A stretch of 64,000 bases of DNA. Source: an uncultured Saprospiraceae bacterium. Lineage in GTDB: Bacteria; Bacteroidota; Bacteroidia; Chitinophagales; Saprospiraceae. The first letter of the stretch is position 1. The number at the start of each line of letters is the position of its first letter. The notes beneath the pieces are model-generated. The model had not been told where the DNA came from. It searched no databases and saw only the letters and a program-made list of their open reading frames with translations. The stretch is from positions 4,839 through 68,838 of the forward strand of contig CALLAW010000022.1 in NCBI GenBank assembly GCA_938001865.1, given 5' to 3'. Of the stretch, positions 1 to 64,000 are shown one piece after another. The position numbers and the translations under genes are program-made.

Positions 1-1994
1 TGTTTAGATTATCGACAGTTCTTTTTGCTTTTGCACTGCTGGGAGTTGCTTGTGTACCTCCATCATCGAGAGAGGAGAGTATCGTCGATACTGATATCAT
101 GCAACCCGAGATCAGGCGAGTAATTGACTTGCGTAATGCTGAAGAGATAGACTCCTTGATTGCAGATTTTAACTCCACATTGACTTCTGTGAGGTATCGT
201 GCTGCAGAGTCTTTTACTTCTTTGCGTACAGCGAAGTGTATCGACCCCCTCATCCAATTGCTCTCAGATCCGAGTAATGATGTAAGAGTGATGGCAGCAT
301 ATGCTCTAGGTCAGCAAGGTGATCCAGCAGCAGTCGAGCCATTAGTCAAGGCATTCAAGCCGAGAGATACCATCTCCATCGACAATCGATTCAATGGGAC
401 CATACTTGAGTCCATAGGTAAGTGTGATGATGGAGTCAGATATCTCAAGTTCTTAGCCAATCAGAATACTTATCGGAATACGGATACAATCTTGCTCACG
501 AGTCAGGCACGATCTATCTATCAATATGGACTCAGAGGGAAGATACTCCAAGAAGGGACTGATAAGATGATAGACTTCGTACTGAATGAAGACATCCCGA
601 ATCAAGCACGACTCTATGCAGCTCACTATCTCGCTAGAGCTAAACAATTAGATATCAAGCAGTATCAATTCAGGATAGCTAATCAGTTCGTCAAGGAAGA
701 CGATGTAGACATCAAGATGGCTCTGGCTCTAGCACTCAAGCATGCCGATCCAGTACCTGATATCCAACAACTGCTCTACGATGGTCTCCAACTGCAGAAT
801 GATGATCGAGTCAAAATCAATATCCTCAGGACACTCTCAAGATTTACTCTCAATGATACCATTATCTCATCTCTAGAGCTGACAGCAAGCCCTCTAGTCA
901 AAGAAGCTATCGCTGACTTCTATGGGAGCTATCATGATGAGAGTATAGCTCCTCTCATCCGACAGAAAGCTAAGGCTACTCAGGATACTCTCTACAAAGC
1001 AAAGCTCTACAAGGCATACTTCAAGATCATCCCACACTACTTCGGTAAGTCTCGGAATGCAGCTCGATATGAAATCACTAAATGTCTCGACTCGGATCTG
1101 TCAACTCATGAGTATACGAGATTCGTCGATGCGCTGGGATATGATATGCTCAGTTATGATATGCTAGATGAGATCTACGATACCATCTCGGTAGAGCCTA
1201 TCAAGACTGCCATCGCAAGATCTCTCACTCGGATACTTACCTCAGAAGACTTCGAATATGTGTTTTCATCGTCACCAAGGTATGCTCGACTCAAGATCTT
1301 AGGGATCATAGAGAAGATTGTCGAGGACGGTGACGTAGGTGCTCTCTATGAGATTGCCCCCGCTCTTGCTGACCCCAAGCTTAGTCGGTTGATAGATTCC
1401 ACTACATTTATCCAGAATGCAATGGATCGACTCATCTTGCCTCGGGACCTCGAGACATATGAGATACTACACCCTATCATCGATCAGCTCAATGATACCA
1501 CTACTGTATCGAGATATACACCAAGTCACTTACCAGTACGCTGGGATATCTTAGAGAGTCTCAATCAGAGCACAGAGTTTGTCGTCAAGACCACGCAAGG
1601 CTTATTCTCGATGAGTCTGATGCCAGCATTGGCTCCAGAGTCGGTAGCCAACTTTACACGATTAGTAGTTGAGGACTTCTATGATGGTAAGTTGTTTCAC
1701 AGAGTAGTGCCCAACTTCGTAGTGCAGACTGGATGTACGAGAGGGGATGGCTATGGGAGTATCAACAGTACCATCCACTCAGAGTTAGGGCCGATGAATT
1801 ATGATTCGGAGGGTTATGTAGGTATGGCATCGGCTGGACCACATACAGAGTCGGCGCAATGGTTCGTCACGCATAGTCCTACTCCACATCTCGATGGCAG
1901 ATACACCATATTTGGCAGAGTGATCAAGGGGATGGACACGGTACATAAGCTCCAAGAGGGAGATACGATTATAGATATTATCAAGGTCGATTGA
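1..1994 (+). CDS. HEAT-repeat / cyclophilin-type peptidyl-prolyl cis-trans isomerase fusion, probable lipoprotein (5' end lies outside the window)
   Basis: The frame is open from nt 3, upstream of the first ATG at 99, and encodes ..FRLSTVLFAFALLGVAC, which looks like the end of a signal peptide with a lipobox Cys. The N-terminal part has HEAT-like 'DPSNDVRVMAAYALGQQGDPAAVEPL'. The C-terminal ~160 aa carry cyclophilin motifs 'FHRVVPNFVVQTGCTRGDGYGS', 'SAQWFVT' and 'HLDGRYTIFGRV'. Confidence 0.8.
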   Translation, partial: FRLSTVLFAFALLGVACVPPSSREESIVDTDIMQPEIRRVIDLRNAEEIDSLIADFNSTLTSVRYRAAESFTSLRTAKCIDPLIQLLSDPSNDVRVMAAYALGQQGDPAAVEPLVKAFKPRDTISIDNRFNGTILESIGKCDDGVRYLKFLANQNTYRNTDTILLTSQARSIYQYGLRGKILQEGTDKMIDFVLNEDIPNQARLYAAHYLARAKQLDIKQYQFRIANQFVKEDDVDIKMALALALKHADPVPDIQQLLYDGLQLQNDDRVKINILRTLSRFTLNDTIISSLELTASPLVKEAIADFYGSYHDESIAPLIRQKAKATQDTLYKAKLYKAYFKIIPHYFGKSRNAARYEITKCLDSDLSTHEYTRFVDALGYDMLSYDMLDEIYDTISVEPIKTAIARSLTRILTSEDFEYVFSSSPRYARLKILGIIEKIVEDGDVGALYEIAPALADPKLSRLIDSTTFIQNAMDRLILPRDLETYEILHPIIDQLNDTTTVSRYTPSHLPVRWDILESLNQSTEFVVKTTQGLFSMSLMPALAPESVANFTRLVVEDFYDGKLFHRVVPNFVVQTGCTRGDGYGSINSTIHSELGPMNYDSEGYVGMASAGPHTESAQWFVTHSPTPHLDGRYTIFGRVIKGMDTVHKLQEGDTIIDIIKVD

Positions 1995-2058
1995 CTCACG
2001 GTATTACCTCATAATCACTTAATATAGAATAGAATAGAATAAAACCAAAAGATAAATC

Positions 2059-3165
2059 ATGACAAAGCGAACAGCATTTTATGATATACATGTCAAGGCA
2101 GGTGCCAAGATAGTCCCATTTGCAGGTTACGACATGCCAGTAGTCTATACCTCTATCAGCGAAGAGCATCTCGGAGTGAGGCAGGCAGTAGGACTCTTTG
2201 ATGTCTCACATATGGGACAGTTCATCGTACGAGGCAAGCAAGCTTATGACCTTGTGCAGCAAGTCAGTAGCAATGATGCCTCCAAGCTCTCACCAGGAGA
2301 AGCACAGTATAGTTGTCTACCCAATGCTGATGGTGGCGTGATAGACGATCTCATAGTCTACAGACTCTTCGATGATCAGTGCTCTGCAGGAGAGCAAGCC
2401 TACATGCTTGTGGTCAATGCCTCCAATATCGACAAAGACTGGAAGTGGATCTCCGAGGCCAATACATACGATACACAACTCATCAATATCTCCGATAAGA
2501 CGAGTCTCTTAGCTCTCCAGGGTCCTAAGGCTCTAGATGTGCTGAGGACTCTCACTGATGTAAATGTCGATGAGATTGCCTTTTACAACTTTGCCAAAGG
2601 TACAGTAGCGGGGATAGACAACGTACTCATATCAGCAACCGGATATACAGGTGCAGGCGGGGTAGAGCTCTACTTCGACGAGTCTCGGAGTGCAGAGATG
2701 TGGGATGCATTACTGGTAGCTGGTAAGCCAGAAGGTCTTGTCCTAGCGGGATTAGGTGCTAGAGATACTCTGAGACTGGAGAAGGCATACTGTCTCTATG
2801 GACACGAACTGGATGATGAGACCTCACCAATATCAGCAGGTCTAGGATGGATAGTTAAGACTAAAAAGGAAGAACAATTCTACAGTAAATCAATATTCGT
2901 AGACCAACGTAAGTCTGGAACTCCACGAAGATTAGTCGGATTCCGTATGGATGACAGACGTATCCCTAGACAAGGCTACGAACTCTGTGATACTGACCAG
3001 AATATCATCGGTAGGGTTACCTCTGGTACCATGTCGCCAAGCTTAGATGTGCCGATAGGCCTAGGATATATCGATGTCAAGCACAAAGAAGTAGGGACAG
3101 AGATACTACTCAAAATCAGAAGTAAATATTATCCAGCAAAAGTGGTGAAAATGCCATTTCTCTAA
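2059..3165 (+). CDS. gcvT: Glycine cleavage system T protein (aminomethyltransferase)
   Basis: 368 aa. 'RTAFYDIHVKAGAKIVPFAGYDMPVVY' and 'GLFDVSHMGQF' match GcvT, as do length and colinearity. Confidence 0.95.
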   Translation: MTKRTAFYDIHVKAGAKIVPFAGYDMPVVYTSISEEHLGVRQAVGLFDVSHMGQFIVRGKQAYDLVQQVSSNDASKLSPGEAQYSCLPNADGGVIDDLIVYRLFDDQCSAGEQAYMLVVNASNIDKDWKWISEANTYDTQLINISDKTSLLALQGPKALDVLRTLTDVNVDEIAFYNFAKGTVAGIDNVLISATGYTGAGGVELYFDESRSAEMWDALLVAGKPEGLVLAGLGARDTLRLEKAYCLYGHELDDETSPISAGLGWIVKTKKEEQFYSKSIFVDQRKSGTPRRLVGFRMDDRRIPRQGYELCDTDQNIIGRVTSGTMSPSLDVPIGLGYIDVKHKEVGTEILLKIRSKYYPAKVVKMPFL

Positions 3166-3210
3166 ACAATCTGATCTAAAGTCCTATTATACTAGATAGC
3201 GAATATAATT

Positions 3211-3705
3211 ATGAACTATCAAGAAGCTAGAACAGAGTTTGTAGAGCGATGGGGCTCACTAGGGATCAACTGGGGTGTCAATCGTATCTTGGGTCAGATC
3301 CACGGGTTACTCCTGACTGCCACTGAGCCCATGTGTGCTGATGATATCATATCGATGCTAGACATCTCTAGGGGGAGTGTCAACACTAATCTGCGGATAC
3401 TCATAGATTGGGAGCTCATCGAGAAGTGTCATATCACTGATAAGCGCAAAGAGTTCTTTACTGCCGAGAAGGATATGTGGATTATTTTCTGCCAGATCAT
3501 CAAGCAAAGAAGAAAGAAAGAACTCGACCCCCTCTTAGAGACACTACAGACTCTAGCCGTATTAGAGTCATCATGTGACCATTCCAAGGAACTCTCCGAT
3601 ATGATCAAAAGTATCGATCTCTTCTCAAGGAAAGTCGATAAGGCACTGCACCAAATCGTCAAAGAGAAACCAAATTTTCTTGTCTCTACATATCTCAGAA
3701 TGTAG
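3211..3705 (+). CDS. MarR/GbsR-type winged-helix transcriptional regulator
   Basis: 164 aa with an N-terminal winged-HTH-like segment 'MCADDIISMLDISRGSVNTNLRILIDWELIEK'. Size and layout resemble GbsR/MarR-like regulators. Confidence 0.6.
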   Translation: MNYQEARTEFVERWGSLGINWGVNRILGQIHGLLLTATEPMCADDIISMLDISRGSVNTNLRILIDWELIEKCHITDKRKEFFTAEKDMWIIFCQIIKQRRKKELDPLLETLQTLAVLESSCDHSKELSDMIKSIDLFSRKVDKALHQIVKEKPNFLVSTYLRM

Positions 3706-3838
3706 GTTTACCAAATATCATGTTACCAATCGGACAAGCTGAATGACAATGCTGAGATAGACTCCCTGCTTTCATGAAGTTTTTGCATCTTGTGATTTCT
3801 AATGGTTTAAAATAAGATCTCACTTATCCTTTATATTT

Positions 3839-4900
3839 ATGCAAATTGCAAGTTTCCGCCCTCTGATTCCAGATTCTAAAAAAATCGGTATCCCCAAATC
3901 ATTTTTTACGACAGTAAAAGACCAGTATATCGAGTATAGAGACAATGGATACTTCGAGGAGGCCGACAAAGATCAAGTCATCATCTATGATATTACACTC
4001 AATGGTAAAGTCCATACAGGATTTATCTGCTGTATAGACTCCCAAGAAATCACGCAAGGTAATGTCATCAGACATGAGAATACTCTCAAAGAGAAAGAGG
4101 TGCTCATGATGAAACTTATCAAAGATAGACAGGCTAATATCAAACCAATACTCCTGACGATACCTAACTCCAAAAATATCGATAAGTGGGTCAAGTCACA
4201 GAGAAGCAAAGACACGATCTCATACGCTTATGGGAAGTCTGAGCTGCATACACTGACTCCAGTGACCAATAAGAAAGCAATCAAAGAGATCATAAATCTC
4301 TTCGACAAAGAAGTCCCTAGGGCATATATCGCTGACGGTCATCATCGATGTTTTTCGATTGATTACTTACTGGAGAAAGATCCAGTCAAGTATAGTAAGG
4401 TCTTGGTCGTGTTCTTTCCGTTCAGTGATTTGATGATCAAGCCGTACAACCGTATCGTAGAGTTTGACAAGAAGATGTCAGCAAATGCCCTCGTCAAGAT
4501 ACTTCAAGACTTTGTCAGCATCAAGCAGGTAGATCGCTTCATCCAATCAGATACTCGGAAGAGGTTCTGTGTCTATATCGATAGTAAGTGGTATAGCTGC
4601 CAATGGGATAAGGAGCTACTCAAGAGGATAGATGGAGGGAGTCTTGATCTCTTCAACCACCATATCCTCAATGATGGTCTATATCGACATCCTCATACGA
4701 CTCACTATATCCAAGGAGACACGGCACCTAAGCAAGTCGTCAAGACTGTCGACAAATTGAAAAATAGTGCTGGATTTTTCTTTGCACCTTTGACGTATGA
4801 TCGATTGATTGGAGTACTGGATACAGGTAGACTCGTAGTGCCTAAGAGTACCTACTTCGAGCCTCGGATGCGTAACGGTGTCGTCGTCCAACATCTCTAA
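3839..4900 (+). CDS. DUF1015 family protein
   Basis: 353 aa. Contains the 'IADGHHR' motif I associate with DUF1015. Confidence 0.7.
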   Translation: MQIASFRPLIPDSKKIGIPKSFFTTVKDQYIEYRDNGYFEEADKDQVIIYDITLNGKVHTGFICCIDSQEITQGNVIRHENTLKEKEVLMMKLIKDRQANIKPILLTIPNSKNIDKWVKSQRSKDTISYAYGKSELHTLTPVTNKKAIKEIINLFDKEVPRAYIADGHHRCFSIDYLLEKDPVKYSKVLVVFFPFSDLMIKPYNRIVEFDKKMSANALVKILQDFVSIKQVDRFIQSDTRKRFCVYIDSKWYSCQWDKELLKRIDGGSLDLFNHHILNDGLYRHPHTTHYIQGDTAPKQVVKTVDKLKNSAGFFFAPLTYDRLIGVLDTGRLVVPKSTYFEPRMRNGVVVQHL

Positions 4901-4949
4901 AGTTAATCTCACTCTCTTATTCTCTACTCACTGTGACCTATAATTCCGT

Positions 4950-6134
4950 ATGAAAATCTATACAGCAGATAAAGTCTATCCGATAGACCAACCACCAATC
5001 ACTGATGGTTATGTGGCTCTCAGAGATGATGGTACAATAGATACAGTAGGCAGCCAATCCGACCTCCCAACTACTGACATGATCAATCTCGATGGTTGGC
5101 TTGTACCAGGATTGGTCAATGCTCACTGTCATCTCGAGCTCTCCCATCTGGTGGGCAAGGTAGATACGGGTACTGGTTTGCTCCCATTCCTACAGAAAGT
5201 AGTGACACTTAGAGATGTAGATGAGTCAGTAATACTCCAGGCCATCGCCGACCAAGATGCTTATATGTATGAGCATGGTATCGTCGCAGTTGGCGATATC
5301 TGCAATACTGACCATACTCTTCATACCAAGACACAGAGCTCGATTCGATATTACTCATTCGTGGAGATGTTTGACTTCATGCAAGATGGGATGACCGAGT
5401 CCACATTTGCCAAGTACAAAGAAGTATATGATGCGTATCGGTCTGATCATAAGGACAAGAAGAGTTGTGTACCACATGCTCCTTATACGGTCAGTAATGG
5501 TCTCTATACCGCGATCAATGGAGTCAATCAGCCGGGAGATACGGTCAGTGTACACAATCAAGAGACTCCCCCAGAGAATGAGCTATTCATTCATGGGACT
5601 GGAGGATTTCATGATTTTTTTGGTCAGTTTGGGTTTTCTTATCCTCCTAATGTCGCTACGGGTCAGCCGTCCATCTATACACTTATGGACAGGATGGATG
5701 CAAGATGTAAGACATTGATGGTCCATAATACGCTAACTACGACATCTGATATCCAAGCTGCTCATGCATGGTCGGATGAGGTCTACTGGGCTACGTGCCC
5801 CAATGCAAATCTCTATATCGAGAATCGACTCCCTGATTACCAAGTCTTCCAAGCTAATGATGCTCAGGTCTGTATCGGTACTGACAGCCTTACATCTAAT
5901 TGGCAATTAGATATCTGGCAAGAGGTCAAGACACTCCTCAGATATAAGAGTTACCTCTCTGTAGAGGAAGTGCTCCAGTGGGCAACTCTCAATGGTGCCC
6001 GAGCTCTCTCGATGGATGATCAGCTGGGTAGTCTGACTCCTGGTAAGAAGTCTGGTCTCGTACATATCTCATCGAGTCAGAGAGATGGAGAGAGGATGAT
6101 GCTTGCTGAGAGTTATGCTCAGAGGATAGGGTAG
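4950..6134 (+). CDS. Metal-dependent amidohydrolase family protein (chlorohydrolase/deaminase-like)
   Basis: 394 aa. It has the HxH metal motif '[12 protein letters not shown]' near the N-terminus and 'IGTDS' near the C-terminus. The substrate cannot be assigned from sequence. Confidence 0.8.
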
Positions 6135-6352
6135 TTGTGTAGAGTTATCAATTGAGGATTAGACGGCGGTGATAGAGATGAGAGGATAGAGCATTAGAGT
6201 TGATGGTCTCCTGTCTGATACGCTTACAGTCTCTGATCTGTCGATAAGCCCCCTTCAGGATCTTCTCCTCAACACCTGCTGATCTGGACACTCTAGGTAA
6301 ACAATGTGATGTACACAATCTCATCAGTCCAATCAATAGACTTAGCCACCAT

Positions 6353-8893
6353 CTAGATCTTATCCATGAATGGTCTTAGGCTTGCATACTTAGCCGCTAG
6401 CTTCAATACTTCGGCCTTGTCCAAGCGTTGTGAGCCATGATAGGCTACGATTTCGGTATTGGGGAGTTTCTTAGCAGTCAGAGTTCTCTGGGCTGCAAGA
6501 GCAGAGCTATAGGTCTGAAAAAACCCAAGGGCATAGAGATAGTTCTGAGTAGTCAAGTCTCGAGTAATGATGATATCATTATAATAATTGAGGACTCTAT
6601 TCTTAAAGATATGCGACGTCTCTGCAAACTCTAGTCTGTAGTGGACATCATTCTTCACAGAGAGATAGATCGGATAATCTTTAGCTCTTCGATTGAGGGG
6701 GAGATCTAGATTGACTTGAGCTTTTTTGATATCTGGTGGTATATTGTAGTAAGTTGCTTCGATCCTTTGATTCATTGCAAGGTCACTCGCAGTACTGTTA
6801 CCACCTAGGTTTTCTTCGGCTAATGGATACGAACTCCCTACGGAGTTGATAATCAGTCTCTTCTTATCTACACCTTTATCTACGAGATATTCAACGATGA
6901 CATCGAGTTGGTTGATACTGAAGAAGAGTTCGTACTCTTTCCGTGGACTCTTATGTGTAAAGTTAGTGAGTTCGAGTATTACATCATCAGGCAGTGATGT
7001 GAAGTACTTAGCAAGAGTGTCTAACTTATCCCTATTGGCTATTGAGAATATTGCATCCTCATCAGCGTAGTAGATCGTAGGTATAATCATCCTCGTCAGT
7101 GAGCTTGACTTGGTTGGTTGAGAGAGAGTCTTGGACCCATTGGATGACTCTGTAGTATTAGATGATTTGCTATTTTGTTGTTGAGCTGTCTGAGATTTGG
7201 ACTGAGATCTGGATTGAGTGTTAGATTGAGATTTTGTTGAAGAGTCAACATATTCAATCTGTTCTTTCTTACTCTTATTCTTAGCGATTTTTGCTGCTTT
7301 TTTCTGTCGTTTTGCTTCTTTGTTTGCCTTAGCTTTCTTTTCTTTTTGAGCTGAGACTTTGCTTATTTCAGATTCTGTTGACGTTTTGGTTTGTTGTCTG
7401 TTTGTTGGGTCTGTACTCGCAGAGGTATTCGTATCTGTACTCTTGGTTTTTCCTTGAGTATTGTTCTGTGCAGTTTGACTCTTATTCGTAGCTAGAGGAG
7501 ATGAGGTAGTCCCCTGATTGATGGTCTTGGTTTGAGTCTTAGCGGTAGTACTCGTATTGGGTATTGCTTGGTGTTTAGTAGTATTGGGTTTTCTTTCTTC
7601 GACTTCGTTGGATACGATTTGGCCGTTATCGTATTTGATGTAGTCTAGATGGCTTGCATCTACGATCACTTGAGAGCTAGGAGTATTGAGGTAAGCGAGA
7701 TAGATATCTAGTCCTCCTCTACCGCCATTCCTGTTAGAGTTAAGTGTACATCTCAGACCATTCCCATCGACTCTAAAGTGGAGATCATCACCAGCACTAT
7801 TGATCGGTGCTCCGAGATTAGTAGGGTTGTTGTATCCCTTCGACTCTATGACTGACTTGGTTGATTGGAAGATGTCATAGCCACCAAGTGATTGCAATCT
7901 GTCACTACTGAAGTAGAGTTGCTTAGTATCAGCAGTCATGAATGGACTCACTTCATTGTAGGCACTATTGATTTCGTCTCCAAGGTTAGTAGGTTGTGTC
8001 CATTTTCCTGCTTTGAACTTACTGATATAGATATCATAACCACCGTAACTGTCAGGTCTAAGGCTTGCAAAAATTATCGTGTTGTTATCTACGATCTGAA
8101 GGTCTTTATCCCCAAGATGTGGAAAGTATGGTGCTTGGAAAAAGATATTTTTGTCGGCAGCTACGAGTTTGTTGTAGAGAGAGTAGATCTTCTTATCTTG
8201 ATCATTGGTAAAGAAGAGTACTTGGCCATCTCCGCTGATATCGTTGAGAGCATTCTGTCCGACTGCATTGAGGGTAGATGGCAGAGTGATCTCTGTAGAC
8301 CAGAGACCATCGACGAATGCTTTGCCAGTAATCGTACTGCGTGACTGGTGGGTCGTACTGTAGTAGATCTTATTAGAGGCGGTCCTGCTAAAGATGGGTC
8401 TTAATTCGTCATAGATAGAGTTGATATCACCATCACAGTGCTGTACGATGATAGACTCGTGAGAGGGGATATTCTCTGCGGAGTTACATTGTTTGACGAG
8501 GCTTAGGATCTCTTCTCTATCTTGCTTAGAGTTTTTTGGGAGTTCTTGAAGATAGAGTTTATACCATTTGATTGCCTCTTGATAGCGATCACGGAGCTGG
8601 TATGTCTTGCCGAGGTATTTGTAGAGAGTAGGATCTTTGAGTCCAAGGGTCTTTGCTCTAGCTAGATCGGAGAGTGCCTTGTTAGCTAGTCCGAGTTCTG
8701 CATAAGAGATTCCTCTGATGAAGAGTGATTTAGCATCATCTTTGACCGCGTCATTTGACGTGATCTCTGAGATTACTTTTTGGTAATCTTGAGTTTCAAA
8801 TGCTTTCTTTGCGGATTCAGTTTGGGCTGATAATGAGCAGATGCAGCACATTACTGCAATGATTACATCTGTGATAGCTCTACTCTTTGTCAT
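6353..8893 (-). CDS. Multidomain envelope protein: TPR, PD40/TolB-like beta-propeller, low-complexity linker, OmpA_C-like domain and a C-terminal SPOR-like segment
   Basis: 846 aa with a signal peptide and TPR-like repeats at aa ~30-130. 'GGYDIYIS', 'GGYDIFQS' and 'GGLDIYLA' are PD40-type repeats. An S/T/Q/K-rich tract lies at nt ~7095-7600. An OmpA-like block runs 'IYYADEDAIFS...NQRIEATYY'. Confidence 0.7.
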   Translation of the reverse strand: MTKSRAITDVIIAVMCCICSLSAQTESAKKAFETQDYQKVISEITSNDAVKDDAKSLFIRGISYAELGLANKALSDLARAKTLGLKDPTLYKYLGKTYQLRDRYQEAIKWYKLYLQELPKNSKQDREEILSLVKQCNSAENIPSHESIIVQHCDGDINSIYDELRPIFSRTASNKIYYSTTHQSRSTITGKAFVDGLWSTEITLPSTLNAVGQNALNDISGDGQVLFFTNDQDKKIYSLYNKLVAADKNIFFQAPYFPHLGDKDLQIVDNNTIIFASLRPDSYGGYDIYISKFKAGKWTQPTNLGDEINSAYNEVSPFMTADTKQLYFSSDRLQSLGGYDIFQSTKSVIESKGYNNPTNLGAPINSAGDDLHFRVDGNGLRCTLNSNRNGGRGGLDIYLAYLNTPSSQVIVDASHLDYIKYDNGQIVSNEVEERKPNTTKHQAIPNTSTTAKTQTKTINQGTTSSPLATNKSQTAQNNTQGKTKSTDTNTSASTDPTNRQQTKTSTESEISKVSAQKEKKAKANKEAKRQKKAAKIAKNKSKKEQIEYVDSSTKSQSNTQSRSQSKSQTAQQQNSKSSNTTESSNGSKTLSQPTKSSSLTRMIIPTIYYADEDAIFSIANRDKLDTLAKYFTSLPDDVILELTNFTHKSPRKEYELFFSINQLDVIVEYLVDKGVDKKRLIINSVGSSYPLAEENLGGNSTASDLAMNQRIEATYYNIPPDIKKAQVNLDLPLNRRAKDYPIYLSVKNDVHYRLEFAETSHIFKNRVLNYYNDIIITRDLTTQNYLYALGFFQTYSSALAAQRTLTAKKLPNTEIVAYHGSQRLDKAEVLKLAAKYASLRPFMDKI

Positions 8894-8907
8894 AGTTCAA
8901 TGATACT

Positions 8908-10275
8908 CTATATTGTCCGATTTAGATCAAAAGCCTCTAGATAGTCTCCTACCTTCCTCAAGAACGATCCACCAAGGAATCCGTCCACTACTCTATGGTC
9001 ATAACTTAAAGAACAGAACATCAGGTGTCTTATTGCGATGACATCACCATATTCTGTCTCTAATACGGCTGGTTTCTTTTTGATTGCACCTACGGCCATA
9101 ATGGCTACCTGTGGTTGATTGATGATTGGTGTGCCCATCAGATTACCAAATGTTCCTACGTTAGTCAAGGTAAATGACCCACCTTGAATGTCGTCAGGCT
9201 TGAGTTTGTTGGTTCTCGCTTTCTGTGCTAGGCTGTTGACAGACGATGCTAACCCATTGAGGCTAAGGTGGTTAGCATTCTTTATGACAGGTACGATGAG
9301 ATTGCCAGATGGCAATGCTGTTGCCATTCCGATATTGATGTCTTTCTTTACTCTGATGTGGTCTCCTTCGACTGAGACGTTGATTAGCGGGAAGTCCGTG
9401 ATTGCTTTAGCTACAGCTTCCATGAAGATTGGCGTATATGTTAATTTTTCGCCGTATTTCTCTAAGTAAGGTTTTTTGACCTTATTTCTCCAATTTACAA
9501 TATTGGTAACATCTACTTCGACGAAGGATGTGACGTGTGGAGAGGTCTGCTTACTCATCACCATATGATTGGCGATTAACTTCCGCATTCTGTCCATCTC
9601 GATGAGTTCATCACCGCCAGATACAGAGGCAGCTGCCTTCGGTGTGACTGGAGTTGCAGCTGTTGTTGGTACTGGAGTCTGTTGTGGTGTCGGTGGAGTA
9701 GATTTTGCTTCGGTAGGTTTTGATTTATTCGCGAGATATGCTTTGATATCATTCTTATTGACTCTACCATTAGCCCCGGTGCCAGGGATCTTGTCGAGTT
9801 GCTCTTGACTGATTCCTTCGGCTCTCGCAATGCTCTTTACGAGTGGAGAGTAGAATCTCTCTTGACTACTTACTACCGGGCTTGTTGCTACAGTATTGAC
9901 TGCTTGTGCTACTGTCTCACTGACGACTGCAGCAGGTGTGGGTACTGGATCTTGTACTGCTGTAGGTGGAGCTTGTGTAGCAGGTTTGGGATCATTATTT
10001 GGCACTTCTGTGGCAGTATCGCTAGAGGATTCGCCTTCTGTCTCTAGGATAGCGATGACCTGACCTACTGGTACTACTGCATCTTTTTCGAAGAGTATTT
10101 CGGTGATTTTTCCATCTACGGGAGATGGGATTTCTGAGTCAACCTTATCGGTTGCTATCTCTAGTACAGTCTCATCTTCTTCTACAGTGTCACCGACAGA
10201 CTTTACCCAGTTGAGGATTGTCGCTTCGATGATACTTTCTCCCATTTTGGGCATTATTAATTCAACTCTTGCCAT
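8908..10275 (-). CDS. 2-oxoacid dehydrogenase E2 component (dihydrolipoyl acyltransferase)
   Basis: 455 aa. Lipoyl-lysine motif 'LEIATDKVDSEIPSP', P/A/T-rich linkers, E3-binding 'GTGANGRVNKNDI' and catalytic 'SLSYDHRVVDG'. Confidence 0.9.
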   Translation of the reverse strand: MARVELIMPKMGESIIEATILNWVKSVGDTVEEDETVLEIATDKVDSEIPSPVDGKITEILFEKDAVVPVGQVIAILETEGESSSDTATEVPNNDPKPATQAPPTAVQDPVPTPAAVVSETVAQAVNTVATSPVVSSQERFYSPLVKSIARAEGISQEQLDKIPGTGANGRVNKNDIKAYLANKSKPTEAKSTPPTPQQTPVPTTAATPVTPKAAASVSGGDELIEMDRMRKLIANHMVMSKQTSPHVTSFVEVDVTNIVNWRNKVKKPYLEKYGEKLTYTPIFMEAVAKAITDFPLINVSVEGDHIRVKKDINIGMATALPSGNLIVPVIKNANHLSLNGLASSVNSLAQKARTNKLKPDDIQGGSFTLTNVGTFGNLMGTPIINQPQVAIMAVGAIKKKPAVLETEYGDVIAIRHLMFCSLSYDHRVVDGFLGGSFLRKVGDYLEAFDLNRTI

Positions 10276-10343
10276 TTCTTCTCCTTATTAATGTGTTATG
10301 GGTAATACTATAGGTACTCTTTCTGATCTGTAAAATTACACTT

Positions 10344-11576
10344 TTATTGGTCGAGTAAAAACTTTCTAAGCATAATCAAAGCTGCTCGAGACGAATACCG
10401 AATATTTATTATCCTATTCTTGTTGAGACCGAATTTTCTTACGATTTGTCTCTCTTTGTTACCAATGCAAAGATATACAGTCCCTACGGGTTTTGCTTCT
10501 GTACCACCAGTCGGTCCTGCGATACCCGATGCTGCGATAGCGATATCGGTCCCGAGTGCTTCGATACATCCTTTTACCATTTCTTTGACGACTTGTTCGC
10601 TGACAGCGCCGTGATCTTGTATTGTCTTTGCATTTACCTTGAGTAGGCTCTCCTTGAGTCGATTAGAGTAGGCTATGATGCTTCCTTGGTAGTACGCTGA
10701 TGATCCTGGGGTTGATGTGATGAGATGGCTGATGTATCCTCCGGTACAGGATTCGGCGGTACTCAATGTCAGATTACTCTCTATCATGAGTCGTTGCACT
10801 GCTTCTTGGATTTGCAATCCATCATAGCCATAGACATACGGTTGGAGCTGATCGGTCAGTCGGGATACTGCATCCTCTACGATAGCTTCACTCTGTGGTC
10901 CACGGTTACTTACTCTGACCTTCACTGTGCCGAGTGTAGGGAGGTAGGCGATCTCTAGAGATGGTGGGAGTATGGTGAGAGTATCTGCGATCCGATCTGC
11001 GACACTGGACTCAGCAATCCCTGCGGTGTGGATCGTCCGCTGTGAGTAAGTGATACTTCTCTGATCTGCTCTGAGTAGTGGGAGTACATGGCGTGACATT
11101 ATCTCTTTCATCTCATATGGTACGCCTGGCATGGAGATGATACTGCAGTCATTATACTTCATCAACATCCCTGGTGCAGTACCCATCGTGTTCTCTAAGA
11201 GCTGTGTGCCGATGGGAAAGTAGCACTGCTCCTTATGCAAGTGTGATAGAGCTAACCCTCGTCGGGTGAAGTAGGTGACGATCCGATCATAGGTTGCTTG
11301 GTCATATCGCATCTCTACTCCAAGTGTCTCTGCTAAGGCATCCTTAGTGATATCATCTCGGGTAGGTCCGAGCCCTCCTGTGACGAAGAGATATTGGACA
11401 TCTCGAGTCAATCTCTTAATCGCTTGGATCATGACAGGCTTATCATCAGGGATAGCGAGAGATTGAGTAATAGTGACACCTAGGGATGTGACCTGCTCAC
11501 CGATCCATGCAGAGTTGGTATCTATCGTCTGTCCGATGAGGAGTTCAGTACCTATGGCGAGTATTGCTGCTTTCAT
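10344..11576 (-). CDS. cinA: CinA family protein (competence/damage-inducible; NMN deamidase-type C-terminal domain)
   Basis: 410 aa. 'AILAIGTELLIGQTIDTNSAWI', 'GGLGPTRDDITK' and the C-terminal 'LSTAESCTGG'. Confidence 0.9.
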   Translation of the reverse strand: MKAAILAIGTELLIGQTIDTNSAWIGEQVTSLGVTITQSLAIPDDKPVMIQAIKRLTRDVQYLFVTGGLGPTRDDITKDALAETLGVEMRYDQATYDRIVTYFTRRGLALSHLHKEQCYFPIGTQLLENTMGTAPGMLMKYNDCSIISMPGVPYEMKEIMSRHVLPLLRADQRSITYSQRTIHTAGIAESSVADRIADTLTILPPSLEIAYLPTLGTVKVRVSNRGPQSEAIVEDAVSRLTDQLQPYVYGYDGLQIQEAVQRLMIESNLTLSTAESCTGGYISHLITSTPGSSAYYQGSIIAYSNRLKESLLKVNAKTIQDHGAVSEQVVKEMVKGCIEALGTDIAIAASGIAGPTGGTEAKPVGTVYLCIGNKERQIVRKFGLNKNRIINIRYSSRAALIMLRKFLLDQ

Positions 11577-11736
11577 GAGTTGGTTTGATTAGGATATTTG
11601 CATAAATGTAAAACGGGTAATACTCCCTCTAGGATGAGAAGCTATGGTTATAACCAAAGGTATTATTTCACATTATTGTTTACTTGGTATGGGATAATTT
11701 TTGGGGGCATTCCTAGGAAGAGCAAGTTACTCTGCA

Positions 11737-12204
11737 TTAATCAAAGTAGATCTGCTTCGCAAAGAAATACCAGTCATTGGCTAACTTATCAGGAGGTCCT
11801 CCATAGTCAATAAAGTGTTCGTAACTCAAAAAGTCATTTGCCTGCGAGTGATCATATACCTTGACGAGATAGTACTCGTCATCAGTATCGACAAAGTTGT
11901 CATAAGAGTCATTTTTGCATTTGAAATAATAGGCTACACCACGGCCTGGATATGATTTGATGGAGCATAGCTCATGTTTTTCGACCATTTCATTGATGAG
12001 GAGCTGATTGGATTGTGAATCATTGCTGAGAGTCTCCAACAAGTTTGCACTTTCTATCTGGTAAGCGGATTGGGTGAGTTGCTCCAACCTTGCGGGTAAG
12101 CGTTTTATCCGATAGTGCTCTATGCTACTCCAGTATCTGATCACCACAAAGAGCAATCCCAATGTGCCGATGATTATCAGTAGACCGCGGAATAAACATC
12201 TCAT
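11737..12204 (-). CDS. Hypothetical membrane-anchored protein
   Basis: 155 aa ORF with one N-terminal hydrophobic helix (LLIIIGTLGLLFVVI). No recognisable motif. Confidence 0.4.
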   Translation of the reverse strand: MRCLFRGLLIIIGTLGLLFVVIRYWSSIEHYRIKRLPARLEQLTQSAYQIESANLLETLSNDSQSNQLLINEMVEKHELCSIKSYPGRGVAYYFKCKNDSYDNFVDTDDEYYLVKVYDHSQANDFLSYEHFIDYGGPPDKLANDWYFFAKQIYFD

Positions 12205-12338
12205 GACTCTGTTATTTTTGGATGATGATAGATGATAGAGAATCAGACAGCCTTTGTATCTGGTTTTCTCATGTTATGGAGGTAAGCTTGCTATAGGATT
12301 ACATGAGAGTATCGATTGATTCTGAGTGTGGTTTTTAT

Positions 12339-13127
12339 TTATTGTAAGTTTGGGGTTAACGCCATTGAGTATTGACCATGCGTCAATTTGAGCATTGCTC
12401 CATTTGATTGGAGGATGAGTTCACCATTCTTATCGATATACTGTAGGGTGCCTTGCATGGCATTGCCATGGTTATCGAGACAGGTGACATTTTCTGTAAT
12501 TTTGTATAAGTGCTTATTGTATAAGTTGATGATCAAATTTGGGTTTTTCAACTTAGATTGAGAGAGACTTTCTTGGTCAAGAGTAGCAATTATCTCATAG
12601 AGTAACTGGAGTCTATCGTGAGCTCGATTGGTTAATTGCATGAGTGATGTCGCTGATGGGAGACTTTTGTCAAATGTTTTTTGATTGACATTTACTCCGA
12701 TACCTATAGTACTAGACTTGAGCTGTGATCCATTATATCCATTTTGGATCAAGATGCCTGCTACTTTTTTATCAGAGATGATGATGTCATTTGGCCATTT
12801 GATCTTGACTGGCTGATCGACAGAGAGCTGGATGACTTGTCTGAGTACGACTGCGATATACATATTCCATTGGAATGGAAATGAAGGGTCTAGGGACTCA
12901 GGACCGAGTGGGAGATAGATGCTACAGAGGAGGTTACACTTGGCCTCTGATGACCAAGTACTGCCATATTGTCCTCTACCTTCTGTCTGATGGTCAGTAA
13001 AAACTACTGTTTTTTGTCTTGGATTGGTGTTTGCACAGTTATCTTTAACGTATGTATTGGTACTAGTCACCTCATTGAGATAGACAAATTGCCATGACTT
13101 TAAATCTTGCAAAGAACTTTGAGACAT
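12339..13127 (-). CDS. birA: Biotin--[acetyl-CoA-carboxylase] ligase (no N-terminal HTH domain)
   Basis: 262 aa. Biotin/ATP loop 'GRGQYGSTWSS' and the 'KWPNDI' motif. Confidence 0.85.
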   Translation of the reverse strand: MSQSSLQDLKSWQFVYLNEVTSTNTYVKDNCANTNPRQKTVVFTDHQTEGRGQYGSTWSSEAKCNLLCSIYLPLGPESLDPSFPFQWNMYIAVVLRQVIQLSVDQPVKIKWPNDIIISDKKVAGILIQNGYNGSQLKSSTIGIGVNVNQKTFDKSLPSATSLMQLTNRAHDRLQLLYEIIATLDQESLSQSKLKNPNLIINLYNKHLYKITENVTCLDNHGNAMQGTLQYIDKNGELILQSNGAMLKLTHGQYSMALTPNLQ

Positions 13128-13201
13128 TATTTACGTCACATTTCGTTAAGATAATGATACAGAACTATTACGCATAATAACGGCTATAATATCATAAAAA
13201 T

Positions 13202-13585
13202 TTGACAGACATCCAATCTCCTTCCCCAATTACAGACTTAGATCAGATCAATGCACTTATCATTGACAGTATCCAAGATATCAAAGGCAAGCAAATAGTA
13301 AAACTCGATCTCAGAGGACTAGATGACTCTCCGACTGACTACTTTATCATCTGTAGCGGTGAGTCCAATACCCAGATGAGAGCTATCGCTAATAATGTCA
13401 ATCTTAGACTCAAGAATGAAGCTGGATGGATGCCATCTAGCAAAGAAGGACAGGAGAGTGATACATGGGTCTTAGTTGACTATTTCAATACAATAGTTCA
13501 CATATTTCACCCTGAGGCTCGAAAATTTTACGAATTAGAAGAACTTTGGAGTGATGCTGAGGTTACAGAGTACCAAGATGTCTGA
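13202..13585 (+). CDS. rsfS: Ribosome silencing factor RsfS (iojap family)
   Basis: 127 aa. 'DYFIICSGESNTQMRAIANNV' and 'WVLVDYFNTIVHIF'. The start appears to be TTG because no upstream in-frame ATG exists. Confidence 0.85.
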   Translation: MTDIQSPSPITDLDQINALIIDSIQDIKGKQIVKLDLRGLDDSPTDYFIICSGESNTQMRAIANNVNLRLKNEAGWMPSSKEGQESDTWVLVDYFNTIVHIFHPEARKFYELEELWSDAEVTEYQDV

Positions 13586-13684
13586 TTTTGAAACAACGAT
13601 AGAGATAATCAAGAGCAGAATATAGTACAAGACGATCAGCACAAGTCAAAGCTGATCATCACTCCATTAGATAGAGAAAACAAT

Positions 13685-15688
13685 ATGACAGAAAAAAACA
13701 ATAATAATAAAAAGGAGAATCCAAATAAGTTGAACTTCAACTCTTATTGGATCTATGGGCTTATCATCTTCATGATACTCAGTATCAATCTCTTCAATGT
13801 GATGAACAACAATACTGAAGTAATCACTCCAGTCAAGTTTGAGCAGATGGCTAAGAAGGGTGAGATCAGTAAGGTAGAGGTGATTAATAAGTCTGTAGCT
13901 CATGTATGGATTAAGGAGGACAGACAGAAGTCACATAAGCACATTGCTGAGAATACATTCAACTTCGAGCAACCACATTACTCATTTGAGTTGGGTGATA
14001 TTGGCTCATTTGATGATAAAGTCAAAGAGATCAACAGTGACCAAATCCTCATAGATCCGATCTACCAGACGAGGACTAACTGGACTGGACAGATCTTTAG
14101 CTGGTTGTTGCCACTCTTATTATTGATAGGACTGTGGGTATTCTTCATGCGTAGGATGACTGGAGGACAGGGCGGTCCAGGTGGACAGATCTTCAGTATT
14201 GGTAAGTCTAAGGCTACACTCTTTGACAAGGACGCTAAGGTCAACGTCACATTTAAGGATGTCGCTGGACTCGAAGAAGCAAAAGAAGAAGTCATGGAGG
14301 TAGTAGACTTCCTCAAGAATCCCAAAAAGTATACAGCACTCGGAGGTAAAATCCCTAAAGGGGTCTTGCTCGTAGGGCCTCCAGGTACTGGAAAGACTCT
14401 ACTCGCTAAGGCTGTTGCAGGAGAGGCAGATGTGCCATTCTTCTCTATGTCAGGATCTGACTTCGTCGAGATGTTCGTCGGTGTAGGAGCATCACGAGTG
14501 AGAGATGTATTCAAGCAGGCAAGAGAGAAGGCACCTTGCATAATATTTATCGATGAGATAGATGCCATCGGAAGAGCCAGAGGTAAGGGGGCCGTACAAG
14601 GTGGCAATGACGAAAGAGAAAACACTCTCAACCAACTCCTCGTAGAGATGGATGGATTTGCAAGTGATAAGGGTGTCATCATCATGGCAGCGACCAATAG
14701 ACCAGATGTACTAGATAATGCCCTCTTGAGACCGGGGAGATTCGATAGACAGATAGGGATCGATAGACCAGATCTCAAAGGTCGGAGAGAGATATTTGAT
14801 GTCCACCTCCGCAATATCAAGATTGCTCCAGGTGTCAATGCTGAGGTATTAGCAGAGATGACTCCAGGATTTGCAGGAGCAGATATTGCCAACATCTGTA
14901 ACGAAGCAGCACTCGTCGCTGCCCGTAACGATAAGAAGGCAGTAGACTTAGATGACTTCAATTATGCTCTAGATAGAGTCATTGGAGGACTCGAAAAGAA
15001 AAATAAAATCATCTCACCAAAAGAGAAAGAGATCATAGCTTATCATGAAGCAGGTCATGCCGTATGTGGATGGTTCTTAGAGCATGCATCGCCACTCGTC
15101 AAAGTCACTATAGTGCCTAGAGGGATAGGGACACTCGGATATGCTCAGTATCTCCCCAAAGAAGAGTATATCACAAGGACAGAAGCACTCAAGGATAGGA
15201 TGTGTATGACTCTTGGTGGTAGAGCAGCGGAGAAGATCGTATTTGACAAGATCTCGACAGGTGCACAGAGTGATCTCGATCAAGTCACTAAGATGGCCTA
15301 CAGTATGATTGCTATCTATGGGATGAATGATAAAGTAGGTAACGTATCATTCCATGCAATGTCTCAAGACCAATTCAGTAAGCCTTACTCTGATGATACG
15401 GCTACTCTCATAGATAACGAAGTCCGTAATCTTATAGAAGAGCAATATCTGAGATCTCAGAATCTCTTGAAAAAATATAGAAATGAACTCAATACTCTAG
15501 CGAATCAGCTCTTGGAGAAGGAAGTGATCTTGAAGTCTGACTTAGAGTTGCTGATAGGGAAGAGACCATGGGACGATGAAGAGGTGATCGCAGCAGAGTC
15601 TGCCACGGACTCTGATATCTCTACACCATCATCTGACGCTAGACCAGTGGAAGATCAGCCAGACTCTGCTAGCCTAGATAAAGAGTAA
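13685..15688 (+). CDS. ftsH: ATP-dependent zinc metalloprotease FtsH
   Basis: 667 aa. Walker A 'GPPGTGKT', Walker B 'IIFIDEIDA', SRH '[20 protein letters not shown]' and zinc site 'HEAGHA'. Confidence 0.97.
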
Positions 15689-16020
15689 GTCTCTATACTA
15701 GTGAATACAAGATAAGTCGATATGAACGGTAAGATAGCTAGCTTACTCTCTGGGTTCCTATAATCAAAATAGAGATAGACCAAGATAAATGAAGCTACAA
15801 TCTTCAGTAGCATGTTCACTCCGATCAGGTAGAGGAGTCGATTGCCTGTCGTACGCTTATTGTTGGCCAAGAGATGCATGATCAGTGTGAGTACACAGAA
15901 AAATACTACAGAAATTCCCATCATATCGTAGTACTGATATGTCTCTAGGAAGGTATTCATCACACTGAAGCAGAGCAATGAGCAGAGAATGCTAAAGAGA
16001 AGTTGTTTCCAGATATTCAT
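15655..16020 (-). CDS. Small polytopic membrane protein (hypothetical)
   Basis: 121 aa with about four hydrophobic segments. It lies directly downstream of the AtpZ-like gene on the same strand. Its 3' end overlaps the ftsH 3' end by 34 nt. Confidence 0.45.
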   Translation of the reverse strand: MNIWKQLLFSILCSLLCFSVMNTFLETYQYYDMMGISVVFFCVLTLIMHLLANNKRTTGNRLLYLIGVNMLLKIVASFILVYLYFDYRNPESKLAILPFISTYLVFTSIETYSLSRLAESG

Positions 16021-16052
16021 AATGTACTCAGATTATTGCCAGGAGCTCTCCT

Positions 16053-16328
16053 TCATGCAAGGTCCTTGATCAATGTATAGAACTTAGCAAAGATCACAAT
16101 GCCTAACAATGAAAGAGTCACATATGGCTTGTCAAGATTGTAATAGTCATCAGCGTACTGACCAGCAATGATAGCACCAAGCATCAACCCAAATAATGTG
16201 TATCCCCAACTACTATACTTGAGATAAGTATCCGTTTTCTTCTTTATGTTGAGCTTAGACTTGTCTTGAGGTGATGCCTCCGTCTCATCGTTACTACTGA
16301 CCTTATTACTTTGCGGTGTATTACTCAT
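16053..16328 (-). CDS. AtpZ/AtpI-family small membrane protein
   Basis: 91 aa. A polar N-terminus is followed by two TM helices ('YSSWGYTLFGLMLGAIIAGQY', 'VTLSLLGIVIFAKFYTLI'). It sits after a bactofilin gene, as in Bacteroidota atp-operon leaders. Confidence 0.6.
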   Translation of the reverse strand: MSNTPQSNKVSSNDETEASPQDKSKLNIKKKTDTYLKYSSWGYTLFGLMLGAIIAGQYADDYYNLDKPYVTLSLLGIVIFAKFYTLIKDLA

Positions 16329-16334
16329 CCTCTG

Positions 16335-16748
16335 TTAGACGGCTTTGGACTCTTGGCTGATCGGCTTGACCTTATTAGGTACAGTGGAGCATGAGACATT
16401 GAATGATGCTCCAGCTTGTACAGTAAGGTTGTCAGTGTCGACCTCTCCTGTAATTACTGCGGTCTCTTTGACTTGAAGACTATCCTTTACTTTGAGTTTG
16501 CCATCGAATCTTCCTTCTATTACAGCATTTTCGCAGATGACTTCTCCGATGATAGTGCCTTGTGGACCGATGATCACTTTGCCATCACACGTGAGGTTTC
16601 CATTGAGATTGCCATCGATACGTATATCAGTATTCGCTTTGATATTGCCCTCTACTGTAGTATTAGACACTAGGCTATTAGTCCCTCCAGTGGGCACAGT
16701 CGCAGATGAGTGATTTGAATCAGGTGTAGATTTCTTACTTCCAAACAT
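16335..16748 (-). CDS. Bactofilin (polymer-forming cytoskeletal protein)
   Basis: 137 aa. Beta-helical repeat pattern 'VEGNIKANTDIRIDGNLNGNLTCDGKVIIGPQGTIIGEVICENAVIEGRFDGKLKV'. Confidence 0.85.
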   Translation of the reverse strand: MFGSKKSTPDSNHSSATVPTGGTNSLVSNTTVEGNIKANTDIRIDGNLNGNLTCDGKVIIGPQGTIIGEVICENAVIEGRFDGKLKVKDSLQVKETAVITGEVDTDNLTVQAGASFNVSCSTVPNKVKPISQESKAV

Positions 16749-16839
16749 GGGTATTGATTATTTTCGGGTTGATTATTAGTGTTTATAGATGTCGGCTGCT
16801 GTTCTCTCCTCGTACTTGGGTCTCACCTCTCGCAAGAGC

Positions 16840-16886
16840 AAAAAACAAAACCCTCACTCAATCTTGAAATTGAATGAGGGCTTTTT
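16840..16886 (-). terminator. Rho-independent terminator hairpin (potentially bidirectional) downstream of the PorP/SprF gene
   Basis: CCCTCA(C)T(C)AAT ... ATTGAATGAGGG stem at 16851-16880. It is flanked by an A-run (a T-run on the minus strand) at 16840-16850 and TTTTT at 16882-16886. Confidence 0.6.
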
Positions 16887-16943
16887 ATAATTTGGATTAC
16901 TGCCAACGGTATTTACTCTCGATGGTAGTAATCATTATCTTCC

Positions 16944-18035
16944 TTAGAATCTAGGACAGTAGACAGCTCTCTTCTCAGGTCCACAGATATAGTAATTGAG
17001 AGAAAACTCAAAAGCACCATTACCTGCTGCCGCAGCTCTAAGACCTGATACATTTAAGTCGTAGCTAAATCCTAGTCCGAAATTGTCATAATCAAATCTT
17101 GCAGTGAAGATTACAGCATCAGAGTGGAAGAAATCTACTGTTGGCTCAGCGCCTGCTGCAGTTGCTTCTCTAAACTGATTAGCTAATCTATACCATGCAC
17201 CTATTTGCCATGACTGATCTTGTCTTGCTGATCCTACATCGAATCTGATGTTAGTTCCTAAGTTGAGCTCTACTTGGCTTGCTTGCTTGAGGAATACAAA
17301 TCCTGGAACCAAAGCTAATCCCTTATCCACCTCGAATGCTCCACCTGCGTGAAGGGTAATTCTTTGGTTGATTGGCTCGATTACACTTGTAGAAGCTTGG
17401 AATGTAACATTAGGTCGATTGATATGGTGAATCGCAGCGCCAGCGTAGAAGTTGTTGAACTTATCGATGATAGAGAACCAAAGCAATCCTACTGCGAGAT
17501 CTGGATAGATAAAGTCATAATCTAATTGATTAACGATCGCTGGTGAGATACCATTATTACCACCATTGCCATCATGCTGAGATGACCATACTTGATCTAC
17601 TGCTGATGAGCTCAATCTCCTCTGACTAATCGCAGCATCCGCTCCGATGACGAGGAAGTGAGATCGGTCTCTATATCCTCCCATCTTCTTAGCATATGAG
17701 AATGATAGTCTCCCTTGAGTAGTACCAAAGTCCAATGATCCCGCTACATCACTCCACAGAGAGCCACCGATACCGAAGTAATCTGTACGACCTACTGAGA
17801 TCTTCTGATCATAAGAGACACTATATGTATTGAATGCATTAGCCCCAAGCACTCCTGCCCATTGGTTTCGATAGTTGGCGACTAATCTTGTGTTACAGTT
17901 CATTACACCAGTGAGTGCTGGGTTGGTATTCAATGGGGACATGTAGAACTGGGAAAAATGAATGTCCTGTGCTTGTACTCCAAATGCTGTGAGAGCAAGG
18001 ATAATTACAACGCAACTTCGTAGATAATTAAGCAT
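16944..18035 (-). CDS. Type IX secretion system membrane protein, PorP/SprF family
   Basis: 363 aa with a signal peptide followed by the hallmark 'QDIHFSQFYMSPLNTNPALTG'. The composition is beta-barrel-like. Confidence 0.85.
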   Translation of the reverse strand: MLNYLRSCVVIILALTAFGVQAQDIHFSQFYMSPLNTNPALTGVMNCNTRLVANYRNQWAGVLGANAFNTYSVSYDQKISVGRTDYFGIGGSLWSDVAGSLDFGTTQGRLSFSYAKKMGGYRDRSHFLVIGADAAISQRRLSSSAVDQVWSSQHDGNGGNNGISPAIVNQLDYDFIYPDLAVGLLWFSIIDKFNNFYAGAAIHHINRPNVTFQASTSVIEPINQRITLHAGGAFEVDKGLALVPGFVFLKQASQVELNLGTNIRFDVGSARQDQSWQIGAWYRLANQFREATAAGAEPTVDFFHSDAVIFTARFDYDNFGLGFSYDLNVSGLRAAAAGNGAFEFSLNYYICGPEKRAVYCPRF

Positions 18036-18220
18036 AATCTTTAATTTTTAAACTCCTTATTATTAGGGTGTATCTTCTATATTCGTATCATGGAGTTCAA
18101 TTCATTACTATGGAATCATAATAATAAGTTTAAAACTACAATATTTTTGTCTTTATTTCTATTTCAAAAGTTAATAAAGATTACATAAATAAATTTATAA
18201 TATCAAAAACCGTACCTACA

Positions 18221-19213
18221 GTGACTTATTATAGCCAAGTTAAGGTAATACCACTAGACTCTCTGCTAGATTATCAGCAATCCATTGTGACTCTTGGTTC
18301 ATGCTTTTCTGATCAGATAGGTCGATTATTGCAAGATCACCGCTTTGATACGACTGTCAATCCTCTTGGCATCTTGTATAATCCTCATACAATCTCTCGA
18401 CATTTAGCCACAGCGATCACTCACCAGTCTCTCTCACCTGACGGATATCTCACTGTTGATGGACTCACTTATCACCACGACTTCCACTCTACCATGAAGG
18501 CGGAGAGTATCTCCACCCTCGAGAGTAAGATCAATGCGGCATACCTCTCACTCGGATCGACACTCAAGACTGCCAACCTATTGATCATCACGCTAGGTAC
18601 AGCTGTAGCTTATAGGCACATCAACTCAGGGCATATCGTAGGGAATTGTCACAGAGTAGCGCAGAGCCAGTTTGACCAAATCCTCCTCTCGTCTAGAGCT
18701 ATCACGACTCGATTGAGTACTGTAATCACTGCACTGAGAGAGTATAACCCGAGTCTCCAGATACTCCTAACAGTGAGTCCTGTGAGATATCTCAAGTATG
18801 GCGCTATCCTCAATAACCGGAGCAAAGCACAACTCTTGATAGCCGCAATGAGATTAGAAGAGAGGCATGAGTCAGTCACTTATTGGCCAGCGTATGAGCT
18901 CTTTATGGATGAACTCAGAGACTATCGATGGGTAGAGTCCGATCTTGTACATCCCAACAAACAGGCGGTAGAGGTGATCTGGTCCAGATTCGTAGATTCG
19001 GCACTGGATCGACAATCTCAGCTCATACTTAGAGATGTCAAGAGTATCAATGCTCAGCTGAGTCATCGTCCATTTAATCCACAATCAGCAAGCCATCTAG
19101 CTGCTCAGCATAAGCTCTATCAGCGTATGGCAGATCTCAGGAAGACTCACCCGTATCTCCGATGGTCCGAAGAAGAAAGACATCGTACGGATGAATATAT
19201 GGATCGTCTCTGA
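18221..19213 (+). CDS. GSCFA domain protein
   Basis: 330 aa with a GTG start. It has 'VTLGSCFSDQIG' close to the N-terminus and 'ITLGTA' further on. Confidence 0.8.
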   Translation: MTYYSQVKVIPLDSLLDYQQSIVTLGSCFSDQIGRLLQDHRFDTTVNPLGILYNPHTISRHLATAITHQSLSPDGYLTVDGLTYHHDFHSTMKAESISTLESKINAAYLSLGSTLKTANLLIITLGTAVAYRHINSGHIVGNCHRVAQSQFDQILLSSRAITTRLSTVITALREYNPSLQILLTVSPVRYLKYGAILNNRSKAQLLIAAMRLEERHESVTYWPAYELFMDELRDYRWVESDLVHPNKQAVEVIWSRFVDSALDRQSQLILRDVKSINAQLSHRPFNPQSASHLAAQHKLYQRMADLRKTHPYLRWSEEERHRTDEYMDRL

Positions 19214-19366
19214 TCAAGAAGGATATGAGTGCTAGCACTGATGGTATAGGAGTAGCTTGATAAGTCAATAACCTCCATGCAGGAAGGCCATTCGTTTTTC
19301 TAAATTCTTAGCTTTGAAAAAAATAGTTTTTGCTTTTCATAGGATCTGTTGTGAGGTGCTAGGACT

Positions 19367-21268
19367 CTATCTTGCAATCACTATTTTCTCTCTTACGTTA
19401 TGAGTTGAGTTTAGATCATGGAGTTCTAGTAGATAGGTACCAGGTGGTAGGGAACTTAGATTAATTTGGCTTTCGTTGTACGCTGTTAGTATCAATTGTC
19501 CTTGTAAGTCATAGAGACTCACCTTATAGCTTAGTTGACCAACTACATCAATGTATATGATATCTATTACTGGATTAGGATGGATGTTTACCGTAGTATT
19601 TGCTATGTCATAGGTAGATGAAAGTAAGTCCATTCCATCACAATCTTCATCAATTCCATTATTTGGTATCTCCACAGCATTAGGATTTATTGCTGAGTTA
19701 TCGTCATTGCAATCTTCGGCAATTGAGAACCCATCTTGATCTAAATCATCATCAAGAGTTAATGCATCACAATCATCGTCAATTCCATTGTATGGTTCTT
19801 CAATTTGGGCAGGATTAATATTAGGGTTATTGTCGTCACAGTCCTCATCAGCAAAGAAGCCATCACCATCTAAATCAATTAAAGCCGACTTGTACAGATA
19901 GAGCTCTCTTCCGAGACTATCTGTTTTTCCAATAAAGAATAAATTTTGACCAGCTGATACAATTTGTGAAATTTCATTCCCAGATTCTTCACCGATAGAA
20001 CTCACTTTTTTTGTACCCTCTGCAGTACCATCAGATTTATATAGATCATTGTTAAACGGCCAACTTACTTTTCTGCCTACCATAAAGAGGCTATCATTAT
20101 GACTGGTAAGCCAGTATCCATTGGATATATTGTTATTTGGAATTTCGGTAGGTTGTAGTATTACTTCTGTCCCTTCGATAGTTCCGTCTGTTTGTAATGT
20201 AGAGATACTTGGGGCATCAAATGGTTGAGAGCCGTAGTATCCACTAAAAAACAACTTATCATTCAGAGTCGTGAAATATCTTGGGTTCATTTCGATCCCT
20301 GATGGCACCTCGATTCGAAAAGTCCCATCTATAGTCCCATCCGAACTCCATAAGTGCCGATCATTGTCTGCATCTATTCCTTCGAATAAAACCTTATTAC
20401 CAATGACACCAATAGTTCTCGAAGCCAGAGATCTATAATATCGTTCATTTTCTGTATTCAAGACTTGAGTACCATCACTTGTGCCATCGGTGACATACAG
20501 AGCACCGTCATGTGTGCCATCACCAAACCAAAAGAATAGGTTAGTATCTGCAATAGTCATATTGACTGAAGTTCTTGAGGCCATATCAACATTTGCGGAA
20601 TAGAACTCGTGTATCAGATCAATATTCGCCTCTCCATCATACGAAGCCAAAAATGATCCTGTCATATTTTCAGGCCAAAGAATCATATAAATTAGGTCGT
20701 TATAGACGATCATATCTTTTAATCCATCTCGCATAAACCATCTCGTCTCTATAATCTCTTCAATATCATCACTCGTAGGATTGATGCTTGTAGGATCAAT
20801 ACTGCATAGAAACTCAGTAAAGTTAGACCTCTTTTTAAAGTAAATTTTATCCTTAAATTCGAGGTATAATTCTATGAATCCAGACTCCTCTAATAAGGTG
20901 TCAACAACACCAGTCTCTGAAATTCTAATAATTCTAGAAGAATCTAACGTATTGTATTCTGCTAGATAGAGATGTCCGTCAAACCTTAATCTCCCTGCAA
21001 CTATTTCAGAGTTAGATAGATTGTGGATATTTTTGGTTTCTTCTGATGTTCCATTAGAATATAGAATATGATCGTCATTTGCTATTACTATTGCATTGCC
21101 TATAGTGCCTAGCACTCTTGCATTATCTACAATACCGTCTTGTGATCCAAGATTTAGATCTAGGACTAATTCTGCATTTTGACCATATATAAGTGTGGTT
21201 GCAAGTAATAATAAATGGACAATTATTAATATCATATTTTTTTTGCATTTTATTTTTTTAAAATTCAA
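19367..21268 (-). CDS. Secreted ELWxxDGT-repeat protein with MopE-like metal-binding motifs and a T9SS C-terminal sorting domain
   Basis: 633 aa with a signal peptide. Repeats are 'LYVTDGTSDGTQV', 'LWSSDGTIDGT', 'LQTDGTIEGTEV' and 'LYKSDGTAEGTKKV'. Two 'DCDDxNxxINPxAxExxxNGIDxDCD' units lie at nt ~19633-19873. The C-terminus reads 'IHPNPV..LYDLQGQLI..PGTYLLEL'. Confidence 0.75.
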   Translation of the reverse strand: MNFKKIKCKKNMILIIVHLLLLATTLIYGQNAELVLDLNLGSQDGIVDNARVLGTIGNAIVIANDDHILYSNGTSEETKNIHNLSNSEIVAGRLRFDGHLYLAEYNTLDSSRIIRISETGVVDTLLEESGFIELYLEFKDKIYFKKRSNFTEFLCSIDPTSINPTSDDIEEIIETRWFMRDGLKDMIVYNDLIYMILWPENMTGSFLASYDGEANIDLIHEFYSANVDMASRTSVNMTIADTNLFFWFGDGTHDGALYVTDGTSDGTQVLNTENERYYRSLASRTIGVIGNKVLFEGIDADNDRHLWSSDGTIDGTFRIEVPSGIEMNPRYFTTLNDKLFFSGYYGSQPFDAPSISTLQTDGTIEGTEVILQPTEIPNNNISNGYWLTSHNDSLFMVGRKVSWPFNNDLYKSDGTAEGTKKVSSIGEESGNEISQIVSAGQNLFFIGKTDSLGRELYLYKSALIDLDGDGFFADEDCDDNNPNINPAQIEEPYNGIDDDCDALTLDDDLDQDGFSIAEDCNDDNSAINPNAVEIPNNGIDEDCDGMDLLSSTYDIANTTVNIHPNPVIDIIYIDVVGQLSYKVSLYDLQGQLILTAYNESQINLSSLPPGTYLLELHDLNSTHNVREKIVIAR

Positions 21269-21931
21269 TTATGATTCTGTCTGTAATGTGGGTTAGTTCT
21301 AATGCCAAATAAACCTTCAAGTAATTTGAAAACCGTCTTTACAGATTTCTTGAGTGAACTCTAAATAGTCATCTACCAATTTTTTGAGAGCCTATTTAGG
21401 TTCACTAATTAGGTAAGTACGCTTATCAATCCGTTATCCTGCATATACGAATAGAAGAATAAAATTGAACACTTGATGTAGAGGACGCCAATCAAAAAAC
21501 AATACATCCAGTAAAGGAGTTCTAAAAAAAACAATATTCAAAGAGAACAGTAGGAAAAGAGATTAAATTCAAATGTAATGATTGTTGAATAAACAACAAG
21601 GTACACAGAAATCAAATGTTTGCTACATCATCAAAACTAACTGCACTAATAAGTAGTTAAATTGGTCTCATAATAATTGTTGACTCAGTAGTTATTTAAT
21701 ATAACATTAGATTGTCAAAAATTTGTGAATGGGAATCGGCTGTCTAATTATCTCTTCAAGTATCGCTTCAATTATCTATTCAAATCAAGTGAATTTTTAA
21801 AACGCAGATTTGCAGCTTTTGTATTTTAGTTCTTGATTGTAATGATAAATTATTGTCGTAACATTTTGATTTACCGCAGATTGTTAGTAGTTTGACTGAA
21901 AGCTAAAAGCCATTACATAAAAAATACAATT

Positions 21932-24241
21932 ATGAATATTATTTCTACAATTAGTATTACACTAAGTTTTTTTATTTTTTTTCCCAACTCATTAAAATCC
22001 CAAATTACTATAGATGAGCTATCTGGATCTTCAGATCTGATTGTGGAAGCCAAGATTGTAAATCAATCTGTTTTTCTTCATGGAGACGGAAATATATATA
22101 CAATGCATGATTTGGTTGTGTACAAAAATTTTACTGAAGATATTGAGTTAGATACGGTACAAATTATTTCGGCAGGAGGGGAACTGGATAATGGTAATCA
22201 AAGCTTCTCTCACTCTCTAAGACTAATATATAATGAGACTGCTATTTACTTCCTTCAACATTCAAAAGTTTTTGATAAAACTTATGTACCAGTATTTGGA
22301 AATAATGGAATAATTCGTATACATGAAGTGAGAAAGAATAAGTTCATTGGGCAACATGGCACAAATGTATTATCCAACTTGAAAAGAGACTTGTATGACC
22401 CTATTTATGAAACTACCAAGGCAATTAATATTATTCGACTTAATGAATATGAGATTTTTGTTAAATCTAAGAACCCTACTGATGAGGATTGTGTTGAATA
22501 TTCCATAAATGATGTCTCAATAAGCCAAGACATGGGTGACGGTAATAGCAATTTGCATTTTAGTGTAAATATTAGATCAAATAACCCGTTTAAATTGAAT
22601 AGTGCCACTATCGACATTAACTACTCAAGTAACATTGGGGAAAATATTGTATCTCAAAGTCTTGTGAATTTAGTTAATGGACCGTCATTTAATAACTATA
22701 ATTATCATTTAGTTGATAAAGAACCAAATGTTATTTCTCTAAATTGCATACTTAAGCCACAAGCAGAAGCTTTAGAAATAAATACCTATAAAGATAATTT
22801 GTTTTCATGTTCAGTTAGCATTAAGGATCTAAACATTCAAGATATCTTATCTTTTGATGTGAATCAAAATGACATTGAAACAACTCGTATTGAAAATGAT
22901 ATCATAGGTGAAATAAAATGTAATTCATTTGAAGGTATTGATGACTCATTAGTAGGCTCTCTTTTAACGCCAGAAATCACAAGCTACTCTGAAAATGTTT
23001 ATGCAGGGACTAAAACATTATTTTCTATTGAAGGCGTAAATTTGTTAGGTGATCAAGAAACTCAGTTTGCTGAAGTTTGGTTTACCAATTGTTTTAATGG
23101 GCCTTTTGGAATGGTTAAACCATATTTCTCAGATTATAAAACACTTACTAATGAACTAATTGAGGTTTATGTTCCATCTTATGCATTAGATGCATTCAGT
23201 GGAAGCAATTTTAACACTGAGAATGCAGGTTCTGGTATTTTTAAAATTGTGTACAGAGACTTCAATACTGGAGATATTATTGATGAAACCGAGGAGAATT
23301 TTGTTGAAATTCTATATGGTATAAATAACAGGTTTTATGAATTAAATGAAGAAAATGTAACATTAACTCAACCTATACTATTGCAAAACGCTAATAATGG
23401 AGGGTACATTATTAGCTACACTCCAGAATTTGATACAATAAAAGATTTGAATGGTTTTTATTTTAAAGATGCCTTTAGACGTGCCGTAGATAGATGGTGT
23501 GAAGTAACGAATCTAAATCTTACCATTGACGAGAATGCTTATCCAAATGGAATTTATGACATTGTTGTTGATTATGGTAGCATAAATGGTGTGTTTGCTT
23601 CTGCAACAACGGGCTCTTTTTCGATTACCGATGTTAATTGTCCTATAAGTTTAAATAATGGAAGTTCCAATCACCCAGAAGATACTGAAGTTGATGTTAT
23701 TGCAAAATCAATAATTACATTTAATAAAGATAAACCTATTGGAACATGGACTGCAGAAAGTTTACAAATGCCTCCCTTGACTTCTGTAGAGGCTACTTCA
23801 CTTCATGAAATCGGTCATGCCCATGGCTTGACTCATATTAATATAGAAGATGAACTTATGTACTATGACAACAAATCAATTACAATCAATAATAACACAA
23901 TAAATGCAAGTAAGTTTGTTCAAGACCATAGTAGTATGCTTTCTTGCAGTTCAATCTCTGCGTATCAACATGCTGAATGTACTACTAGTGTACAAAATTT
24001 TGATGATAATATTAGTGTTTCGGCATCATATTACAATGAAAGTATTGAGATTTTTACTAAAGATGATTTCGACACTTTTGAAATTGATATTTACAATATT
24101 AATGGAAAATTTATTCACAAAGAACTACTTGATGCAAACACCTTAAAATTTACATTTTCCAACAAACCTCCCGGATTATATTTTTTAATAATTAAAACGC
24201 CACAAGGATACTTCTCAAGCAAAATATTAGTAAATGATTAA
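21932..24241 (+). CDS. Secreted metzincin-type zinc metalloprotease with a T9SS C-terminal sorting domain
   Basis: 769 aa with a signal peptide. The zinc site 'HEIGHAHGLTH' (HExxHxxGxxH) is at nt 23804-23836. The C-terminus reads 'IDIYNINGKFIH...PPGLYFLIIKT'. The gene is very AT-rich. Confidence 0.75.
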   Translation: MNIISTISITLSFFIFFPNSLKSQITIDELSGSSDLIVEAKIVNQSVFLHGDGNIYTMHDLVVYKNFTEDIELDTVQIISAGGELDNGNQSFSHSLRLIYNETAIYFLQHSKVFDKTYVPVFGNNGIIRIHEVRKNKFIGQHGTNVLSNLKRDLYDPIYETTKAINIIRLNEYEIFVKSKNPTDEDCVEYSINDVSISQDMGDGNSNLHFSVNIRSNNPFKLNSATIDINYSSNIGENIVSQSLVNLVNGPSFNNYNYHLVDKEPNVISLNCILKPQAEALEINTYKDNLFSCSVSIKDLNIQDILSFDVNQNDIETTRIENDIIGEIKCNSFEGIDDSLVGSLLTPEITSYSENVYAGTKTLFSIEGVNLLGDQETQFAEVWFTNCFNGPFGMVKPYFSDYKTLTNELIEVYVPSYALDAFSGSNFNTENAGSGIFKIVYRDFNTGDIIDETEENFVEILYGINNRFYELNEENVTLTQPILLQNANNGGYIISYTPEFDTIKDLNGFYFKDAFRRAVDRWCEVTNLNLTIDENAYPNGIYDIVVDYGSINGVFASATTGSFSITDVNCPISLNNGSSNHPEDTEVDVIAKSIITFNKDKPIGTWTAESLQMPPLTSVEATSLHEIGHAHGLTHINIEDELMYYDNKSITINNNTINASKFVQDHSSMLSCSSISAYQHAECTTSVQNFDDNISVSASYYNESIEIFTKDDFDTFEIDIYNINGKFIHKELLDANTLKFTFSNKPPGLYFLIIKTPQGYFSSKILVND

Positions 24242-24815
24242 GGCAATTCAAATTTCTGTTATCTTGTTAATATGCTGCACTGGTTGCAATCCAAAGGCAA
24301 ATAAATTAACTGGCGAAAACATAATTTACGAATATGATAAATCCAATTTTATGTCTGGAGGGTGTTATTATATTGAAAATTCAGAAGATTGCGTAAAATC
24401 ACAATTTATCATTGAAATACAACCTTATAAATTAGATACTATTGAATCAGTTATTAGTGAAGCTGAGTTAGGAAAGTATACTTTAGATTCAGTGAATTTC
24501 TCTATACCCGTAAGGCCCTATGTTGCTTATTTTGTTAAGTCAAATGAGCCAAAGGCAGTTGAATTGTCGAAAAGTGTTTCACCTGATGTTATAATTTGTA
24601 GCAAAGAAATACCTGCTGTAAAAAAAACATTCACTCGCAATGAACTAATTTCATCGAATTACAAAATTAAGAGGTTAGTACTTGTTGAAGAAAGTAAAAT
24701 ACTTAAAACGATGGTTTCAAATACTCCTATTGATTTGAAAGAAAATCAATTTTATTTTCCTATTTCCAATTGGTGCGATTTTAAACGAATTGTTTGGGGA
24801 GGGAGTCATCTTTAA
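24234..24815 (+). CDS. Hypothetical lipoprotein
   Basis: 193 aa with a lipoprotein-like signal 'VILLICCTGC'. The start overlaps the protease gene by 8 nt. No recognisable domain. Confidence 0.5.
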   Translation: MIKAIQISVILLICCTGCNPKANKLTGENIIYEYDKSNFMSGGCYYIENSEDCVKSQFIIEIQPYKLDTIESVISEAELGKYTLDSVNFSIPVRPYVAYFVKSNEPKAVELSKSVSPDVIICSKEIPAVKKTFTRNELISSNYKIKRLVLVEESKILKTMVSNTPIDLKENQFYFPISNWCDFKRIVWGGSHL

Positions 24816-24817
24816 AT

Positions 24818-24850
24818 TAAAGCACTATTTAAGGGTGCTTTATTTGGCTT
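24818..24850 (+). terminator. Putative rho-independent terminator after the lipoprotein gene
   Basis: Perfect 8-bp stem TAAAGCAC (24818-24825) / GTGCTTTA (24836-24843) with a 10-nt loop, followed by the T-rich TTTGGCTTT. Confidence 0.5.
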
Positions 24851-24951
24851 TATCAAAGGAATTAGTGTTAAGTATAAAATATAAGGCCATTTATTGATGG
24901 TGAATAAAGGGAAAGAAGAAATGAGTAAATTGATAAACAAATGAAAATCGA

Positions 24952-25730
24952 GTAGGTAAAGGGGAATCTCACCCCTAAACCTCTCACAGAACCGTACTTG
25001 ACAGTCTCCCGTCATACGGCTCTTCATACTCATGAAACCAGCTAAGGTTTCGCACCCTACTCCGTTCTTCCCATTAAATAAATAATGGTTGACAGAAAAT
25101 GCCGAGTATGTCAACCCCTTCGCTCATCCAAACTTTCGAGTGGATTAATTTAGTACTTTCGCTACTACGAGTTGATCTGCCACTACTCCACTGCTTCGGT
25201 ATTTTGCTTTCTTTAATATGGCATTTCCCTTATCATCAGCAGGTAGCTTCCCCTGTTCCTTTAATGAGCCCATCTATGATTCATGCTGCCTTAATACCGT
25301 TGGTCAATCTACTCGCCTGCTAGGGTTTACGGTAGATCTATTCGCCATTAGCGAACATGCTTTTCTCGGACACGCCAATCCTCAATTATCAACCAAATCT
25401 ATCCACAAGTCAATATATGAATTCAAGCAATTTATCGTCTTGAATTCTCCATGCGGGTTACTTTCGATACTTCATCGGACAGTTCACTTTCATTCATCTC
25501 TCATAAAAACACCTTGCTGAGATCACTTTCATGTCCAGCTTTTCCAATTCGCTCAGTACCAACTCGTGAAGAGTAAGCACCAATTGGTAGGTTTCTAAGA
25601 TTGTAGCAAACCTAAGGATGGTTCATTTCAATTCTTCAATCGAAATCCCATCATCTCATTAAAAGTTTTGTTACTCAATAATTCAAAGAACATTCATTAA
25701 ATTAGTACCCTTGAGTAACGCAGGGCACAC
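24952..25730 (-). mobile_element. ORF-less group II intron (about 780 nt, no reverse transcriptase/maturase ORF)
   Basis: On the minus strand the 5' end GTGTGCCCTGCG fits GUGYG (starts at 25730). A canonical 34-nt domain V lies at 24989-25022. It is followed by a domain-VI-like hairpin GGTTTAGGGG-tgagat-TCCCCTTTACC with an unpaired A, ending ..CTAC near 24952. The interior has 'ACTCGTAGTAGCGAAAGTAC', similar to the domain II/III junction region of Ll.LtrB as I remember it. No long ORF and no YADD-type RT motif occur in any frame. The boundaries are approximate. Confidence 0.7.
24989..25022 (-). ncRNA. Group II intron domain V (catalytic hairpin)
   Basis: Minus strand reads GAGCCGTAT-GACGG-GAGA-CTGTC-AA-GTACGGTTC. 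This gives the AGC triad, a 9-bp lower stem including G-U pairs, a 2-nt AA bulge, a 5-bp upper stem and a GNRA tetraloop (GAGA). The domain V consensus is GAGCCGUAU....GAAA....ACGUACGGUUC. Confidence 0.85.
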
Positions 25731-25828
25731 TACGCAGGATAACACGGTATGATCAGGGAATGGCTCGTACCTCACCACTCCCGATATACCCACTCCTATA
25801 GTTACGCCTATTTCGCTGCGGTAGTTTG

Positions 25829-26911
25829 CTACAGTTTGACCCAGGTCTTCACTTTGCTTGTAGTCTGATGCAGTCTGTGACTCAGTTGGACTTGGTATGT
25901 AGCTGCGGGTAGGAGTGTATTGATCTTGACGACATGATACGTATCCATCGGTGAGAGGGGGAGTGTCAATATCATGGTTCCATTGTTATCATAGAGAGTG
26001 ACATGAGTCCAAGAGTGATCTGATGCTAATCTGAGTGTATGAGTGCTACTAGGATTTGGCGAGAGTGTCCAATCAGGGAGTATACTCTCATCCTCAACTG
26101 AAACGGTTACACATGGATTGATCACAGTCTCTTGACAGTAGAGTCTCTCAGCCAGCGAGCAGTCGATGACGAATGGATTGGGAATGTCACCTTGGTATCC
26201 TGCGATCTGATAAGTCTTAACGAGCTCATCTTGCTCGGCTGGATCTTGAGCAGACCATTGGCAGAGGGTGTTGCGCTGCATCTCGAAGAACTCTGGAGCG
26301 GTACTGTTGGCTAGGTCTTGATAGATTGTATAAAAGTAGAAGATGGCTCTCGCGACATCACCTTTAAACTCTTCTCTGGGCTCGAATCCATCATCGGTAT
26401 CTTCTGCCCAATCATCAATACTCGTCGATGGTGGATTAGACTGAGTCTGATTAGAATAGAACCATCGTTGTGCTTGATTATCAGGGATATCTCTGTAGAT
26501 GTCATTGCCTCTCGCTGAGTTGACAGCCACTCGAGTGGGGAAGAGATGATGCATATCTGAGTGACCAGGAGTACCCTCTAGAGCACCCATGCTCCTTGGG
26601 TAGCTATGCTCTGTATTGATATCTTCATTGCCACCATTGCTGGTAAATACTGCTTGGGTAGGATCGAGATCTGGATCAAGGTATCGCTTCCAGCCAGAGT
26701 AGACACACTCAAGTGTATCGTTTTTGGCCCAGATATTTGCGAATAGCGTATCCCTTGCCATCGAATAACTCATGACCGAATCAGTCGTGTAGTTGCTCTG
26801 GATCGCATCCATCAAGTCTTGACCGTCTAAGTTGCCGAATAGGGTCTCAAACTCTTGGGCAGAGACCGTCGTAGTGAGACATGTAAGGAGGATGAGTATC
26901 AGGTGATTCAT
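25829..26911 (-). CDS. Secreted Endonuclease I family nuclease with a T9SS C-terminal sorting domain
   Basis: 360 aa with a signal peptide. Motifs are 'NTEHSYPRS', 'DMHHLFP' and 'NSARGN'. The C-terminal ~80 aa read 'WTLSPNPSS..VTLYDNNGTMI..ATYQVQL'. Confidence 0.8.
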   Translation of the reverse strand: MNHLILILLTCLTTTVSAQEFETLFGNLDGQDLMDAIQSNYTTDSVMSYSMARDTLFANIWAKNDTLECVYSGWKRYLDPDLDPTQAVFTSNGGNEDINTEHSYPRSMGALEGTPGHSDMHHLFPTRVAVNSARGNDIYRDIPDNQAQRWFYSNQTQSNPPSTSIDDWAEDTDDGFEPREEFKGDVARAIFYFYTIYQDLANSTAPEFFEMQRNTLCQWSAQDPAEQDELVKTYQIAGYQGDIPNPFVIDCSLAERLYCQETVINPCVTVSVEDESILPDWTLSPNPSSTHTLRLASDHSWTHVTLYDNNGTMILTLPLSPMDTYHVVKINTLLPAATYQVQLSHRLHQTTSKVKTWVKL

Positions 26912-27010
26912 ATCCCAAAGATAGGATATCTCTGAGTATAATGTGACATCAGCCCTCTATTGAGATTAGTGTGTAATCGTGGTAGGTGTACTCTAGGTAA
27001 ATGCTACTTT

Positions 27011-27352
27011 CTAGTTGAGATAGTTCTTCTTGAAGATCACCCCTTTCTTAGCATCATATCCTGGATGGATGCCTCTATTGATACAATATTGCTTGTAAGG
27101 ATACGCTTTGGTATCGATGATAAAGACCTTGCAACCAAGGGCATTGCCAAGCTCTGGGTACGCATCTTTCCATAAGTTAGCAATCTCTTGAGCAGTGATG
27201 TTATAGTTCTTCTTCCATTTTTTAGAGATAATGACCTCTAGGGTGAAGAACCCAAACTTAAATGCAGTTAACTTGGAAGAGAGTCCGTAGCCGACTTTGA
27301 AGTACATGTCAGTCTCTACGAAATGTTTTCTATTGATTTCTTCGATATTCAT
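27011..27352 (-). CDS. Hypothetical protein
   Basis: 113 aa ORF in a clean intergenic slot. No recognisable motif. Confidence 0.4.
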   Translation of the reverse strand: MNIEEINRKHFVETDMYFKVGYGLSSKLTAFKFGFFTLEVIISKKWKKNYNITAQEIANLWKDAYPELGNALGCKVFIIDTKAYPYKQYCINRGIHPGYDAKKGVIFKKNYLN

Positions 27353-27467
27353 AACACACTTATCAGTGCATAAATTATGCCACTTTCGTCTCGATAAGTG
27401 TCTGACTCGATGATGAGTCTCCTGTGTGCATGGGGATTACTCTCTCATCTGGAGTGCTGTATAGAGA

Positions 27468-29039
27468 TTACGAACTGCAAGACAACATCGAACAGCCGAC
27501 CTTGTTCCTTGCCCACTCTGGTCGCTTAGCATACCACTGCTCTGAGGTCGGTTGTTCGCTATATGGATGCTGGAGTAGTGTGTAGAGCTCGTCGATCAAT
27601 CCATAGTCACCCTTATCAGCATCATCTATAGCGAGTTGCGCCATATAGTTACGCAGCACATATTTGGGATTGACTTGATTCATCTGGGTACTTCGTGCCT
27701 CAGGAGATTGTGATTCCTGTTGGAGTCGTTGACTATAATCTACTAACCAATCATTCCATTGCTGAGAGAGAGTCATATCCAATTCACCTGGAGTGTAGAA
27801 TGCATCTTTGATTACCTCAAGTCCCTTCTCTGGTTGTGTCAGATCGAAGTGACTCAAAGACCTGAAGAAGATGGTCATGTCTGTCTCTGTAGCATGTAGG
27901 AGTACTTTGAGCTCATTGATCAGAGCCTTATCGGAGTCAAGCTTACTTGGCTGATAGGAGAGACCTAGTTTGGATTGCATCATCTGGAGTGCCTTGACTT
28001 CATACTGATCTTTGAAGGAGTTGAGTATTGCCTCAAGTGGAGCTGCTTCATTGATAAGAGGGTAGATGGCATTTGCGAGCTTAGCGAGATTCCAAAGAGC
28101 TATATTGGGTTGGTTGCCGTATCGATATCGCTTGTGCTGTCTGTCTGTAGTGTTTGGTGTCCAATCATAATCATATCCTTCGAGCCAACCATATGGGCCA
28201 TAGTCAATCGTAAGACCTAGGATAGACAGGTTATCCGTATTCATCACGCCATGGACAAATCCGATGCGTTGCCAGTGGATAACCATCTCTAGAGTACGAT
28301 CCGACACTTCCTGGAGTAAGGCGATGTAAGTCTCTCTGCTAGGTGTCCCTAAATGTGCAAAGTGCTGCTTGATTGTATAATCTACTAATGCCTTGAGAGT
28401 GGTCTGATCTTGTCTTGCAGCAAAGATCTCAAAGTTGCCAAATCGAATAAAACTCTCTGCTACTCTACAGACTACTGCTCCTTGCTCAAGTGCTGGATTG
28501 CCATCATAGAGCATGTCCCTCATCACCTTGTCTCCAGTGAGCATCAGTGACAATGCTCGAGTAGTAGGCACGCCGAGGGAGTGCATGGCTTCACTACAGA
28601 GATACTCTCTGATAGAGGATCTGAGTACCGCTTTGCCATCTGCAGTCCGGGAGTAGGGAGTAGCTCCTGCTCCTTTGAGCTGTAGCGTCCAAGTCTGTTG
28701 GTTGTGGGTGACTTGTCCGAGATTGATCGCTCTGCCATCACCTAACTGTCCTGCCCAATTGCCAAACTGATGTCCTCCGTAACACATCGCATAAGGTCGC
28801 CATCCAGTCGGCAGCTTACTCCCAGAGAAAGTCTCTAAGAATGTCTGTGAATTGATATCATCTACAGACAGTCCGATCGTCTTGGCCATCGGATCAGAGG
28901 CATGGATGAGTGATGGATTGGTCAGTGACTGAGGTGTCACATACGAGTAGCATGCACCACTGACCTGTCTTCGAGTGTTTTCGAGGATAGGGTCTGCAGG
29001 TAATTGATCAGTGAAGAGGTGTTGGATGTCTAGTTGCAT
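27468..29039 (-). CDS. selO: Protein adenylyltransferase SelO (YdiU/UPF0061 family)
   Basis: 'YAMCYGGHQFGNWAGQLGDGRAI', 'GVMNTDNLSILGLTIDYGPYGW' and a C-terminal '..CSS'. I place the start at the internal ATG at 29039 ('MQLDIQHLFTDQLPADP'). The 25 extra codons of the longest ORF (to 29114) look non-homologous. Confidence 0.9.
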   Translation of the reverse strand: MQLDIQHLFTDQLPADPILENTRRQVSGACYSYVTPQSLTNPSLIHASDPMAKTIGLSVDDINSQTFLETFSGSKLPTGWRPYAMCYGGHQFGNWAGQLGDGRAINLGQVTHNQQTWTLQLKGAGATPYSRTADGKAVLRSSIREYLCSEAMHSLGVPTTRALSLMLTGDKVMRDMLYDGNPALEQGAVVCRVAESFIRFGNFEIFAARQDQTTLKALVDYTIKQHFAHLGTPSRETYIALLQEVSDRTLEMVIHWQRIGFVHGVMNTDNLSILGLTIDYGPYGWLEGYDYDWTPNTTDRQHKRYRYGNQPNIALWNLAKLANAIYPLINEAAPLEAILNSFKDQYEVKALQMMQSKLGLSYQPSKLDSDKALINELKVLLHATETDMTIFFRSLSHFDLTQPEKGLEVIKDAFYTPGELDMTLSQQWNDWLVDYSQRLQQESQSPEARSTQMNQVNPKYVLRNYMAQLAIDDADKGDYGLIDELYTLLQHPYSEQPTSEQWYAKRPEWARNKVGCSMLSCSS

Positions 29040-29211
29040 AAGATGTATCGTATGGTATCTAAGAGTAAAGACAATGCTAAGTAATAATATGTTTCCATCA
29101 TGCTGTCTAGACAAGATGTCTATTCACTCCAAATCTACTCAATGATCTGATACTATCTGATGATGCAGAGGAGTATGACGACGGGTGTATCGATCTTAGA
29201 TGCAATCATCA

Positions 29212-30585
29212 TCAATCAAACTTCCCTACCAAGTAATCAATTTCACTCTTAGTCAATATGAGATTATAGATTGCATTGACTTTTGCGAAAGCGGCATTGA
29301 GATATTGGAGTTGGACAGTACGGTAGTCGAGAGATGTGACAAGTCCTCCCTTGAATCGTTCGTCTAGCATGCTTAGATTTTCTTCGGCTAGGCGGATTTG
29401 ATCATCTGTGAGTCTAAGGAGTTGGCGCTGACTTTGGTAGTTGGCAATCAAGATATCTAATTGATTGATGAGATTAGCTGCTGCTTGTTCGACACTGAGT
29501 TTAGCGATTTCTTCTTCAAGTTGAGCAGTCTCGATGGCTGTCTTCCTCACACCACCATCGTAGAGATCCCAAGTGACTGCTGCATTGATTCCACCAGTGA
29601 TCTGATTGCCAAATACTATCTCAAATGGATCTCCTGTCATCGGATTGTCATCAAATATTTTGAATCCACTTTCTGCAATGCCAAGACTCCCATTGAGACT
29701 CACGATAGGCTTACGTTGTGCTTGGGCTAACCTTGTATTGAGTGCATTGAGGTCTGAGAGGATGTAGAGGCTCTTGAGAGTATAGTTGTCTTCTGAGAGA
29801 GCATCTTGAAGTTTCTCAGCATTGATTGCTTCGTCAGTGACACTGAGTACTTCTGCATATACATAGTCAGAGGTCAAAGGGACAAGGAGTGTGCTATAGA
29901 GGGTTTGCTTCGCAGTGTTTACCTGGAGTGACTGTGTGACGATATTGATACTATCCGTGGCTAGAGCATTTTCGAATTGGATGATGTTGAGACTATTTGA
30001 TGTGCCGTACTCTTTCTTGACTTGCTCGTAGCGAAGTTTTGATTGAGAGAGGCTGTAGGATTCTCTCAAGACTTCTAATCGTTGTTGTTGGAAGAGGACA
30101 TTATAGTATTGTTGGTAGACATTCCTGAGTAAGTCGTGGGTATTGACATCCTTGTTGAGTTCTTCTTGTCTGACTAATAATTCGAGCTGGTCTTTTGCGA
30201 CTTCAAATCTACCTCCAGCGTAGACCACCCAGTTGGCATCTGCAGATCCCCCAAGTGTACCTGCATAATATGCCCCTTGGAGGAAACTTGCAGGATTGTT
30301 ATTGTTGACAATATTATTATTGAAGTAGCCATTGAGTGAGACAGTTGGAGTCTTACCAGCCTGTGCCCAAGTATTGTTACTCTCTGCGATCAAGATATTT
30401 GTGTCAGCTATCTTGATGTCGAGGTTATTCTCTAGTGCAATAGAGAGAGCCTTGGGGAGAGTCATTGACTCTTGAGCAGATATGACATTTACGATCAGTA
30501 TCAGGAGAGTGGCAAGTCCTATCCTTACTCGCTTGATCGCTTGATTACTCGGTATGATTGTGATTATATCGTGCATGTAAGTCAT
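29212..30585 (-). CDS. TolC-family outer membrane efflux protein
   Basis: 457 aa with a signal peptide and two internally repeated helical/beta halves. The start overlaps the RND stop by 1 nt (TAATG), so this is the last gene of the MFP-RND-OMF operon. Confidence 0.85.
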   Translation of the reverse strand: MTYMHDIITIIPSNQAIKRVRIGLATLLILIVNVISAQESMTLPKALSIALENNLDIKIADTNILIAESNNTWAQAGKTPTVSLNGYFNNNIVNNNNPASFLQGAYYAGTLGGSADANWVVYAGGRFEVAKDQLELLVRQEELNKDVNTHDLLRNVYQQYYNVLFQQQRLEVLRESYSLSQSKLRYEQVKKEYGTSNSLNIIQFENALATDSINIVTQSLQVNTAKQTLYSTLLVPLTSDYVYAEVLSVTDEAINAEKLQDALSEDNYTLKSLYILSDLNALNTRLAQAQRKPIVSLNGSLGIAESGFKIFDDNPMTGDPFEIVFGNQITGGINAAVTWDLYDGGVRKTAIETAQLEEEIAKLSVEQAAANLINQLDILIANYQSQRQLLRLTDDQIRLAEENLSMLDERFKGGLVTSLDYRTVQLQYLNAAFAKVNAIYNLILTKSEIDYLVGKFD

Positions 30586-33500
30586 TAGCTGATCAATTGA
30601 AAGATGATGATCAAGAGTACGAGTACTCCGAAGTAGAGCCCAAAGTAACCTTGACGTTGGGGATGCGAAGCTTCTAATAATTCTGGTGTCGGCTTGTTGC
30701 CAGTATAGAGATGTACGATTCCAGACTTTGCCTTGCTTGATATCATCAAGAGAGCTGGGATGAGTACTAAGAGGATAAATGTTCCTACCAATAGACCATA
30801 GGCAACAGAGATAGCCATCGGGATGAGGAATTGTGCTTGGAAGGATTTCTCTAGGATCAGAGGTGCTAGTCCAGCAATGGTAGTAATGGAAGTCAATAAG
30901 ATCGGTCTGAACCTTGCTCTGCCTGTTTCTATTACTGCTTGTTCGACTTGCATTCCACCTTTGATCTTATCATTGAAGGTAGTGATGAAGACGAGGGCAT
31001 CATTGACAAATATCCCGATCAATGCTATCACTCCTAAGATGGAAAAAAGGCTAATCGGTAGTCCTTGCAGGTAGTGTCCGAGGCCAACACCTATGAATCC
31101 AAATGGAAGAAGAAAGAAGACTATCAGTGCTTGGCTGACAGATTTGAACGTCAATACTATGACGAAAAACATCATCAAAAAGATGATCGGCATCACCGTA
31201 GACATGGACTTTCTAGTCTTAGCTTGTTCACGTTCTTGCCCTTCAAATGATGCTCTGACTGAAGGGTAGTCCTTGAGTACTCCTGGTAAGATCACATTAC
31301 GGACATCTGCAGTGACATCACCGACACTGACTTGGTCATTTGCGACATCAGCATCTATCCGTACTTCTCGTTCGCCATCTATCCTGTTGATATTGACGAT
31401 TCCCCGTTCTGTAGACAGAGTTGCTAATTCGCCAAGAGGGATAGACTGACCACTCCCTGATCTGATCCGCATACTCGTCAGATCATTGATATCAGATCTA
31501 TTGTCAGTATCATAGCGTACCCATACTCTGACTTCGTCTTGGCCTCGCTGGATCCGTTGTGCTTCTGCACCGAAGAATCCTTGTCTGACTTGTGAGAGGA
31601 TGTCACTGACAGTGAAGCCAAGGTTGTACGCCTTAGGTGTTAGCTCAAGAGAGATTTCTTTGAGCCCTTCTTGGTTGTTGTCTACGATATCTTTGAGATC
31701 GGGTATGCGTCCAAGATTTTCTTTTACAGCTTTGACTGCTGCATTCATCTCATCCGGATCGGAGCCAAGCAAGGACAGAGAGACTGGCATACCGAATGGC
31801 GAACCAGAGCTAAACGATACAGTTTCTGCTTCAGGCACATCACCAAGTGTCTCTCTAATCTTGGCAATGATAGACCTCGCGGATATGTCGCCTCGTCGTT
31901 CGCCATCTAGGAGGCTTACTCTGACATTACCTTCATAAGTTGTCGGTCCTAGATTCTTCTGGATCTTGGTAATAGGTTTCAATTGACCACCTAAGAATTC
32001 ATCGGAGAGTTCTTGGTTGACTTGTACTGTTGCTTCTTCTATTTTGTCGAGTATTTCTGCGGTTTTGTAATCTCTTGATCCGGCTGGTAACTTGACAGTG
32101 ACGGAGAAGTTATCTCGAGGGATGACAGGGAAGAATGTACTCTTAATCAATCCACCTCTCATGGCACCTATAGTCAAGATGAGTCCACCAATACAGAGAG
32201 CCAATGTCGGTAGATTGAATCTCACTGCCCAGTGTAAGACTGGACTATAGATACGGTCTCTGAGTATGGCCATGAGATTATCTAGTCCTCTCTGCAGCCT
32301 ATTGGGCTTGTGCTCACGATCGAGTGCCTTGGAGTGAGCTATGTGTGCTGGTAAGATCAATGCTCCCTCTACAAGAGAGAAGATGAGTGAGAAGATCACT
32401 ACAATGGCCATCTCTCTAAAGAAGTCACCCAATCTCCCATCTATAAAGAAGAAAGTAGCAAAGGCTATGACAGTGGTGATAATCGCTGAGAAGACTGCTG
32501 GCAGGACTTCCATAGTGCCATCGATCGCAGCTTGGAAGGGGGTTGCACCCCTCTCGTACTGTTGATAGATATTCTCAGCAATCACGATTCCATCATCGAC
32601 CAATATCCCGATCACGACAATCATCCCAAACAGTGAGATGACATTGATCGTCACACCGAGTAATGATGCGAAGAGAAACATACCAGCAAATGAGATGGGG
32701 ATTGCTAATGCTACCCAGAATGCCATCCTCCAGTGCAAAAACATTGAAAGAAGTATGAGTACAATGATGAATCCGATGATTCCATTATTCTTCAATAGGT
32801 CTATCCGTTGATTCAATGTGATAGATGAATCCTCGAGGACAAGAGCTTGGACTTCTTCATTGACTTGATTGAAGTCATCAATATACTTCTTGGTCTTGTC
32901 AGCGATAGTGAGCATGTCTTCCTCTAGGGTATTCTGGACAGTGACCACTGCTGCTGGTTCGCCTTCGATATAAGTACGCTGAGGTGAATCTTCCCATTGG
33001 TCTTTGACTGTAGCGACATCATAGAGTTTGGTAACACCGCCATTGGGATTGGACTTGATGATGATCTCTTGGAGCTCTTTAGCAGTGTAGTACTTGTTAT
33101 CAGCTCTGATGAGTAACTCTTCGGTATCAGTCTTGATGGTTCCTCCAGTTACTTCGAGATTAGTACCTCGGATTCTGTTGACAGCTTCTGCAAATGTGAT
33201 GTTATATTGTCTCAATGCTTCTTCGCTGAATGCTACTTCGATCTCCTCTTCTGGAAATCCCGAGAGAGTAATCTTAGAGATACCATCCATTCCTAGGAGT
33301 TGATCCTCTACGTCTCTAGAGATCTTCTTCAATGTCTTCAATGGCACATCGCCATAGATGGCAAATGACATCACTTGACCGAGACTCTCTCTCTTAGCGA
33401 TGGTTAGTGGCTCCATAGATACCGGAAAGGAATTGATACCATCTACGGCATTTTTGACATCTTGGAGTATGATGTCAGTATCATATCCTTTGATAATCTC

Positions 33501-33782
33501 TACAGTGATATTTCCTGCATTCTCTGAGCAGACTGATGTGACACGTTCGATTCCAGTCAGTCCTTCGAGGTTATCTTCTATCTTAGCGACGATTCCCTCT
33601 TCTATCTCTTGAGGTGATGCTCCTGGATAGATTGCCCTGATAGTAATCGTCCGACTCTCTACCTCTGGGAAGAAGGTAGTCTTCATTTGGCTCAAGCCAA
33701 AGAGTCCAAGTATGAAGAGTAAGATCATGAGGATGTTACCTGCGATCTCATTTTTGATGAAGTATTCTACTATTCCTCTCAT
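30585..33782 (-). CDS. RND efflux transporter permease (AcrB/AcrD/AcrF family)
   Basis: 1065 aa with 12-TM topology and two large periplasmic loops. The N-terminus is typical of the family: 'IVEYFIKNEIAGNILMILLFILGLFGL'. Confidence 0.95.
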   Translation of the reverse strand: MRGIVEYFIKNEIAGNILMILLFILGLFGLSQMKTTFFPEVESRTITIRAIYPGASPQEIEEGIVAKIEDNLEGLTGIERVTSVCSENAGNITVEIIKGYDTDIILQDVKNAVDGINSFPVSMEPLTIAKRESLGQVMSFAIYGDVPLKTLKKISRDVEDQLLGMDGISKITLSGFPEEEIEVAFSEEALRQYNITFAEAVNRIRGTNLEVTGGTIKTDTEELLIRADNKYYTAKELQEIIIKSNPNGGVTKLYDVATVKDQWEDSPQRTYIEGEPAAVVTVQNTLEEDMLTIADKTKKYIDDFNQVNEEVQALVLEDSSITLNQRIDLLKNNGIIGFIIVLILLSMFLHWRMAFWVALAIPISFAGMFLFASLLGVTINVISLFGMIVVIGILVDDGIVIAENIYQQYERGATPFQAAIDGTMEVLPAVFSAIITTVIAFATFFFIDGRLGDFFREMAIVVIFSLIFSLVEGALILPAHIAHSKALDREHKPNRLQRGLDNLMAILRDRIYSPVLHWAVRFNLPTLALCIGGLILTIGAMRGGLIKSTFFPVIPRDNFSVTVKLPAGSRDYKTAEILDKIEEATVQVNQELSDEFLGGQLKPITKIQKNLGPTTYEGNVRVSLLDGERRGDISARSIIAKIRETLGDVPEAETVSFSSGSPFGMPVSLSLLGSDPDEMNAAVKAVKENLGRIPDLKDIVDNNQEGLKEISLELTPKAYNLGFTVSDILSQVRQGFFGAEAQRIQRGQDEVRVWVRYDTDNRSDINDLTSMRIRSGSGQSIPLGELATLSTERGIVNINRIDGEREVRIDADVANDQVSVGDVTADVRNVILPGVLKDYPSVRASFEGQEREQAKTRKSMSTVMPIIFLMMFFVIVLTFKSVSQALIVFFLLPFGFIGVGLGHYLQGLPISLFSILGVIALIGIFVNDALVFITTFNDKIKGGMQVEQAVIETGRARFRPILLTSITTIAGLAPLILEKSFQAQFLIPMAISVAYGLLVGTFILLVLIPALLMISSKAKSGIVHLYTGNKPTPELLEASHPQRQGYFGLYFGVLVLLIIIFQLIS

Positions 33783-33785
33783 AGA

Positions 33786-34907
33786 TTAGTAGTTGACTTT
33801 TTGACCTTCGAAGAGACCGCTGAGAGTACTGACTACAATCGCATCGTCTGGAGTCAGTCCTGTCACAAGGATATCATCATCTAATCGCTTGACAGAAGTG
33901 ATCTCCTTAGTGACCAATGTAGAGTCTTGCACCACGTAGATACTCGTCGGTGAGACGAATGCACTCTTAGGGATCTTGTACACATCGTCAAGCGAAGATC
34001 CACCAATCTTACCGCTGAGGTACATGCCATCTTTGAGTCCTGCTCCACTGACTGAGATATAGACAGGAAGATTTTGGGTTGCTTGATCGATAAGCGTTCC
34101 GATTCGACTTACTTTACCTTTCCAAGACTTCCCCATCTGCTCGGATGTGAGGGTGACTGATTGGCCTGGTTTGACATATTTAAGATTGTCCAGTTCGACT
34201 GGTGCTATGAGTTCGTAGGTTGCCGTATTGATCAGAGTGGCAAGTGATTGTCCTGGGCTTACGAGAGCTCCCGGAAAAACATTTACCTGAGTGATGATGC
34301 CTCCAAATGGACTGGAGATTGTATAGTCTGCGAGTCGTGTCTCTTGACTCTTAATGGTATAGTACTGATTGTAAATATTACGTCCTGCGACGAAAAATTT
34401 TTCTTGGTCATTGACTGGGCTTGGGAGTGGTTTGATCGATCGTTCGACATCCATGGATCTGAGGTAATTATCCCATGCTTGGAAAGATTGAGGATAGTCA
34501 AACTTGAGATCAGGCATCATCTGAGTAATACTAGTCAGTAAGCTAGCACGCTGTGCTTTGAGAGAGTAAGATGCCTCTTGGCTATCAATGATGAATAGTG
34601 GTTCGCCAGCTTGGACATACCTCCCTGCTCTAAGGGACTTACCATTGTCTTGGAGAATACCTTGTACTTTGGCAGTGACCGATACACGATCGTGTGCTGA
34701 TAATCTCCCATCGATACTGATAGTATTGGATTGTGAGCTGGAGCTAAATGTCTGAGTAGTAACCTTGCGACGTTCTTTCTTTGGGGCATCACCTGAGACT
34801 GTGGATTTCTTTGACTCAGCCATCTTGTTAGAGAGGAATACTGCACCACCTATGATGAGGGCAGTAAGGATCAATGAAACAAGATTTTTCCTGTGTTTAG
34901 GCTTCAT
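33786..34907 (-). CDS. RND efflux periplasmic adaptor (membrane fusion protein)
   Basis: 373 aa with an N-terminal anchor and lipoyl/beta-barrel-like segments. It lies 3 nt upstream of the RND pump gene. Confidence 0.85.
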   Translation of the reverse strand: MKPKHRKNLVSLILTALIIGGAVFLSNKMAESKKSTVSGDAPKKERRKVTTQTFSSSSQSNTISIDGRLSAHDRVSVTAKVQGILQDNGKSLRAGRYVQAGEPLFIIDSQEASYSLKAQRASLLTSITQMMPDLKFDYPQSFQAWDNYLRSMDVERSIKPLPSPVNDQEKFFVAGRNIYNQYYTIKSQETRLADYTISSPFGGIITQVNVFPGALVSPGQSLATLINTATYELIAPVELDNLKYVKPGQSVTLTSEQMGKSWKGKVSRIGTLIDQATQNLPVYISVSGAGLKDGMYLSGKIGGSSLDDVYKIPKSAFVSPTSIYVVQDSTLVTKEITSVKRLDDDILVTGLTPDDAIVVSTLSGLFEGQKVNY

Positions 34908-35022
34908 AGGTAGGTTTTAGTCGAGCAAAATTACGGCTTTCATTTTAGACAGGAGGGTAACACTTGGTTTAATTAGAATGTTTGTGATTTGGAGTAATTC
35001 TCTTTATACCGATTCCTAGCTT

Positions 35023-35211
35023 GTCCATCTACCCATCCCTAGGCTGCACACCCGAAACTTCCGTTTCGGTTCCTTCCTTATTCTTATACTGTCGTATAAG
35101 GATTTTTTGACTTTGTCAAAAACCAGACAGTCATCCTAAATTTAGGGAAGGGAATGAATTTCGACTTTGTCGAAAGAAAGGGTTGGGTATAGAAGAGAGA
35201 ATGGGTTGGGT
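35023..35211 (+). repeat. Composite palindromic repeat, upstream copy (modules A-B-C ... D-E)
   Basis: GTCCATC; TACCCATCCCTAG; hairpin CCGAAAC-TTCC-GTTTCGG+TTCCTT (35052-35075); TTTTGAC-TTT-GTCAAAA; CCTAAATTTAGGGAAGGGAATGAATTTCGACTTTGTCGAAAGAAAGGGTTGGGTA (to 35189); one AGAAGAGAGAATGGGTTGGGTA unit. Confidence 0.8.
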
Positions 35212-35232
35212 AGAATTTTGTAATTTAGAACT

Positions 35233-35604
35233 ATGAACCCCTATCACATCATTAAAGACTTTGCTCGAGATAACAGGAAGAATCCCACTCAGTCTGAGAA
35301 ATTATTTTGGGAGAATGCTAGAGGAAAGAAAATTGGTGGATTAAAATTTCTTAGGCAGCATGTGATTGCATACCAACTTTACGAGAATCAACAGAAATTC
35401 TTTATTGCAGATTTTTATTGTGATGAATTAAGACTTGTCGTTGAGATTGATGGAAGAGTTCACGACTATCAAAAAGAATATGATAGTGACCGCAGTGAGA
35501 TATTAGAAGCTATGCAATTTCAAGTGATAAGATTCACAAATGATGAAGTCTTATATCATTGGGAAATGGTTGAAATGAAGTTATTGAGTTCTACTCATCC
35601 TTAA
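35233..35604 (+). CDS. DUF559 endonuclease-domain protein (Vsr-like PD-(D/E)xK fold)
   Basis: 123 aa. 'NPTQSEKLFWENARGKKIGGLKFLRQH', 'IADFYCDELRLVVEIDGRVH' and 'VIRFTNDEV' match the DUF559 pattern. Confidence 0.85.
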   Translation: MNPYHIIKDFARDNRKNPTQSEKLFWENARGKKIGGLKFLRQHVIAYQLYENQQKFFIADFYCDELRLVVEIDGRVHDYQKEYDSDRSEILEAMQFQVIRFTNDEVLYHWEMVEMKLLSSTHP

Positions 35605-35607
35605 GCT

Positions 35608-35826
35608 GTCCATCCGAAACTTCCGTTTCGGTTCCTTCTCTGGTTTTACTTTCGTAAGTAGATTTATTGCTTAGGTAATATCAATAAGTTACTAAATTTC
35701 TTTTTTTACCCATCCCTAGCCCTTCCCTAAATTTAGGGAAGGGAATGAATTTCGACTTAGTCGAAAGAAAGGGTTGGGTACAGAAGAAAGAAAGGGTTGG
35801 GTACAGAAGAGAGAAAGGGTTGGGTA
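35608..35826 (+). repeat. Composite palindromic repeat, downstream copy (modules A-C ... B-D-E-E)
   Basis: GTCCATC+CGAAAC-TTCC-GTTTCGG+TTCCTT (35608-35637). TACCCATCCCTAG is followed by a perfect 24-nt palindrome CCCTTCCCTAAATTTAGGGAAGGG (35720-35743) and then GAATGAATTTCGACTTAGTCGAAAGAAAGGGTTGGGTA. Two tandem ~23-nt units CAGAAGARAGAAAGGGTTGGGTA run from 35781 to 35826. Confidence 0.8.
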
Positions 35827-35933
35827 GAAAAACGAGAATGGCTTAGGTCTCATAAGAAGTTTTGGAGGGGTTGCTATTTTCGACTTGCGAACGAAAGGAT
35901 TGAGTTAAATATGCTATCTTGCCAGCAGAAGAT

Positions 35934-37745
35934 ATGACGAAAAAAGACTATCAAGAACTCTTACCAGCTCTCCCCAAGCAGCCTGGCATCTATAAGTACA
36001 AAGATGAACAGGGGACGATTATCTATATCGGTAAGGCTAAGAATCTTAAGAATAGAATCGCATCATACTTTACCAATGATAAGAACAAGGCTTACAAAAC
36101 TCGGACTCTCGTAAAGAATGCAAGATCATTAGAGTGGACAGTCGTTGACACTGAGCATGATGCTCTCTTGTTGGAGAATAATCTCATCAAGAAGTTTCAG
36201 CCGCGATATAATGTGATGCTCAAGGATGGCAAATCATACACCTACCTCTGTATCAAAAATGAAAGATTTCCCAGAGTGTTTTTCACCCGTAAGGTATTCA
36301 AAGATGGATCTAAATACTTTGGCCCATACACTTCTAAGTATCGTACTCGGATCATCCTAGATATCATCAAGAAGCTTTTTCCACTGAGGACATGTAACCT
36401 CAATCTTGCCGATAAGTACATTATGGCAGGGAAGTATAAGGTCTGCCTTGAGTACCACATCAAGAACTGTCTCGGGCCCTGTGTCAACTACGAATCAGAA
36501 GAAGAGTATAATACCAAGATCAATCAGGTTGTCAACATCCTCAAGGGAAATTTCAAACCTGTCAAAGATTATATCAAGACTCAGATGGCAACTTATGTCG
36601 AGGCATTAGAGTTCGAAAAAGCACAAGATCTCAAGGAAAAGTTGCTCGCATTCGAAGATTATCAATCAAAGAGTATGGTAGCTAATCCGAGCTTTCATGA
36701 TATGGATGTCTTCTCTATCAAGACTGATAATGATAAGCACTTTGTGGCTTTCCTCAAGATAGTCAATGGAGCCATGATCAATACAGATGTCGTAGAGGTT
36801 ATCTCCAATGCTGATGAGACAGAGGCAGAGGTGCTCGCATTTACCATCGAACGACTCAGAGAAAAATTTAACTCGATCTCTAAGAATGTCATCGTCCCAA
36901 TTGAAGTAGAGTTAGTAGACAAAGAAATCAATGCAACAATCCCAAAAGTAGGTGATAAGAAGAAGCTCCTTGACCTCGCAGACAAAAACCTCAAGTACTT
37001 CATCCTCCAAACAAAGAAGGAAGAACTCAGCAAAATCAAAAAACAAACTCCAACAGAACGGATATTGACAACACTTCGTGATGATCTCAATATGAAGGAG
37101 ATCCCATTCCATATCGAGTGCTTTGATAATAGTAATATCCAAGGGACCAATCCCACAGCAAGCTGCGTAGTATTCAAAAATGCAAAACCCTCCAAGAGTG
37201 ATTATCGAAAGTTTAAAATAAAAACTGTAGTCGGTCCAGATGACTTTGCTTCGATGGTAGAGGTAGTAGGTCGGAGATATAGTCGCCTGCTCGGAGAGAA
37301 CAAACCTCTGCCGCAACTCATCGTCATAGACGGTGGCAAGGGGCAACTCAGTAGTGCTATGCAAGCGATAGATCTCCTCGGACTGCGTGATAAGATCACA
37401 GTGATCGGTATCGCTAAGCGATTAGAAGAGATCTACTTCCCCGATGACTCGATACCAATCTACATCAATAAGAAATCAGAAAGTCTCAAGCTCATCCAAC
37501 AACTCAGGAATGAAGCCCATAGATTTGCAATCAACTTTCACCGTGATCTCAGATCAAAAAATGCCTTTGGTACAGGGCTTACCGATGTGCCTGGAGTGGG
37601 GAAGAAGACTGCCGAGAAATTACTCACTCAGTTCAAATCAGTTAAGCGACTCCTCGCCGCTGACAAAAAAGATGTCATAGAGATTGCAGGCCCAAGTGTC
37701 GCTAAGAAAATCTATACCTACTATCAAGGTGAGGAGGAAGAGTGA
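35934..37745 (+). CDS. uvrC: Excinuclease ABC subunit C
   Basis: GIY-YIG N-terminus 'PGIYKYKDEQGTIIYIGKAKNLKNR', UvrBC-interaction and RNase H-like endonuclease regions, and a C-terminal HhH 'LTDVPGVGKKTAEKLL'. The start is taken at the ATG at 35934; the longest ORF begins at TTG 35919. Confidence 0.95.
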   Translation: MTKKDYQELLPALPKQPGIYKYKDEQGTIIYIGKAKNLKNRIASYFTNDKNKAYKTRTLVKNARSLEWTVVDTEHDALLLENNLIKKFQPRYNVMLKDGKSYTYLCIKNERFPRVFFTRKVFKDGSKYFGPYTSKYRTRIILDIIKKLFPLRTCNLNLADKYIMAGKYKVCLEYHIKNCLGPCVNYESEEEYNTKINQVVNILKGNFKPVKDYIKTQMATYVEALEFEKAQDLKEKLLAFEDYQSKSMVANPSFHDMDVFSIKTDNDKHFVAFLKIVNGAMINTDVVEVISNADETEAEVLAFTIERLREKFNSISKNVIVPIEVELVDKEINATIPKVGDKKKLLDLADKNLKYFILQTKKEELSKIKKQTPTERILTTLRDDLNMKEIPFHIECFDNSNIQGTNPTASCVVFKNAKPSKSDYRKFKIKTVVGPDDFASMVEVVGRRYSRLLGENKPLPQLIVIDGGKGQLSSAMQAIDLLGLRDKITVIGIAKRLEEIYFPDDSIPIYINKKSESLKLIQQLRNEAHRFAINFHRDLRSKNAFGTGLTDVPGVGKKTAEKLLTQFKSVKRLLAADKKDVIEIAGPSVAKKIYTYYQGEEEE

Positions 37746-38015
37746 TAGTGTCTTCGGAGGCTTCTGTAGTCAGTCCTCTCAGGATCTGAGCCTATTAAAC
37801 CATGCGTAAGATGTGGGACACCATCGATTGATCACCAATCTATTGCTCAGGTCCGGCAATATTTACAACAGTACATCCGTCGATCAAGTCAAAAGAGAGT
37901 TCGAGATATTATCTCTACTCTGGTACTTGTGGAGTATCATCTCTTAGTAAGTCTATCAATAAAAAAATAAGAATAAAGATCATTCTGATGTATCAATCGT
38001 GTGTACTTTTAGGAG

Positions 38016-39866
38016 ATGCAAGCATATTTGAAATATCTACTCATAGGGGGACTTGCAAGTGCTATTTTCCTTCAGTTCTCTATTCTTCCTATTGAATGGA
38101 GATGGCTTGATTTGAAAGTAAGGAACTGCTCTGTGATCTCGATATTGGGTATTGGAGTGTTCCTGCTGTGGTTGGGTAAGTCATTGACAGTTCCCAAGTC
38201 ACTGATCACAGGATTGACTCTGAGTCTCCTGCTGATTAATATCGGTTCGGTGATGTGGGCGACACATCAGTCGCTAGTAATACCAAGTGTGATTGGATGG
38301 TCTAGTATCGTAGGGATCTATCTCATGACATACGCATTGCCGATAGGAGTGATGCGGAGCAAGATATTGAGAGGGTCTATACTATTAGTGATTTCGATTA
38401 ATGTAGGACAGATACTCCTGAGTTACTTCCAAGTGTTAGTCGCGAGCAATTGGCAACTCACACTGAGTCAGTTAGAAGCTGTACCTAGAGAGTACGGGCT
38501 AAATACAAATTTTTTGGGTTCGATGTTTCTTCTCTATATTCCCCTTTTGCTACAGCTTGATTATAGATCTTGGAAGAAGTGGGTAGCTTACTCTAATCTT
38601 GCGGTCATCCTCTGCCTACTCCCATTATTCAATAGTCGAGCTGTCACATTGGGATTGATATTGATGTTGGGGTTTTATCTCTGGCGGAGTTATCGCGAGG
38701 GGAAGATTCTGTACTTTCTGATAGGTCTTGTGGTGTACGCTGGTGTCACACTGATCAACTATCAGTCCATCATCTCTGACAAGAGTAGCTATATCCAGAG
38801 TTACAATCCATCGCGATCACTCATAGAAGATACTGGAGACGATCGTATTGACATTTGGTCCAATTCTTTGCGATTATTTATGGAGAGGCCACTCCTCGGT
38901 CATGGCGCTGGTAATTGGAAGACAGAGATCTATCTGTATGGGTACCATCGCTATAAGAATGGATTGAGAGTAGGTCATGCGCATAGTATCTGGATGGAGA
39001 CTCTCAGTGAGCTTGGTATCGTTGGGTTGATCGTATTGCTATCGTTGTGGATGAGTATATTTTGGTTTGCTCTGAAGACTAGACAGTGGCACTTATTGAT
39101 CGCATTAGTAGGGATGAGTTTGCTGAGTTCGTTCTACGGTATCTATCAACTCAATGATAATAATCTATCTTCTTATTTGATGCTCTTATTTGCTTGGTTG
39201 GGTATTTCTGTGAGGAGGATTGAGTCGCTGTCGCTAAATAGGGTTTATTTGATTCCGATCATACTCCTCCTTGCCGCAGCTGCTTATCTGAGTTATTCAC
39301 AGTTATTGCTCAGTCAATATTTGGGCAGGCTTGCGGGTCAGGATATTCCTGCTTTGCAGATGGAGTTAAAGGATTGGGATAAATACAATCATCGGTTCAC
39401 TTCGCGATTTCGTCAAGGGAAGCATCTCTTATTCATCAAGTCAAATCATCTGTGGAATATAGGCAAACGACATCAGGCACTATTGACACTAGAGGAGGCA
39501 CTTGACATATACCCCTATGATAAGAAAGCTTGGCAAGTCTGTGGCGAACGATCATTGAACCTTAAGAAATATAAGGATGCTGCAGTTTGCTTTGAAAATG
39601 CAGTGGAGCTCTACAATCACAATACCAAGTCATCTCTCCATCTCTGTCGTCTTGGACTGAGGTTCAATGATGATCGGATATTCCAGATAGGCATGCGTGG
39701 TTACTTTGACATTACTCTTCCCTCTTTCTTGGATAACTATAGAGATGAGTATATCACTGGGGATGACCGCAAAATCAGGAATTACTGGTTACAAGAATGT
39801 CATGCGATTGACCAGTATCAACTTTGCTTACAAGCATGGCAAGCTAAACAGCACCAAACAGAATAG
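38016..39866 (+). CDS. O-antigen ligase-like (Wzy_C domain) polytopic membrane protein with a C-terminal TPR-like soluble domain
   Basis: 616 aa with about 10-12 TM segments. It has 'FNSRAVTLGLILMLGFY', 'GHGAGNW' and 'HAHSIWMETLSELGIVGL'. The C-terminal ~170 aa are soluble with TPR-like helices ('ALLTLEEALDIYPYDKKAWQVCGERSLNLKKYKDAAVCFENAVEL'). Confidence 0.75.
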   Translation: MQAYLKYLLIGGLASAIFLQFSILPIEWRWLDLKVRNCSVISILGIGVFLLWLGKSLTVPKSLITGLTLSLLLINIGSVMWATHQSLVIPSVIGWSSIVGIYLMTYALPIGVMRSKILRGSILLVISINVGQILLSYFQVLVASNWQLTLSQLEAVPREYGLNTNFLGSMFLLYIPLLLQLDYRSWKKWVAYSNLAVILCLLPLFNSRAVTLGLILMLGFYLWRSYREGKILYFLIGLVVYAGVTLINYQSIISDKSSYIQSYNPSRSLIEDTGDDRIDIWSNSLRLFMERPLLGHGAGNWKTEIYLYGYHRYKNGLRVGHAHSIWMETLSELGIVGLIVLLSLWMSIFWFALKTRQWHLLIALVGMSLLSSFYGIYQLNDNNLSSYLMLLFAWLGISVRRIESLSLNRVYLIPIILLLAAAAYLSYSQLLLSQYLGRLAGQDIPALQMELKDWDKYNHRFTSRFRQGKHLLFIKSNHLWNIGKRHQALLTLEEALDIYPYDKKAWQVCGERSLNLKKYKDAAVCFENAVELYNHNTKSSLHLCRLGLRFNDDRIFQIGMRGYFDITLPSFLDNYRDEYITGDDRKIRNYWLQECHAIDQYQLCLQAWQAKQHQTE

Positions 39867-40525
39867 ATAAGATGCTCCTCACCAAGAGATTGGAGTTTGA
39901 ATACATTCTCTATCTTGAGATCAACAGAGGTGAAGTGACCTAAGATCGATCTTAAGTCACACTTATCTGTGAGTATCATGTATGTGATCCCTATGTAGTC
40001 TTGTCTCTCTTTGAGTTGTCTTGCCAATGACTTGAAGTACTGATAATCTTGTCCTGCATTGAATGCGTACTCATCTATTGAGTCAGCTGGATGTGCAAAA
40101 AACGGTGGATTGATAACCAGGACATCGAAGTGGCGATTGGGAATATTGGCAAAGAGATCAGATAAGTACGTATTGATCGGAAGATGAAGTCGAGCTGCAT
40201 TAGAGATCACTCCATCAATTGCGGCTGGATTGATATCTGAGACGTGGGCATCTACCTCACAGTTGAGAGCTAGATAGAGACTAATAGCCCCACTCCCACA
40301 GCCGAGCTCCAGAGTTGATTGACCTTTGAGGTCTCTAGTCAAGAGATAATCTAAGAAAGTCTCAGTAGTCAAGTATAGCTTAGGATGAAATACTGTAGGG
40401 TGCAATCGCAGAGCTATCCCTCTGAACTGTATAGTCCGAGGCAGTCGATAATACCATTTGATGAGAGGATAGATAACACTACTGAACCTAGAGGGTAAGA
40501 GGTATATGATTTTATTCAGAAGCAA
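39818..40525 (-). CDS. Class I SAM-dependent methyltransferase with an NPPF motif (HemK/PrmC-like amino-group methyltransferase type)
   Basis: 235 aa. SAM motif I 'LELGCGSGAISLYLA' and motif IV 'VLVINPPFF'. The start overlaps the upstream radical SAM gene by 14 nt. The 3' end overlaps the convergent Wzy_C gene by 49 nt. Confidence 0.75.
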   Translation of the reverse strand: MLLNKIIYLLPSRFSSVIYPLIKWYYRLPRTIQFRGIALRLHPTVFHPKLYLTTETFLDYLLTRDLKGQSTLELGCGSGAISLYLALNCEVDAHVSDINPAAIDGVISNAARLHLPINTYLSDLFANIPNRHFDVLVINPPFFAHPADSIDEYAFNAGQDYQYFKSLARQLKERQDYIGITYMILTDKCDLRSILGHFTSVDLKIENVFKLQSLGEEHLIYSVWCCLACHACKQS

Positions 40526-42029
40526 ATCCCTCTATTTCTGGTTGGCGATATCTGAGCCAAAATTTTTGTAAAAACTTCAGTTCGTACGGATACTTTAAGA
40601 TGTTGTACTTGTATCTCCACGATGCAATCGAAGAGATGACCTGAGATTGAAAAGGTGTCACTTTAGCATCGGTTTTAGTCGGATATCTTGCATTGAGTAC
40701 AGTTTCAAAGTTCTTGACTTTATCTACCATCTTTGGTGTCAACCACGGGGTGAGTGGATTTTTCCGAAGGTCAAAATTTTCCCAACTCGGATTCAACCAA
40801 TCTTCTAAGTCTTTAGGGAAAGAGAATCCGGCATTGACGATTTTTTGATAGAGTTCTGATCCTTCTGTGGGTACTGGGCTGTAGAGGTAGATGATGATCT
40901 CCGTATTGGGGTTGATCTCTTTGACTTCTTTGATGAACTTGATTTCTGCTTCGATTTGCTTCATGACTCGTTCATTACTCGGACCTGGAAACCCAAGGAC
41001 GAATGAGTACTCTGGGACGATTCCATACTTTCCTATCCTGTCAGCAAATGCCTTGATCTGTGCTCCTGTTTGCTTACCTCCCTTGTCTATACTATCGAGG
41101 ATCTCATCGCTGCCACTCTCTGCTCCGAGGAAGATCATCTTACACCCTGAGTCTGCCATGATCTTCAGAGATTCGTCTTTGTACTTGTCTATGGTGTCTA
41201 TACGTCCTTCGCCCCACCAAGTCATATTATGTGGTGCTATCAGCTTTGCAAATTCTACAGTTCTCTTTTCTGATACGAAGAAGTTATTGTCATGAAACTC
41301 TATGGCATCACCACCATAGTTGTTTTTGATCTGGATGATATCATCGTAGATAACCTGAGCTGACTTACCCTTCCATCTGGCTTCATAGATAGGCACTACT
41401 GCACAGAACGAACATGTAAATGGACAACCTAGACTAGAGTGATAAGCGATTGTTTTCTGACCTAAGTGAGTAGGCCTGAGATACCCTTCGATCGGATAGA
41501 AGTTATTGAGCTTAGCATATGGTAATCGAGGGAGACTATCTTGGTCTACCATCGACTGCTTAGTCGTCTTGATGATCTCACCATCAGGCAACTTGTAGAT
41601 GAGATTCTGGACAAATTCGTATGGCTTGTCATCTACGAGAGATTGGAGTAACAGTGGAAAAGCCACATCGCCTGGTCCATTGATGATAAAGTCTACGTAT
41701 CCACTATTGAGCACCACTTCATACTGATTAGATGCAAAGTATCCTCCCCAGATCGTCTTGATTTGGGGGTAGAGTTCTCTGATCTTCTTAGTGTATGGTA
41801 TCGCTTGCTTGAGCTGAGGTCCGGGCATGACGGTCGAGCCAAAAAACATAAAATCCCCAGTCTCGAGGTGAGATTGGATGACCTCCCATGGGTCAGTCTC
41901 TCTGTTACCATCGACAATCACCCAGTCAAAAAAACTGTCAATTGCAGCAGCTACTTGAAGGATAGAATTGGGAATTCTGTAGTTTTTGTTGGATACAGCT
42001 CGCGGATTAAATAGGAGGACTTTATTCAT
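40512..42029 (-). CDS. B12-binding-domain radical SAM protein (paralogue A)
   Basis: 505 aa. The N-terminal Rossmann-like B12-binding region begins 'KVLLFNPRA'. The CX3CX2C cluster is 'GCPFTCSFC', and 'FLGAESGSDEIL' follows. Confidence 0.85.
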   Translation of the reverse strand: MNKVLLFNPRAVSNKNYRIPNSILQVAAAIDSFFDWVIVDGNRETDPWEVIQSHLETGDFMFFGSTVMPGPQLKQAIPYTKKIRELYPQIKTIWGGYFASNQYEVVLNSGYVDFIINGPGDVAFPLLLQSLVDDKPYEFVQNLIYKLPDGEIIKTTKQSMVDQDSLPRLPYAKLNNFYPIEGYLRPTHLGQKTIAYHSSLGCPFTCSFCAVVPIYEARWKGKSAQVIYDDIIQIKNNYGGDAIEFHDNNFFVSEKRTVEFAKLIAPHNMTWWGEGRIDTIDKYKDESLKIMADSGCKMIFLGAESGSDEILDSIDKGGKQTGAQIKAFADRIGKYGIVPEYSFVLGFPGPSNERVMKQIEAEIKFIKEVKEINPNTEIIIYLYSPVPTEGSELYQKIVNAGFSFPKDLEDWLNPSWENFDLRKNPLTPWLTPKMVDKVKNFETVLNARYPTKTDAKVTPFQSQVISSIASWRYKYNILKYPYELKFLQKFWLRYRQPEIEGFASE

Positions 42030-42080
42030 AGTATCTTTAGGGTGTAAAAAATCTAAATTACAACTTTACTTACGGGATTT

Positions 42081-43196
42081 ATGAGGAAATCAGTTGTTCT
42101 TTTTTCATTTCTTTTCTTTTGCTGTCTATTTGAAATGTGTAAGACAAACAAAATCGAGCTTAATGAAAACATGATTTCTCTTCGATGGCATCAGTCATAT
42201 CCATCTGAGACACATCGAGATATTGAGACTGGTCTGATCTGGACGTTTCTCTATCTAGGAGCACACTGCAACGAATCCAATATCCGCAATGGACTAGAGT
42301 GGGTTGATGATCAGGTCTTGACTCTACAGATAGATCAGATGGGATTTGATCAGGAGTCACTTGATGCTATCCGTATCCTTGTCGATGAGCTCAAACAACT
42401 CTCTGAGTACAGATCATCGAGGAGTATCGATGTTGGCCGCTTTGTCATGTATCTCTATAATGAGAGTGATAATTATTACAAGATCACTCAGATGCCTACC
42501 ACTCTTGAGCAATTCGAAGAGAAGTATCACTTCGAAGAGCAGCCAAGATTTATCACTGCATATGGTGAATCATGTGTCTCCTCTGGTATCCGTATCTTCA
42601 ATGCAGCTCAGTCAGACGACTTGACACAGATCGCCTACTTAGCTCAGGAGGGTTATGGTGAGACAGTAGATGACTTCCAAGTCAAGGAGTTTGAAGTATT
42701 TGACTTCATGGATAATGGTCAACCAAGATTTGGGATCTACAATCTACAAGGAGATCTGATCACTGGTGCAGACGCTGATGTGAGCATTGCCGGTAAGCCT
42801 GCTAAGTGTATGTGGTGCCATACCTCAAGTGTGCAACCGATCATCTCTGCAGCTTCGTCGATAGATGGATTTGAGAGGTTGGATTCATTCAGTACCTTGA
42901 TCAAACAACAGAATGGGATCAGAAGGAAGTACCTTAGATCACAGGATCTGGACTTCGTCGTGGATAGTCTGGCGCAGCATTCTCTCGCAGAGCTTCTCTA
43001 CTTTACCTACGAGTACCCAACACCCCAACGCTTGCGATCAGAGGGGCTATCCCTAGATAGCATTGCTGATATTGATTATCACAAGAATCGGGAGTATCAG
43101 TTCTTTAACCTTGTCTTTGACTCTATGGTACATCGGAGTGTGATAGATCCGACCTTCAAATCATCAGCGAGAGAGACGGTCTGGACACCAGAGTAG
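42081..43196 (+). CDS. Hypothetical secreted protein with a single CXXCH motif
   Basis: 371 aa with signal peptide 'MRKSVVLFSFLFFCCLFEMC'. 'KCMWCHT' lies at nt 42807-42821. No other recognisable domain. Confidence 0.5.
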   Translation: MRKSVVLFSFLFFCCLFEMCKTNKIELNENMISLRWHQSYPSETHRDIETGLIWTFLYLGAHCNESNIRNGLEWVDDQVLTLQIDQMGFDQESLDAIRILVDELKQLSEYRSSRSIDVGRFVMYLYNESDNYYKITQMPTTLEQFEEKYHFEEQPRFITAYGESCVSSGIRIFNAAQSDDLTQIAYLAQEGYGETVDDFQVKEFEVFDFMDNGQPRFGIYNLQGDLITGADADVSIAGKPAKCMWCHTSSVQPIISAASSIDGFERLDSFSTLIKQQNGIRRKYLRSQDLDFVVDSLAQHSLAELLYFTYEYPTPQRLRSEGLSLDSIADIDYHKNREYQFFNLVFDSMVHRSVIDPTFKSSARETVWTPE

Positions 43197-43203
43197 GCAG
43201 CAT

Positions 43204-44793
43204 CTATTCGATGAGATAGACGGCAAAGTTTTCTCGCTTGACGATCCCATCATTGAAGGTTTTGAGGAGTTCTACTCCTGCGGGTAAAGGTTGCTCGAGT
43301 TGTGGTTGGAAGATGTCATCACCATTGTAGAGCAGTATCACTTTCTGGATTTGCATTTTGCTCAGATACTCTTTGGATTTAGTAATTGATATTGACAAGT
43401 CATATTGCTGATTTGGACTTCTCACTTTATCGAGTAATTTCCAATGACAAAAGTGCATGGACTCTGCTACATTGAGAAAGTAGATAGGTCGAGGAGTATA
43501 ATTATTGTAAGAGATACAATTGCAATATGCATTGGATACGACTGGAATAGCATCAAGTGAATTGTCCTTGATATAGGTATGAACACTTTTAGTATTAGAG
43601 AATGGTAGTCTGATGTCTTGGTAGAGATGATAGATAGCAGATACGGATTGCACAAGAATCAAAATCGCAATGAACACTTTGGATATCAATCGTCTTAATC
43701 TTGGGTGAGCACTAAAGGTGGAGGTGTGATGTAAACTGTCAATCCACTTCAATACAATAAGAGTTATAATCAAGATGCCTCCATACCGTACACCAGAATT
43801 CAATGTAGTAAAATATTGAAAACTACAAATCAAGAATGCTGTGAGATACCAAACGGACAAAAGCCATTTTTTCTCCCACTTAAATATGAATGGGAACAAC
43901 CATGATAGGAGAGCAAATGGAGCAATCAAAAACTTGAGATGTGTTGTCAGTAAATTAGTATTCCAGAAAAAATCAGAAGTAAAATCTGGTATCGGAACAA
44001 GTGCCTTAAAGAAGATCATGAGGGCATCAGCTAACCGATCAAAGTCAAACGAAAAGAATGAGATTGCCGATGAAGGGTGGTCACCCGGAGGAATAATAAA
44101 GTAAAGAGAAAGACCACAAAGTAAAGAATAGATCAATAGCCCTAATCTACTTATCGGCTTAGACTCAGTATGGTCCCATAGGGTCTTCCCCAAATAAATA
44201 CAGAGATAGGCAAGAGTAAAAATCAAGCCAAACAAATGCGTATTAGCGATCAGACCTAGGATCAGCCAAGGAAGCCAACGCCAATTGTATTGCTGTTGAT
44301 AAGCAACTGGTAAGCAAAAAGCGAAGAGCATCAATAAACCGTAATTGCGAGCAAGTACACCATACTCATACAGAGGGAAGTAACTGAAAATAAATGCAAT
44401 AACGAAGATCCGAGGTAGGGGAGACTTGAAGAGTAAGAGAGCCACAGCGAGCAGTGTAATGCTGCCATGAATGTACTGGATACACATGGGATTGTCCGTA
44501 ATACTCGAACCCAGATACATGATCATCAACCACAGCGAAGGATGACCATCATACTGATAATTGATTATCAAATCGCTAAGACTGTGAGACTCTCTGGCCA
44601 CTAACCAGTGATGACTTTCGTCCATCCACATTTCATGAGAGATAATGCCAGTAAATAACAAGATGGCATAGCAAACAAGAATCACAATATTGAAGAGCCG
44701 ATAATTTTTCACCGTCGGGTTTGTTGTCAACATGCTCGATGTCTGTACCATAAGAGAGAGATTAATGCTCAAGGAAGCAGTAAATATCGCCAA
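43204..44793 (-). CDS. Polytopic membrane protein, GT-C-like glycosyltransferase (ArnT/PMT-like)
   Basis: 529 aa with more than 10 TM segments. The first loop carries 'MWMDESHHWLVARE', resembling the DE/DxD loop motif of GT-C enzymes. The C-terminal ~150 aa are soluble. An alternative start is ATG 44733. Confidence 0.5.
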   Translation of the reverse strand: MAIFTASLSINLSLMVQTSSMLTTNPTVKNYRLFNIVILVCYAILLFTGIISHEMWMDESHHWLVARESHSLSDLIINYQYDGHPSLWLMIMYLGSSITDNPMCIQYIHGSITLLAVALLLFKSPLPRIFVIAFIFSYFPLYEYGVLARNYGLLMLFAFCLPVAYQQQYNWRWLPWLILGLIANTHLFGLIFTLAYLCIYLGKTLWDHTESKPISRLGLLIYSLLCGLSLYFIIPPGDHPSSAISFFSFDFDRLADALMIFFKALVPIPDFTSDFFWNTNLLTTHLKFLIAPFALLSWLFPFIFKWEKKWLLSVWYLTAFLICSFQYFTTLNSGVRYGGILIITLIVLKWIDSLHHTSTFSAHPRLRRLISKVFIAILILVQSVSAIYHLYQDIRLPFSNTKSVHTYIKDNSLDAIPVVSNAYCNCISYNNYTPRPIYFLNVAESMHFCHWKLLDKVRSPNQQYDLSISITKSKEYLSKMQIQKVILLYNGDDIFQPQLEQPLPAGVELLKTFNDGIVKRENFAVYLIE

Positions 44794-45493
44794 CTAAGAT
44801 AGAGTCATCTAAGTCCATGATAAGGTGAATCATCTCATCAGCTGGGACTGCTTGCTCTAGGCAAAATTCAAAATTTTCAAATGTGTAGTAATTGAACTTA
44901 TAGTTACCGATCTGAGAGATCAAGTTGATACAATCTATCGCATACTGTCTGAATGGCCGAGTGAACTCAAATGAAATAATGGGGATGGATGTACTCAATG
45001 CTCTCAGAGCAATGTGTTCAAATCCTTCGATATCTATCTTGAGATAATGTGGTCTACCGTGTGACTCGATCAGTTGGTCAAATGTCGTTGTGGTTACCTG
45101 AATCTGAGTGTCCCAATTGAGGAACTCTTGCTTAGCATATTCCTCTTTGAACTCTGTAGACAGAGTGGACACTTCGTCTTCATTGCAGAGCATGAGAGTG
45201 AGAGTCCCTACCTTATCTGCAATCGCAACTGGTAGGATTGAAAGTTTTGAAGATTGGATATTCTTAAGAGAGGTGAGACATGAGGGATGAGGTTCTACAG
45301 CGAGGACTCTTGTGCCGAGTTCTAGATAGAGTTGAGTGTACCTTCCATGATTAGCACCACAATCAAAGACAAGGTGGCCTTGCTCCAATATCTGACTATA
45401 GAATCTTCGCATCTTTTGTTTTTTGAGAGCGGTTCTATAGCTTGACTTTAATTGTTTGAGAATGTTTATCTTCATTTGATCGTCTATTGACAA
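44762..45493 (-). CDS. FkbM-family SAM-dependent methyltransferase
   Basis: 243 aa. 'VFDCGANHGRYT', 'VLAVEP' and 'LKIDIEGFE' are typical of FkbM-type methyltransferases. Confidence 0.8.
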   Translation of the reverse strand: MSIDDQMKINILKQLKSSYRTALKKQKMRRFYSQILEQGHLVFDCGANHGRYTQLYLELGTRVLAVEPHPSCLTSLKNIQSSKLSILPVAIADKVGTLTLMLCNEDEVSTLSTEFKEEYAKQEFLNWDTQIQVTTTTFDQLIESHGRPHYLKIDIEGFEHIALRALSTSIPIISFEFTRPFRQYAIDCINLISQIGNYKFNYYTFENFEFCLEQAVPADEMIHLIMDLDDSILVGDIYCFLEH

Positions 45494-45559
45494 TATGACG
45501 CTTGGTTAAAGCTAATGATAATTCAACCACTCGTCTAGTAATGCAATTGGTATTATTTT

Positions 45560-46279
45560 TTATTTAATTAATCTCTTCCCAATAGATGCCTTGATTTCCT
45601 CCTTGGAGTAAAAAAAGTTAGCGTATTGAGTATCATATAATCGTGAAAGATAGGCTTGTGGAAAGACAGCTGACTCAAGGAAATGTCGATACAACAGTGA
45701 GTAAGGTTTGTTACTTCCAACATTGTAGCGTTTGAGTTCAAATGATTCGCAACCAAGAAACTCCCTGAGTACTTGAGATTTAATTTTATCGGCTAGGTCC
45801 GTCCTCAATATCAGAAGATCGATATTGCCGATTTTTTGGCTAGACCACATGAGTGAGTGATCAAATGCCAAGTCGTAGACATTGATGCCTGTCATCCTCT
45901 CGAGCTCGTCTTCAAACCATAAGATTGGATAGTCATGATCGAGCTTGGTGTGATAGACTTGGAGTAATTCTTCTTGGCTTCCTTTCCAGTCTTCTGGTCT
46001 GACACCAGTGTGATATTGGAATGCTTCAAAGAATGCTGACAGATTCCGTTCCAAAGGATCACGTACGCAAGTGATGATTTTGATTGGTTTATTTTGCTTG
46101 AGTTGATGCTGATAGATGAGGCCTCCGACTTGTCTACTATCTGGGATTATATGGTGGCTCAGGGCAAGTGCCTCACTCTCCTTGATCTTGTGGTCATCCA
46201 GAGAGTGGATGTGGTATGGAGTGACGTCGCATTGACTCTTGATTGAGTGATAGATGGAGGTAGAGGCGACCTTAGCCAT
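45560..46279 (-). CDS. Sulfotransferase-family protein (start codon uncertain)
   Basis: 239 aa. There is a PAPS 5'-phosphosulfate-loop-like 'AKVASTS' at the very N-terminus and a 3'-phosphate motif-like 'VRDPLERNLSAFF'. See the finding on the missing beta1 strand and start codon. Confidence 0.6.
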   Translation of the reverse strand: MAKVASTSIYHSIKSQCDVTPYHIHSLDDHKIKESEALALSHHIIPDSRQVGGLIYQHQLKQNKPIKIITCVRDPLERNLSAFFEAFQYHTGVRPEDWKGSQEELLQVYHTKLDHDYPILWFEDELERMTGINVYDLAFDHSLMWSSQKIGNIDLLILRTDLADKIKSQVLREFLGCESFELKRYNVGSNKPYSLLYRHFLESAVFPQAYLSRLYDTQYANFFYSKEEIKASIGKRLIK

Positions 46280-46379
46280 GGTATAGACAGCTACGATTGG
46301 TTGGTTTCCCTTGAGGTGTTTTTTAGCTTGACTATAGCGATATCTTGCTAAGGTCTGGTACTTGATATATGAGATTAGT

Positions 46380-47957
46380 CTATTGATAGTCGCTGGTTTT
46401 GAGTTGTTTGATCGTATAGAATCCCGGAGCTCTTCCTGCGTCAGTCATGAAATAGACATCTTGATCAGCTTTGATGACTTTTCTTATCTGACCACTTTGC
46501 GTTAATGTTTTTAGGTAGTCAATCTCTTGGTACTCGTTTGATGATAGTTCTTTGATCTGTTGATAAGACTGATGTGGGAGTTGAATGGTGATTGTATCAT
46601 ACTTGCCGACAGTGTGGTTAATTGTTGTAAGTATGCCATCTGGAGATAGAGAGAAATCAGAGAGTAAGACTCTTTGATGATTGGGCAGCACATCCCTTCC
46701 TGGTGTATCTCCTGTAGATGACCGATCACTGAGTCCAATGAATATGCTCATCAATGCTGCGAACAGTATCAATAACCACTTAGTCAGTAACACCTTGTAA
46801 AGAGCATTGTGATACAAAAAATACATCAAGAATAAAGTAATCCCAATCAACTTGCCAAATTGAAAAATGAAAGGAAGTGTCTCGAACCACTCTTGTTGGT
46901 AGATACTCGTGAAGAAGAGTAAGCTCGTAGGTATGACTGGAATAATCTTCTTATCTGCTATCAAGTAGAGGAATGGAAATATGAGATAGAGAAGGCCATA
47001 GCTGCTGATGTTAGGACTCAAGAGTAGGAGTAGGATTAACCAAGTACTGACTTTTACTTTCGTAGAGATTGACCTGCTAGCACTGACTCCTATTCCTAGT
47101 GTATAGAGTCCCGCTTTGATCAAAGCAAAGAGTATGATGAAAGCAAGTTGAGAACTCACCAATGGGTCTGGATTGTGTATCGGATGCTCTAAGAATAGTA
47201 TTCTAAGGAACACAGGAAGCGATTCTGCCCTGACTGCAAATCCATTGTACAAGATCCCATTGCTCGTCTTAGACATGACATCTGTTCCAAAGTATAGCCA
47301 AGTCGATGGATCAATCCAAAGCAAACTAAGTAATCCGATCACGATCAATAGACTTGCGTAAAGAGCAAGGTGTTTTAGCTGTTTGCCGAGCAGCGGTATT
47401 GATAGGAGGACAAGAGGACTCACCTTCATTAATATTGCGAATGGGAGACAATAGAGATACTTGCTATTCGCTTGAGAGATCAGGTGGAGATAACCATAAA
47501 TGATCAGGCCAACAATGATAAGATATGGTTGACCAAATAGGATGCAATTATAGATTGGATAGGCAAACACAATTGGAACAATGAGTAAGGGAGTTGTAGG
47601 TAACTGCCAGTGCTCAATGAGTTTTCTTAATGAAAGGATAAAGACTAAGACAGAGACGAGTTGCAAGAGGAGCTTAGCAAGAGGAGCACTGAGTACTGTC
47701 AATGGCGCAAAGAGCAAAGCTAAAGATGGAGGATTAGGGTAATATGCTCCAAAGAATTTGTCAGTATATCGATCTTTAACGATTGTATTAAAGTCATCTG
47801 CATTGTAGACCTCAGTAGAAAATTGTCCGTCGATCAATAACTTTCCCCCGTAGTAATAATTACCAAAATCGTGAACTTGAAATCCAATAGACTTAACGAT
47901 GGATAAGAGAAGCAATCCTAGCAACGGAATATAATAGATGTACTTTGGCACTTTCAA
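46380..47957 (-). CDS. Polytopic membrane protein, GT87/DUF2029-like GT-C glycosyltransferase
   Basis: 525 aa. It begins 'HDFGNYYYGGKLLIDGQFSTEVY...FGAYYPNPPSLALLFAP' and has about 12 TM segments plus a soluble C-terminal ~110 aa. The pattern is reminiscent of polyprenol-phosphate-sugar dependent transferases. Confidence 0.5.
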   Translation of the reverse strand: MKVPKYIYYIPLLGLLLLSIVKSIGFQVHDFGNYYYGGKLLIDGQFSTEVYNADDFNTIVKDRYTDKFFGAYYPNPPSLALLFAPLTVLSAPLAKLLLQLVSVLVFILSLRKLIEHWQLPTTPLLIVPIVFAYPIYNCILFGQPYLIIVGLIIYGYLHLISQANSKYLYCLPFAILMKVSPLVLLSIPLLGKQLKHLALYASLLIVIGLLSLLWIDPSTWLYFGTDVMSKTSNGILYNGFAVRAESLPVFLRILFLEHPIHNPDPLVSSQLAFIILFALIKAGLYTLGIGVSASRSISTKVKVSTWLILLLLLSPNISSYGLLYLIFPFLYLIADKKIIPVIPTSLLFFTSIYQQEWFETLPFIFQFGKLIGITLFLMYFLYHNALYKVLLTKWLLILFAALMSIFIGLSDRSSTGDTPGRDVLPNHQRVLLSDFSLSPDGILTTINHTVGKYDTITIQLPHQSYQQIKELSSNEYQEIDYLKTLTQSGQIRKVIKADQDVYFMTDAGRAPGFYTIKQLKTSDYQ

Positions 47958-48048
47958 TCCAACGAGATATTTGATTTGACGCAGGGATATTTATGAAATA
48001 CAATGTTGTAAGTTACACCCATTCTATGTAGTGAGTCAATCTCTTCAG

Positions 48049-49461
48049 TTATTTTGCAAGTTGCATACAAGTGTAATGCACCCAGCTTTTAACTTTTGCT
48101 TTGACTTTTTTGAGTGACATCGGATCATTATTTGCGTTTACAGCATTGACGACATACCTCAAGGCATAGTCGTAGTATTTACGAGAGTAGGTACGCTTGA
48201 ACTCCCTATCTCTATCAGTAGTTTTCATCCAATCTAGTTCTACAGTTTGATCTTCTTCTATCTCGTTGTACATGGATGTTCCCTTGATGGGGTAGGCGAC
48301 AGTGATGGTAAATTGATCTGGTTTGCAATCTTTCAGATAGTTTACGGTCTTGATGATGTCTTCTTCGGTTTCGCCTGGATAACCTAGCATGATGAATGTA
48401 CCAGCCTCCATGCCTTTGGCCCTAGTCAGTTTGATCATATCACTGACATGGTTGACATCTACGCGTCGATCCATCAAGTCAATGACACGTTGCGAGCCAC
48501 TCTCTGCTCCGATCCACACTCTAAAGCATCCTGCCTGTTTGAGGAGATCAACAACATCTTCGTTCATCCGATCTGCTCGAGAGATACATTCGAAGGGGAT
48601 GACAGCATCTTGTGATATCACTTCTTCTACAAACCCTTCAAGCCACTTATGACTTACAGTAAATACATCATCTACAAACCAGATACTATCCGGCTGATAA
48701 TTGTCCTTGAGATACTTGAGCTCTGAGGCTACAATCTCGGGACTCCGCCTCCTGTAGCTCTGACCGTAGACAGCAGTACTACACCACTTACAGGTATATG
48801 GACATCCTCGCTGTGTACTGACAGTCATAGCACTCTTGCCGTGATGTGTCTTCCACGTCTCTAAGTAGGGTTGCATATCTATCTTCTCTCTCGCTGGAAA
48901 TGGGAGGTCATCCACTGGTCGTATTCGACTTCTTTCTTTGGTCTTGATGATTTCTCCATCACTTCTGTAGGCAAGGCCATCGATATGGGCATATTCTGAT
49001 CTGTTTCCTTGTTGGACAGTTCTTATTATTTCCAACATTGTTTGCTCACCTTCTCCGATGACGAGGATATCTGCACCAGTATTGAGATAGTCTGGGATGT
49101 TATGTCGCAGATCGGGCCCACCAAGTACGATAATTGACTCTGAGAGAGTAGGTGTATCTCTGATCTTCTGTATTGATTCTATCACATTGACCTTAGTCAT
49201 CAGATTGGTATAGATCGCGATGATGCTTGGCTGCTGCTCTTCTAAGTGAGGGATGAGATCTTTCTTGTAAGCAAATGTTGTGTCAAAGACAGAACATGAC
49301 TCTCCATGATTTTCGAGATATGCAGCGATATAGAGGATACCCAATGGAGGGTAAGGCTTCATTATCGTCTGTTCTTTCTCGTCTTCTAGGATGTAATAAC
49401 CATGGGTGAGAATCGTATGCATTGTGCAATATACCAACTTCTCTCGAAGTCTATGAGACAA
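48049..49461 (-). CDS. B12-binding-domain radical SAM protein (paralogue B)
   Basis: 470 aa in the longest ORF. The likely start is ATG 49422 ('MHTILTHGYYILEDEKEQTIMKPYPPLGILYIAAYL'). The CX3CX2C cluster is 'RGCPYTCKWC', and 'VWIGAESGSQRVIDLM' follows. It is colinear with paralogue C. Confidence 0.85.
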   Translation of the reverse strand: MSHRLREKLVYCTMHTILTHGYYILEDEKEQTIMKPYPPLGILYIAAYLENHGESCSVFDTTFAYKKDLIPHLEEQQPSIIAIYTNLMTKVNVIESIQKIRDTPTLSESIIVLGGPDLRHNIPDYLNTGADILVIGEGEQTMLEIIRTVQQGNRSEYAHIDGLAYRSDGEIIKTKERSRIRPVDDLPFPAREKIDMQPYLETWKTHHGKSAMTVSTQRGCPYTCKWCSTAVYGQSYRRRSPEIVASELKYLKDNYQPDSIWFVDDVFTVSHKWLEGFVEEVISQDAVIPFECISRADRMNEDVVDLLKQAGCFRVWIGAESGSQRVIDLMDRRVDVNHVSDMIKLTRAKGMEAGTFIMLGYPGETEEDIIKTVNYLKDCKPDQFTITVAYPIKGTSMYNEIEEDQTVELDWMKTTDRDREFKRTYSRKYYDYALRYVVNAVNANNDPMSLKKVKAKVKSWVHYTCMQLAK

Positions 49462-49715
49462 GTCTTTGACTTATTTGTGTAATAAACCCTTATCAGTACT
49501 TTGATAGGAATTGTGCTTTGATCGCTACAGGCAAAAGATTCCAAATATCTCTATTAGTTGATGTTATTGTCTCAAAAATGCTATTCCTTTACAAGAGTAT
49601 AGATCGCTAAGATTGGTCTCAGAATATTATCCATCAATAGCACTTAAATGCCAATAAGAGCTGAAACTAACAAGAATACAGTCTACCTTAACACCTCTCT
49701 GAGACAAGGAAGTCA

Positions 49716-50960
49716 ATGCTAAGTAAAATACTAAAAACTCAACTACACCTACTGTCAATAAATATCGGTTGGACCATATCTAGCCTTATCTTGTTGCCAT
49801 TCTATCTCTCATATCTGTCGCCTTCAGATTATGGCGTATTAGCCATCTTGATGGTAGTCATCACATTTGGAAACTTTCTAAGTACCGCTAATTTGAAAAT
49901 GGGTTATACGGCATTTTACTTTGATATAACTCAGAGTCAGCGGTTGAGTTACCTCTATCAAAGCCTCAAGCTAGGGCTGTCAATTAGCGTTATTTATCTG
50001 ATCATTGGAAGCTTATTCGTATCTCAATTCAATTTGTTTTTGGATACTGCAATCCCATCAATGCTCATCATGTTGGCATTAGTTATTGCAGTACAGAAGA
50101 GCCTACATGGGATCTATAACGTCTACCTTCAGCACGAAAAAAAAACCAAGACTTACTCGATCACCAATGGGACTATCATCCTTGTCAATGTAATCGTCCA
50201 GTTAGGTTTACTCGTTTTTTTTGATCTTGGGGTAGCTTCTGTAATCTATGGATTGTTGATATCTTACTTCATTGGTAACTTGATGTGCTTAAGTGAAGTC
50301 CTGAAGTCTGAGAAGTCGCAAGCATTTCAGTTTCAACCTTTACTCATCTATGCATTGAGTCTCTTTCCCTTTCTCTTAGCTGAGTGGTTTATTATCAGAG
50401 GTGATCGATTGATCGTTGAGCATTTTTTTGATCTCGAGCAAGTAGGAATTTATGCCTTGACACTTAATGTAGCATTTCTATTATCTACGGTAGGGAATAC
50501 TTATCTCAATGCAGCACGACCAGAGCTATTCGCTTACTTTGAAGGATTGAAACGTTTTCGTATGGTTGTTTTTTCTTCATTTTTCAGAGCATTAGTACTG
50601 ATGATTTTGGCTGGATCGATTGCGATCTATCTGATCTCACACTCAGTGAAGTATCTTACCACACATGACAGATATCAAGCGATAGAGCAATATATCACTT
50701 TGGCTTTAGTCATTATTGCCATTAGGATAGTGATCCGATTCTTTAGTGAGGTCTTTATCTATGTTAAGCATCATAGAGCTCAGAATTATCTCTCTATTGG
50801 CAATGCTGTGTTGTTTGTGATTGCGTTAGCTTTGTTTTATCCATATGACTCAATTACTTCGATTTTGTATGCCTTGCTCACTTCTAATTTGATCACATTA
50901 CTTGCGACCATTGTTGCGATTGGTTATGTCAGTAATCCTAAGAGAGACCATGTCGAATAG
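49716..50960 (+). CDS. Wzx-like oligosaccharide/polysaccharide flippase (MOP superfamily)
   Basis: 414 aa with about 12 TM helices. The N-terminus 'LPFYLSYLSPSDYGVLAILMVV' is typical of polysaccharide biosynthesis (flippase) proteins. Confidence 0.7.
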   Translation: MLSKILKTQLHLLSINIGWTISSLILLPFYLSYLSPSDYGVLAILMVVITFGNFLSTANLKMGYTAFYFDITQSQRLSYLYQSLKLGLSISVIYLIIGSLFVSQFNLFLDTAIPSMLIMLALVIAVQKSLHGIYNVYLQHEKKTKTYSITNGTIILVNVIVQLGLLVFFDLGVASVIYGLLISYFIGNLMCLSEVLKSEKSQAFQFQPLLIYALSLFPFLLAEWFIIRGDRLIVEHFFDLEQVGIYALTLNVAFLLSTVGNTYLNAARPELFAYFEGLKRFRMVVFSSFFRALVLMILAGSIAIYLISHSVKYLTTHDRYQAIEQYITLALVIIAIRIVIRFFSEVFIYVKHHRAQNYLSIGNAVLFVIALALFYPYDSITSILYALLTSNLITLLATIVAIGYVSNPKRDHVE

Positions 50961-51741
50961 TACACCAATCAATATTATAATCAGCGGTTACCCTAAAAGT
51001 GGAACGACTTGGCTCACGAAGTTAGTCGCAGGCATTCTTGACTGTCCTGCTGCTGGATTTTGGGGTGTAGAAGGTGATAATTTGAGCATTGAAGGGACAA
51101 AGAAAGTTTCTCCCTTTCGCTGTTACAAGGCTCATCAACTCTATCCAGAACTGTCAGAGTACAGTATGAATTACTCAAGTGTAATCTACGTAGTGAGGGA
51201 CCCCAGAGATATTGTGGTGTCAGGTGCTCACCATTACACATTCTTGCCGAGTTGGTTGAGGACTTTACTCAGGATTACAATAAGGTCAAGTGAGACCCGA
51301 CATAAGATCTTTTATAAATTGACTTCCTTGGTGAGTATTGAGAAAAGAAAGAATGAGATGTTGGCTCAGGTCATAGGGGAGAGTAAGTCACCATCCAAGT
51401 GGTTGCGGCACTCATGGTCTGAGCATGTCGCCTCTTACCAAGATCAAAGTGGAGTACTCGTCTTGCGGTATGAAGATCTCTTGGATGATCCGTTGGCACA
51501 GTGTAAGCAGATAGCACACTGGCTTGATCACACGATAGACGATGATCAATTAGAGTCAATCATCAAACAGAACTCCTTTGATCAGAAAAAATCTCAGCAT
51601 TTACAACATGGCGATTACTTCAATCATAGACACATGAGGAAGGGAATAGCTAACCAATGGAAAGAAGAATTGAAACAAGGTCAGATAGATAACATTCAGA
51701 CAGCTTGTCAAGACTCTATGGTTGAGTATCATTACTTATAG
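50950..51741 (+). CDS. PAPS-dependent sulfotransferase (Sulfotransfer_1-like)
   Basis: 5'-PSB loop 'GYPKSGTTWLTKL' and 3'-PB motif 'VVRDPRDIVVS'. The start is taken at ATG 50950 ('MSNSTPINIIISGYPKSGTTW'), overlapping the flippase stop by 11 nt. The longest ORF starts at 50902. Confidence 0.85.
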   Translation: MSNSTPINIIISGYPKSGTTWLTKLVAGILDCPAAGFWGVEGDNLSIEGTKKVSPFRCYKAHQLYPELSEYSMNYSSVIYVVRDPRDIVVSGAHHYTFLPSWLRTLLRITIRSSETRHKIFYKLTSLVSIEKRKNEMLAQVIGESKSPSKWLRHSWSEHVASYQDQSGVLVLRYEDLLDDPLAQCKQIAHWLDHTIDDDQLESIIKQNSFDQKKSQHLQHGDYFNHRHMRKGIANQWKEELKQGQIDNIQTACQDSMVEYHYL

Positions 51742-51838
51742 GATTATGAGGGAGGTTCGTTATTGGTCGTCTAATAACCTTCAACCTTCTTAGTAACTCT
51801 TCTCTATGTAGAGAGTGTCTTCGCTTCATTCAAGTTCC

Positions 51839-54800
51839 TTAATCTAAGATGATGATTTTATGTCTTTGAGCAATGCCTTTGCTTTCTATGACTAGGATGT
51901 AGATTCCATTTGGAATGAAGTCTAAGTTCAGGGTATACTTCTTACTTCCAACTAATTTGTCAAAATTGTTTCTAATCATTTTACCATCTAGACTGTAAAG
52001 TGTCAGCTGATCAACATCAAATCTTCTCGTAGATTCCAAATAGATAGTTTGTGTTGTTGGATTCGGGTAGATGAATATTTCAGCTTTCTGTAGAGTTGAA
52101 ATACTAGATATCGCATCGATGGTAAATGTCGAATCTATAAGGCAACCATTAGAGTCTTCTACAGTTAAAGCATAGTTGCCAACTGGTAAATCAGTAATCA
52201 AGCTATCTTCATCACCATTACTCCAGAGATATGTATAAGGTTCGACTCCACCAGTGATGGTGACAGATATAGAGCCATCTAAGCTAGACGTAGATGAGTG
52301 ATCTTGTGTGATCTCTGCAATGATGTCAAGCTGGTTTGGCTCTCCTATGGTAATACTTTGTGTAATGGAACACCCTATACTATCAATTACTGTAACATCA
52401 TAGATTCCAGCTTGCAAATTGGAGATTACTTGATCACTTTCGATTCCATCTATCTGATAGATATAGGGCGGTTCTCCTGTAAGTGTTTCTATTGTAACCA
52501 TTCCAGTAGTGTCACCAGAGCACAAAACATCAGTTGTCATAAACTCTGCTTCTAGTTGGCTATCGGTTATAGTGAAACTTGCAACTCCTTGGCAGTTCTC
52601 TGCATCTGTTATAGTGAGTTCATAGTTTCCAGGAATAAGATTTTCTGCAATTGAACTTTCAGAGATGTTACCCGACCAATCATAATCATAAGGAGTAGTA
52701 CCGTTGAGTACCTCTATTTCTACTGCTGCGAGATTTATTTCATCGCAATAATGATTACTTTGATTAATAATCATTTCTAATGAGTCCTTTGAATCAATGA
52801 AAAATTCGAGAGTTTCAATACAATTATCACCATAGATTATTTCCAATGAGTGACTACCTTGACCTAAACTAGGACTTGTAAGATCTCCAGGCATGTCATC
52901 CCAAGAGATCGAAATGTTTTGTCCTGAATTTTCAACATTACTCACCACAGCAGAGTTGTCTTCAGGGTTTGAACAGCTACCGTTTATGATTTCAAAATCG
53001 TATGAGATCAATGGCTCACTAAATACCTCAATCTGTTGAGTCGTGAGACACCCCGAAGTATCCATTACTTCAATTGTGTGCAGACCTTCACTTACAGTTG
53101 CTGTGAGTTCAAAGAGTTCAACTTCATCTAAGAAGACTTGATAAGAATTACTCCCATTTTCAATATTCTCAATTATGAGTTCTGTCCCTGTGGCATTACA
53201 TGGTATGGAGTCATAAGTAAGGTCAAATTGAATCGTGTTTAGAGGGTCAATCGGTGTGATTTCGATGCTCTGAGAGATACTACATTCCTCTAGTTGTATC
53301 TCGAGTATACCTATTCCGATTTCAGTATTTATTAGATATTGATTCAGAGAGTTAGAGGCTATTATAGTGTCATTCCAGAGGATAATCGGATCATGTTCTA
53401 AGTCGTTCATTAGACTTAATTCTATATACTTATGATCTTCTGGACCGCAACCAGTTGCAAGGATATCAATCAACGGTATTACTGGTTCTTCGAGGGATAG
53501 AGATATTTGACTTGAGCAAGCATCAGTGTTCACTACGACTAATTGGTACTCGCCGTGGTCCAATCCTGAGATACTCTCTATTAACTCTTCACCATCGAGT
53601 GTAAATGTTAGATTAGGATCTAGAGATGTGACTGAGATTACACCATCATTTCCACAAATAGGATCTTGTATCTCTATTGTAATCTGATCTAGGTCAACCA
53701 ATTGGTACTCTAGTGTGATTACACTATCCATCTGACATCCTTGATCATTTGATATAGAAAATTGATAGTTACCAGGACTGAGATATTGCAACGTATCTGT
53801 GACTACATTTCCTTCAAGGTAGATATTGGCTGTTGAGTCTTCGCTAAATAGGACAATCCATCCATTGTCTTCATTGCAAGAGGGATGATTATATGCTACT
53901 CCTAAGTCTACCCGGTCACATGCTATCGACTCTACTACAAACGTAGTATCTGCTTGGCAATCATTGGCATCTTGAAGAGTTAAAGTATATATCCCTGCTT
54001 CTAATTCGGAGATGGTACTTTCTATCGATTCTGTTTCCCATAAGTAATCATAAGGTTCGACTCCACCTGTAACAGTTGTAGAGATCATGCCTTCTAAAGA
54101 AGAAGTTACAAGAGAGTCATGAGTAATAGAGGCGCTGATGGTCAATGGCGGAGGTTCACTAATTGTGACACTTTGAGAGGCTGTGCATCCATTATTATCA
54201 ATAACAATGACCTCATAGTCACCAGCATTTAACTGATTGATGATTTGATTACTTTCGACTCCATCTAATAAGAATTCATATGGAGGTTCTCCAAGGGCAA
54301 TCTCTATCTCTATTTCTCCTGTAGCATCCTGGTAGCACAGCAGATCAGTAGGGATAGCATCAATAAAAACTTTTCGACTTTGAATGTACAATGAATGAAT
54401 GCCTTGACAATTCTCCGCATCGGTAATCGTTACTTGATAATTTCCCCAGGAGAGATTCTCAGCAATGTTGCTTGACGACACATTATTAGACCAGACATAT
54501 TCATATGGAGCTGTTCCAGATAACATCTCAATTTCTATACTTGCCAAGTTGTCTTCATCACAGTAGTGTTGAGTTTGGATTAGATTCGCTTCTAGTGTTG
54601 GAATTGGTTCCACTTCGAAGGTGAATGACTCAGAGCAATTGTTATCGTATGTAATTTCAAAATTATGGAAACCTTGACCTAGTATTGGACTCGTCTGAGT
54701 CCCTATAGTTCCGTCCCAGCTAATTGTATGAATACTTCCAATATTTTGAATATTGCTGATGACTGCATAGTTTTCATCAGGATTTTGGCATCCCCCATAG

Positions 54801-57800
54801 ACGATATCAAAATCATATGAAATGATTGGATCTTTGGTCACTTCAAAGTACTCTACGGATTTGCAACCGGTAGCATCTGTAACCTCAACAACATGAGATC
54901 CTTCTTCTACAATGGTATTGAATCCCAATCCTTCGACACCATTCCAATAAGTATGTACAGGTCCAGGACCTCCAATATAATTTTCCAGAGTTACGAATGT
55001 ATTTTCTTGATTACAGCCGATGTGATCATTGTAGACCAAGTCAAACTCTAAAGAAGACAATGGGTCTATTGGAGTGATTTCGATTTCTTCAATGATACTA
55101 CAAGTGTCCATTCTTGCTTCTAATGTTCCGACTCCAACTTCAGTCGGTATTATGTAGGCATTAAAATTTTCCGACTCTACAATCGTGTCATTCCAATAGA
55201 TAAGAGGATCATGATCATAGTAATGAGAGAGTCTAAGATCAATGTACTTGTAATCTTCAGGTCCGCAACCAGAGATTAATAGATCATAAGAGAGGGTTAC
55301 CGGTTCGTCGAGTACAACTTGTACTTCTCTATAGCAACCATTTTCATTAAATGCGACTAGTGTATGATTTCCAAAGTTAAGACCAATCATACTATCTTGA
55401 AACTCAACTCCATCAACCATAAATAAGAGACTAGTATTTAGAGTTTTAGTATAGATTATTCCGTCACTTCCACAAATTGGATCTTTCCATTCTACTTCAA
55501 ATTCTTCCACTTCGAAATCGTAAGGGTATTCTAGACTTACCTCATACTCAAGTTCACAACCAAGGGCATTAGTAACCGTAAAGAGGTACTCTCCTGTACC
55601 TAGATTCTTTAGAGTATCAGTAACCTCTTCCCCATTGAGATAAAAGTTGGCTGTCGTGTCTGCACTTGCTGCTAATATCCAACCATTATCTTCATAGCAT
55701 GTTGGATTGGCATATTCTGGTGAAAAGTCAACCCAGTCACATTCAAAGCAAGTCATATCTACTTCCATCAGGCTGTATTCTGTTCCTATGAATACTTCAT
55801 GGTTTCCATCTCCATTGATATCTCCATGTGCCAGTCCTTCATCTCGTCCGACAAAGACACCGTACAGATGACTTACTGTGGTATTGGATCTTGGTTTATG
55901 GATAAATAGTGAATCCAAGGATGTAATCAATAATTCTTCGACCCCATCCTGGTCTATATCTCCGCCACTCATACCTAGAATAGAAGCATTGGATACATCT
56001 ATCGTATCTATGATGTTCATATCATCTGAAGTCAAAATGTGGACATTGCCATTACTCGTACCTCCTATGATTTCATTGATGCCGTCATTGTCCCAGTCAA
56101 AGATCGTTGTTGCTGTATAATTGTCATATTGAGATTGGGTGAGTTGATATTCATGAGAATGGTCGTCAAAAAAATGGATATACCCTTTGCATAGTATGAT
56201 TTCGGAAGCTTCATCTAAGTCAACATTACCGACTTCTATTCCTTGTACAGATAAGTTATTGACGAGTTCATAGCTTGTCCACTTAGTACTTAGATTGTCA
56301 AGGTTGTAAATGCTCAAGTGTTCTGAAGAGGCAACTATGACGTCTAATAATCCATCTTCGTCGATATCATAGAGTTGACTAGATTGCATGGAAGAGAAGC
56401 CATTTTGGTTGACTTCTTCTAATTCAGGAACACCAGTAGTACCATCGTAAATAATGACATGAAGGTCAGAAGATTGATGTTGAGTAATTACTATATCTAA
56501 ATCGCCATCATTTTGGTAATCTAGGATATCAAGACTCGCTGTAGTTATCTCATATTGATCAGAAGTCAAGTCTATTGTTCTTTCTAAAATTTTAGACTGA
56601 GCATCATAGATTTTAATCTTAAGTTCATTTTCATTAAAATAGAACCCTTCACCAGTCAATGATATGATTTCCATTGAATTGTCTTGATCAATATCGACTA
56701 AGTGGATGTCATCGAACGGACCAGAGTATCGTTCTGTACTTGATTCAGTGTGTCCGTTGCTCAAATTGTAAAGTCTAAGCGAACCTATATTGAAAGTTGA
56801 ATTAAAACTTGCTAAGATTTCATTTTGATCATCATTGTCAAAGTCATCCAGAAATAAGGAATAGAGGGACGAAAAATATGGGTCTGTATCAATACTCATA
56901 GACTTTATTCGACTGCCATTTGACAAGTTGTAGATATTTATTTTGTCACTAAAATCATCTAATGAAATCAGTCTTAAGTCATTGACAATCCAAATGTTAC
57001 TCCCTAAACTAATTTCAAATTTTTGATTACCAGTATCTAAGTCGTAAACAAATACATCATGTTGCTCTTCTATGATTGCTTCTTCTTTTCCATCTCCATC
57101 GGTATCCCATAATTTGATAAAATCAGTACGGGATAATTCTAAATCACTTTCTAAAATGTAATTCTCCCCATCATACTCATAGACTTGTCCGTTTGACAAT
57201 ACGAACTCGAGATTGGGGTCGTCATCTACATTGCCGATATCAAAGTCACCTGCATCATGTTCGAGTTCAAACTCAATAATATGTGCTATTGGGTCATAGA
57301 CATAAAAGGTATTACCATTGAGCATCAAGATTTCATTTTGACCATCGAGGTCAAAATCAAATATTTGCATTTCAATGGAAGGAGTAGCACCATGCCAACT
57401 GTGTCTAAAACAATCAATCTGGGTCAATGTACTAAGGTCATAGATAAATGTCCAATCCCGAGATGAGAAGACCAATTCTTCTTTACCGTCGCCGTCTAAG
57501 TCACCCCTCGCCATATCAGTAAATGTGGCGCTAATTAAATCTGTGCTGTGGATTTTTTCAAACTCTTCTTTTTCTACATTATAGTCAAATACGTAGATGA
57601 AAGACCTGCCAGCTCCAAATGATGAACTTGTGCTGGCGGTTTCATAAGTCAAATATTCATCTTCACCATCTTGATCGTAATCATACTTGATGTAGTTATT
57701 TTTCTTTCCAATGTTTCCTGTAAAGGGGATATCCATCCACAACGGGGTACAAACTTCATTGCATTCTGGATTTTGCTCTTCTACTACTATTTCTTCAACT

Positions 57801-60800
57801 ATGAAGGTTGTATCTAGCGTACACCAGTTGCCATCTCTGATTGTCAAGGTGTACTCTCCAGCAGATAAATAACTATTTGTTAAACCATGAGAACCGTTAC
57901 TCCAAGTTATTTGATAGTCTTCTATTCCACCAACTATTTCAACAGTAATGCTTCCTTCTCTATTTGGCGTAATGATGTTGTCACTTTGGATCGTTGCAAA
58001 CACCTCGATCATTTCTGGTGATTTAACTTCTATTGATAATGTTTCGTTACAACCATAGTTGCTAATTACAGTTACTTCGTAGACTCCGCTGGCAAGATTT
58101 TCTCTTTTATTTTGGATTGACCCATCGTCCCAACTGATTGTATATTCATTGCTTAGTGATTCTATATCTAACTCTATTTCACCTTCAGTATCACCATAGC
58201 AAGGGTTATCTTGTGTCGTATATGTAATATTGAGGTAAGGGGCTGGGACATTGAGAGTTGCTACCTCTTCGCATCCCGTCTGATCTGTAACTGTTACACT
58301 ATAACTTCCTGGTGAGACTCCAGCTATCACGTCAACATCAGATGCTCCGTTACTCCAGAGTATTTGATATGGTTCATCTCCCGAATCATAGACAAGAGAT
58401 AATTGTGCAGTGATGGGGTCGTCACAATTGAGGCTATCAATCTGCAGCCTAGCTTTCGGTTGAGTGGAAATCTCAACGAAAAATTGTTCTATATATCTAC
58501 ATCCATTCCCATCTATGAGTTCTAATATGTGTGAGCCATGAGATAAGAAAGGACTCTGCAATTGGTCAGTAGATACTCCATCCCATATGATGTCATAAGA
58601 GTCAGCATCTTGCAAGTTTAATATCTCTGCGTAATACTCCGTAACACAACTTGCAGAGTGAATGTCTAATTCATATTCAGGTCTAGGTTGTTTTGGAATC
58701 TCATACTCCCAATTGAAAAAACAACCCCCAATCCATGCACTGACCAAATGGATTCCTGGTTCGCTATACACAGGACTCTGTACTCCTGTAAATGTGCCAT
58801 CCCAAATGAAGATAATGGGAATGTCAGAATCAAAAAAGTTGGTGGCGATTAGTGATTCATTGATTGTTGTATCCAGTTGAGCATAGTATTGACCACAATC
58901 ATTTTTTAAAACTTCTACATCTACATTCAGGATATCTTCTAATACAAGTACGGGTACATCAAACTCCTTAACTCTTGAGCAGCTGTCAGTAACAACTTCG
59001 ACAGTATGCAGTCCTGGAGTTAGAGGGTCACTCGTATTATTTCCCAATATTCCATCCCAATACACTTCATAGGGTTGATCTGCTTCTAAATCAATAAGTT
59101 TAGCGAAGTAACCTGGATTATTGCAAACTTTTGTTTGAATAAGTATATCAAAACTCAGAGGTTGTCTTAGCTCTATGTCAAACTCTTTGTAACAACCAGA
59201 GTCGTTGTATGCTGTCAAAGTAAAATCCCCTTCTGGTAAATTTGGTAAGCTGTCAATGAATATTTGATCGGCGACTGAGAATTGAATGTTTTCAACAGAG
59301 GCAGATGCCCACACTACTCCATCAGATTGGTTACAATTAGGATTTTGGGTTTCATATTCAATGTCAAAATACCTGAAATCATCTTGATAATCTAAAGAGA
59401 AAGTATGTTCTATGGCACAACCCCATTGATTAGAAAGGATAACTTTGTAATTACCAGGTTCTAAATTTTTAATTGTATCACTGACTATCTGATCATCCAA
59501 TCTGTAGATGGCAGTTGGGTCATTACTGCGGAGAATAATCATGCCATTATCTTCATAGCAAGTTGGATTGATGGCATATGAATCGTCGTGCACCCATTTG
59601 CATTCTATGCATTCTGTGTCGATTTCTTGAATCCCTTCTTGCCAGTACCACATCACATCCATCTCACCATCTAAGTCATAGTCTACAACATCAACTGTGC
59701 TGTCATCATTTTGATCAAATCCGTAAACGTTAATTCTATCAATACGTTCGCCTAGATAATGAATGATTACACCTGAGTTGACAGAGTAAATGAGTTCTTT
59801 TTTTCCATCACCGTTAACATCCTCAAACACCATATTTTCAGTAAATCCACTATACCCACCGTATAGAATATCATCCAGAACTTCTAAAGTTAATGGTGAT
59901 AATATTTCTAAGTGGTTTCCATTGAGATAAAGGATCTCATCTTTACCATCTCCATCCCAATCATCAACTACGACGTCATCATCACTCGAGCAGCAAGGAT
60001 CATAATAATTGATCAAGGCAAATTCATTTTGATAGTCATCTAAAACGATTAGCAACCCATCTGTTAAAACGATTTCTGGAGCAGGATCATCGTCAAGATT
60101 TTTTACTCTGATATGTTTAATGCTTAAAGGCCAACCTACTGGATTGAAATCATCTGCCTCTAATAATTGTTCGAATGTACTTCCATCCAAAATGAAAAAA
60201 TCACTGAACGAACTAAAAAGAAAATCCTTTATTCCATCTTCGTTAACATCAGTTACAGCGAAAACATCTCCTATTCCATAATCGACAGTCTTGTTTAATT
60301 CTACTGTTAAGGTCTTTCCATCTAATACGAGAAAATGTACCCGTTCATCATTAATGCTCGGATAAGTTCCTCCTACTAGTAAGATGTCTTTGTCTCCATC
60401 ATTATTATAGTCGTAGACTCGTACCGCTCTGCAGTCAGAAAAATTTTCATGAGGGATATATTGTTCAACTTGGTTTGTCTCTGGATCATAAATTTTCAAT
60501 ATTGATCTGACAGGATGGTTTCCATTAGAGACTGTGATAAATTCTACTTGACCATCTTCGTCAACATCTTCAAAGACAGAGGTGCTTGAGTCAATATGGT
60601 GGTTCGCATTAGGAATGATATACTCAATTGTTTGGGTGTCAAACTCATACATGAAATGGTCGATATCTCCCTTGCCGTACCAAAATTCTATTGATTCATC
60701 ATCATCAAAATTGCCCAAGGTCAATTGAAAACTAAATGCTGTATTTGAAGGAAAAGGAAATGGATTGTCTGTACTAGATTGTAACTCCCCTGTGAGTCCA

Positions 60801-61729
60801 TCATAGACTAAAATGATATTACTGGAGTGCTTAAATATTACTATTTCTATTAAATTATCATGATCTATGTCTGCAATTCCATAAGCATCTGTATACTCTA
60901 GTTCTATTTCGTAGTAAGCAGTTTCATTTCCAACATCATAGCACCGCAGTAATTCATCACTTGAAAGATAAATGAATTCATCTACTCCGTCTTGATTTAC
61001 ATCTACGGTTCGATTTTCATCCGAGAAGCCCATGAGAGGAGGAATATTATAGTCATTCTCAAATTCATTGTCTTCGTATTGATAGACATGTCCGTTTTCA
61101 AAAATGATTTCTATAAAATCATCATCATCAAAATTTCCAAAATATAAATCTCTACTTAGACTTTCTGAGTAGTTGAGCTCTGAATAATGAAGCAATTTGA
61201 AATCTAGAGTATAGACACTTAAGTTTTCTGTGCTTGCGATGATGATTTCTCTCAGTCCATCATTGTTAATATCAAAAAAGTAAATTTCAGAAACTCTTGT
61301 TAATTGGTCTAATTCACTAAAGCATTTTTTTGCTAGGAGTGTCTCGATATCTAATAAGATGATATCTGACTTGTCAGTTACCACTAAGTCATCCTGTCCG
61401 TCGCCATCATAATCGAAAATGACTGGCTGAGAAACCATATCATAAGCATCCGATGACTTGACTTCTTCCATTAAGGGATCGTTATGGAAGTCAACTGTAA
61501 ATACTACACTAGTTTGAATACTTGAATAACTGCGATTGATAATTTCATCATTTCCATCACCATCTATATCGTATAATATATGTTCTTGATCAAGTTGATA
61601 ATTAGTAGCAAGGTTCCAAAGCGGTTCACAAGCAATATTGCAATTACTAGTCTGAGAGTAAGATTGCATTGATACGATGCATAGACTCCAAAGAGCAAGA
61701 TATTTGATCAAGTTGAATTCTATTTTCAT
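51839..61729 (-). CDS. Giant secreted adhesin-like protein: two FG-GAP/VCBS beta-propeller regions, three SprB-repeat/Ig-like blocks and a T9SS C-terminal sorting domain
   Basis: 3296 aa with a signal peptide. There are many 'D(I/Y)DGDGxxE(I/L)' Ca-binding FG-GAP-type repeats and SprB-type units ('CYGDTEGEIELDI..', 'CYQDATGEIEIEIALGEPPYEF', 'GGVEPYTYLWSNG'). The C-terminus reads 'IFIYPNPTTQTIYLE...LYSLDGKMI...NGIYILVIE'. Confidence 0.85.
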   Translation of the reverse strand: MKIEFNLIKYLALWSLCIVSMQSYSQTSNCNIACEPLWNLATNYQLDQEHILYDIDGDGNDEIINRSYSSIQTSVVFTVDFHNDPLMEEVKSSDAYDMVSQPVIFDYDGDGQDDLVVTDKSDIILLDIETLLAKKCFSELDQLTRVSEIYFFDINNDGLREIIIASTENLSVYTLDFKLLHYSELNYSESLSRDLYFGNFDDDDFIEIIFENGHVYQYEDNEFENDYNIPPLMGFSDENRTVDVNQDGVDEFIYLSSDELLRCYDVGNETAYYEIELEYTDAYGIADIDHDNLIEIVIFKHSSNIILVYDGLTGELQSSTDNPFPFPSNTAFSFQLTLGNFDDDESIEFWYGKGDIDHFMYEFDTQTIEYIIPNANHHIDSSTSVFEDVDEDGQVEFITVSNGNHPVRSILKIYDPETNQVEQYIPHENFSDCRAVRVYDYNNDGDKDILLVGGTYPSINDERVHFLVLDGKTLTVELNKTVDYGIGDVFAVTDVNEDGIKDFLFSSFSDFFILDGSTFEQLLEADDFNPVGWPLSIKHIRVKNLDDDPAPEIVLTDGLLIVLDDYQNEFALINYYDPCCSSDDDVVVDDWDGDGKDEILYLNGNHLEILSPLTLEVLDDILYGGYSGFTENMVFEDVNGDGKKELIYSVNSGVIIHYLGERIDRINVYGFDQNDDSTVDVVDYDLDGEMDVMWYWQEGIQEIDTECIECKWVHDDSYAINPTCYEDNGMIILRSNDPTAIYRLDDQIVSDTIKNLEPGNYKVILSNQWGCAIEHTFSLDYQDDFRYFDIEYETQNPNCNQSDGVVWASASVENIQFSVADQIFIDSLPNLPEGDFTLTAYNDSGCYKEFDIELRQPLSFDILIQTKVCNNPGYFAKLIDLEADQPYEVYWDGILGNNTSDPLTPGLHTVEVVTDSCSRVKEFDVPVLVLEDILNVDVEVLKNDCGQYYAQLDTTINESLIATNFFDSDIPIIFIWDGTFTGVQSPVYSEPGIHLVSAWIGGCFFNWEYEIPKQPRPEYELDIHSASCVTEYYAEILNLQDADSYDIIWDGVSTDQLQSPFLSHGSHILELIDGNGCRYIEQFFVEISTQPKARLQIDSLNCDDPITAQLSLVYDSGDEPYQILWSNGASDVDVIAGVSPGSYSVTVTDQTGCEEVATLNVPAPYLNITYTTQDNPCYGDTEGEIELDIESLSNEYTISWDDGSIQNKRENLASGVYEVTVISNYGCNETLSIEVKSPEMIEVFATIQSDNIITPNREGSITVEIVGGIEDYQITWSNGSHGLTNSYLSAGEYTLTIRDGNWCTLDTTFIVEEIVVEEQNPECNEVCTPLWMDIPFTGNIGKKNNYIKYDYDQDGEDEYLTYETASTSSSFGAGRSFIYVFDYNVEKEEFEKIHSTDLISATFTDMARGDLDGDGKEELVFSSRDWTFIYDLSTLTQIDCFRHSWHGATPSIEMQIFDFDLDGQNEILMLNGNTFYVYDPIAHIIEFELEHDAGDFDIGNVDDDPNLEFVLSNGQVYEYDGENYILESDLELSRTDFIKLWDTDGDGKEEAIIEEQHDVFVYDLDTGNQKFEISLGSNIWIVNDLRLISLDDFSDKINIYNLSNGSRIKSMSIDTDPYFSSLYSLFLDDFDNDDQNEILASFNSTFNIGSLRLYNLSNGHTESSTERYSGPFDDIHLVDIDQDNSMEIISLTGEGFYFNENELKIKIYDAQSKILERTIDLTSDQYEITTASLDILDYQNDGDLDIVITQHQSSDLHVIIYDGTTGVPELEEVNQNGFSSMQSSQLYDIDEDGLLDVIVASSEHLSIYNLDNLSTKWTSYELVNNLSVQGIEVGNVDLDEASEIILCKGYIHFFDDHSHEYQLTQSQYDNYTATTIFDWDNDGINEIIGGTSNGNVHILTSDDMNIIDTIDVSNASILGMSGGDIDQDGVEELLITSLDSLFIHKPRSNTTVSHLYGVFVGRDEGLAHGDINGDGNHEVFIGTEYSLMEVDMTCFECDWVDFSPEYANPTCYEDNGWILAASADTTANFYLNGEEVTDTLKNLGTGEYLFTVTNALGCELEYEVSLEYPYDFEVEEFEVEWKDPICGSDGIIYTKTLNTSLLFMVDGVEFQDSMIGLNFGNHTLVAFNENGCYREVQVVLDEPVTLSYDLLISGCGPEDYKYIDLRLSHYYDHDPLIYWNDTIVESENFNAYIIPTEVGVGTLEARMDTCSIIEEIEITPIDPLSSLEFDLVYNDHIGCNQENTFVTLENYIGGPGPVHTYWNGVEGLGFNTIVEEGSHVVEVTDATGCKSVEYFEVTKDPIISYDFDIVYGGCQNPDENYAVISNIQNIGSIHTISWDGTIGTQTSPILGQGFHNFEITYDNNCSESFTFEVEPIPTLEANLIQTQHYCDEDNLASIEIEMLSGTAPYEYVWSNNVSSSNIAENLSWGNYQVTITDAENCQGIHSLYIQSRKVFIDAIPTDLLCYQDATGEIEIEIALGEPPYEFLLDGVESNQIINQLNAGDYEVIVIDNNGCTASQSVTISEPPPLTISASITHDSLVTSSLEGMISTTVTGGVEPYDYLWETESIESTISELEAGIYTLTLQDANDCQADTTFVVESIACDRVDLGVAYNHPSCNEDNGWIVLFSEDSTANIYLEGNVVTDTLQYLSPGNYQFSISNDQGCQMDSVITLEYQLVDLDQITIEIQDPICGNDGVISVTSLDPNLTFTLDGEELIESISGLDHGEYQLVVVNTDACSSQISLSLEEPVIPLIDILATGCGPEDHKYIELSLMNDLEHDPIILWNDTIIASNSLNQYLINTEIGIGILEIQLEECSISQSIEITPIDPLNTIQFDLTYDSIPCNATGTELIIENIENGSNSYQVFLDEVELFELTATVSEGLHTIEVMDTSGCLTTQQIEVFSEPLISYDFEIINGSCSNPEDNSAVVSNVENSGQNISISWDDMPGDLTSPSLGQGSHSLEIIYGDNCIETLEFFIDSKDSLEMIINQSNHYCDEINLAAVEIEVLNGTTPYDYDWSGNISESSIAENLIPGNYELTITDAENCQGVASFTITDSQLEAEFMTTDVLCSGDTTGMVTIETLTGEPPYIYQIDGIESDQVISNLQAGIYDVTVIDSIGCSITQSITIGEPNQLDIIAEITQDHSSTSSLDGSISVTITGGVEPYTYLWSNGDEDSLITDLPVGNYALTVEDSNGCLIDSTFTIDAISSISTLQKAEIFIYPNPTTQTIYLESTRRFDVDQLTLYSLDGKMIRNNFDKLVGSKKYTLNLDFIPNGIYILVIESKGIAQRHKIIILD
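52100..53930 (-). repeat. Intragenic ~610-aa SprB/Ig-like block, copy 3 (coordinates approximate)
   Basis: Starts 'IACDRVDLGVAYNHPSCNEDNGWIVLFSEDSTANIYLEGNVVTDTLQYL'. It is colinear with copy 2 over its whole length (e.g. 'GCGPEDHKYIELSL', 'IEITPIDPLNTIQFDL', 'TITDAENCQGV'). Confidence 0.65.
53930..55760 (-). repeat. Intragenic ~610-aa SprB/Ig-like block, copy 2 (coordinates approximate)
   Basis: Starts 'TCFECDWVDFSPEYANPTCYEDNGWILAASADTTANFYLNGEEVTDTLKNL'. It shares 'GCGPEDYKYIDLRL', 'IEITPIDPLSSLEFDL' and 'TITDAENCQGI' with copy 3. A more diverged copy 1 lies at ~57790-59630. Confidence 0.65.
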
Positions 61730-61811
61730 AAACGCTTCAAGTATACTTTACTAAAAGTAGTGATAAAATTAGAATCTTGATGTGTTGAAAAGGAAATTAT
61801 GGATCTCAGTA

Positions 61812-62588
61812 TTATGTTACATCATCCGTGCTCTTTACCAGCTCCACTAAATAGTGATCTCCATACCTCCCACCAATGCTCAAGATGGAGAACACTCTTG
61901 AGAACAATAACAGTACTGACTCCAACCAATGCCCTGACCAATAAGAGGGCACATAGCCAGTCGCTTTTAAGGTCTTGACTTCATACCCTTCAAAGATTTC
62001 TGTAACTTCATCAGGATTAAAAAAGTAAGTCTGCACTAATTGTCCATCAACATTGACTTGTGTTGGATTTTGACTTTGTCTGAGACGAAGAGATTGCCTA
62101 TCACCCTTGAACCTGCGATACCACTGCTCGATCAGAGTGTCTCGTGGCATGATGACCAAGATCAAGCTCCCACCATCAACTAGGTGACTCTGCGACCAAT
62201 TAGCGAATCGTCTGAGTTGGTTACTATCTAGACAATTCAATCCACCAAAGTTAGAGAAGATGAGATCAAACTGTTGGCTAAGATGAGGGAGAGTCGTGAG
62301 ATCGAGCTGCTGAGTCGTGACGTTGGGTAATGCCCGACATTTACCTTGAGTGACTGCAAGCATCTCAGTTGAGATATCTGTAGCTAAGACTTCGTGACCT
62401 AATTCTCCAAGGTACTTTGCATCTTCTCCAGTCCCACAGTTGAGTTCCAAGATTGACTGCTTGGAGTGACCTCTTGCTAAGATTCGGCCTAGTCTCTTCC
62501 AGACCACTTGACGCTGACCTCTGCCAATGGCGGTATTGGTGAATGTCTTGTCATATCCTATCGCTGCTCTATCAAAGTCTGCTGCCAT
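61812..62588 (-). CDS. Class I SAM-dependent methyltransferase
   Basis: 258 aa. SAM motif I 'ILELNCGTGEDAKYL' and the post-I acidic 'VLATDIS'. It lies 27 nt downstream of radical SAM paralogue C and 82 nt upstream of the giant adhesin gene, on the same strand. Confidence 0.8.
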   Translation of the reverse strand: MAADFDRAAIGYDKTFTNTAIGRGQRQVVWKRLGRILARGHSKQSILELNCGTGEDAKYLGELGHEVLATDISTEMLAVTQGKCRALPNVTTQQLDLTTLPHLSQQFDLIFSNFGGLNCLDSNQLRRFANWSQSHLVDGGSLILVIMPRDTLIEQWYRRFKGDRQSLRLRQSQNPTQVNVDGQLVQTYFFNPDEVTEIFEGYEVKTLKATGYVPSYWSGHWLESVLLLFSRVFSILSIGGRYGDHYLVELVKSTDDVT

Positions 62589-62615
62589 TGTGGGATCGAA
62601 GTGATTGTTTTTTTA

Positions 62616-64000
62616 TTACAAATGACCTTCTAGCTTACGCCTATTGAGAGCTGCAAGAGGTGTGTGGTAGATCATCCTTGCGATATCTTTGATCAATGAA
62701 TCTTGTCTTGATTTGAGTTTGCCCTTGAGTCTCAGGATACCTTTATTGATCCGATAGCGATTGTGAACGTACCGGTGCAGCACCTTGTAGAATGCTGGTG
62801 GATAAGTATTCTCAAACATCATATCCAAGTCATCAGAGTCTGTCCAGTTGGACTTCATCACCAGATCAGCCTTGACTTTGTCATAAAACTTGGTCCCAGG
62901 TAGAGGGTAGGAGACAGAGATCCCTATCTCATCTGGCATGAGGTCGAGTACCATATCGATCGTCTGTTGGACTTCTTCCCAAGTCTCGGTCAAGTAGCCA
63001 AATTGTAAAAAGAATGCTACCTTGACATCTCTCTCTTTGAGCTTACGTGTAGCAGTAGAGATTTGCTCGACTGTAGTCCCCTTATCCATGGCATCGAGTA
63101 TCCGCTGAGATCCACTCTCTGCTCCTAGCCAGATGGTATCAGCACCACTCTCCGCGAGAGCATCGAGATTGTCGTCCTTGAGCATCAGATCAGCTCGGGA
63201 CTGTATCTTGTATCGGAAGTCAAGTCCACGTTGATGTTTGAGTTGGTTGAACTCTTGTACCCAGCCTGGTTTGAGTCCAAAGATGTCATCACACATCCAG
63301 AAGTAATTGACGGCATAAGTCTGGATCAAATACTCTATCTCATTGATGACATCTTGTGGCGATCTTGTATTGTATCTGTTGCCGTAGATAGGCTTAGCAC
63401 ACCAGTTGCACTTATATGGACATCCACGTGTCGTAGCGATATTGAGAGCAAATGTTGAGTGCTTAGCTTCCCAAATTTTGCGATAAGTAGCAATGTCTAT
63501 ATCCTCCCTCTTGGGAAATGAAAGGTCATCTAGGTTTTTGCTGACTTGACGTTTTGCATTTTTGATGACACTCTGATGATTGATATAGCTGATGCCATTT
63601 ACATGAGTGATGTCTCCATGGTTATCTAGTGTGTGGATAAGCTCGACGAGAGCCATTTCTCCTTCGCCATGGATGACATAGTCTGCACCCTTGTCGTGAT
63701 ATGTCTGGAAGTGATCAGTCGAGTCAGAGCTATTGCAGATCACGATACATCCATGCTCTTTCGCTTTGTGGATGATGTCAAATGTTGCCTCTTGCATCCG
63801 AGTGAGACACATCTTAGTCAGGTAGTTGAATCCATCATCATAGAGGACTACGTATTTTGGCTTGACCGTCTCTATGGTGTCATAGATCTCAGAGTGGTGC
63901 TCGACGAGGTTGTTATCAAATACTGTGACCTGATGACCTACTTTGCGGAGCTCCGAAGCAGCATAGAGTGTCCCGAGTGGCGGATATGGCTGAGCGGTAT
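62616..64000 (-). CDS. B12-binding-domain radical SAM protein (paralogue C; 5' end outside the window)
   Basis: The frame stays open upstream of the first listed Met (63812) to the window edge. That stretch encodes '..AQPYPPLGTLYAASELRKVGHQVTVFDNNL', a B12-binding N-terminus matching 'KPYPPLGILYIAAYL' of paralogue B. The CX3CX2C cluster is 'RGCPYKCNWC', and 'IWLGAESGSQRILDAM' follows. Confidence 0.85.
   Translation of the reverse strand, partial: TAQPYPPLGTLYAASELRKVGHQVTVFDNNLVEHHSEIYDTIETVKPKYVVLYDDGFNYLTKMCLTRMQEATFDIIHKAKEHGCIVICNSSDSTDHFQTYHDKGADYVIHGEGEMALVELIHTLDNHGDITHVNGISYINHQSVIKNAKRQVSKNLDDLSFPKREDIDIATYRKIWEAKHSTFALNIATTRGCPYKCNWCAKPIYGNRYNTRSPQDVINEIEYLIQTYAVNYFWMCDDIFGLKPGWVQEFNQLKHQRGLDFRYKIQSRADLMLKDDNLDALAESGADTIWLGAESGSQRILDAMDKGTTVEQISTATRKLKERDVKVAFFLQFGYLTETWEEVQQTIDMVLDLMPDEIGISVSYPLPGTKFYDKVKADLVMKSNWTDSDDLDMMFENTYPPAFYKVLHRYVHNRYRINKGILRLKGKLKSRQDSLIKDIARMIYHTPLAALNRRKLEGHL

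Follow-up and report, generated by a model that had tools for sequence, protein, structure and literature searches.

A complete ORF-less group II intron of 784 nt occupies positions 25730..24947 on the minus strand of the window, the whole 64,000-nt stretch of DNA that was analysed. We consider it likely that this intron is a non-autonomous retroelement copy of an RmInt1-like intron, having lost the RT/maturase gene from domain IV and depending on a maturase supplied in trans. The element is genuine, though a fairly unremarkable representative of a stripped-down mobile intron family that is common in Bacteroidota.

Identity and boundaries of the intron

24947..25730, minus strand: whole ORF-less group II intron, from GUGUG (5') to ..CUACUCGAU (3'), delimited by Rfam matches, an alignment of about 30 relatives and the fold
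25726..25730, minus strand: 5' splice-site motif GUGUG, invariant in alignment A1 (described below) and in all subfamily members

Two Rfam covariance models match the element. RF00029 (Intron_gpII, domains V and VI) aligns to 25024..24947 (-) with 64.5 bits (E=2e-10; gathering score 40), and RF01999 (group-II-D1D4-2) aligns to 25641..25512 (-) with 46.1 bits (gathering score 36). About 30 relatives can be aligned with the window intron from a common 5' GUGUG to a common 3' CUACUCGAY. Its 5' 80-110 nt share 70-81% identity with about 20 related introns, all of which begin GUGUG(Y)C at the same point. The 3' end, ..CUCGAU at 24947, is given by the Rfam alignment, the minimum-free-energy fold and the presence of CUACUCGAY in all relatives, while the fold and the Rfam alignment both show A 24953 bulged in domain VI as the branch adenosine. 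The fold of the whole intron has a z-score of -6.3.

These results agree with much of a first-pass annotation made from the sequence. Its 5' end, GTGTG at 25730, is the start shared by the related introns, and the canonical domain V that it described at 24989-25022 (-), with AGC triad, AA bulge and GAGA loop, can be read directly and is covered by the RF00029 match. It had also proposed Infernal searches with Rfam models as a check beyond domain V, which the RF01999 match to the domain I core now supplies. The domain VI hairpin with an unpaired A stands as well, but the 3' end had been set at ..CTAC, position 24952; the true end lies 5 nt beyond, and the A of that CTAC is the branch adenosine itself. 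The estimated size of about 780 nt was right, and the span of 24952-25730 is corrected to 24947-25730.

The failure case named by the first-pass annotation was a mere 3' piece of an intron, with domains V and VI lying beside a chance GTGTG. The one point in favor of this idea, to which we assign practically no chance, is that the domain I model scores modestly. RF01999 is nonetheless above its gathering threshold, relatives can be aligned along the whole of the initial 80-110 nt and of domains I-IV, and helices of domains I, II and III covary, as described next.

Secondary structure and its conservation

All six domains could be mapped onto a predicted secondary structure that is backed by covariation:

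25251..25730, minus strand: domain I (3' limit approximate), from the consensus structure of alignment A1; main stem formed by intron positions 66-473, helices with compensatory changes
25512..25641, minus strand: domain I core, the segment matched by RF01999
25182..25247, minus strand: domain II, from the consensus structure; both-side changes at 11 of 11 pairs across the family
25112..25174, minus strand: domain III, including the invariant AGCGAAGGG, from alignment A1, the consensus structure and the covariation test
25024..25111, minus strand: domain IV, 88 nt, without an ORF, from the ORF scan, a related-protein search and the consensus structure
24989..25022, minus strand: domain V, a 34-nt hairpin with AGC triad, 2-nt AA bulge and GAGA loop
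24949..24986, minus strand: domain VI, in which A 24953 is the bulged branch adenosine (7 nt to the 3' end, this A included), with compensatory changes in the distal helix

Alignment A1 comprises ten members including the window copy, and the structure test covered 120 pairs in 19 helices. Paired states were found in 92.8% of cells, compared with 40-44% (about 42%) in controls in which the partners were slid, and both-side changes occurred at 73 of the 120 pairs versus 24-39 in the slid controls. None of 500 shuffles matched the observed value on all five covariation measures. One helix proposed by RNAalifold, pairing GUGUGCC (intron 1-7) with GGCGGAC in J2/3, had zero compensatory change and was dropped from the structure test. 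Domain V is conserved beyond this alignment, with the same or nearly the same sequence in more than 100 loci.

In the window copy, 105 of the 126 consensus pairs (83%) form, fewer than in any other of the ten aligned members, and domain I carries private insertions. Both features would suit a dead relic, that is, a copy which arrived by retromobility, whose helper protein is gone, and which neither splices nor moves while it gradually degenerates at a neutral site between genes. We regard this as unlikely on balance. Some of the broken pairs fall in a region that MAFFT could not align on account of the private insertion, and 19 consensus pairs are maintained in the window copy through both-side changes. 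Of the 143 columns invariant in the other nine members, the copy retains 128 (89.5%), inside the range of those members (87-100%). Its catalytic core is also intact, with the GUGUG, AGC triad, domain V bulge, branch adenosine, 3' AU and domain III AGCGAAGGG all in place.

Absence of a protein gene and protein-encoding relatives

As the first-pass annotation had noted, domain IV contains no RT/maturase ORF: the same strand of the intron has no ORF of at least 60 aa, and domain IV includes a small hairpin (CCAUUA..UAAUGG) followed by GAAGAA. This hairpin stands where full-length relatives have a hairpin just 5' of the protein start codon. The annotation's further claim that the window holds no RT gene elsewhere is upheld by tblastn with 11 related intron proteins, for which the best match in the 64 kb had E=0.72. 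The absence of such a gene from the window is another point on the side of a dead relic. The two alternatives that the annotation drew for an ORF-less copy, dependence on a maturase in trans or an immobile or decayed state, are the right ones to weigh.

Full-length relatives of 1.95-2.08 kb (about 2.0 kb) share the 5' end and domain VI with the window intron and encode a 420-aa RT/maturase with RVT_1 and GIIM domains and without an endonuclease domain. Aligned end to end (416 aa), they share 45% identity with the 419-aa product of an S. meliloti intron present in multiple copies (locus L239); host, copy number and protein length are the only grounds for regarding that intron as RmInt1 or a near relation. 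RF01999 gives 123 bits for this RmInt1-size intron and 46-98 bits for the family of the window intron. With RF01999 matching both introns, the window intron RNA falls in the RmInt1-like (class D-like, IIB) group, and the AGC triad excludes class B. Assignment to class D itself is indirect, through the proteins of the relatives.

Exon recognition and the insertion site

25457..25461, minus strand: EBS2, 5'-GUAAC-3' (intron 270-274), predicted to pair over 5 bp with GUUAU at exon positions -13..-9
25739..25743, minus strand: IBS2, GUUAU, 5' exon positions -13..-9, matching the subfamily target consensus TKGTTR at -15..-10
25388..25447, minus strand: two additional hairpins (intron 284-343) separating EBS2 from the EBS1 hairpin, from the local fold
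25368..25381, minus strand: homologue of the EBS1 hairpin, GGAU-UGGCGU-GUCC, aligning with the relatives' GAGGGAU-UGRCGG-UCUUGCGAGA
25376..25371, minus strand: candidate EBS1, GGCGUG, in the loop homologous to the relatives' EBS1
25731..25736, minus strand: expected IBS1, UGCGUA, exon positions -6..-1, with only weak complementarity to the EBS1 loop
predicted ligated-exon junction, ..CCUGCGUA joined to UUUCAUUU, the expected product of accurate splicing

Judged by complementarity across its members, exon recognition in this intron family is real. At the position homologous to EBS2, relatives carry AACAAC or AUAAC, complementary to their own conserved exon motif, and EBS1 loops score higher against the 5' exon of the same element than against those of other members (mean 4.34 vs 3.23, Mann-Whitney p=1e-5). 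The family target has the consensus TKGTTR at -15..-10, G at -3 and T at -2, followed by a T-rich stretch at +1..+8, and the insertion site in the window fits this pattern. In a comparison of 34 elements, no domain I column covaried with the first base of the 3' exon as an EBS3-IBS3 pairing.

The first-pass annotation had proposed a search for EBS/IBS pairings with the 5' exon. For EBS2-IBS2 this gave the 5-bp pairing listed above, while EBS1-IBS1 is weak: in the homologous register, exon positions -6..-2 would form two Watson-Crick and three G-U pairs, with a G-A mismatch at -1, and in the register starting at -1 there are 3 bp only, the worst of the 34 elements. The two extra hairpins add about 60 nt to the exon-binding region, are private to the window copy and are missing from the aligned relatives; their loops, GAUAA and GGAUAG, are both complementary to exon positions -12..-7. 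Given the mismatch at -1, the mostly G-U EBS1-IBS1 pairing and the extra hairpins in the exon-binding region, the window copy is probably a poor splicer. The weak and mismatched EBS1-IBS1 pairing likewise counts toward a dead relic.

A shifted 5' splice site, as in C.te.I1, was considered because a conserved motif lies in the exon 9-15 nt upstream of GUGUG. This was ruled out, since the partner of the motif is EBS2, and in relatives it is the final exon bases, -1..-6, with which EBS1 covaries.

Genomic context

25829..26911, minus strand: upstream Endonuclease_1 gene (PF04231) with signal peptide and T9SS-type C-terminal tail; homologues also carry PF18962
24818..24842, strand not assigned: terminator-like hairpin after the convergent 193-aa ORF, 105 nt past the intron 3' end

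The intron lies in the 3' UTR of the nuclease gene, or spacer, between two convergent genes. The first-pass annotation correctly counted 98 nt from the Endonuclease I stop codon, but its placement of the intron in the 3' region of the nuclease gene does not hold, as the nuclease ORF is intact and full length relative to homologues. Its other remarks on the setting are borne out: the intron faces the terminator-like hairpin of the convergent gene, and it borders an AT-rich segment, with GC content falling from 42-46% to 27-34% on the intron 3' side. Neither within the window nor among 237 loci did the flanks give meaningful matches that would make them part of a larger repeat or nested element.

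Because no terminator-like site was found between the nuclease stop and the intron, co-transcription of the two is plausible, and the position of the intron on the same strand, so close behind the nuclease stop, makes it probable that nuclease transcripts include the intron in their 3' UTR. Splicing of the intron would leave every protein unchanged.

The closest nuclease orthologues are found at L117 (73% aa identity) and L118 (67%). An intron-free version of the site was not found, the DNA downstream of these two orthologues being unrelated. No intron follows the nuclease at L118, and at L117 no intron start occurs within 60 nt after the stop, where the contig ends; these observations are compatible with a dead relic.

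This setting also bears on a further alternative, a protein-independent, splicing-only intron kept for a host function such as 3'-end processing or stabilising of the nuclease mRNA. The shared strand without an intervening terminator and the conserved ribozyme structure agree with it, and C.te.I1 sets a precedent for an ORF-less bacterial intron retained for gene expression (PMC4024640). We nevertheless find it highly improbable. No reading frames are fused by the intron, and a search for an ORF restored by splicing yielded no plausible frame across the exon junction. The two orthologous loci speak against it too, relatives sit at many unrelated sites, and hallmarks of C.te.I1 are missing, the intron having both a branch adenosine and an EBS2, with its 5' splice site unshifted. 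The window intron is probably a passenger and not a working part of the nuclease gene.

As a separate observation on insertion sites, members of the subfamily seem to insert antisense right at gene stop codons: of 21 elements whose flank was long enough, 14 sit in the range -13..+38 nt relative to a convergent stop.

An ORF-less lineage in Bacteroidota

The first-pass annotation considered ORF-less copies uncommon, which is not so in this family. Bacteroidota genomes and metagenomes contain many ORF-less relatives of 640-840 nt, at differing sites; of the 115 GTDB loci retrieved by the domain V pattern, at least 12 are ORF-less, as are about half of the close relatives from metagenomes. Seven of them (L150, L203, L232, L222, L137, L218 and L115), as well as the partial L174 and L152, are collinear with no space for an ORF, and a homologous short domain IV is common to the window copy and L115, L150, L203, L137, L218 and L104. 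L150 and L203 are 95% identical, yet their exons differ on both sides. A second copy of the exact window variant was found in none of the collections, where the nearest relatives are 70-81% identical over parts of the element only, and the exact domain V 34-mer was unmatched in viral contigs. The want of a near-identical sibling is again what a dead relic might leave.

We tentatively suggest, as a possibility that is somewhat doubtful at present, that the window intron belongs, as a divergent member, to a miniature (about 680-840 nt) RmInt1-like lineage that is ORF-less in all sampled members, has diversified (74-95% identity) with its ribozyme under structural selection, and is still moving among sites and Bacteroidota genomes. 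If true, ORF-less group II introns could be long-lived as horizontally spreading non-autonomous retroelements. Such persistence would contradict a review in which group II introns without an ORF are described as rare in bacteria and non-mobile derivatives as short-lived (PMC4424553).

Proposed mode of spread and significance

The window intron belongs to a lineage whose sampled members are all ORF-less. Under the reading we favor, that of a copy dependent on a maturase in trans, a related 420-aa RT/maturase from a full-length intron elsewhere would bind the RNA and aid its splicing. The lariat RNP would then reverse-splice into a DNA site recognised through EBS2 and EBS1 pairing, and the inserted RNA would be copied into DNA. 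In this way the window copy may have landed between the convergent genes, on the nuclease strand and 98 nt past the nuclease stop. The analysis shows the identity and limits of the intron, its want of an ORF, its family, the conservation of its structure and the match of its site to the family target; maturase help in trans, co-transcription with the nuclease and present activity are all inferred. We counted the weak EBS1-IBS1 pairing, the 83% of consensus pairs, the private hairpins, and the lack of a sibling copy or an empty site against this reading.

The importance of the intron at its own locus is small, as no gene is interrupted and splicing would alter no protein. Of more interest is the RmInt1-like family in Bacteroidota to which it points, in which protein-less copies are common, structure is well conserved and mobility apparently persists. 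Surveys of group II introns that rely on RT genes overlook such ORF-less copies. Compact natural ORF-less ribozymes with protein-encoding cousins are also handy material for studying one maturase serving several introns in trans, a situation often invoked in models of the origin of spliceosomal introns.

Comparison with known group II introns

Class C (IIC) introns insert after terminators, and the window intron resembles them in being intergenic and near gene ends. It differs in that its 5' exon has no stem-loop, EBS2-IBS2 pairing is present, and its domain I match is to RF01999, which of the Rfam models gives the RmInt1-size S. meliloti intron its highest score. IIC introns are without EBS2-IBS2 pairing, and the domain V triad of class B is CGC (PMC4024640). 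Membership in class C is thus rejected by the EBS2-IBS2 pairing and the 5' exon without a stem-loop, and membership in class B by the AGC triad.

C.te.I1 of Clostridium tetani is an ORF-less class B intron whose 5' splice site is shifted 8 nt upstream of GUGYG (PMC4024640). Both it and the window element are ORF-less bacterial introns of IIB type. The window intron has AGC rather than CGC, a branch adenosine and an EBS2, its upstream exon motif pairs with EBS2 and not with EBS1, and, unlike C.te.I1, it fuses no reading frames.

The ORF-less intron of pWR501 and other Shigella/E. coli virulence plasmids (L001, 2831-3743) also matches RF01999 (81.8 bits) and has domains V and VI within about 900 nt and no intact protein gene. 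However, it retains a remnant of the RT reading frame in domain IV, its host is proteobacterial, and apart from the conserved cores, which cover 14% of the query, its sequence is unmatched to the window intron.

The TeI3 introns of Thermosynechococcus elongatus include ORF-less copies that arose from one deletion, proliferated and are mobilised by the proteins of related introns (Mohr et al. 2010, PMC2882425), a precedent for the movement in trans that we favor here. These copies share a single domain IV deletion, occupy differing, often intergenic sites, and belong to families with ORF-containing relatives that provide "driver" proteins (PMC2882425). Members of the window lineage similarly have a homologous short domain IV and different exons. 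TeI3, in contrast, is a chloroplast-like IIB intron confined to one genome, with known helper genes whose proteins have an endonuclease domain, whereas the window lineage extends across many Bacteroidota genomes and metagenomes at 74-95% mutual identity, with no recognisable ORF remnant.

RmInt1 of Sinorhizobium meliloti is a class D, IIB3 intron with a 419-aa protein that lacks an endonuclease domain. The window element differs from it in having no protein gene, in its 5' end GUGUG and in its host phylum, Bacteroidota. The likeness is nonetheless broad: RF01999 matches both the S. meliloti intron and the window family, an AGC triad is present in domain V, the 419-aa S. meliloti protein resembles the 420-aa RT+X proteins of the window relatives, C-terminal extension included, and insertion outside or between genes is the behaviour of a retroelement in both.

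Boundaries and domain structure

Two Rfam models match the minus strand above their gathering scores: RF00029 (Intron_gpII, domains V and VI; 64.5 bits, 25024..24947) and RF01999 (group-II-D1D4-2, domain I core; 46.1 bits, 25641..25512). No further group II model matches were found in the 64 kb window. The first-pass annotation had suggested an Rfam search for a match beyond domain V, which the domain I core provides. Domain V (25022..24989) reads GAGCCGUAUGACGG-GAGA-CUGUCAAGUACGGUUC, with the AGC triad, AA bulge and GAGA loop directly legible as first described. The GUGUG 5' end at 25730 also stands, as about 20 metagenome introns start GUGUG(Y)CCUGCGUUAC at the homologous position and share 70–81% identity with the first 80–110 nt of the window intron. 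The 3' end had been set at CTAC, but its A (24953) is the branch adenosine that bulges from domain VI; the true end (..CUCGAU) is at 24947, as shown by the Rfam alignment, by the fold and by the CUACUCGAY terminus common to every relative. The 784-nt intron folds at −232 kcal/mol, 6.3 SD under shuffled sequences.

Domains of the window intron (minus strand, intron numbering), from the consensus structure of A1, an alignment of ten introns including the window copy
1 to about 480, domain I
484–549, domain II
557–619, domain III
620–707, domain IV (88 nt)
709–742, domain V
745–782, domain VI

RNAalifold pairs the 5' GUGUGCC (25730–25724) with a conserved GGCRGAC between domains II and III (25181–25175; A1 columns 1–7 with 664–670) in 10/10 members. 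Variation is confined to one side (G-C to G-U) and gives no covariation support; two conserved motifs may simply pair here by chance.

Absence of a protein gene and family assignment

The element was correctly called ORF-less: with a domain IV of 88 nt, it contains no ORF of at least 60 aa on the intron strand. Nor did tblastn with 11 proteins encoded by close-relative introns find a reverse transcriptase gene in the 64 kb window (best E=0.72), as had been claimed. The 100-aa "ORF" at 24812–25114 is indeed a translation of intron sequence, and it spans domains IV–VI plus the 3' exon rather than domains V and VI only. A small hairpin and purine-rich run are kept in domain IV of ORF-less forms; in full-length relatives, a hairpin immediately 5' of the start codon occupies the equivalent place. 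By analogy with other group II introns, this could be where the intron protein primarily binds.

From GTDB species representatives, a degenerate domain V pattern retrieved 115 loci, most of them in Bacteroidota; a domain VI pattern retrieved at least 120 metagenome loci. Full-length relatives that share the 5' end and domain VI measure 1.95–2.08 kb and encode proteins of 388–444 aa (mostly 420–422 aa). The only one scanned, from locus L195, has RVT_1 and GIIM and no endonuclease domain, and shares 45% identity over 416 residues, C-terminal extension included, with the 419-aa protein of a multi-copy Sinorhizobium meliloti intron. The RNA of that intron scores 123 bits on RF01999, the domain I model also matching the window intron. 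Class B introns have a CGC domain V triad (PMC4024640), and class B membership was ruled out by the AGC triad. On the basis of the protein identity, the shared RF01999 model and the AGC triad, we provisionally file the window RNA as RmInt1-like (class D-like, IIB-type); class is defined by protein phylogeny, and the window element encodes no protein.

ORF-less relatives

ORF-less copies, first described as uncommon, are common and conserved among the relatives of the window intron. RF01999 and RF00029 lie 430–650 nt apart in 12 GTDB loci, from Prolixibacteraceae, Sunxiuqinia, Draconibacterium, an unclassified Bacteroidales MAG, Cardinium, Cyclobacteriaceae, Sporocytophaga, Flavobacterium, Tenacibaculum, Ferruginibacter and Saprospiraceae. 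The window copy and six loci (L115, L150, L203, L137, L218, L104) have a homologous short domain IV laid out as ..UUUGCCAAC, hairpin, GGAUGAGC .. AACCUGAAAUGGUU..; L232 and L222, together with the partial copies L174 and L152, align collinearly with L150, leaving no space for an ORF. L150 and L203 are 95% identical yet lie between different exons, which shows movement of the ORF-less form. The sample contains no intron of the window copy's lineage that encodes a protein. Repeated ORF loss is indicated by two further ORF-less groups, L012/L229/L142/L145/L119 and L205/L193/L189/L200, whose EBS1 hairpins match those of protein-encoding relatives (L143/L198 and L165/L138/L167, respectively).

In A1 (mean column identity 53%), one unsupported helix was removed from the 126-pair consensus structure and 120 pairs were tested: 92.8% are paired, versus 40–44% with partners slid 1–3 columns, and 73 changed on both sides, versus 24–39 in the slid controls (0/500 shuffles reached the observed values). 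Of the 126 pairs, 105 form in the window copy, 19 via changes on both sides, and it retains 128/143 columns invariant among the other nine members. It is divergent, yet shows no obvious sign of greater degradation than L043 or L048.

The ORF-less relative L119 (intron 3784..3005) carries a ~24-nt hairpin insert (AGCCUGUCCCGAUUUUUCUUCGGGA) at the bulge of the otherwise-invariant domain V, unusual for a catalytic domain. L075 (2089–2521), ~430 nt from domain I core to domain VI end, apparently lacks the EBS1 region and domain II, shows no GUGUG upstream, and may be a truncated or miniaturised copy. On Shigella flexneri pWR501 (L001, 2831–3743), a ~913-nt intron (RF01999, 81.8 bits, plus an RF00029 match) has no intact protein gene; its domain IV keeps a reverse transcriptase remnant (..GAAGVDG-like). 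It recurs on many Shigella/E. coli plasmids, whose records annotate no feature there. In Saprospiraceae MAG JAYWBA01, one and the same domain V lies ~20 nt from an end of eight contigs (L014, L017, L020, L021, L027, L072, L077, L081), a signature of assembly broken by a high-copy intron.

Exon recognition

Subfamily 5' exons carry TKGTTR at −15..−10, with about 9 variable bases after it. At first the 5' splice site was suspected to lie upstream of GUGYG, as it does in C.te.I1 (PMC4024640); this was rejected, since TKGTTR is complementary to EBS2, a conserved internal-loop AACAAC / AUAAC. The EBS1 loop, in the hairpin after EBS2, varies and fits the last 4–8 bases of its own exon more closely than those of other elements (mean score 4.34 vs 3.23, Mann-Whitney p=1e-5, 32 elements).

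Exon-binding sequences of the window copy
25461..25457, minus strand, EBS2 (GUAAC), 5 bp with GUUAU at −13..−9
25376..25371, minus strand, EBS1-homologous loop (GGCGUG), 2 Watson-Crick and 3 G-U pairs at −6..−2, mismatch at −1

Of the EBS/IBS pairings that the first-pass annotation proposed to search for, EBS2-IBS2 was found and EBS1-IBS1 is weak. The insertion site agrees with the target consensus, G at −3, U at −2 and the T-rich stretch of the 3' exon included. Between EBS2 and the EBS1 hairpin, the window copy has two private hairpins (intron 284–343), whose loops (GAUAA, GGAUAG) likewise show complementarity to exon −12..−7. An EBS3 partner, sought via covariation, was not identified.

Genomic context

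The upstream gene is an intact 360-aa Endonuclease_1 with a signal peptide and T9SS-type tail, whose homologues come mainly from Saprospiraceae. The intron begins 98 nt past its stop, as first reported, with no terminator-like site between; it is therefore probably transcribed as nuclease 3' UTR. No reading frame is restored by splicing. Among nuclease orthologues, the two closest were compared: L118 has no intron downstream and L117 shows none on a contig that stops 60 nt past the stop codon; downstream DNA is unrelated in both, so no empty site is definable. The intron flanks are not repeated elsewhere.

On the other side, where a terminator had been noted for the convergent lipoprotein gene, the first terminator-like hairpin (24818–24842) lies right after the 193-aa ORF. 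The AT-rich border was recovered too: the 3' exon is the edge of a block (21000–24950) of 27–34% GC, versus 40–48% either side. This block holds a 769-aa ORF (T9SS-type tail, metalloprotease-like HExxH motif) and the 193-aa lipoprotein-like ORF, and may be a horizontally acquired island.

Downstream flank of at least 300 nt is available for 21 elements. In 14 of them, a raw count, the end of a convergent ORF of at least 80 aa falls within −13..+38 nt of the intron (L012, L150, L232, L205, L203, L229, L189, L115, L200, L188, L207, L155, L198, L167). In five of these the ORF enters the intron by 13 nt, its stop TAG being the reverse complement of CUA in CUACUCGA; at the window copy the convergent stop is 131 nt away (24816–24946). 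The subfamily thus apparently inserts antisense at gene ends, in a sample of capped size that is biased by the search patterns. Introns also adjoin one another: in L188 (3007–3048) a 5' GUGUG directly follows the CCUACUCGAC 3' end of another copy, and in L143 (about 4183–4204) and L203 (about 3507–3535) an intron begins 11–13 nt past the GUCUACUCGAU end of a different one.

Interpretation

A passenger that splices poorly, or a relic, is suggested by the weak EBS1-IBS1 pairing, by the private insertions and by the lack of sibling copies. The intact catalytic core and compensated helices speak for recent constraint on the window copy. A role for the host is unlikely. The element is best read as a copy of a non-autonomous retroelement, an RmInt1-like intron lacking an ORF. 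A related protein encoded elsewhere would act in trans on its RNA, which would reverse-splice into the spacer and then be reverse transcribed, both with the trans-supplied protein.

ORF-less bacterial group II introns were called rare in a 2015 review (PMC4424553), while later surveys recognise them as a category (PMC8919778), to which the window element adds. Mildly new, at the family level and in a sample biased by the search patterns and limited in size, are an exclusively ORF-less, diversified lineage across Bacteroidota and an apparent tendency to antisense insertion at gene ends. Experiments on ORF-less introns of Thermosynechococcus elongatus have shown the mechanism that is proposed here for the window intron (PMC2882425).

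Follow-up and report, generated by a model that had tools for sequence, protein, structure and literature searches.

Gene content of the locus

The window, i.e. the whole 64-kb stretch of DNA that was analysed, carries 14 open reading frames between position 38016 and its end, all of which were found where an earlier note on this DNA had placed them. The functions proposed there were backed gene by gene via Pfam, sequence motifs or a structure model, two of the proteins having no Pfam match. The strand orientation of the window genes is mixed. For gene counts we used 83 loci, comprising the window region and 82 fetched loci; those of at least 18 kb (n=54) are referred to as long loci.

Three radical SAM enzymes are encoded on the minus strand. 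The first, rSAM1 (40512..42029; Radical_SAM 42.4 bits, cluster motif CPFTCSFC), has a B12-binding-type N-terminal domain whose score of 28.9 bits (E 1e-6) falls slightly short of the Pfam cut-off of 32.1 bits. The second, rSAM2 (48049..49461; Radical_SAM 80.6 bits, B12-binding 46.8 bits, motif CPYTCKWC), likely has its true start at the ATG at 49422. The third, rSAM3 (62616..64000; Radical_SAM 75.4 bits), is truncated by the window end at base 64000, as had been noticed before, and its frame stays open up to base 63998; on L085, a contig of the same organism, the full-length protein has 479 aa. It is 32% identical to rSAM2 from end to end including the B12-domain region, to which its N-terminal YPPLGTLY aligns, and is assigned a B12-type N-terminal domain. 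The three had been called paralogues, yet with pairwise identities of just 26-32% they represent three separate orthologous groups and not recent duplicates. The statement that each of them begins a minus-strand gene string fails for rSAM3, upstream of which, past base 64000, L085 has a winged-helix and minimal nucleotidyltransferase gene (c4). This gene is present in 43 of the 83 loci, and its fold weakly resembles MntA-/DrrA-type AMPylases as well as the antibiotic nucleotidyltransferases LinB and AadA.

All NCBIfam matches of the three enzymes stay far under the cut-offs, which places none of them inside a characterised subfamily. The top match is HpnJ for rSAM1 (116 bits, cut-off 578 bits) and BchE for rSAM2 (170 bits, cut-off 481 bits); the sub-cut-off matches of rSAM2 and rSAM3 include the ladderane-type lipid radical SAM enzyme and HpnR, and models of RiPP-type B12 radical SAM enzymes and daptide methyltransferases were matched below threshold only. 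The nearest solved structure is AprD4 for rSAM1, while for rSAM2 MgmA (9ccb) and AprD4 (6fd2) tie at approximately E 1e-16. AprD4 deoxygenates an aminoglycoside sugar, and MgmA C-methylates a glutamine in methyl-coenzyme M reductase.

Three methyltransferases accompany these enzymes. The MTS/HemK-like class I protein with an NPPF motif (39818..40525, minus strand; Pfam MTS 52.4 bits) is paired with rSAM1, its start overlapping the rSAM1 stop by 14 nt. Orthologues adjoin rSAM1 in 53 of the 83 loci, with NPPY in 46 and NPPF in seven of them and none lacking both; NCBIfam matches are of PrmC/HemK type, all sub-cut-off. The protein is predicted to be an N-methyltransferase; the usual targets of NPPY methyltransferases are protein glutamine or nucleic acids. 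MT25, a class I SAM methyltransferase (61812..62588, minus strand; Methyltransf_25 58.6 bits), is paired with rSAM3 and directly follows it in the loci that have it (57 of 83). The FkbM-family methyltransferase (44762..45493, minus strand) passes the cut-offs of both Methyltransf_21 (67.9 bits) and TIGR01444 (76.5 bits) and is an accessory gene, occurring in five to six other loci plus L086.

Two proteins are of sulfotransferase type. The NKWYS-domain protein (45560..46279, minus strand; Pfam NKWYS 62.5 bits) shows weak Sulfotransfer_1/2 similarity, scoring 21.7 bits against a cut-off of 22 for Sulfotransfer_2, and its gene was found in L003, L006, L086 and L089. The PAPS-type Sulfotransfer_1 protein (50902..51741, plus strand; 100.8 bits) contains PKSGTTW and RDPRD, with homologues near rSAM1 in L053, L056 and L077. 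Because radical SAM enzymes, methyltransferases and sulfotransferases contain no transmembrane segments, they are predicted from sequence to be cytoplasmic.

Membrane and secreted proteins

The membrane proteins of GT-C, Wzy_C and Wzx-like type are all polytopic. The O-antigen-ligase-like Wzy_C protein (38016..39866, plus strand; 72.6 bits) has a C-terminal TPR domain (TPR_2/TPR_14), and its nearest solved structure is WaaL (7tpg, E 1.2e-5). The GT87 (DUF2029/PimE-type) GT-C glycosyltransferase (46380..47957, minus strand) covers the full Pfam model with 61.3 bits and has approximately 11 transmembrane segments. The 529-residue product of 43204..44793 (minus strand) belongs to no Pfam family, and judging from its AlphaFold2 model (pLDDT 90.1) it is a membrane glycosyltransferase of GT-C fold: the best 26 Foldseek matches in the PDB are all GT-C enzymes, among them STT3, DPY19, ArnT (TM 0.49), EmbB, AftB, PimE, PglB and Pmt. 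Within its family D58-E59 in the first loop is invariant. STT3, DPY19 and Pmt glycosylate proteins, ArnT and PimE use lipid acceptors.

The gene at 42081..43196 (plus strand) encodes a lipoprotein-type secreted protein without match in Pfam or NCBIfam. According to the alignment of its family (250 clusters at 50% identity) the N-terminal signal ends in Cys, AGKPxKCxWCH is invariant, and exactly one CxxCH (haem c) motif occurs in 126 of 127 full-length members. Such a haem lipoprotein accompanies the cassette in 12 other loci.

Across the whole 64-kb window GT-A/GT-B glycosyltransferases, a priming transferase, sugar-nucleotide genes and Wza/Wzc were not found, in line with the absences listed by the earlier note, nor were an enzyme for a polyprenyl-phosphate-sugar donor or PAPS synthesis genes. 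The label of an atypical island is weak, as the GC content of the cluster genes (0.405-0.452) is near the 0.42-0.45 of much of the remaining window.

Conservation of the cluster

Five Saprospiraceae-type relatives (L003, L006, L086, L088, L089; rSAM1 75-79% identical) carry a compact block of 9-12 genes with differing flanks. The conserved block comprises 11 genes, namely rSAM3-MT25-rSAM2, GT87, NKWYS, FkbM, the haem lipoprotein, the GT-C protein, rSAM1-MTS and Wzy_C-TPR. In L086 the order is c4-rSAM3-MT25-rSAM2-GT87-NKWYS-FkbM-haem protein-unk230-rSAM1-MTS-Wzy_C/TPR, followed on the Wzy_C side by sigma70, PolA and GyrB. L088 and L089 share the core with L086, the former flanked by sigma70 and transketolase, the latter as a single co-directional string between FKBP and PEPCK, and the arrangements in L003 and L006 resemble L086. 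The Wzy_C-TPR gene adjoins the cassette in all five and GT87 is present in all five and in 8-11 of the other loci; homologues of the 529-aa protein lie inside or next to the cassette in seven to eight other loci.

The widespread core is smaller and consists of rSAM1 with the NPPY/F methyltransferase, rSAM3 with MT25, and c4. At least 520 species genomes from Bacteroidota, Ignavibacteriales and Calditrichia have it, and no other cassette gene is as well conserved as rSAM1 (61-79% identity over these groups). Orthologues of the rSAM3 type occur in 62 of the 83 loci; rSAM2 is often added (20 loci at 45% identity or more), normally straight after MT25.

The mixed gene orientation and a promoter and terminator scan of the window that stayed at chance level would fit unrelated functions lying side by side by chance. 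We consider the probability of this to be close to nil: the same genes cluster in five close relatives and the core in dozens of distant genomes, and synteny kept between unlike flanks means clustering far beyond chance. Chance juxtaposition is thereby refuted, and the cluster is real and conserved in many Bacteroidota. Literature searches specific enough to be judged brought up no such cluster, and it is so far undescribed.

The T9SS cargo adhesin (51839..61729, minus strand; 3,296 aa) does not take part in this conservation. It consists of SprB repeats, FG-GAP propellers (FG-GAP_3) and a C-terminal sorting domain (Por_Secre_tail), is absent from all five relatives, and has only weak matches in two of the 83 other loci; its GC content (0.35-0.39) is lower than that of the cluster genes. 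Together with the Wzx-like flippase gene (49716..50960, plus strand; Polysacc_synt_3, 44.5 bits; about 10 transmembrane segments) and the Sulfotransfer_1 gene it fills a 12.35-kb gap between MT25 and rSAM2, which abut in the five relatives except for a single FkbM gene between them in one. The three genes were inserted there in this lineage, the adhesin being a later, lineage-specific addition outside the conserved cluster. BLASTP yielded no homologue of the Wzx-like protein in the other 83 loci; in L053 a weak Polysacc_synt protein adjoins the Sulfotransfer_1 homologue. The idea of one functional neighbourhood arranged around the adhesin thus survives for the 11 genes, which travel together, and not for the adhesin, which splits an otherwise adjacent gene pair.

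Proposed function

At least one recognised glycan gene lies in 45 of the 54 long loci. Recurrent neighbours are GT4, DUF1972-GT4, GT2, Bac_transf, Wzy_C, polysaccharide deacetylase and ABC exporter genes, GNAT genes are frequent, and in four loci the cassette itself includes PMT_2, a GT-C family. It is therefore only in this lineage that soluble glycosyltransferases are lacking, since the cassette of other genomes has GT4, GT2, Bac_transf and ABC exporter genes around it.

We propose, with a probability of roughly 55%, that the region is a locus for assembly and tailoring of a cell-envelope glycoconjugate, built on a widespread uncharacterised cassette. The heavily tailored, periplasm-assembled glycan, one of the targets suggested earlier, is the best fit to the enzyme set and to the neighbours in the 83 loci. 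For the chemical steps, the carrier and the acceptor we infer the following. The cytoplasmic steps would modify a sugar, probably an amino sugar, that is carried by a nucleotide or polyprenyl phosphate. Its unactivated carbons may be the targets of the three B12-type radical SAM enzymes, most likely for C-methylation, which is assumed from the behaviour of the class, with deoxygenation or rearrangement as possibilities. The NPPF enzyme could N-methylate the sugar, MT25 and FkbM might provide O- or further methyl groups, and the NKWYS and Sulfotransfer_1 proteins would add sulfate. The lipid-linked product would then be flipped over the membrane, in this genome by the Wzx-like protein. On the periplasmic face GT87 and the 529-aa GT-C protein could move it to an acceptor, the WaaL-like Wzy_C-TPR protein may ligate or polymerise it on lipid or protein, and the haem c lipoprotein could serve a periplasmic redox step.

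Synteny conserved despite differing flanks, the spread of the core, the glycan-gene neighbours, the combination of cytoplasmic tailoring enzymes with polytopic GT-C, Wzy_C and Wzx-like proteins, the relation to WaaL and the GT-C fold of the 529-aa protein argue for this reading. Against it stand the lack of a characterised family for the radical SAM enzymes, the nine long loci without recognised glycan gene, and the missing donor and PAPS synthesis genes in the window. Moreover, NPPY methyltransferases and the MgmA likeness of rSAM2 are typical of protein modification, and the c4 fold weakly resembles protein or antibiotic adenylyltransferases.

These last features could also reflect a protein or peptide modification system, which we regard as rather unlikely. 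Its target would be a protein or RiPP-like peptide that is C- and N-methylated and perhaps nucleotidylated, possibly at glutamines, while the GT-C and Wzy_C-TPR proteins would attach sugars to this target or to a different secreted protein, with T9SS adhesins like the one encoded next to them as conceivable substrates. Besides the HemK/PrmC-like enzyme with its invariant NPPY/F, MgmA, the AMPylase likeness of c4 and the sub-threshold RiPP and daptide matches, it could draw on SPASM-type radical SAM enzymes accompanying the cassette in 35 of the 54 long loci, on the protein glycosylators STT3, DPY19 and Pmt among the GT-C matches, and on the adhesin following MT25 on the same strand after 82 nt in this genome. 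Yet a search of the 83 loci for a conserved small ORF found none (the one seen most often occurs in three loci and is unrelated), which argues against a peptide precursor, and in the window only 49462-49715 could house its gene. The adhesin is missing from all relatives, its Bacteroidota O-glycosylation motif is not enriched (24 observed, 18.3 +/- 4.0 expected), the protein-type family matches are far under cut-off, and polysaccharide-type neighbours (Bac_transf, GT4, deacetylase, ABC exporter) dominate.

Tailoring of a membrane lipid (hopanoid-like, polyprenyl or other) instead of a glycan appears improbable to us. The HpnJ match of rSAM1, the ladderane-type and HpnR matches of rSAM2 and rSAM3, the absence of a soluble glycosyltransferase from the window and the lipid acceptors of ArnT and PimE would suit it, but the family matches are 3- to 6-fold under the cut-offs, and the annotated neighbour families in the 83 loci include no lipid-synthesis genes such as those of a cyclase, prenyl synthase or fatty-acid/acyl-chain enzyme, whereas 45 of the 54 long loci show glycan genes.

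We likewise give little credit to the idea that the cassette yields a secondary metabolite for export, aminoglycoside-like or a glycolipid, and not a structural surface component. AprD4 as nearest structure of rSAM1, tied for rSAM2, the LinB and AadA likeness of c4, and GT4, deacetylase, GNAT and ABC exporter neighbours could be read in this way. The cassette nevertheless spans several orders at 61-79% identity and keeps company with Wzy_C/WaaL-like, GT-C, Bac_transf and Wzx-like proteins; with such an order-wide spread and envelope-type companions, a structural envelope component fits better than a sporadic antibiotic.

Gene content of the cluster

The region from position 38016 to the end of the window is best described as an envelope-glycan locus of a known kind that carries a widespread, undescribed tailoring cassette of B12-type radical SAM enzymes, methyltransferases and a nucleotidyltransferase. 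An ORF listing together with Pfam and NCBIfam scans bears out the genes and coordinates that an earlier note had read from this DNA. A Wzy_C protein with TPR repeats (38016-39866) is followed by an MTS/HemK-like methyltransferase with an NPPF motif (MTS, 39818-40525) and by the first radical SAM enzyme with a B12-type domain (rSAM1, 40512-42029). A plus-strand gene without family match (42081-43196) encodes a protein with a lipoprotein-type signal and a CxxCH motif, here called the haem protein, and beside it lies the gene of a 529-aa GT-C protein (43204-44793), also without family match and assigned by fold. Then come an FkbM methyltransferase (44762-45493), a sulfotransferase-like NKWYS protein (45560-46279), a GT87 enzyme (46380-47957) and, on the minus strand, the B12-binding radical SAM enzyme rSAM2 (48049-49461). 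The remainder consists of a Wzx-like Polysacc_synt_3 protein (49716-50960), a Sulfotransfer_1 protein (50902-51741), an adhesin of 3,296 aa with SprB, FG-GAP and Por_Secre_tail domains (51839-61729), the Methyltransf_25 protein MT25 (61812-62588) and the radical SAM enzyme rSAM3, which starts at 62616 and continues off the window.

The GT87 enzyme scores 61.3 bits on PF09594 (gathering threshold 25) with model positions 2-237 of 237 aligned. The Sulfotransfer_1 protein reaches 100.8 bits, and its 5'-PSB (PKxGTTW) and 3'-PB (RDP) motifs are seen in the translation; for the NKWYS protein all sulfotransferase matches are sub-threshold. Polytopic membrane proteins are the GT87 enzyme, the 529-aa GT-C protein, the Wzx-like protein and the Wzy_C-TPR protein, for which WaaL is the nearest solved structure; no transmembrane segments are predicted in the rSAMs, methyltransferases and sulfotransferases. 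A promoter and terminator scan of the window gave hits at chance level with a sigma-70 consensus that is ill-suited to Bacteroidota.

No soluble GT-A/GT-B glycosyltransferase, priming phosphoglycosyl transferase, Wzz/Wza/Wzc or sugar-nucleotide gene was found in the 64-kb window. Outside the cluster the window encodes housekeeping proteins, an RND pump, a PorP/SprF protein and two other T9SS cargo proteins, with no glycosyltransferase, priming enzyme or Wza/Wzc among them, so that the absences on which the earlier note had insisted hold. The window does not qualify as a standard Wzx/Wzy O-antigen or capsule locus, although Wzx-like and Wzy_C proteins are present.

Conservation of the block in relatives

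Five relatives whose rSAM1 is 75-79% identical (loci L003, L006, L086, L088 and L089) hold the same genes as a compact block. The order in L086 is c4-rSAM3-MT25-rSAM2-GT87-NKWYS-FkbM-haem protein-unk230-rSAM1-MTS-Wzy_C/TPR, where c4 is a nucleotidyltransferase-like gene, with sigma70, PolA and GyrB genes by the Wzy_C side. L088 has Wzy_C/TPR, c4-rSAM3-MT25-rSAM2-GT87, the haem protein, rSAM1 and MTS between sigma70 and transketolase; L089 has a co-directional series c4-rSAM3-MT25-rSAM2-MTS-rSAM1-GT87-NKWYS, plus Wzy_C, between FKBP and PEPCK. L003 and L006 are arranged similarly, with an extra GT2 gene in L003. The flanking genes are unlike in every relative and in the window, where UvrC adjoins, and the block therefore behaves as a unit. 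Chance juxtaposition of the cluster genes is excluded by this conserved synteny. The proposal of one functional neighbourhood stands for the block itself; the adhesin, the Wzx-like gene and the Sulfotransfer_1 gene are absent in all five relatives.

The Wzy_C-TPR and MTS genes of the window converge, their 3' ends overlapping by 49 nt (39818-39866), and a convergent pair with a small overlap is also seen in L003 and L086. Upstream of UvrC, on the left, lie a SelO protein adenylyltransferase gene (27468-29114, −), an RND efflux operon (29212-34907, −) and an endonuclease-like DUF559 gene (35233-35604, +). The operon comprises an outer-membrane factor, a membrane-fusion protein and an ORF of 1,065 aa, presumably that of the pump. 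None of these genes has to do with the cluster, whose left boundary they set.

On the right the cluster runs past base 64000, as can be read from L085, a short contig of the same organism, in which rSAM3 has its full length of 479 aa and is preceded by a c4 homologue 39% identical to the copy in L086. In both (L085:1-879, L086:267-1181) c4 lies directly upstream of rSAM3 and overlaps it. As c4, found in 43 of the 83 loci analysed, is part of the conserved core and lies beyond the window end, the window cuts the cluster off.

Distribution of the cassette

Among the matches listed, rSAM1 homologues of 61-79% identity occur in Saprospiraceae, other Chitinophagales, Sphingobacteriales, Cytophagales, Flavobacteriales, Ignavibacteriales and Calditrichia, the nearest named relatives being Saprospiraceae MAGs, which makes this family the probable source of the window. 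At least 520 species-level genomes match rSAM1, and the cassette is present in cultured strains of Mucilaginibacter (M. gossypiicola, M. corticis, M. pineti), Aquimarina (A. litoralis), Winogradskyella and Pinibacter (P. soli), which could serve as tractable test cases.

The ORFs of the window region and of 82 fetched loci, 83 loci in total, were all clustered; rSAM1 is present in each locus by construction. An rSAM3-type enzyme occurs in 62, MT25 in 57, the MTS methyltransferase in 53 (with NPPY or NPPF in every copy) and an rSAM2-type enzyme in 20 of them. Radical SAM enzymes of the SPASM type accompany the cassette: the commoner of two types is found in 43 loci, and either type in 35 of the 54 loci of at least 18 kb. 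Some c4 homologues match the nucleotidyltransferase domains PF01909 and PF18765. The structural model of c4 (pLDDT 91.9) shows a winged helix and a minimal nucleotidyltransferase, for which Foldseek returned only weak matches to nucleotidyltransferases and winged-helix proteins (E 0.046 or worse), MntA, LinB, AadA and DrrA among them.

The genes around this core change by lineage and are overwhelmingly glycan-related (GT4, DUF1972-GT4, GT2, Bac_transf, Wzy_C, polysaccharide deacetylase, GNAT, amidohydrolase, MsbA-like ABC exporter), with at least one recognised glycan gene in 45 of the 54 loci of at least 18 kb and a PMT_2 GT-C gene within the cassette in four loci. From the window, the haem protein gene recurs in 12 other loci, GT87 in 8-11, the 529-aa GT-C protein in 7-8, FkbM in 5-6 and Sulfotransfer_1 in 3; for the adhesin there are two weak matches only.

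Two loci stand out by their taxonomy. A contig labelled ‘Rickettsiales bacterium’ (L013, PBTY01000054.1) is probably mis-binned, for its cassette is of the Bacteroidota type, at 65% identity. In Ignavibacteriales (L008) rSAM1 is 68% identical to that of the window, compared to 61-65% for most Bacteroidota copies, which suggests strong constraint or lateral transfer.

The three radical SAM enzymes

All three rSAMs exceed the PF04055 cut-off for the Radical_SAM domain and show the CX3CX2C motif (CPFTCSFC in rSAM1, CPYTCKWC in rSAM2, CPF/YKCNWC in rSAM3-type orthologues). With 46.8 bits on PF02310 the B12-binding domain of rSAM2 passes the cut-off; that of rSAM1 scores 28.9 bits against a cut-off of 32.1 (E 1e-6), and most rSAM1 homologues have a precomputed PF02310 match. 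The N-terminus of rSAM3 aligns to the B12-domain region of rSAM2, its frame being open to base 63998, and from the full-length alignment we infer that rSAM3 has such a domain as well. The architecture points to class B enzymes in all three cases, for which cobalamin binding and methyl transfer would be expected from the behaviour of the class. AprD4 is an example of the same architecture doing non-methylating chemistry.

Pairwise identity among the three proteins is 26-32%, and each comes with a separate set of orthologues. The best NCBIfam scores were 116 for rSAM1 (HpnJ, cut-off 578), 170 for rSAM2 (BchE, cut-off 481) and 140 for an rSAM3 orthologue (BchE, cut-off 481), and the NCBIfam cut-offs of characterised B12-rSAM subfamilies (BchE, HpnJ, HpnR, PhpK, ApyD, MgmA, BzaD, AprD4, TsrM and others) were not reached. 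Since no rSAM comes near a curated cut-off, a place inside a characterised subfamily, which the earlier note had named as speaking against its proposal, was not found. The nearest solved structures are AprD4, MgmA (9ccb), TokK and CysS, with E-values at the level of the superfamily. The TTG start listed for rSAM2 is probably wrong, which would account for an exact-sequence look-up without match; an ATG at 49422 would give a protein of 457 aa, and the orthologues have 456-479 aa.

The GT-C protein and the haem protein

Sequence-profile searches of PDB and Pfam gave nothing significant for the 529-aa GT-C protein, the haem protein and c4. After homologue collection the GT-C protein was modelled by AlphaFold2 (pLDDT 90.1), and the 26 best Foldseek matches in the PDB are all GT-C enzymes (STT3, DPY19, ArnT, EmbB, AftB, PimE, PglB, Pmt), so the first reading of this gene as GT-C-like is right. 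In its first extracytoplasmic loop D58-E59 is invariant among 38 homologues, and BLASTP detects no similarity to the PMT_2 protein of other loci.

The haem protein combines a signal ending in Cys, of the lipoprotein type, with an invariant AGKPxKCxWCH. Its family is small and unannotated (at 50% identity it makes up 250 clusters in a set of 1.84 billion representatives), with members of about 370-400 aa, and CxxCH occurs exactly once in 126 of 127 full-length members. Export signal and CxxCH are those of a c-type cytochrome-like protein, and haem attachment is predicted. Both this haem c lipoprotein family and the GT-C family, which is unclassified, are new subjects for study.

Comparison with known systems

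The Arn and Gtr systems modify a sugar while it is attached to undecaprenyl phosphate and flip it, after which a GT-C enzyme (ArnT, GtrC) transfers it. The window resembles them in its two GT-C enzymes (GT87 by Pfam; 43204-44793 by fold, with ArnT among the best matches), a flippase-like protein and cytoplasmic tailoring enzymes, and distant cassettes include a gene of the polysaccharide-deacetylase family, to which ArnD belongs, and GT2. It differs by lacking an ArnC/GtrB-type GT2, aminotransferase, dehydrogenase and formyltransferase, and by adding the Wzy_C-TPR protein and the haem lipoprotein. To our knowledge Arn and Gtr have no counterpart to three B12-type rSAMs, at least three methyltransferases, two sulfotransferases and a nucleotidyltransferase. 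Loci of the Wzx/Wzy type with WaaL share the Wzy_C-family and Wzx-like proteins and, around the cassette of distant genomes, Bac_transf, GT4 and GT2; the window differs in the missing priming, GT-A/GT-B, export and sugar-nucleotide genes and in the TPR part of its Wzy_C protein.

By analogy the mechanism we propose follows the Arn/Gtr logic. In the cytoplasm a carrier-linked sugar would undergo radical chemistry at unactivated carbons and would be N- and O-methylated and sulfated; it would then be flipped across the membrane and transferred by the GT-C enzymes on the periplasmic side, and the WaaL-like Wzy_C-TPR protein might ligate or polymerise the product. This is the most economical model for the cluster, in which the nature of the carrier, that of the acceptor (a protein, lipid A-core or another glycolipid), the rSAM chemistry and what the haem protein does are inferred. 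In its wide form, to which we give roughly one chance in three, Bacteroidota, Ignavibacteriales and Calditrichia would share an undescribed pathway for a primary cell-surface glycoconjugate: two or three cobalamin-type rSAMs, with their partner methyltransferases and a nucleotidyltransferase, would act by C-H chemistry on one of its building blocks, which GT-C enzymes would then install periplasmically.

Examples of class B rSAMs that act on sugars are GenK and GenD1, which introduce C-methyl groups in gentamicin, Fom3, and AprD4, which deoxygenates an aminoglycoside. The cassette enzymes share with them the N-terminal B12-type domain followed by the CX3CX2C radical SAM core, and AprD4 is their closest or joint-closest solved structure. 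Sequence similarity does not extend past the core of the superfamily (E 1e-10 to 1e-16), however, and the AprD4 family model gives 52-80 bits against a cut-off of 500. Moreover, these are actinomycete enzymes of antibiotic pathways and not widely conserved parts of envelope loci. A diffusible aminoglycoside-like product, or the tailoring of a lipid, fits the neighbouring genes less well than a surface glycan.

The Nod factors are oligosaccharides decorated by NodS (N-methyl), NodH (sulfate), NoeI (FkbM-type O-methyl) and the deacetylase NodB, and exported by NodIJ. The cluster likewise combines N-methyl, FkbM-type O-methyl and sulfate enzymes, distant cassette loci add a deacetylase, acyl- or acetyltransferase and ABC exporter, and a methyltransferase of other cassette loci matches the NodS Pfam model (E 8e-8). 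The cluster lacks NodA and NodC homologues, and we know of no nod cluster with radical SAM, GT-C or Wzy_C proteins, so that we regard the resemblance as one of logic, not of homology.

Modification of a protein or peptide has some support. Two B12-rSAM enzymes, MgmA and Mmp10, methylate the methyl-coenzyme M reductase protein (PMC11796369). In the PDB rSAM2 matches MgmA best (9ccb, E 1e-16), and the HemK-like, NPPY-type methyltransferase beside a cassette rSAM also points towards glutamine chemistry; the accompanying SPASM enzymes, the AMPylase-like fold of c4 and the protein-glycosylating enzymes among the GT-C fold matches argue in the same direction. Against this, TIGR04014 gives 48-116 bits with a cut-off of 360, and the hosts are aerobic Bacteroidota without methyl-coenzyme M reductase. 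The adhesin is not conserved, and the Bacteroidota O-glycosylation motif is not enriched in it (24 sites observed, compared to 18.3 +/- 4.0). Clustering of ORFs of 20-90 aa over the 83 loci yielded no precursor-like family in more than three loci, and the lack of a conserved small ORF speaks against a RiPP cluster.

B12-dependent rSAMs are known chiefly from antibiotic, cofactor, lipid and peptide pathways, and we know of no earlier case of their chemistry in housekeeping envelope glycan synthesis. Literature searches on B12-rSAMs in Bacteroidota, O-antigen or polysaccharide contexts, apart from one too broad to judge by, yielded no description of such a cluster, a Bacteroidota fitness preprint gave nothing on it either, and a 2026 review of B12-rSAM enzymes, which is not comprehensive, does not mention glycans. 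The rSAM groups are not named by any curated model, and neither are c4, the haem protein and the 529-aa GT-C protein. Three distinct, highly conserved rSAM families sit in envelope-glycan loci of at least 520 species genomes. If they tailor a surface glycan, they would define a new class of modification for glycans; abundant environmental Bacteroidota would depend on cobalamin for their surface chemistry, tying the surface structure of mostly B12-scavenging bacteria to its supply. At the level of demonstrated function the cassette is interesting, not yet a surprise.

The adhesin and the inserted genes

The adhesin has a Por_Secre_tail of 45.1 bits (residues 3220-3294) which, with its SprB and FG-GAP repeats, identifies it as T9SS cargo. 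MT25 and rSAM2 abut or overlap in four relatives and are separated by one FkbM gene in L006; in the window they lie 12.35 kb apart. The GC content of the adhesin is 0.35-0.39, compared to 0.405-0.452 for the cluster genes. Around the inserted block no mobile-element signature was seen: there are no flanking repeats, only repeats internal to the adhesin. The picture of a cluster arranged around the giant adhesin is not supported, given the five relatives without it, and synteny rules it out as organising centre or target. As it follows MT25 on the same strand after 82 nt, co-transcription of both genes in this organism is possible from the sequence. Genuine accessory genes of the cluster may be those of the Wzx-like and Sulfotransfer_1 proteins; in locus L053 a weak Polysacc_synt protein adjoins a Sulfotransfer_1 homologue beside the cassette.

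Further T9SS-related genes lie about 28-35 kb from the SprB-like adhesin. A PorP/SprF-family gene (16944-18035, −) stands just before the lowest-GC stretch of the window (0.32-0.36 at 20-26 kb), and two more T9SS cargo genes (19367-21268, −; 21932-24241, +) lie within it; metal-binding motifs of the MopE type are encoded by one of them, a matrixin M10 peptidase domain by the other.
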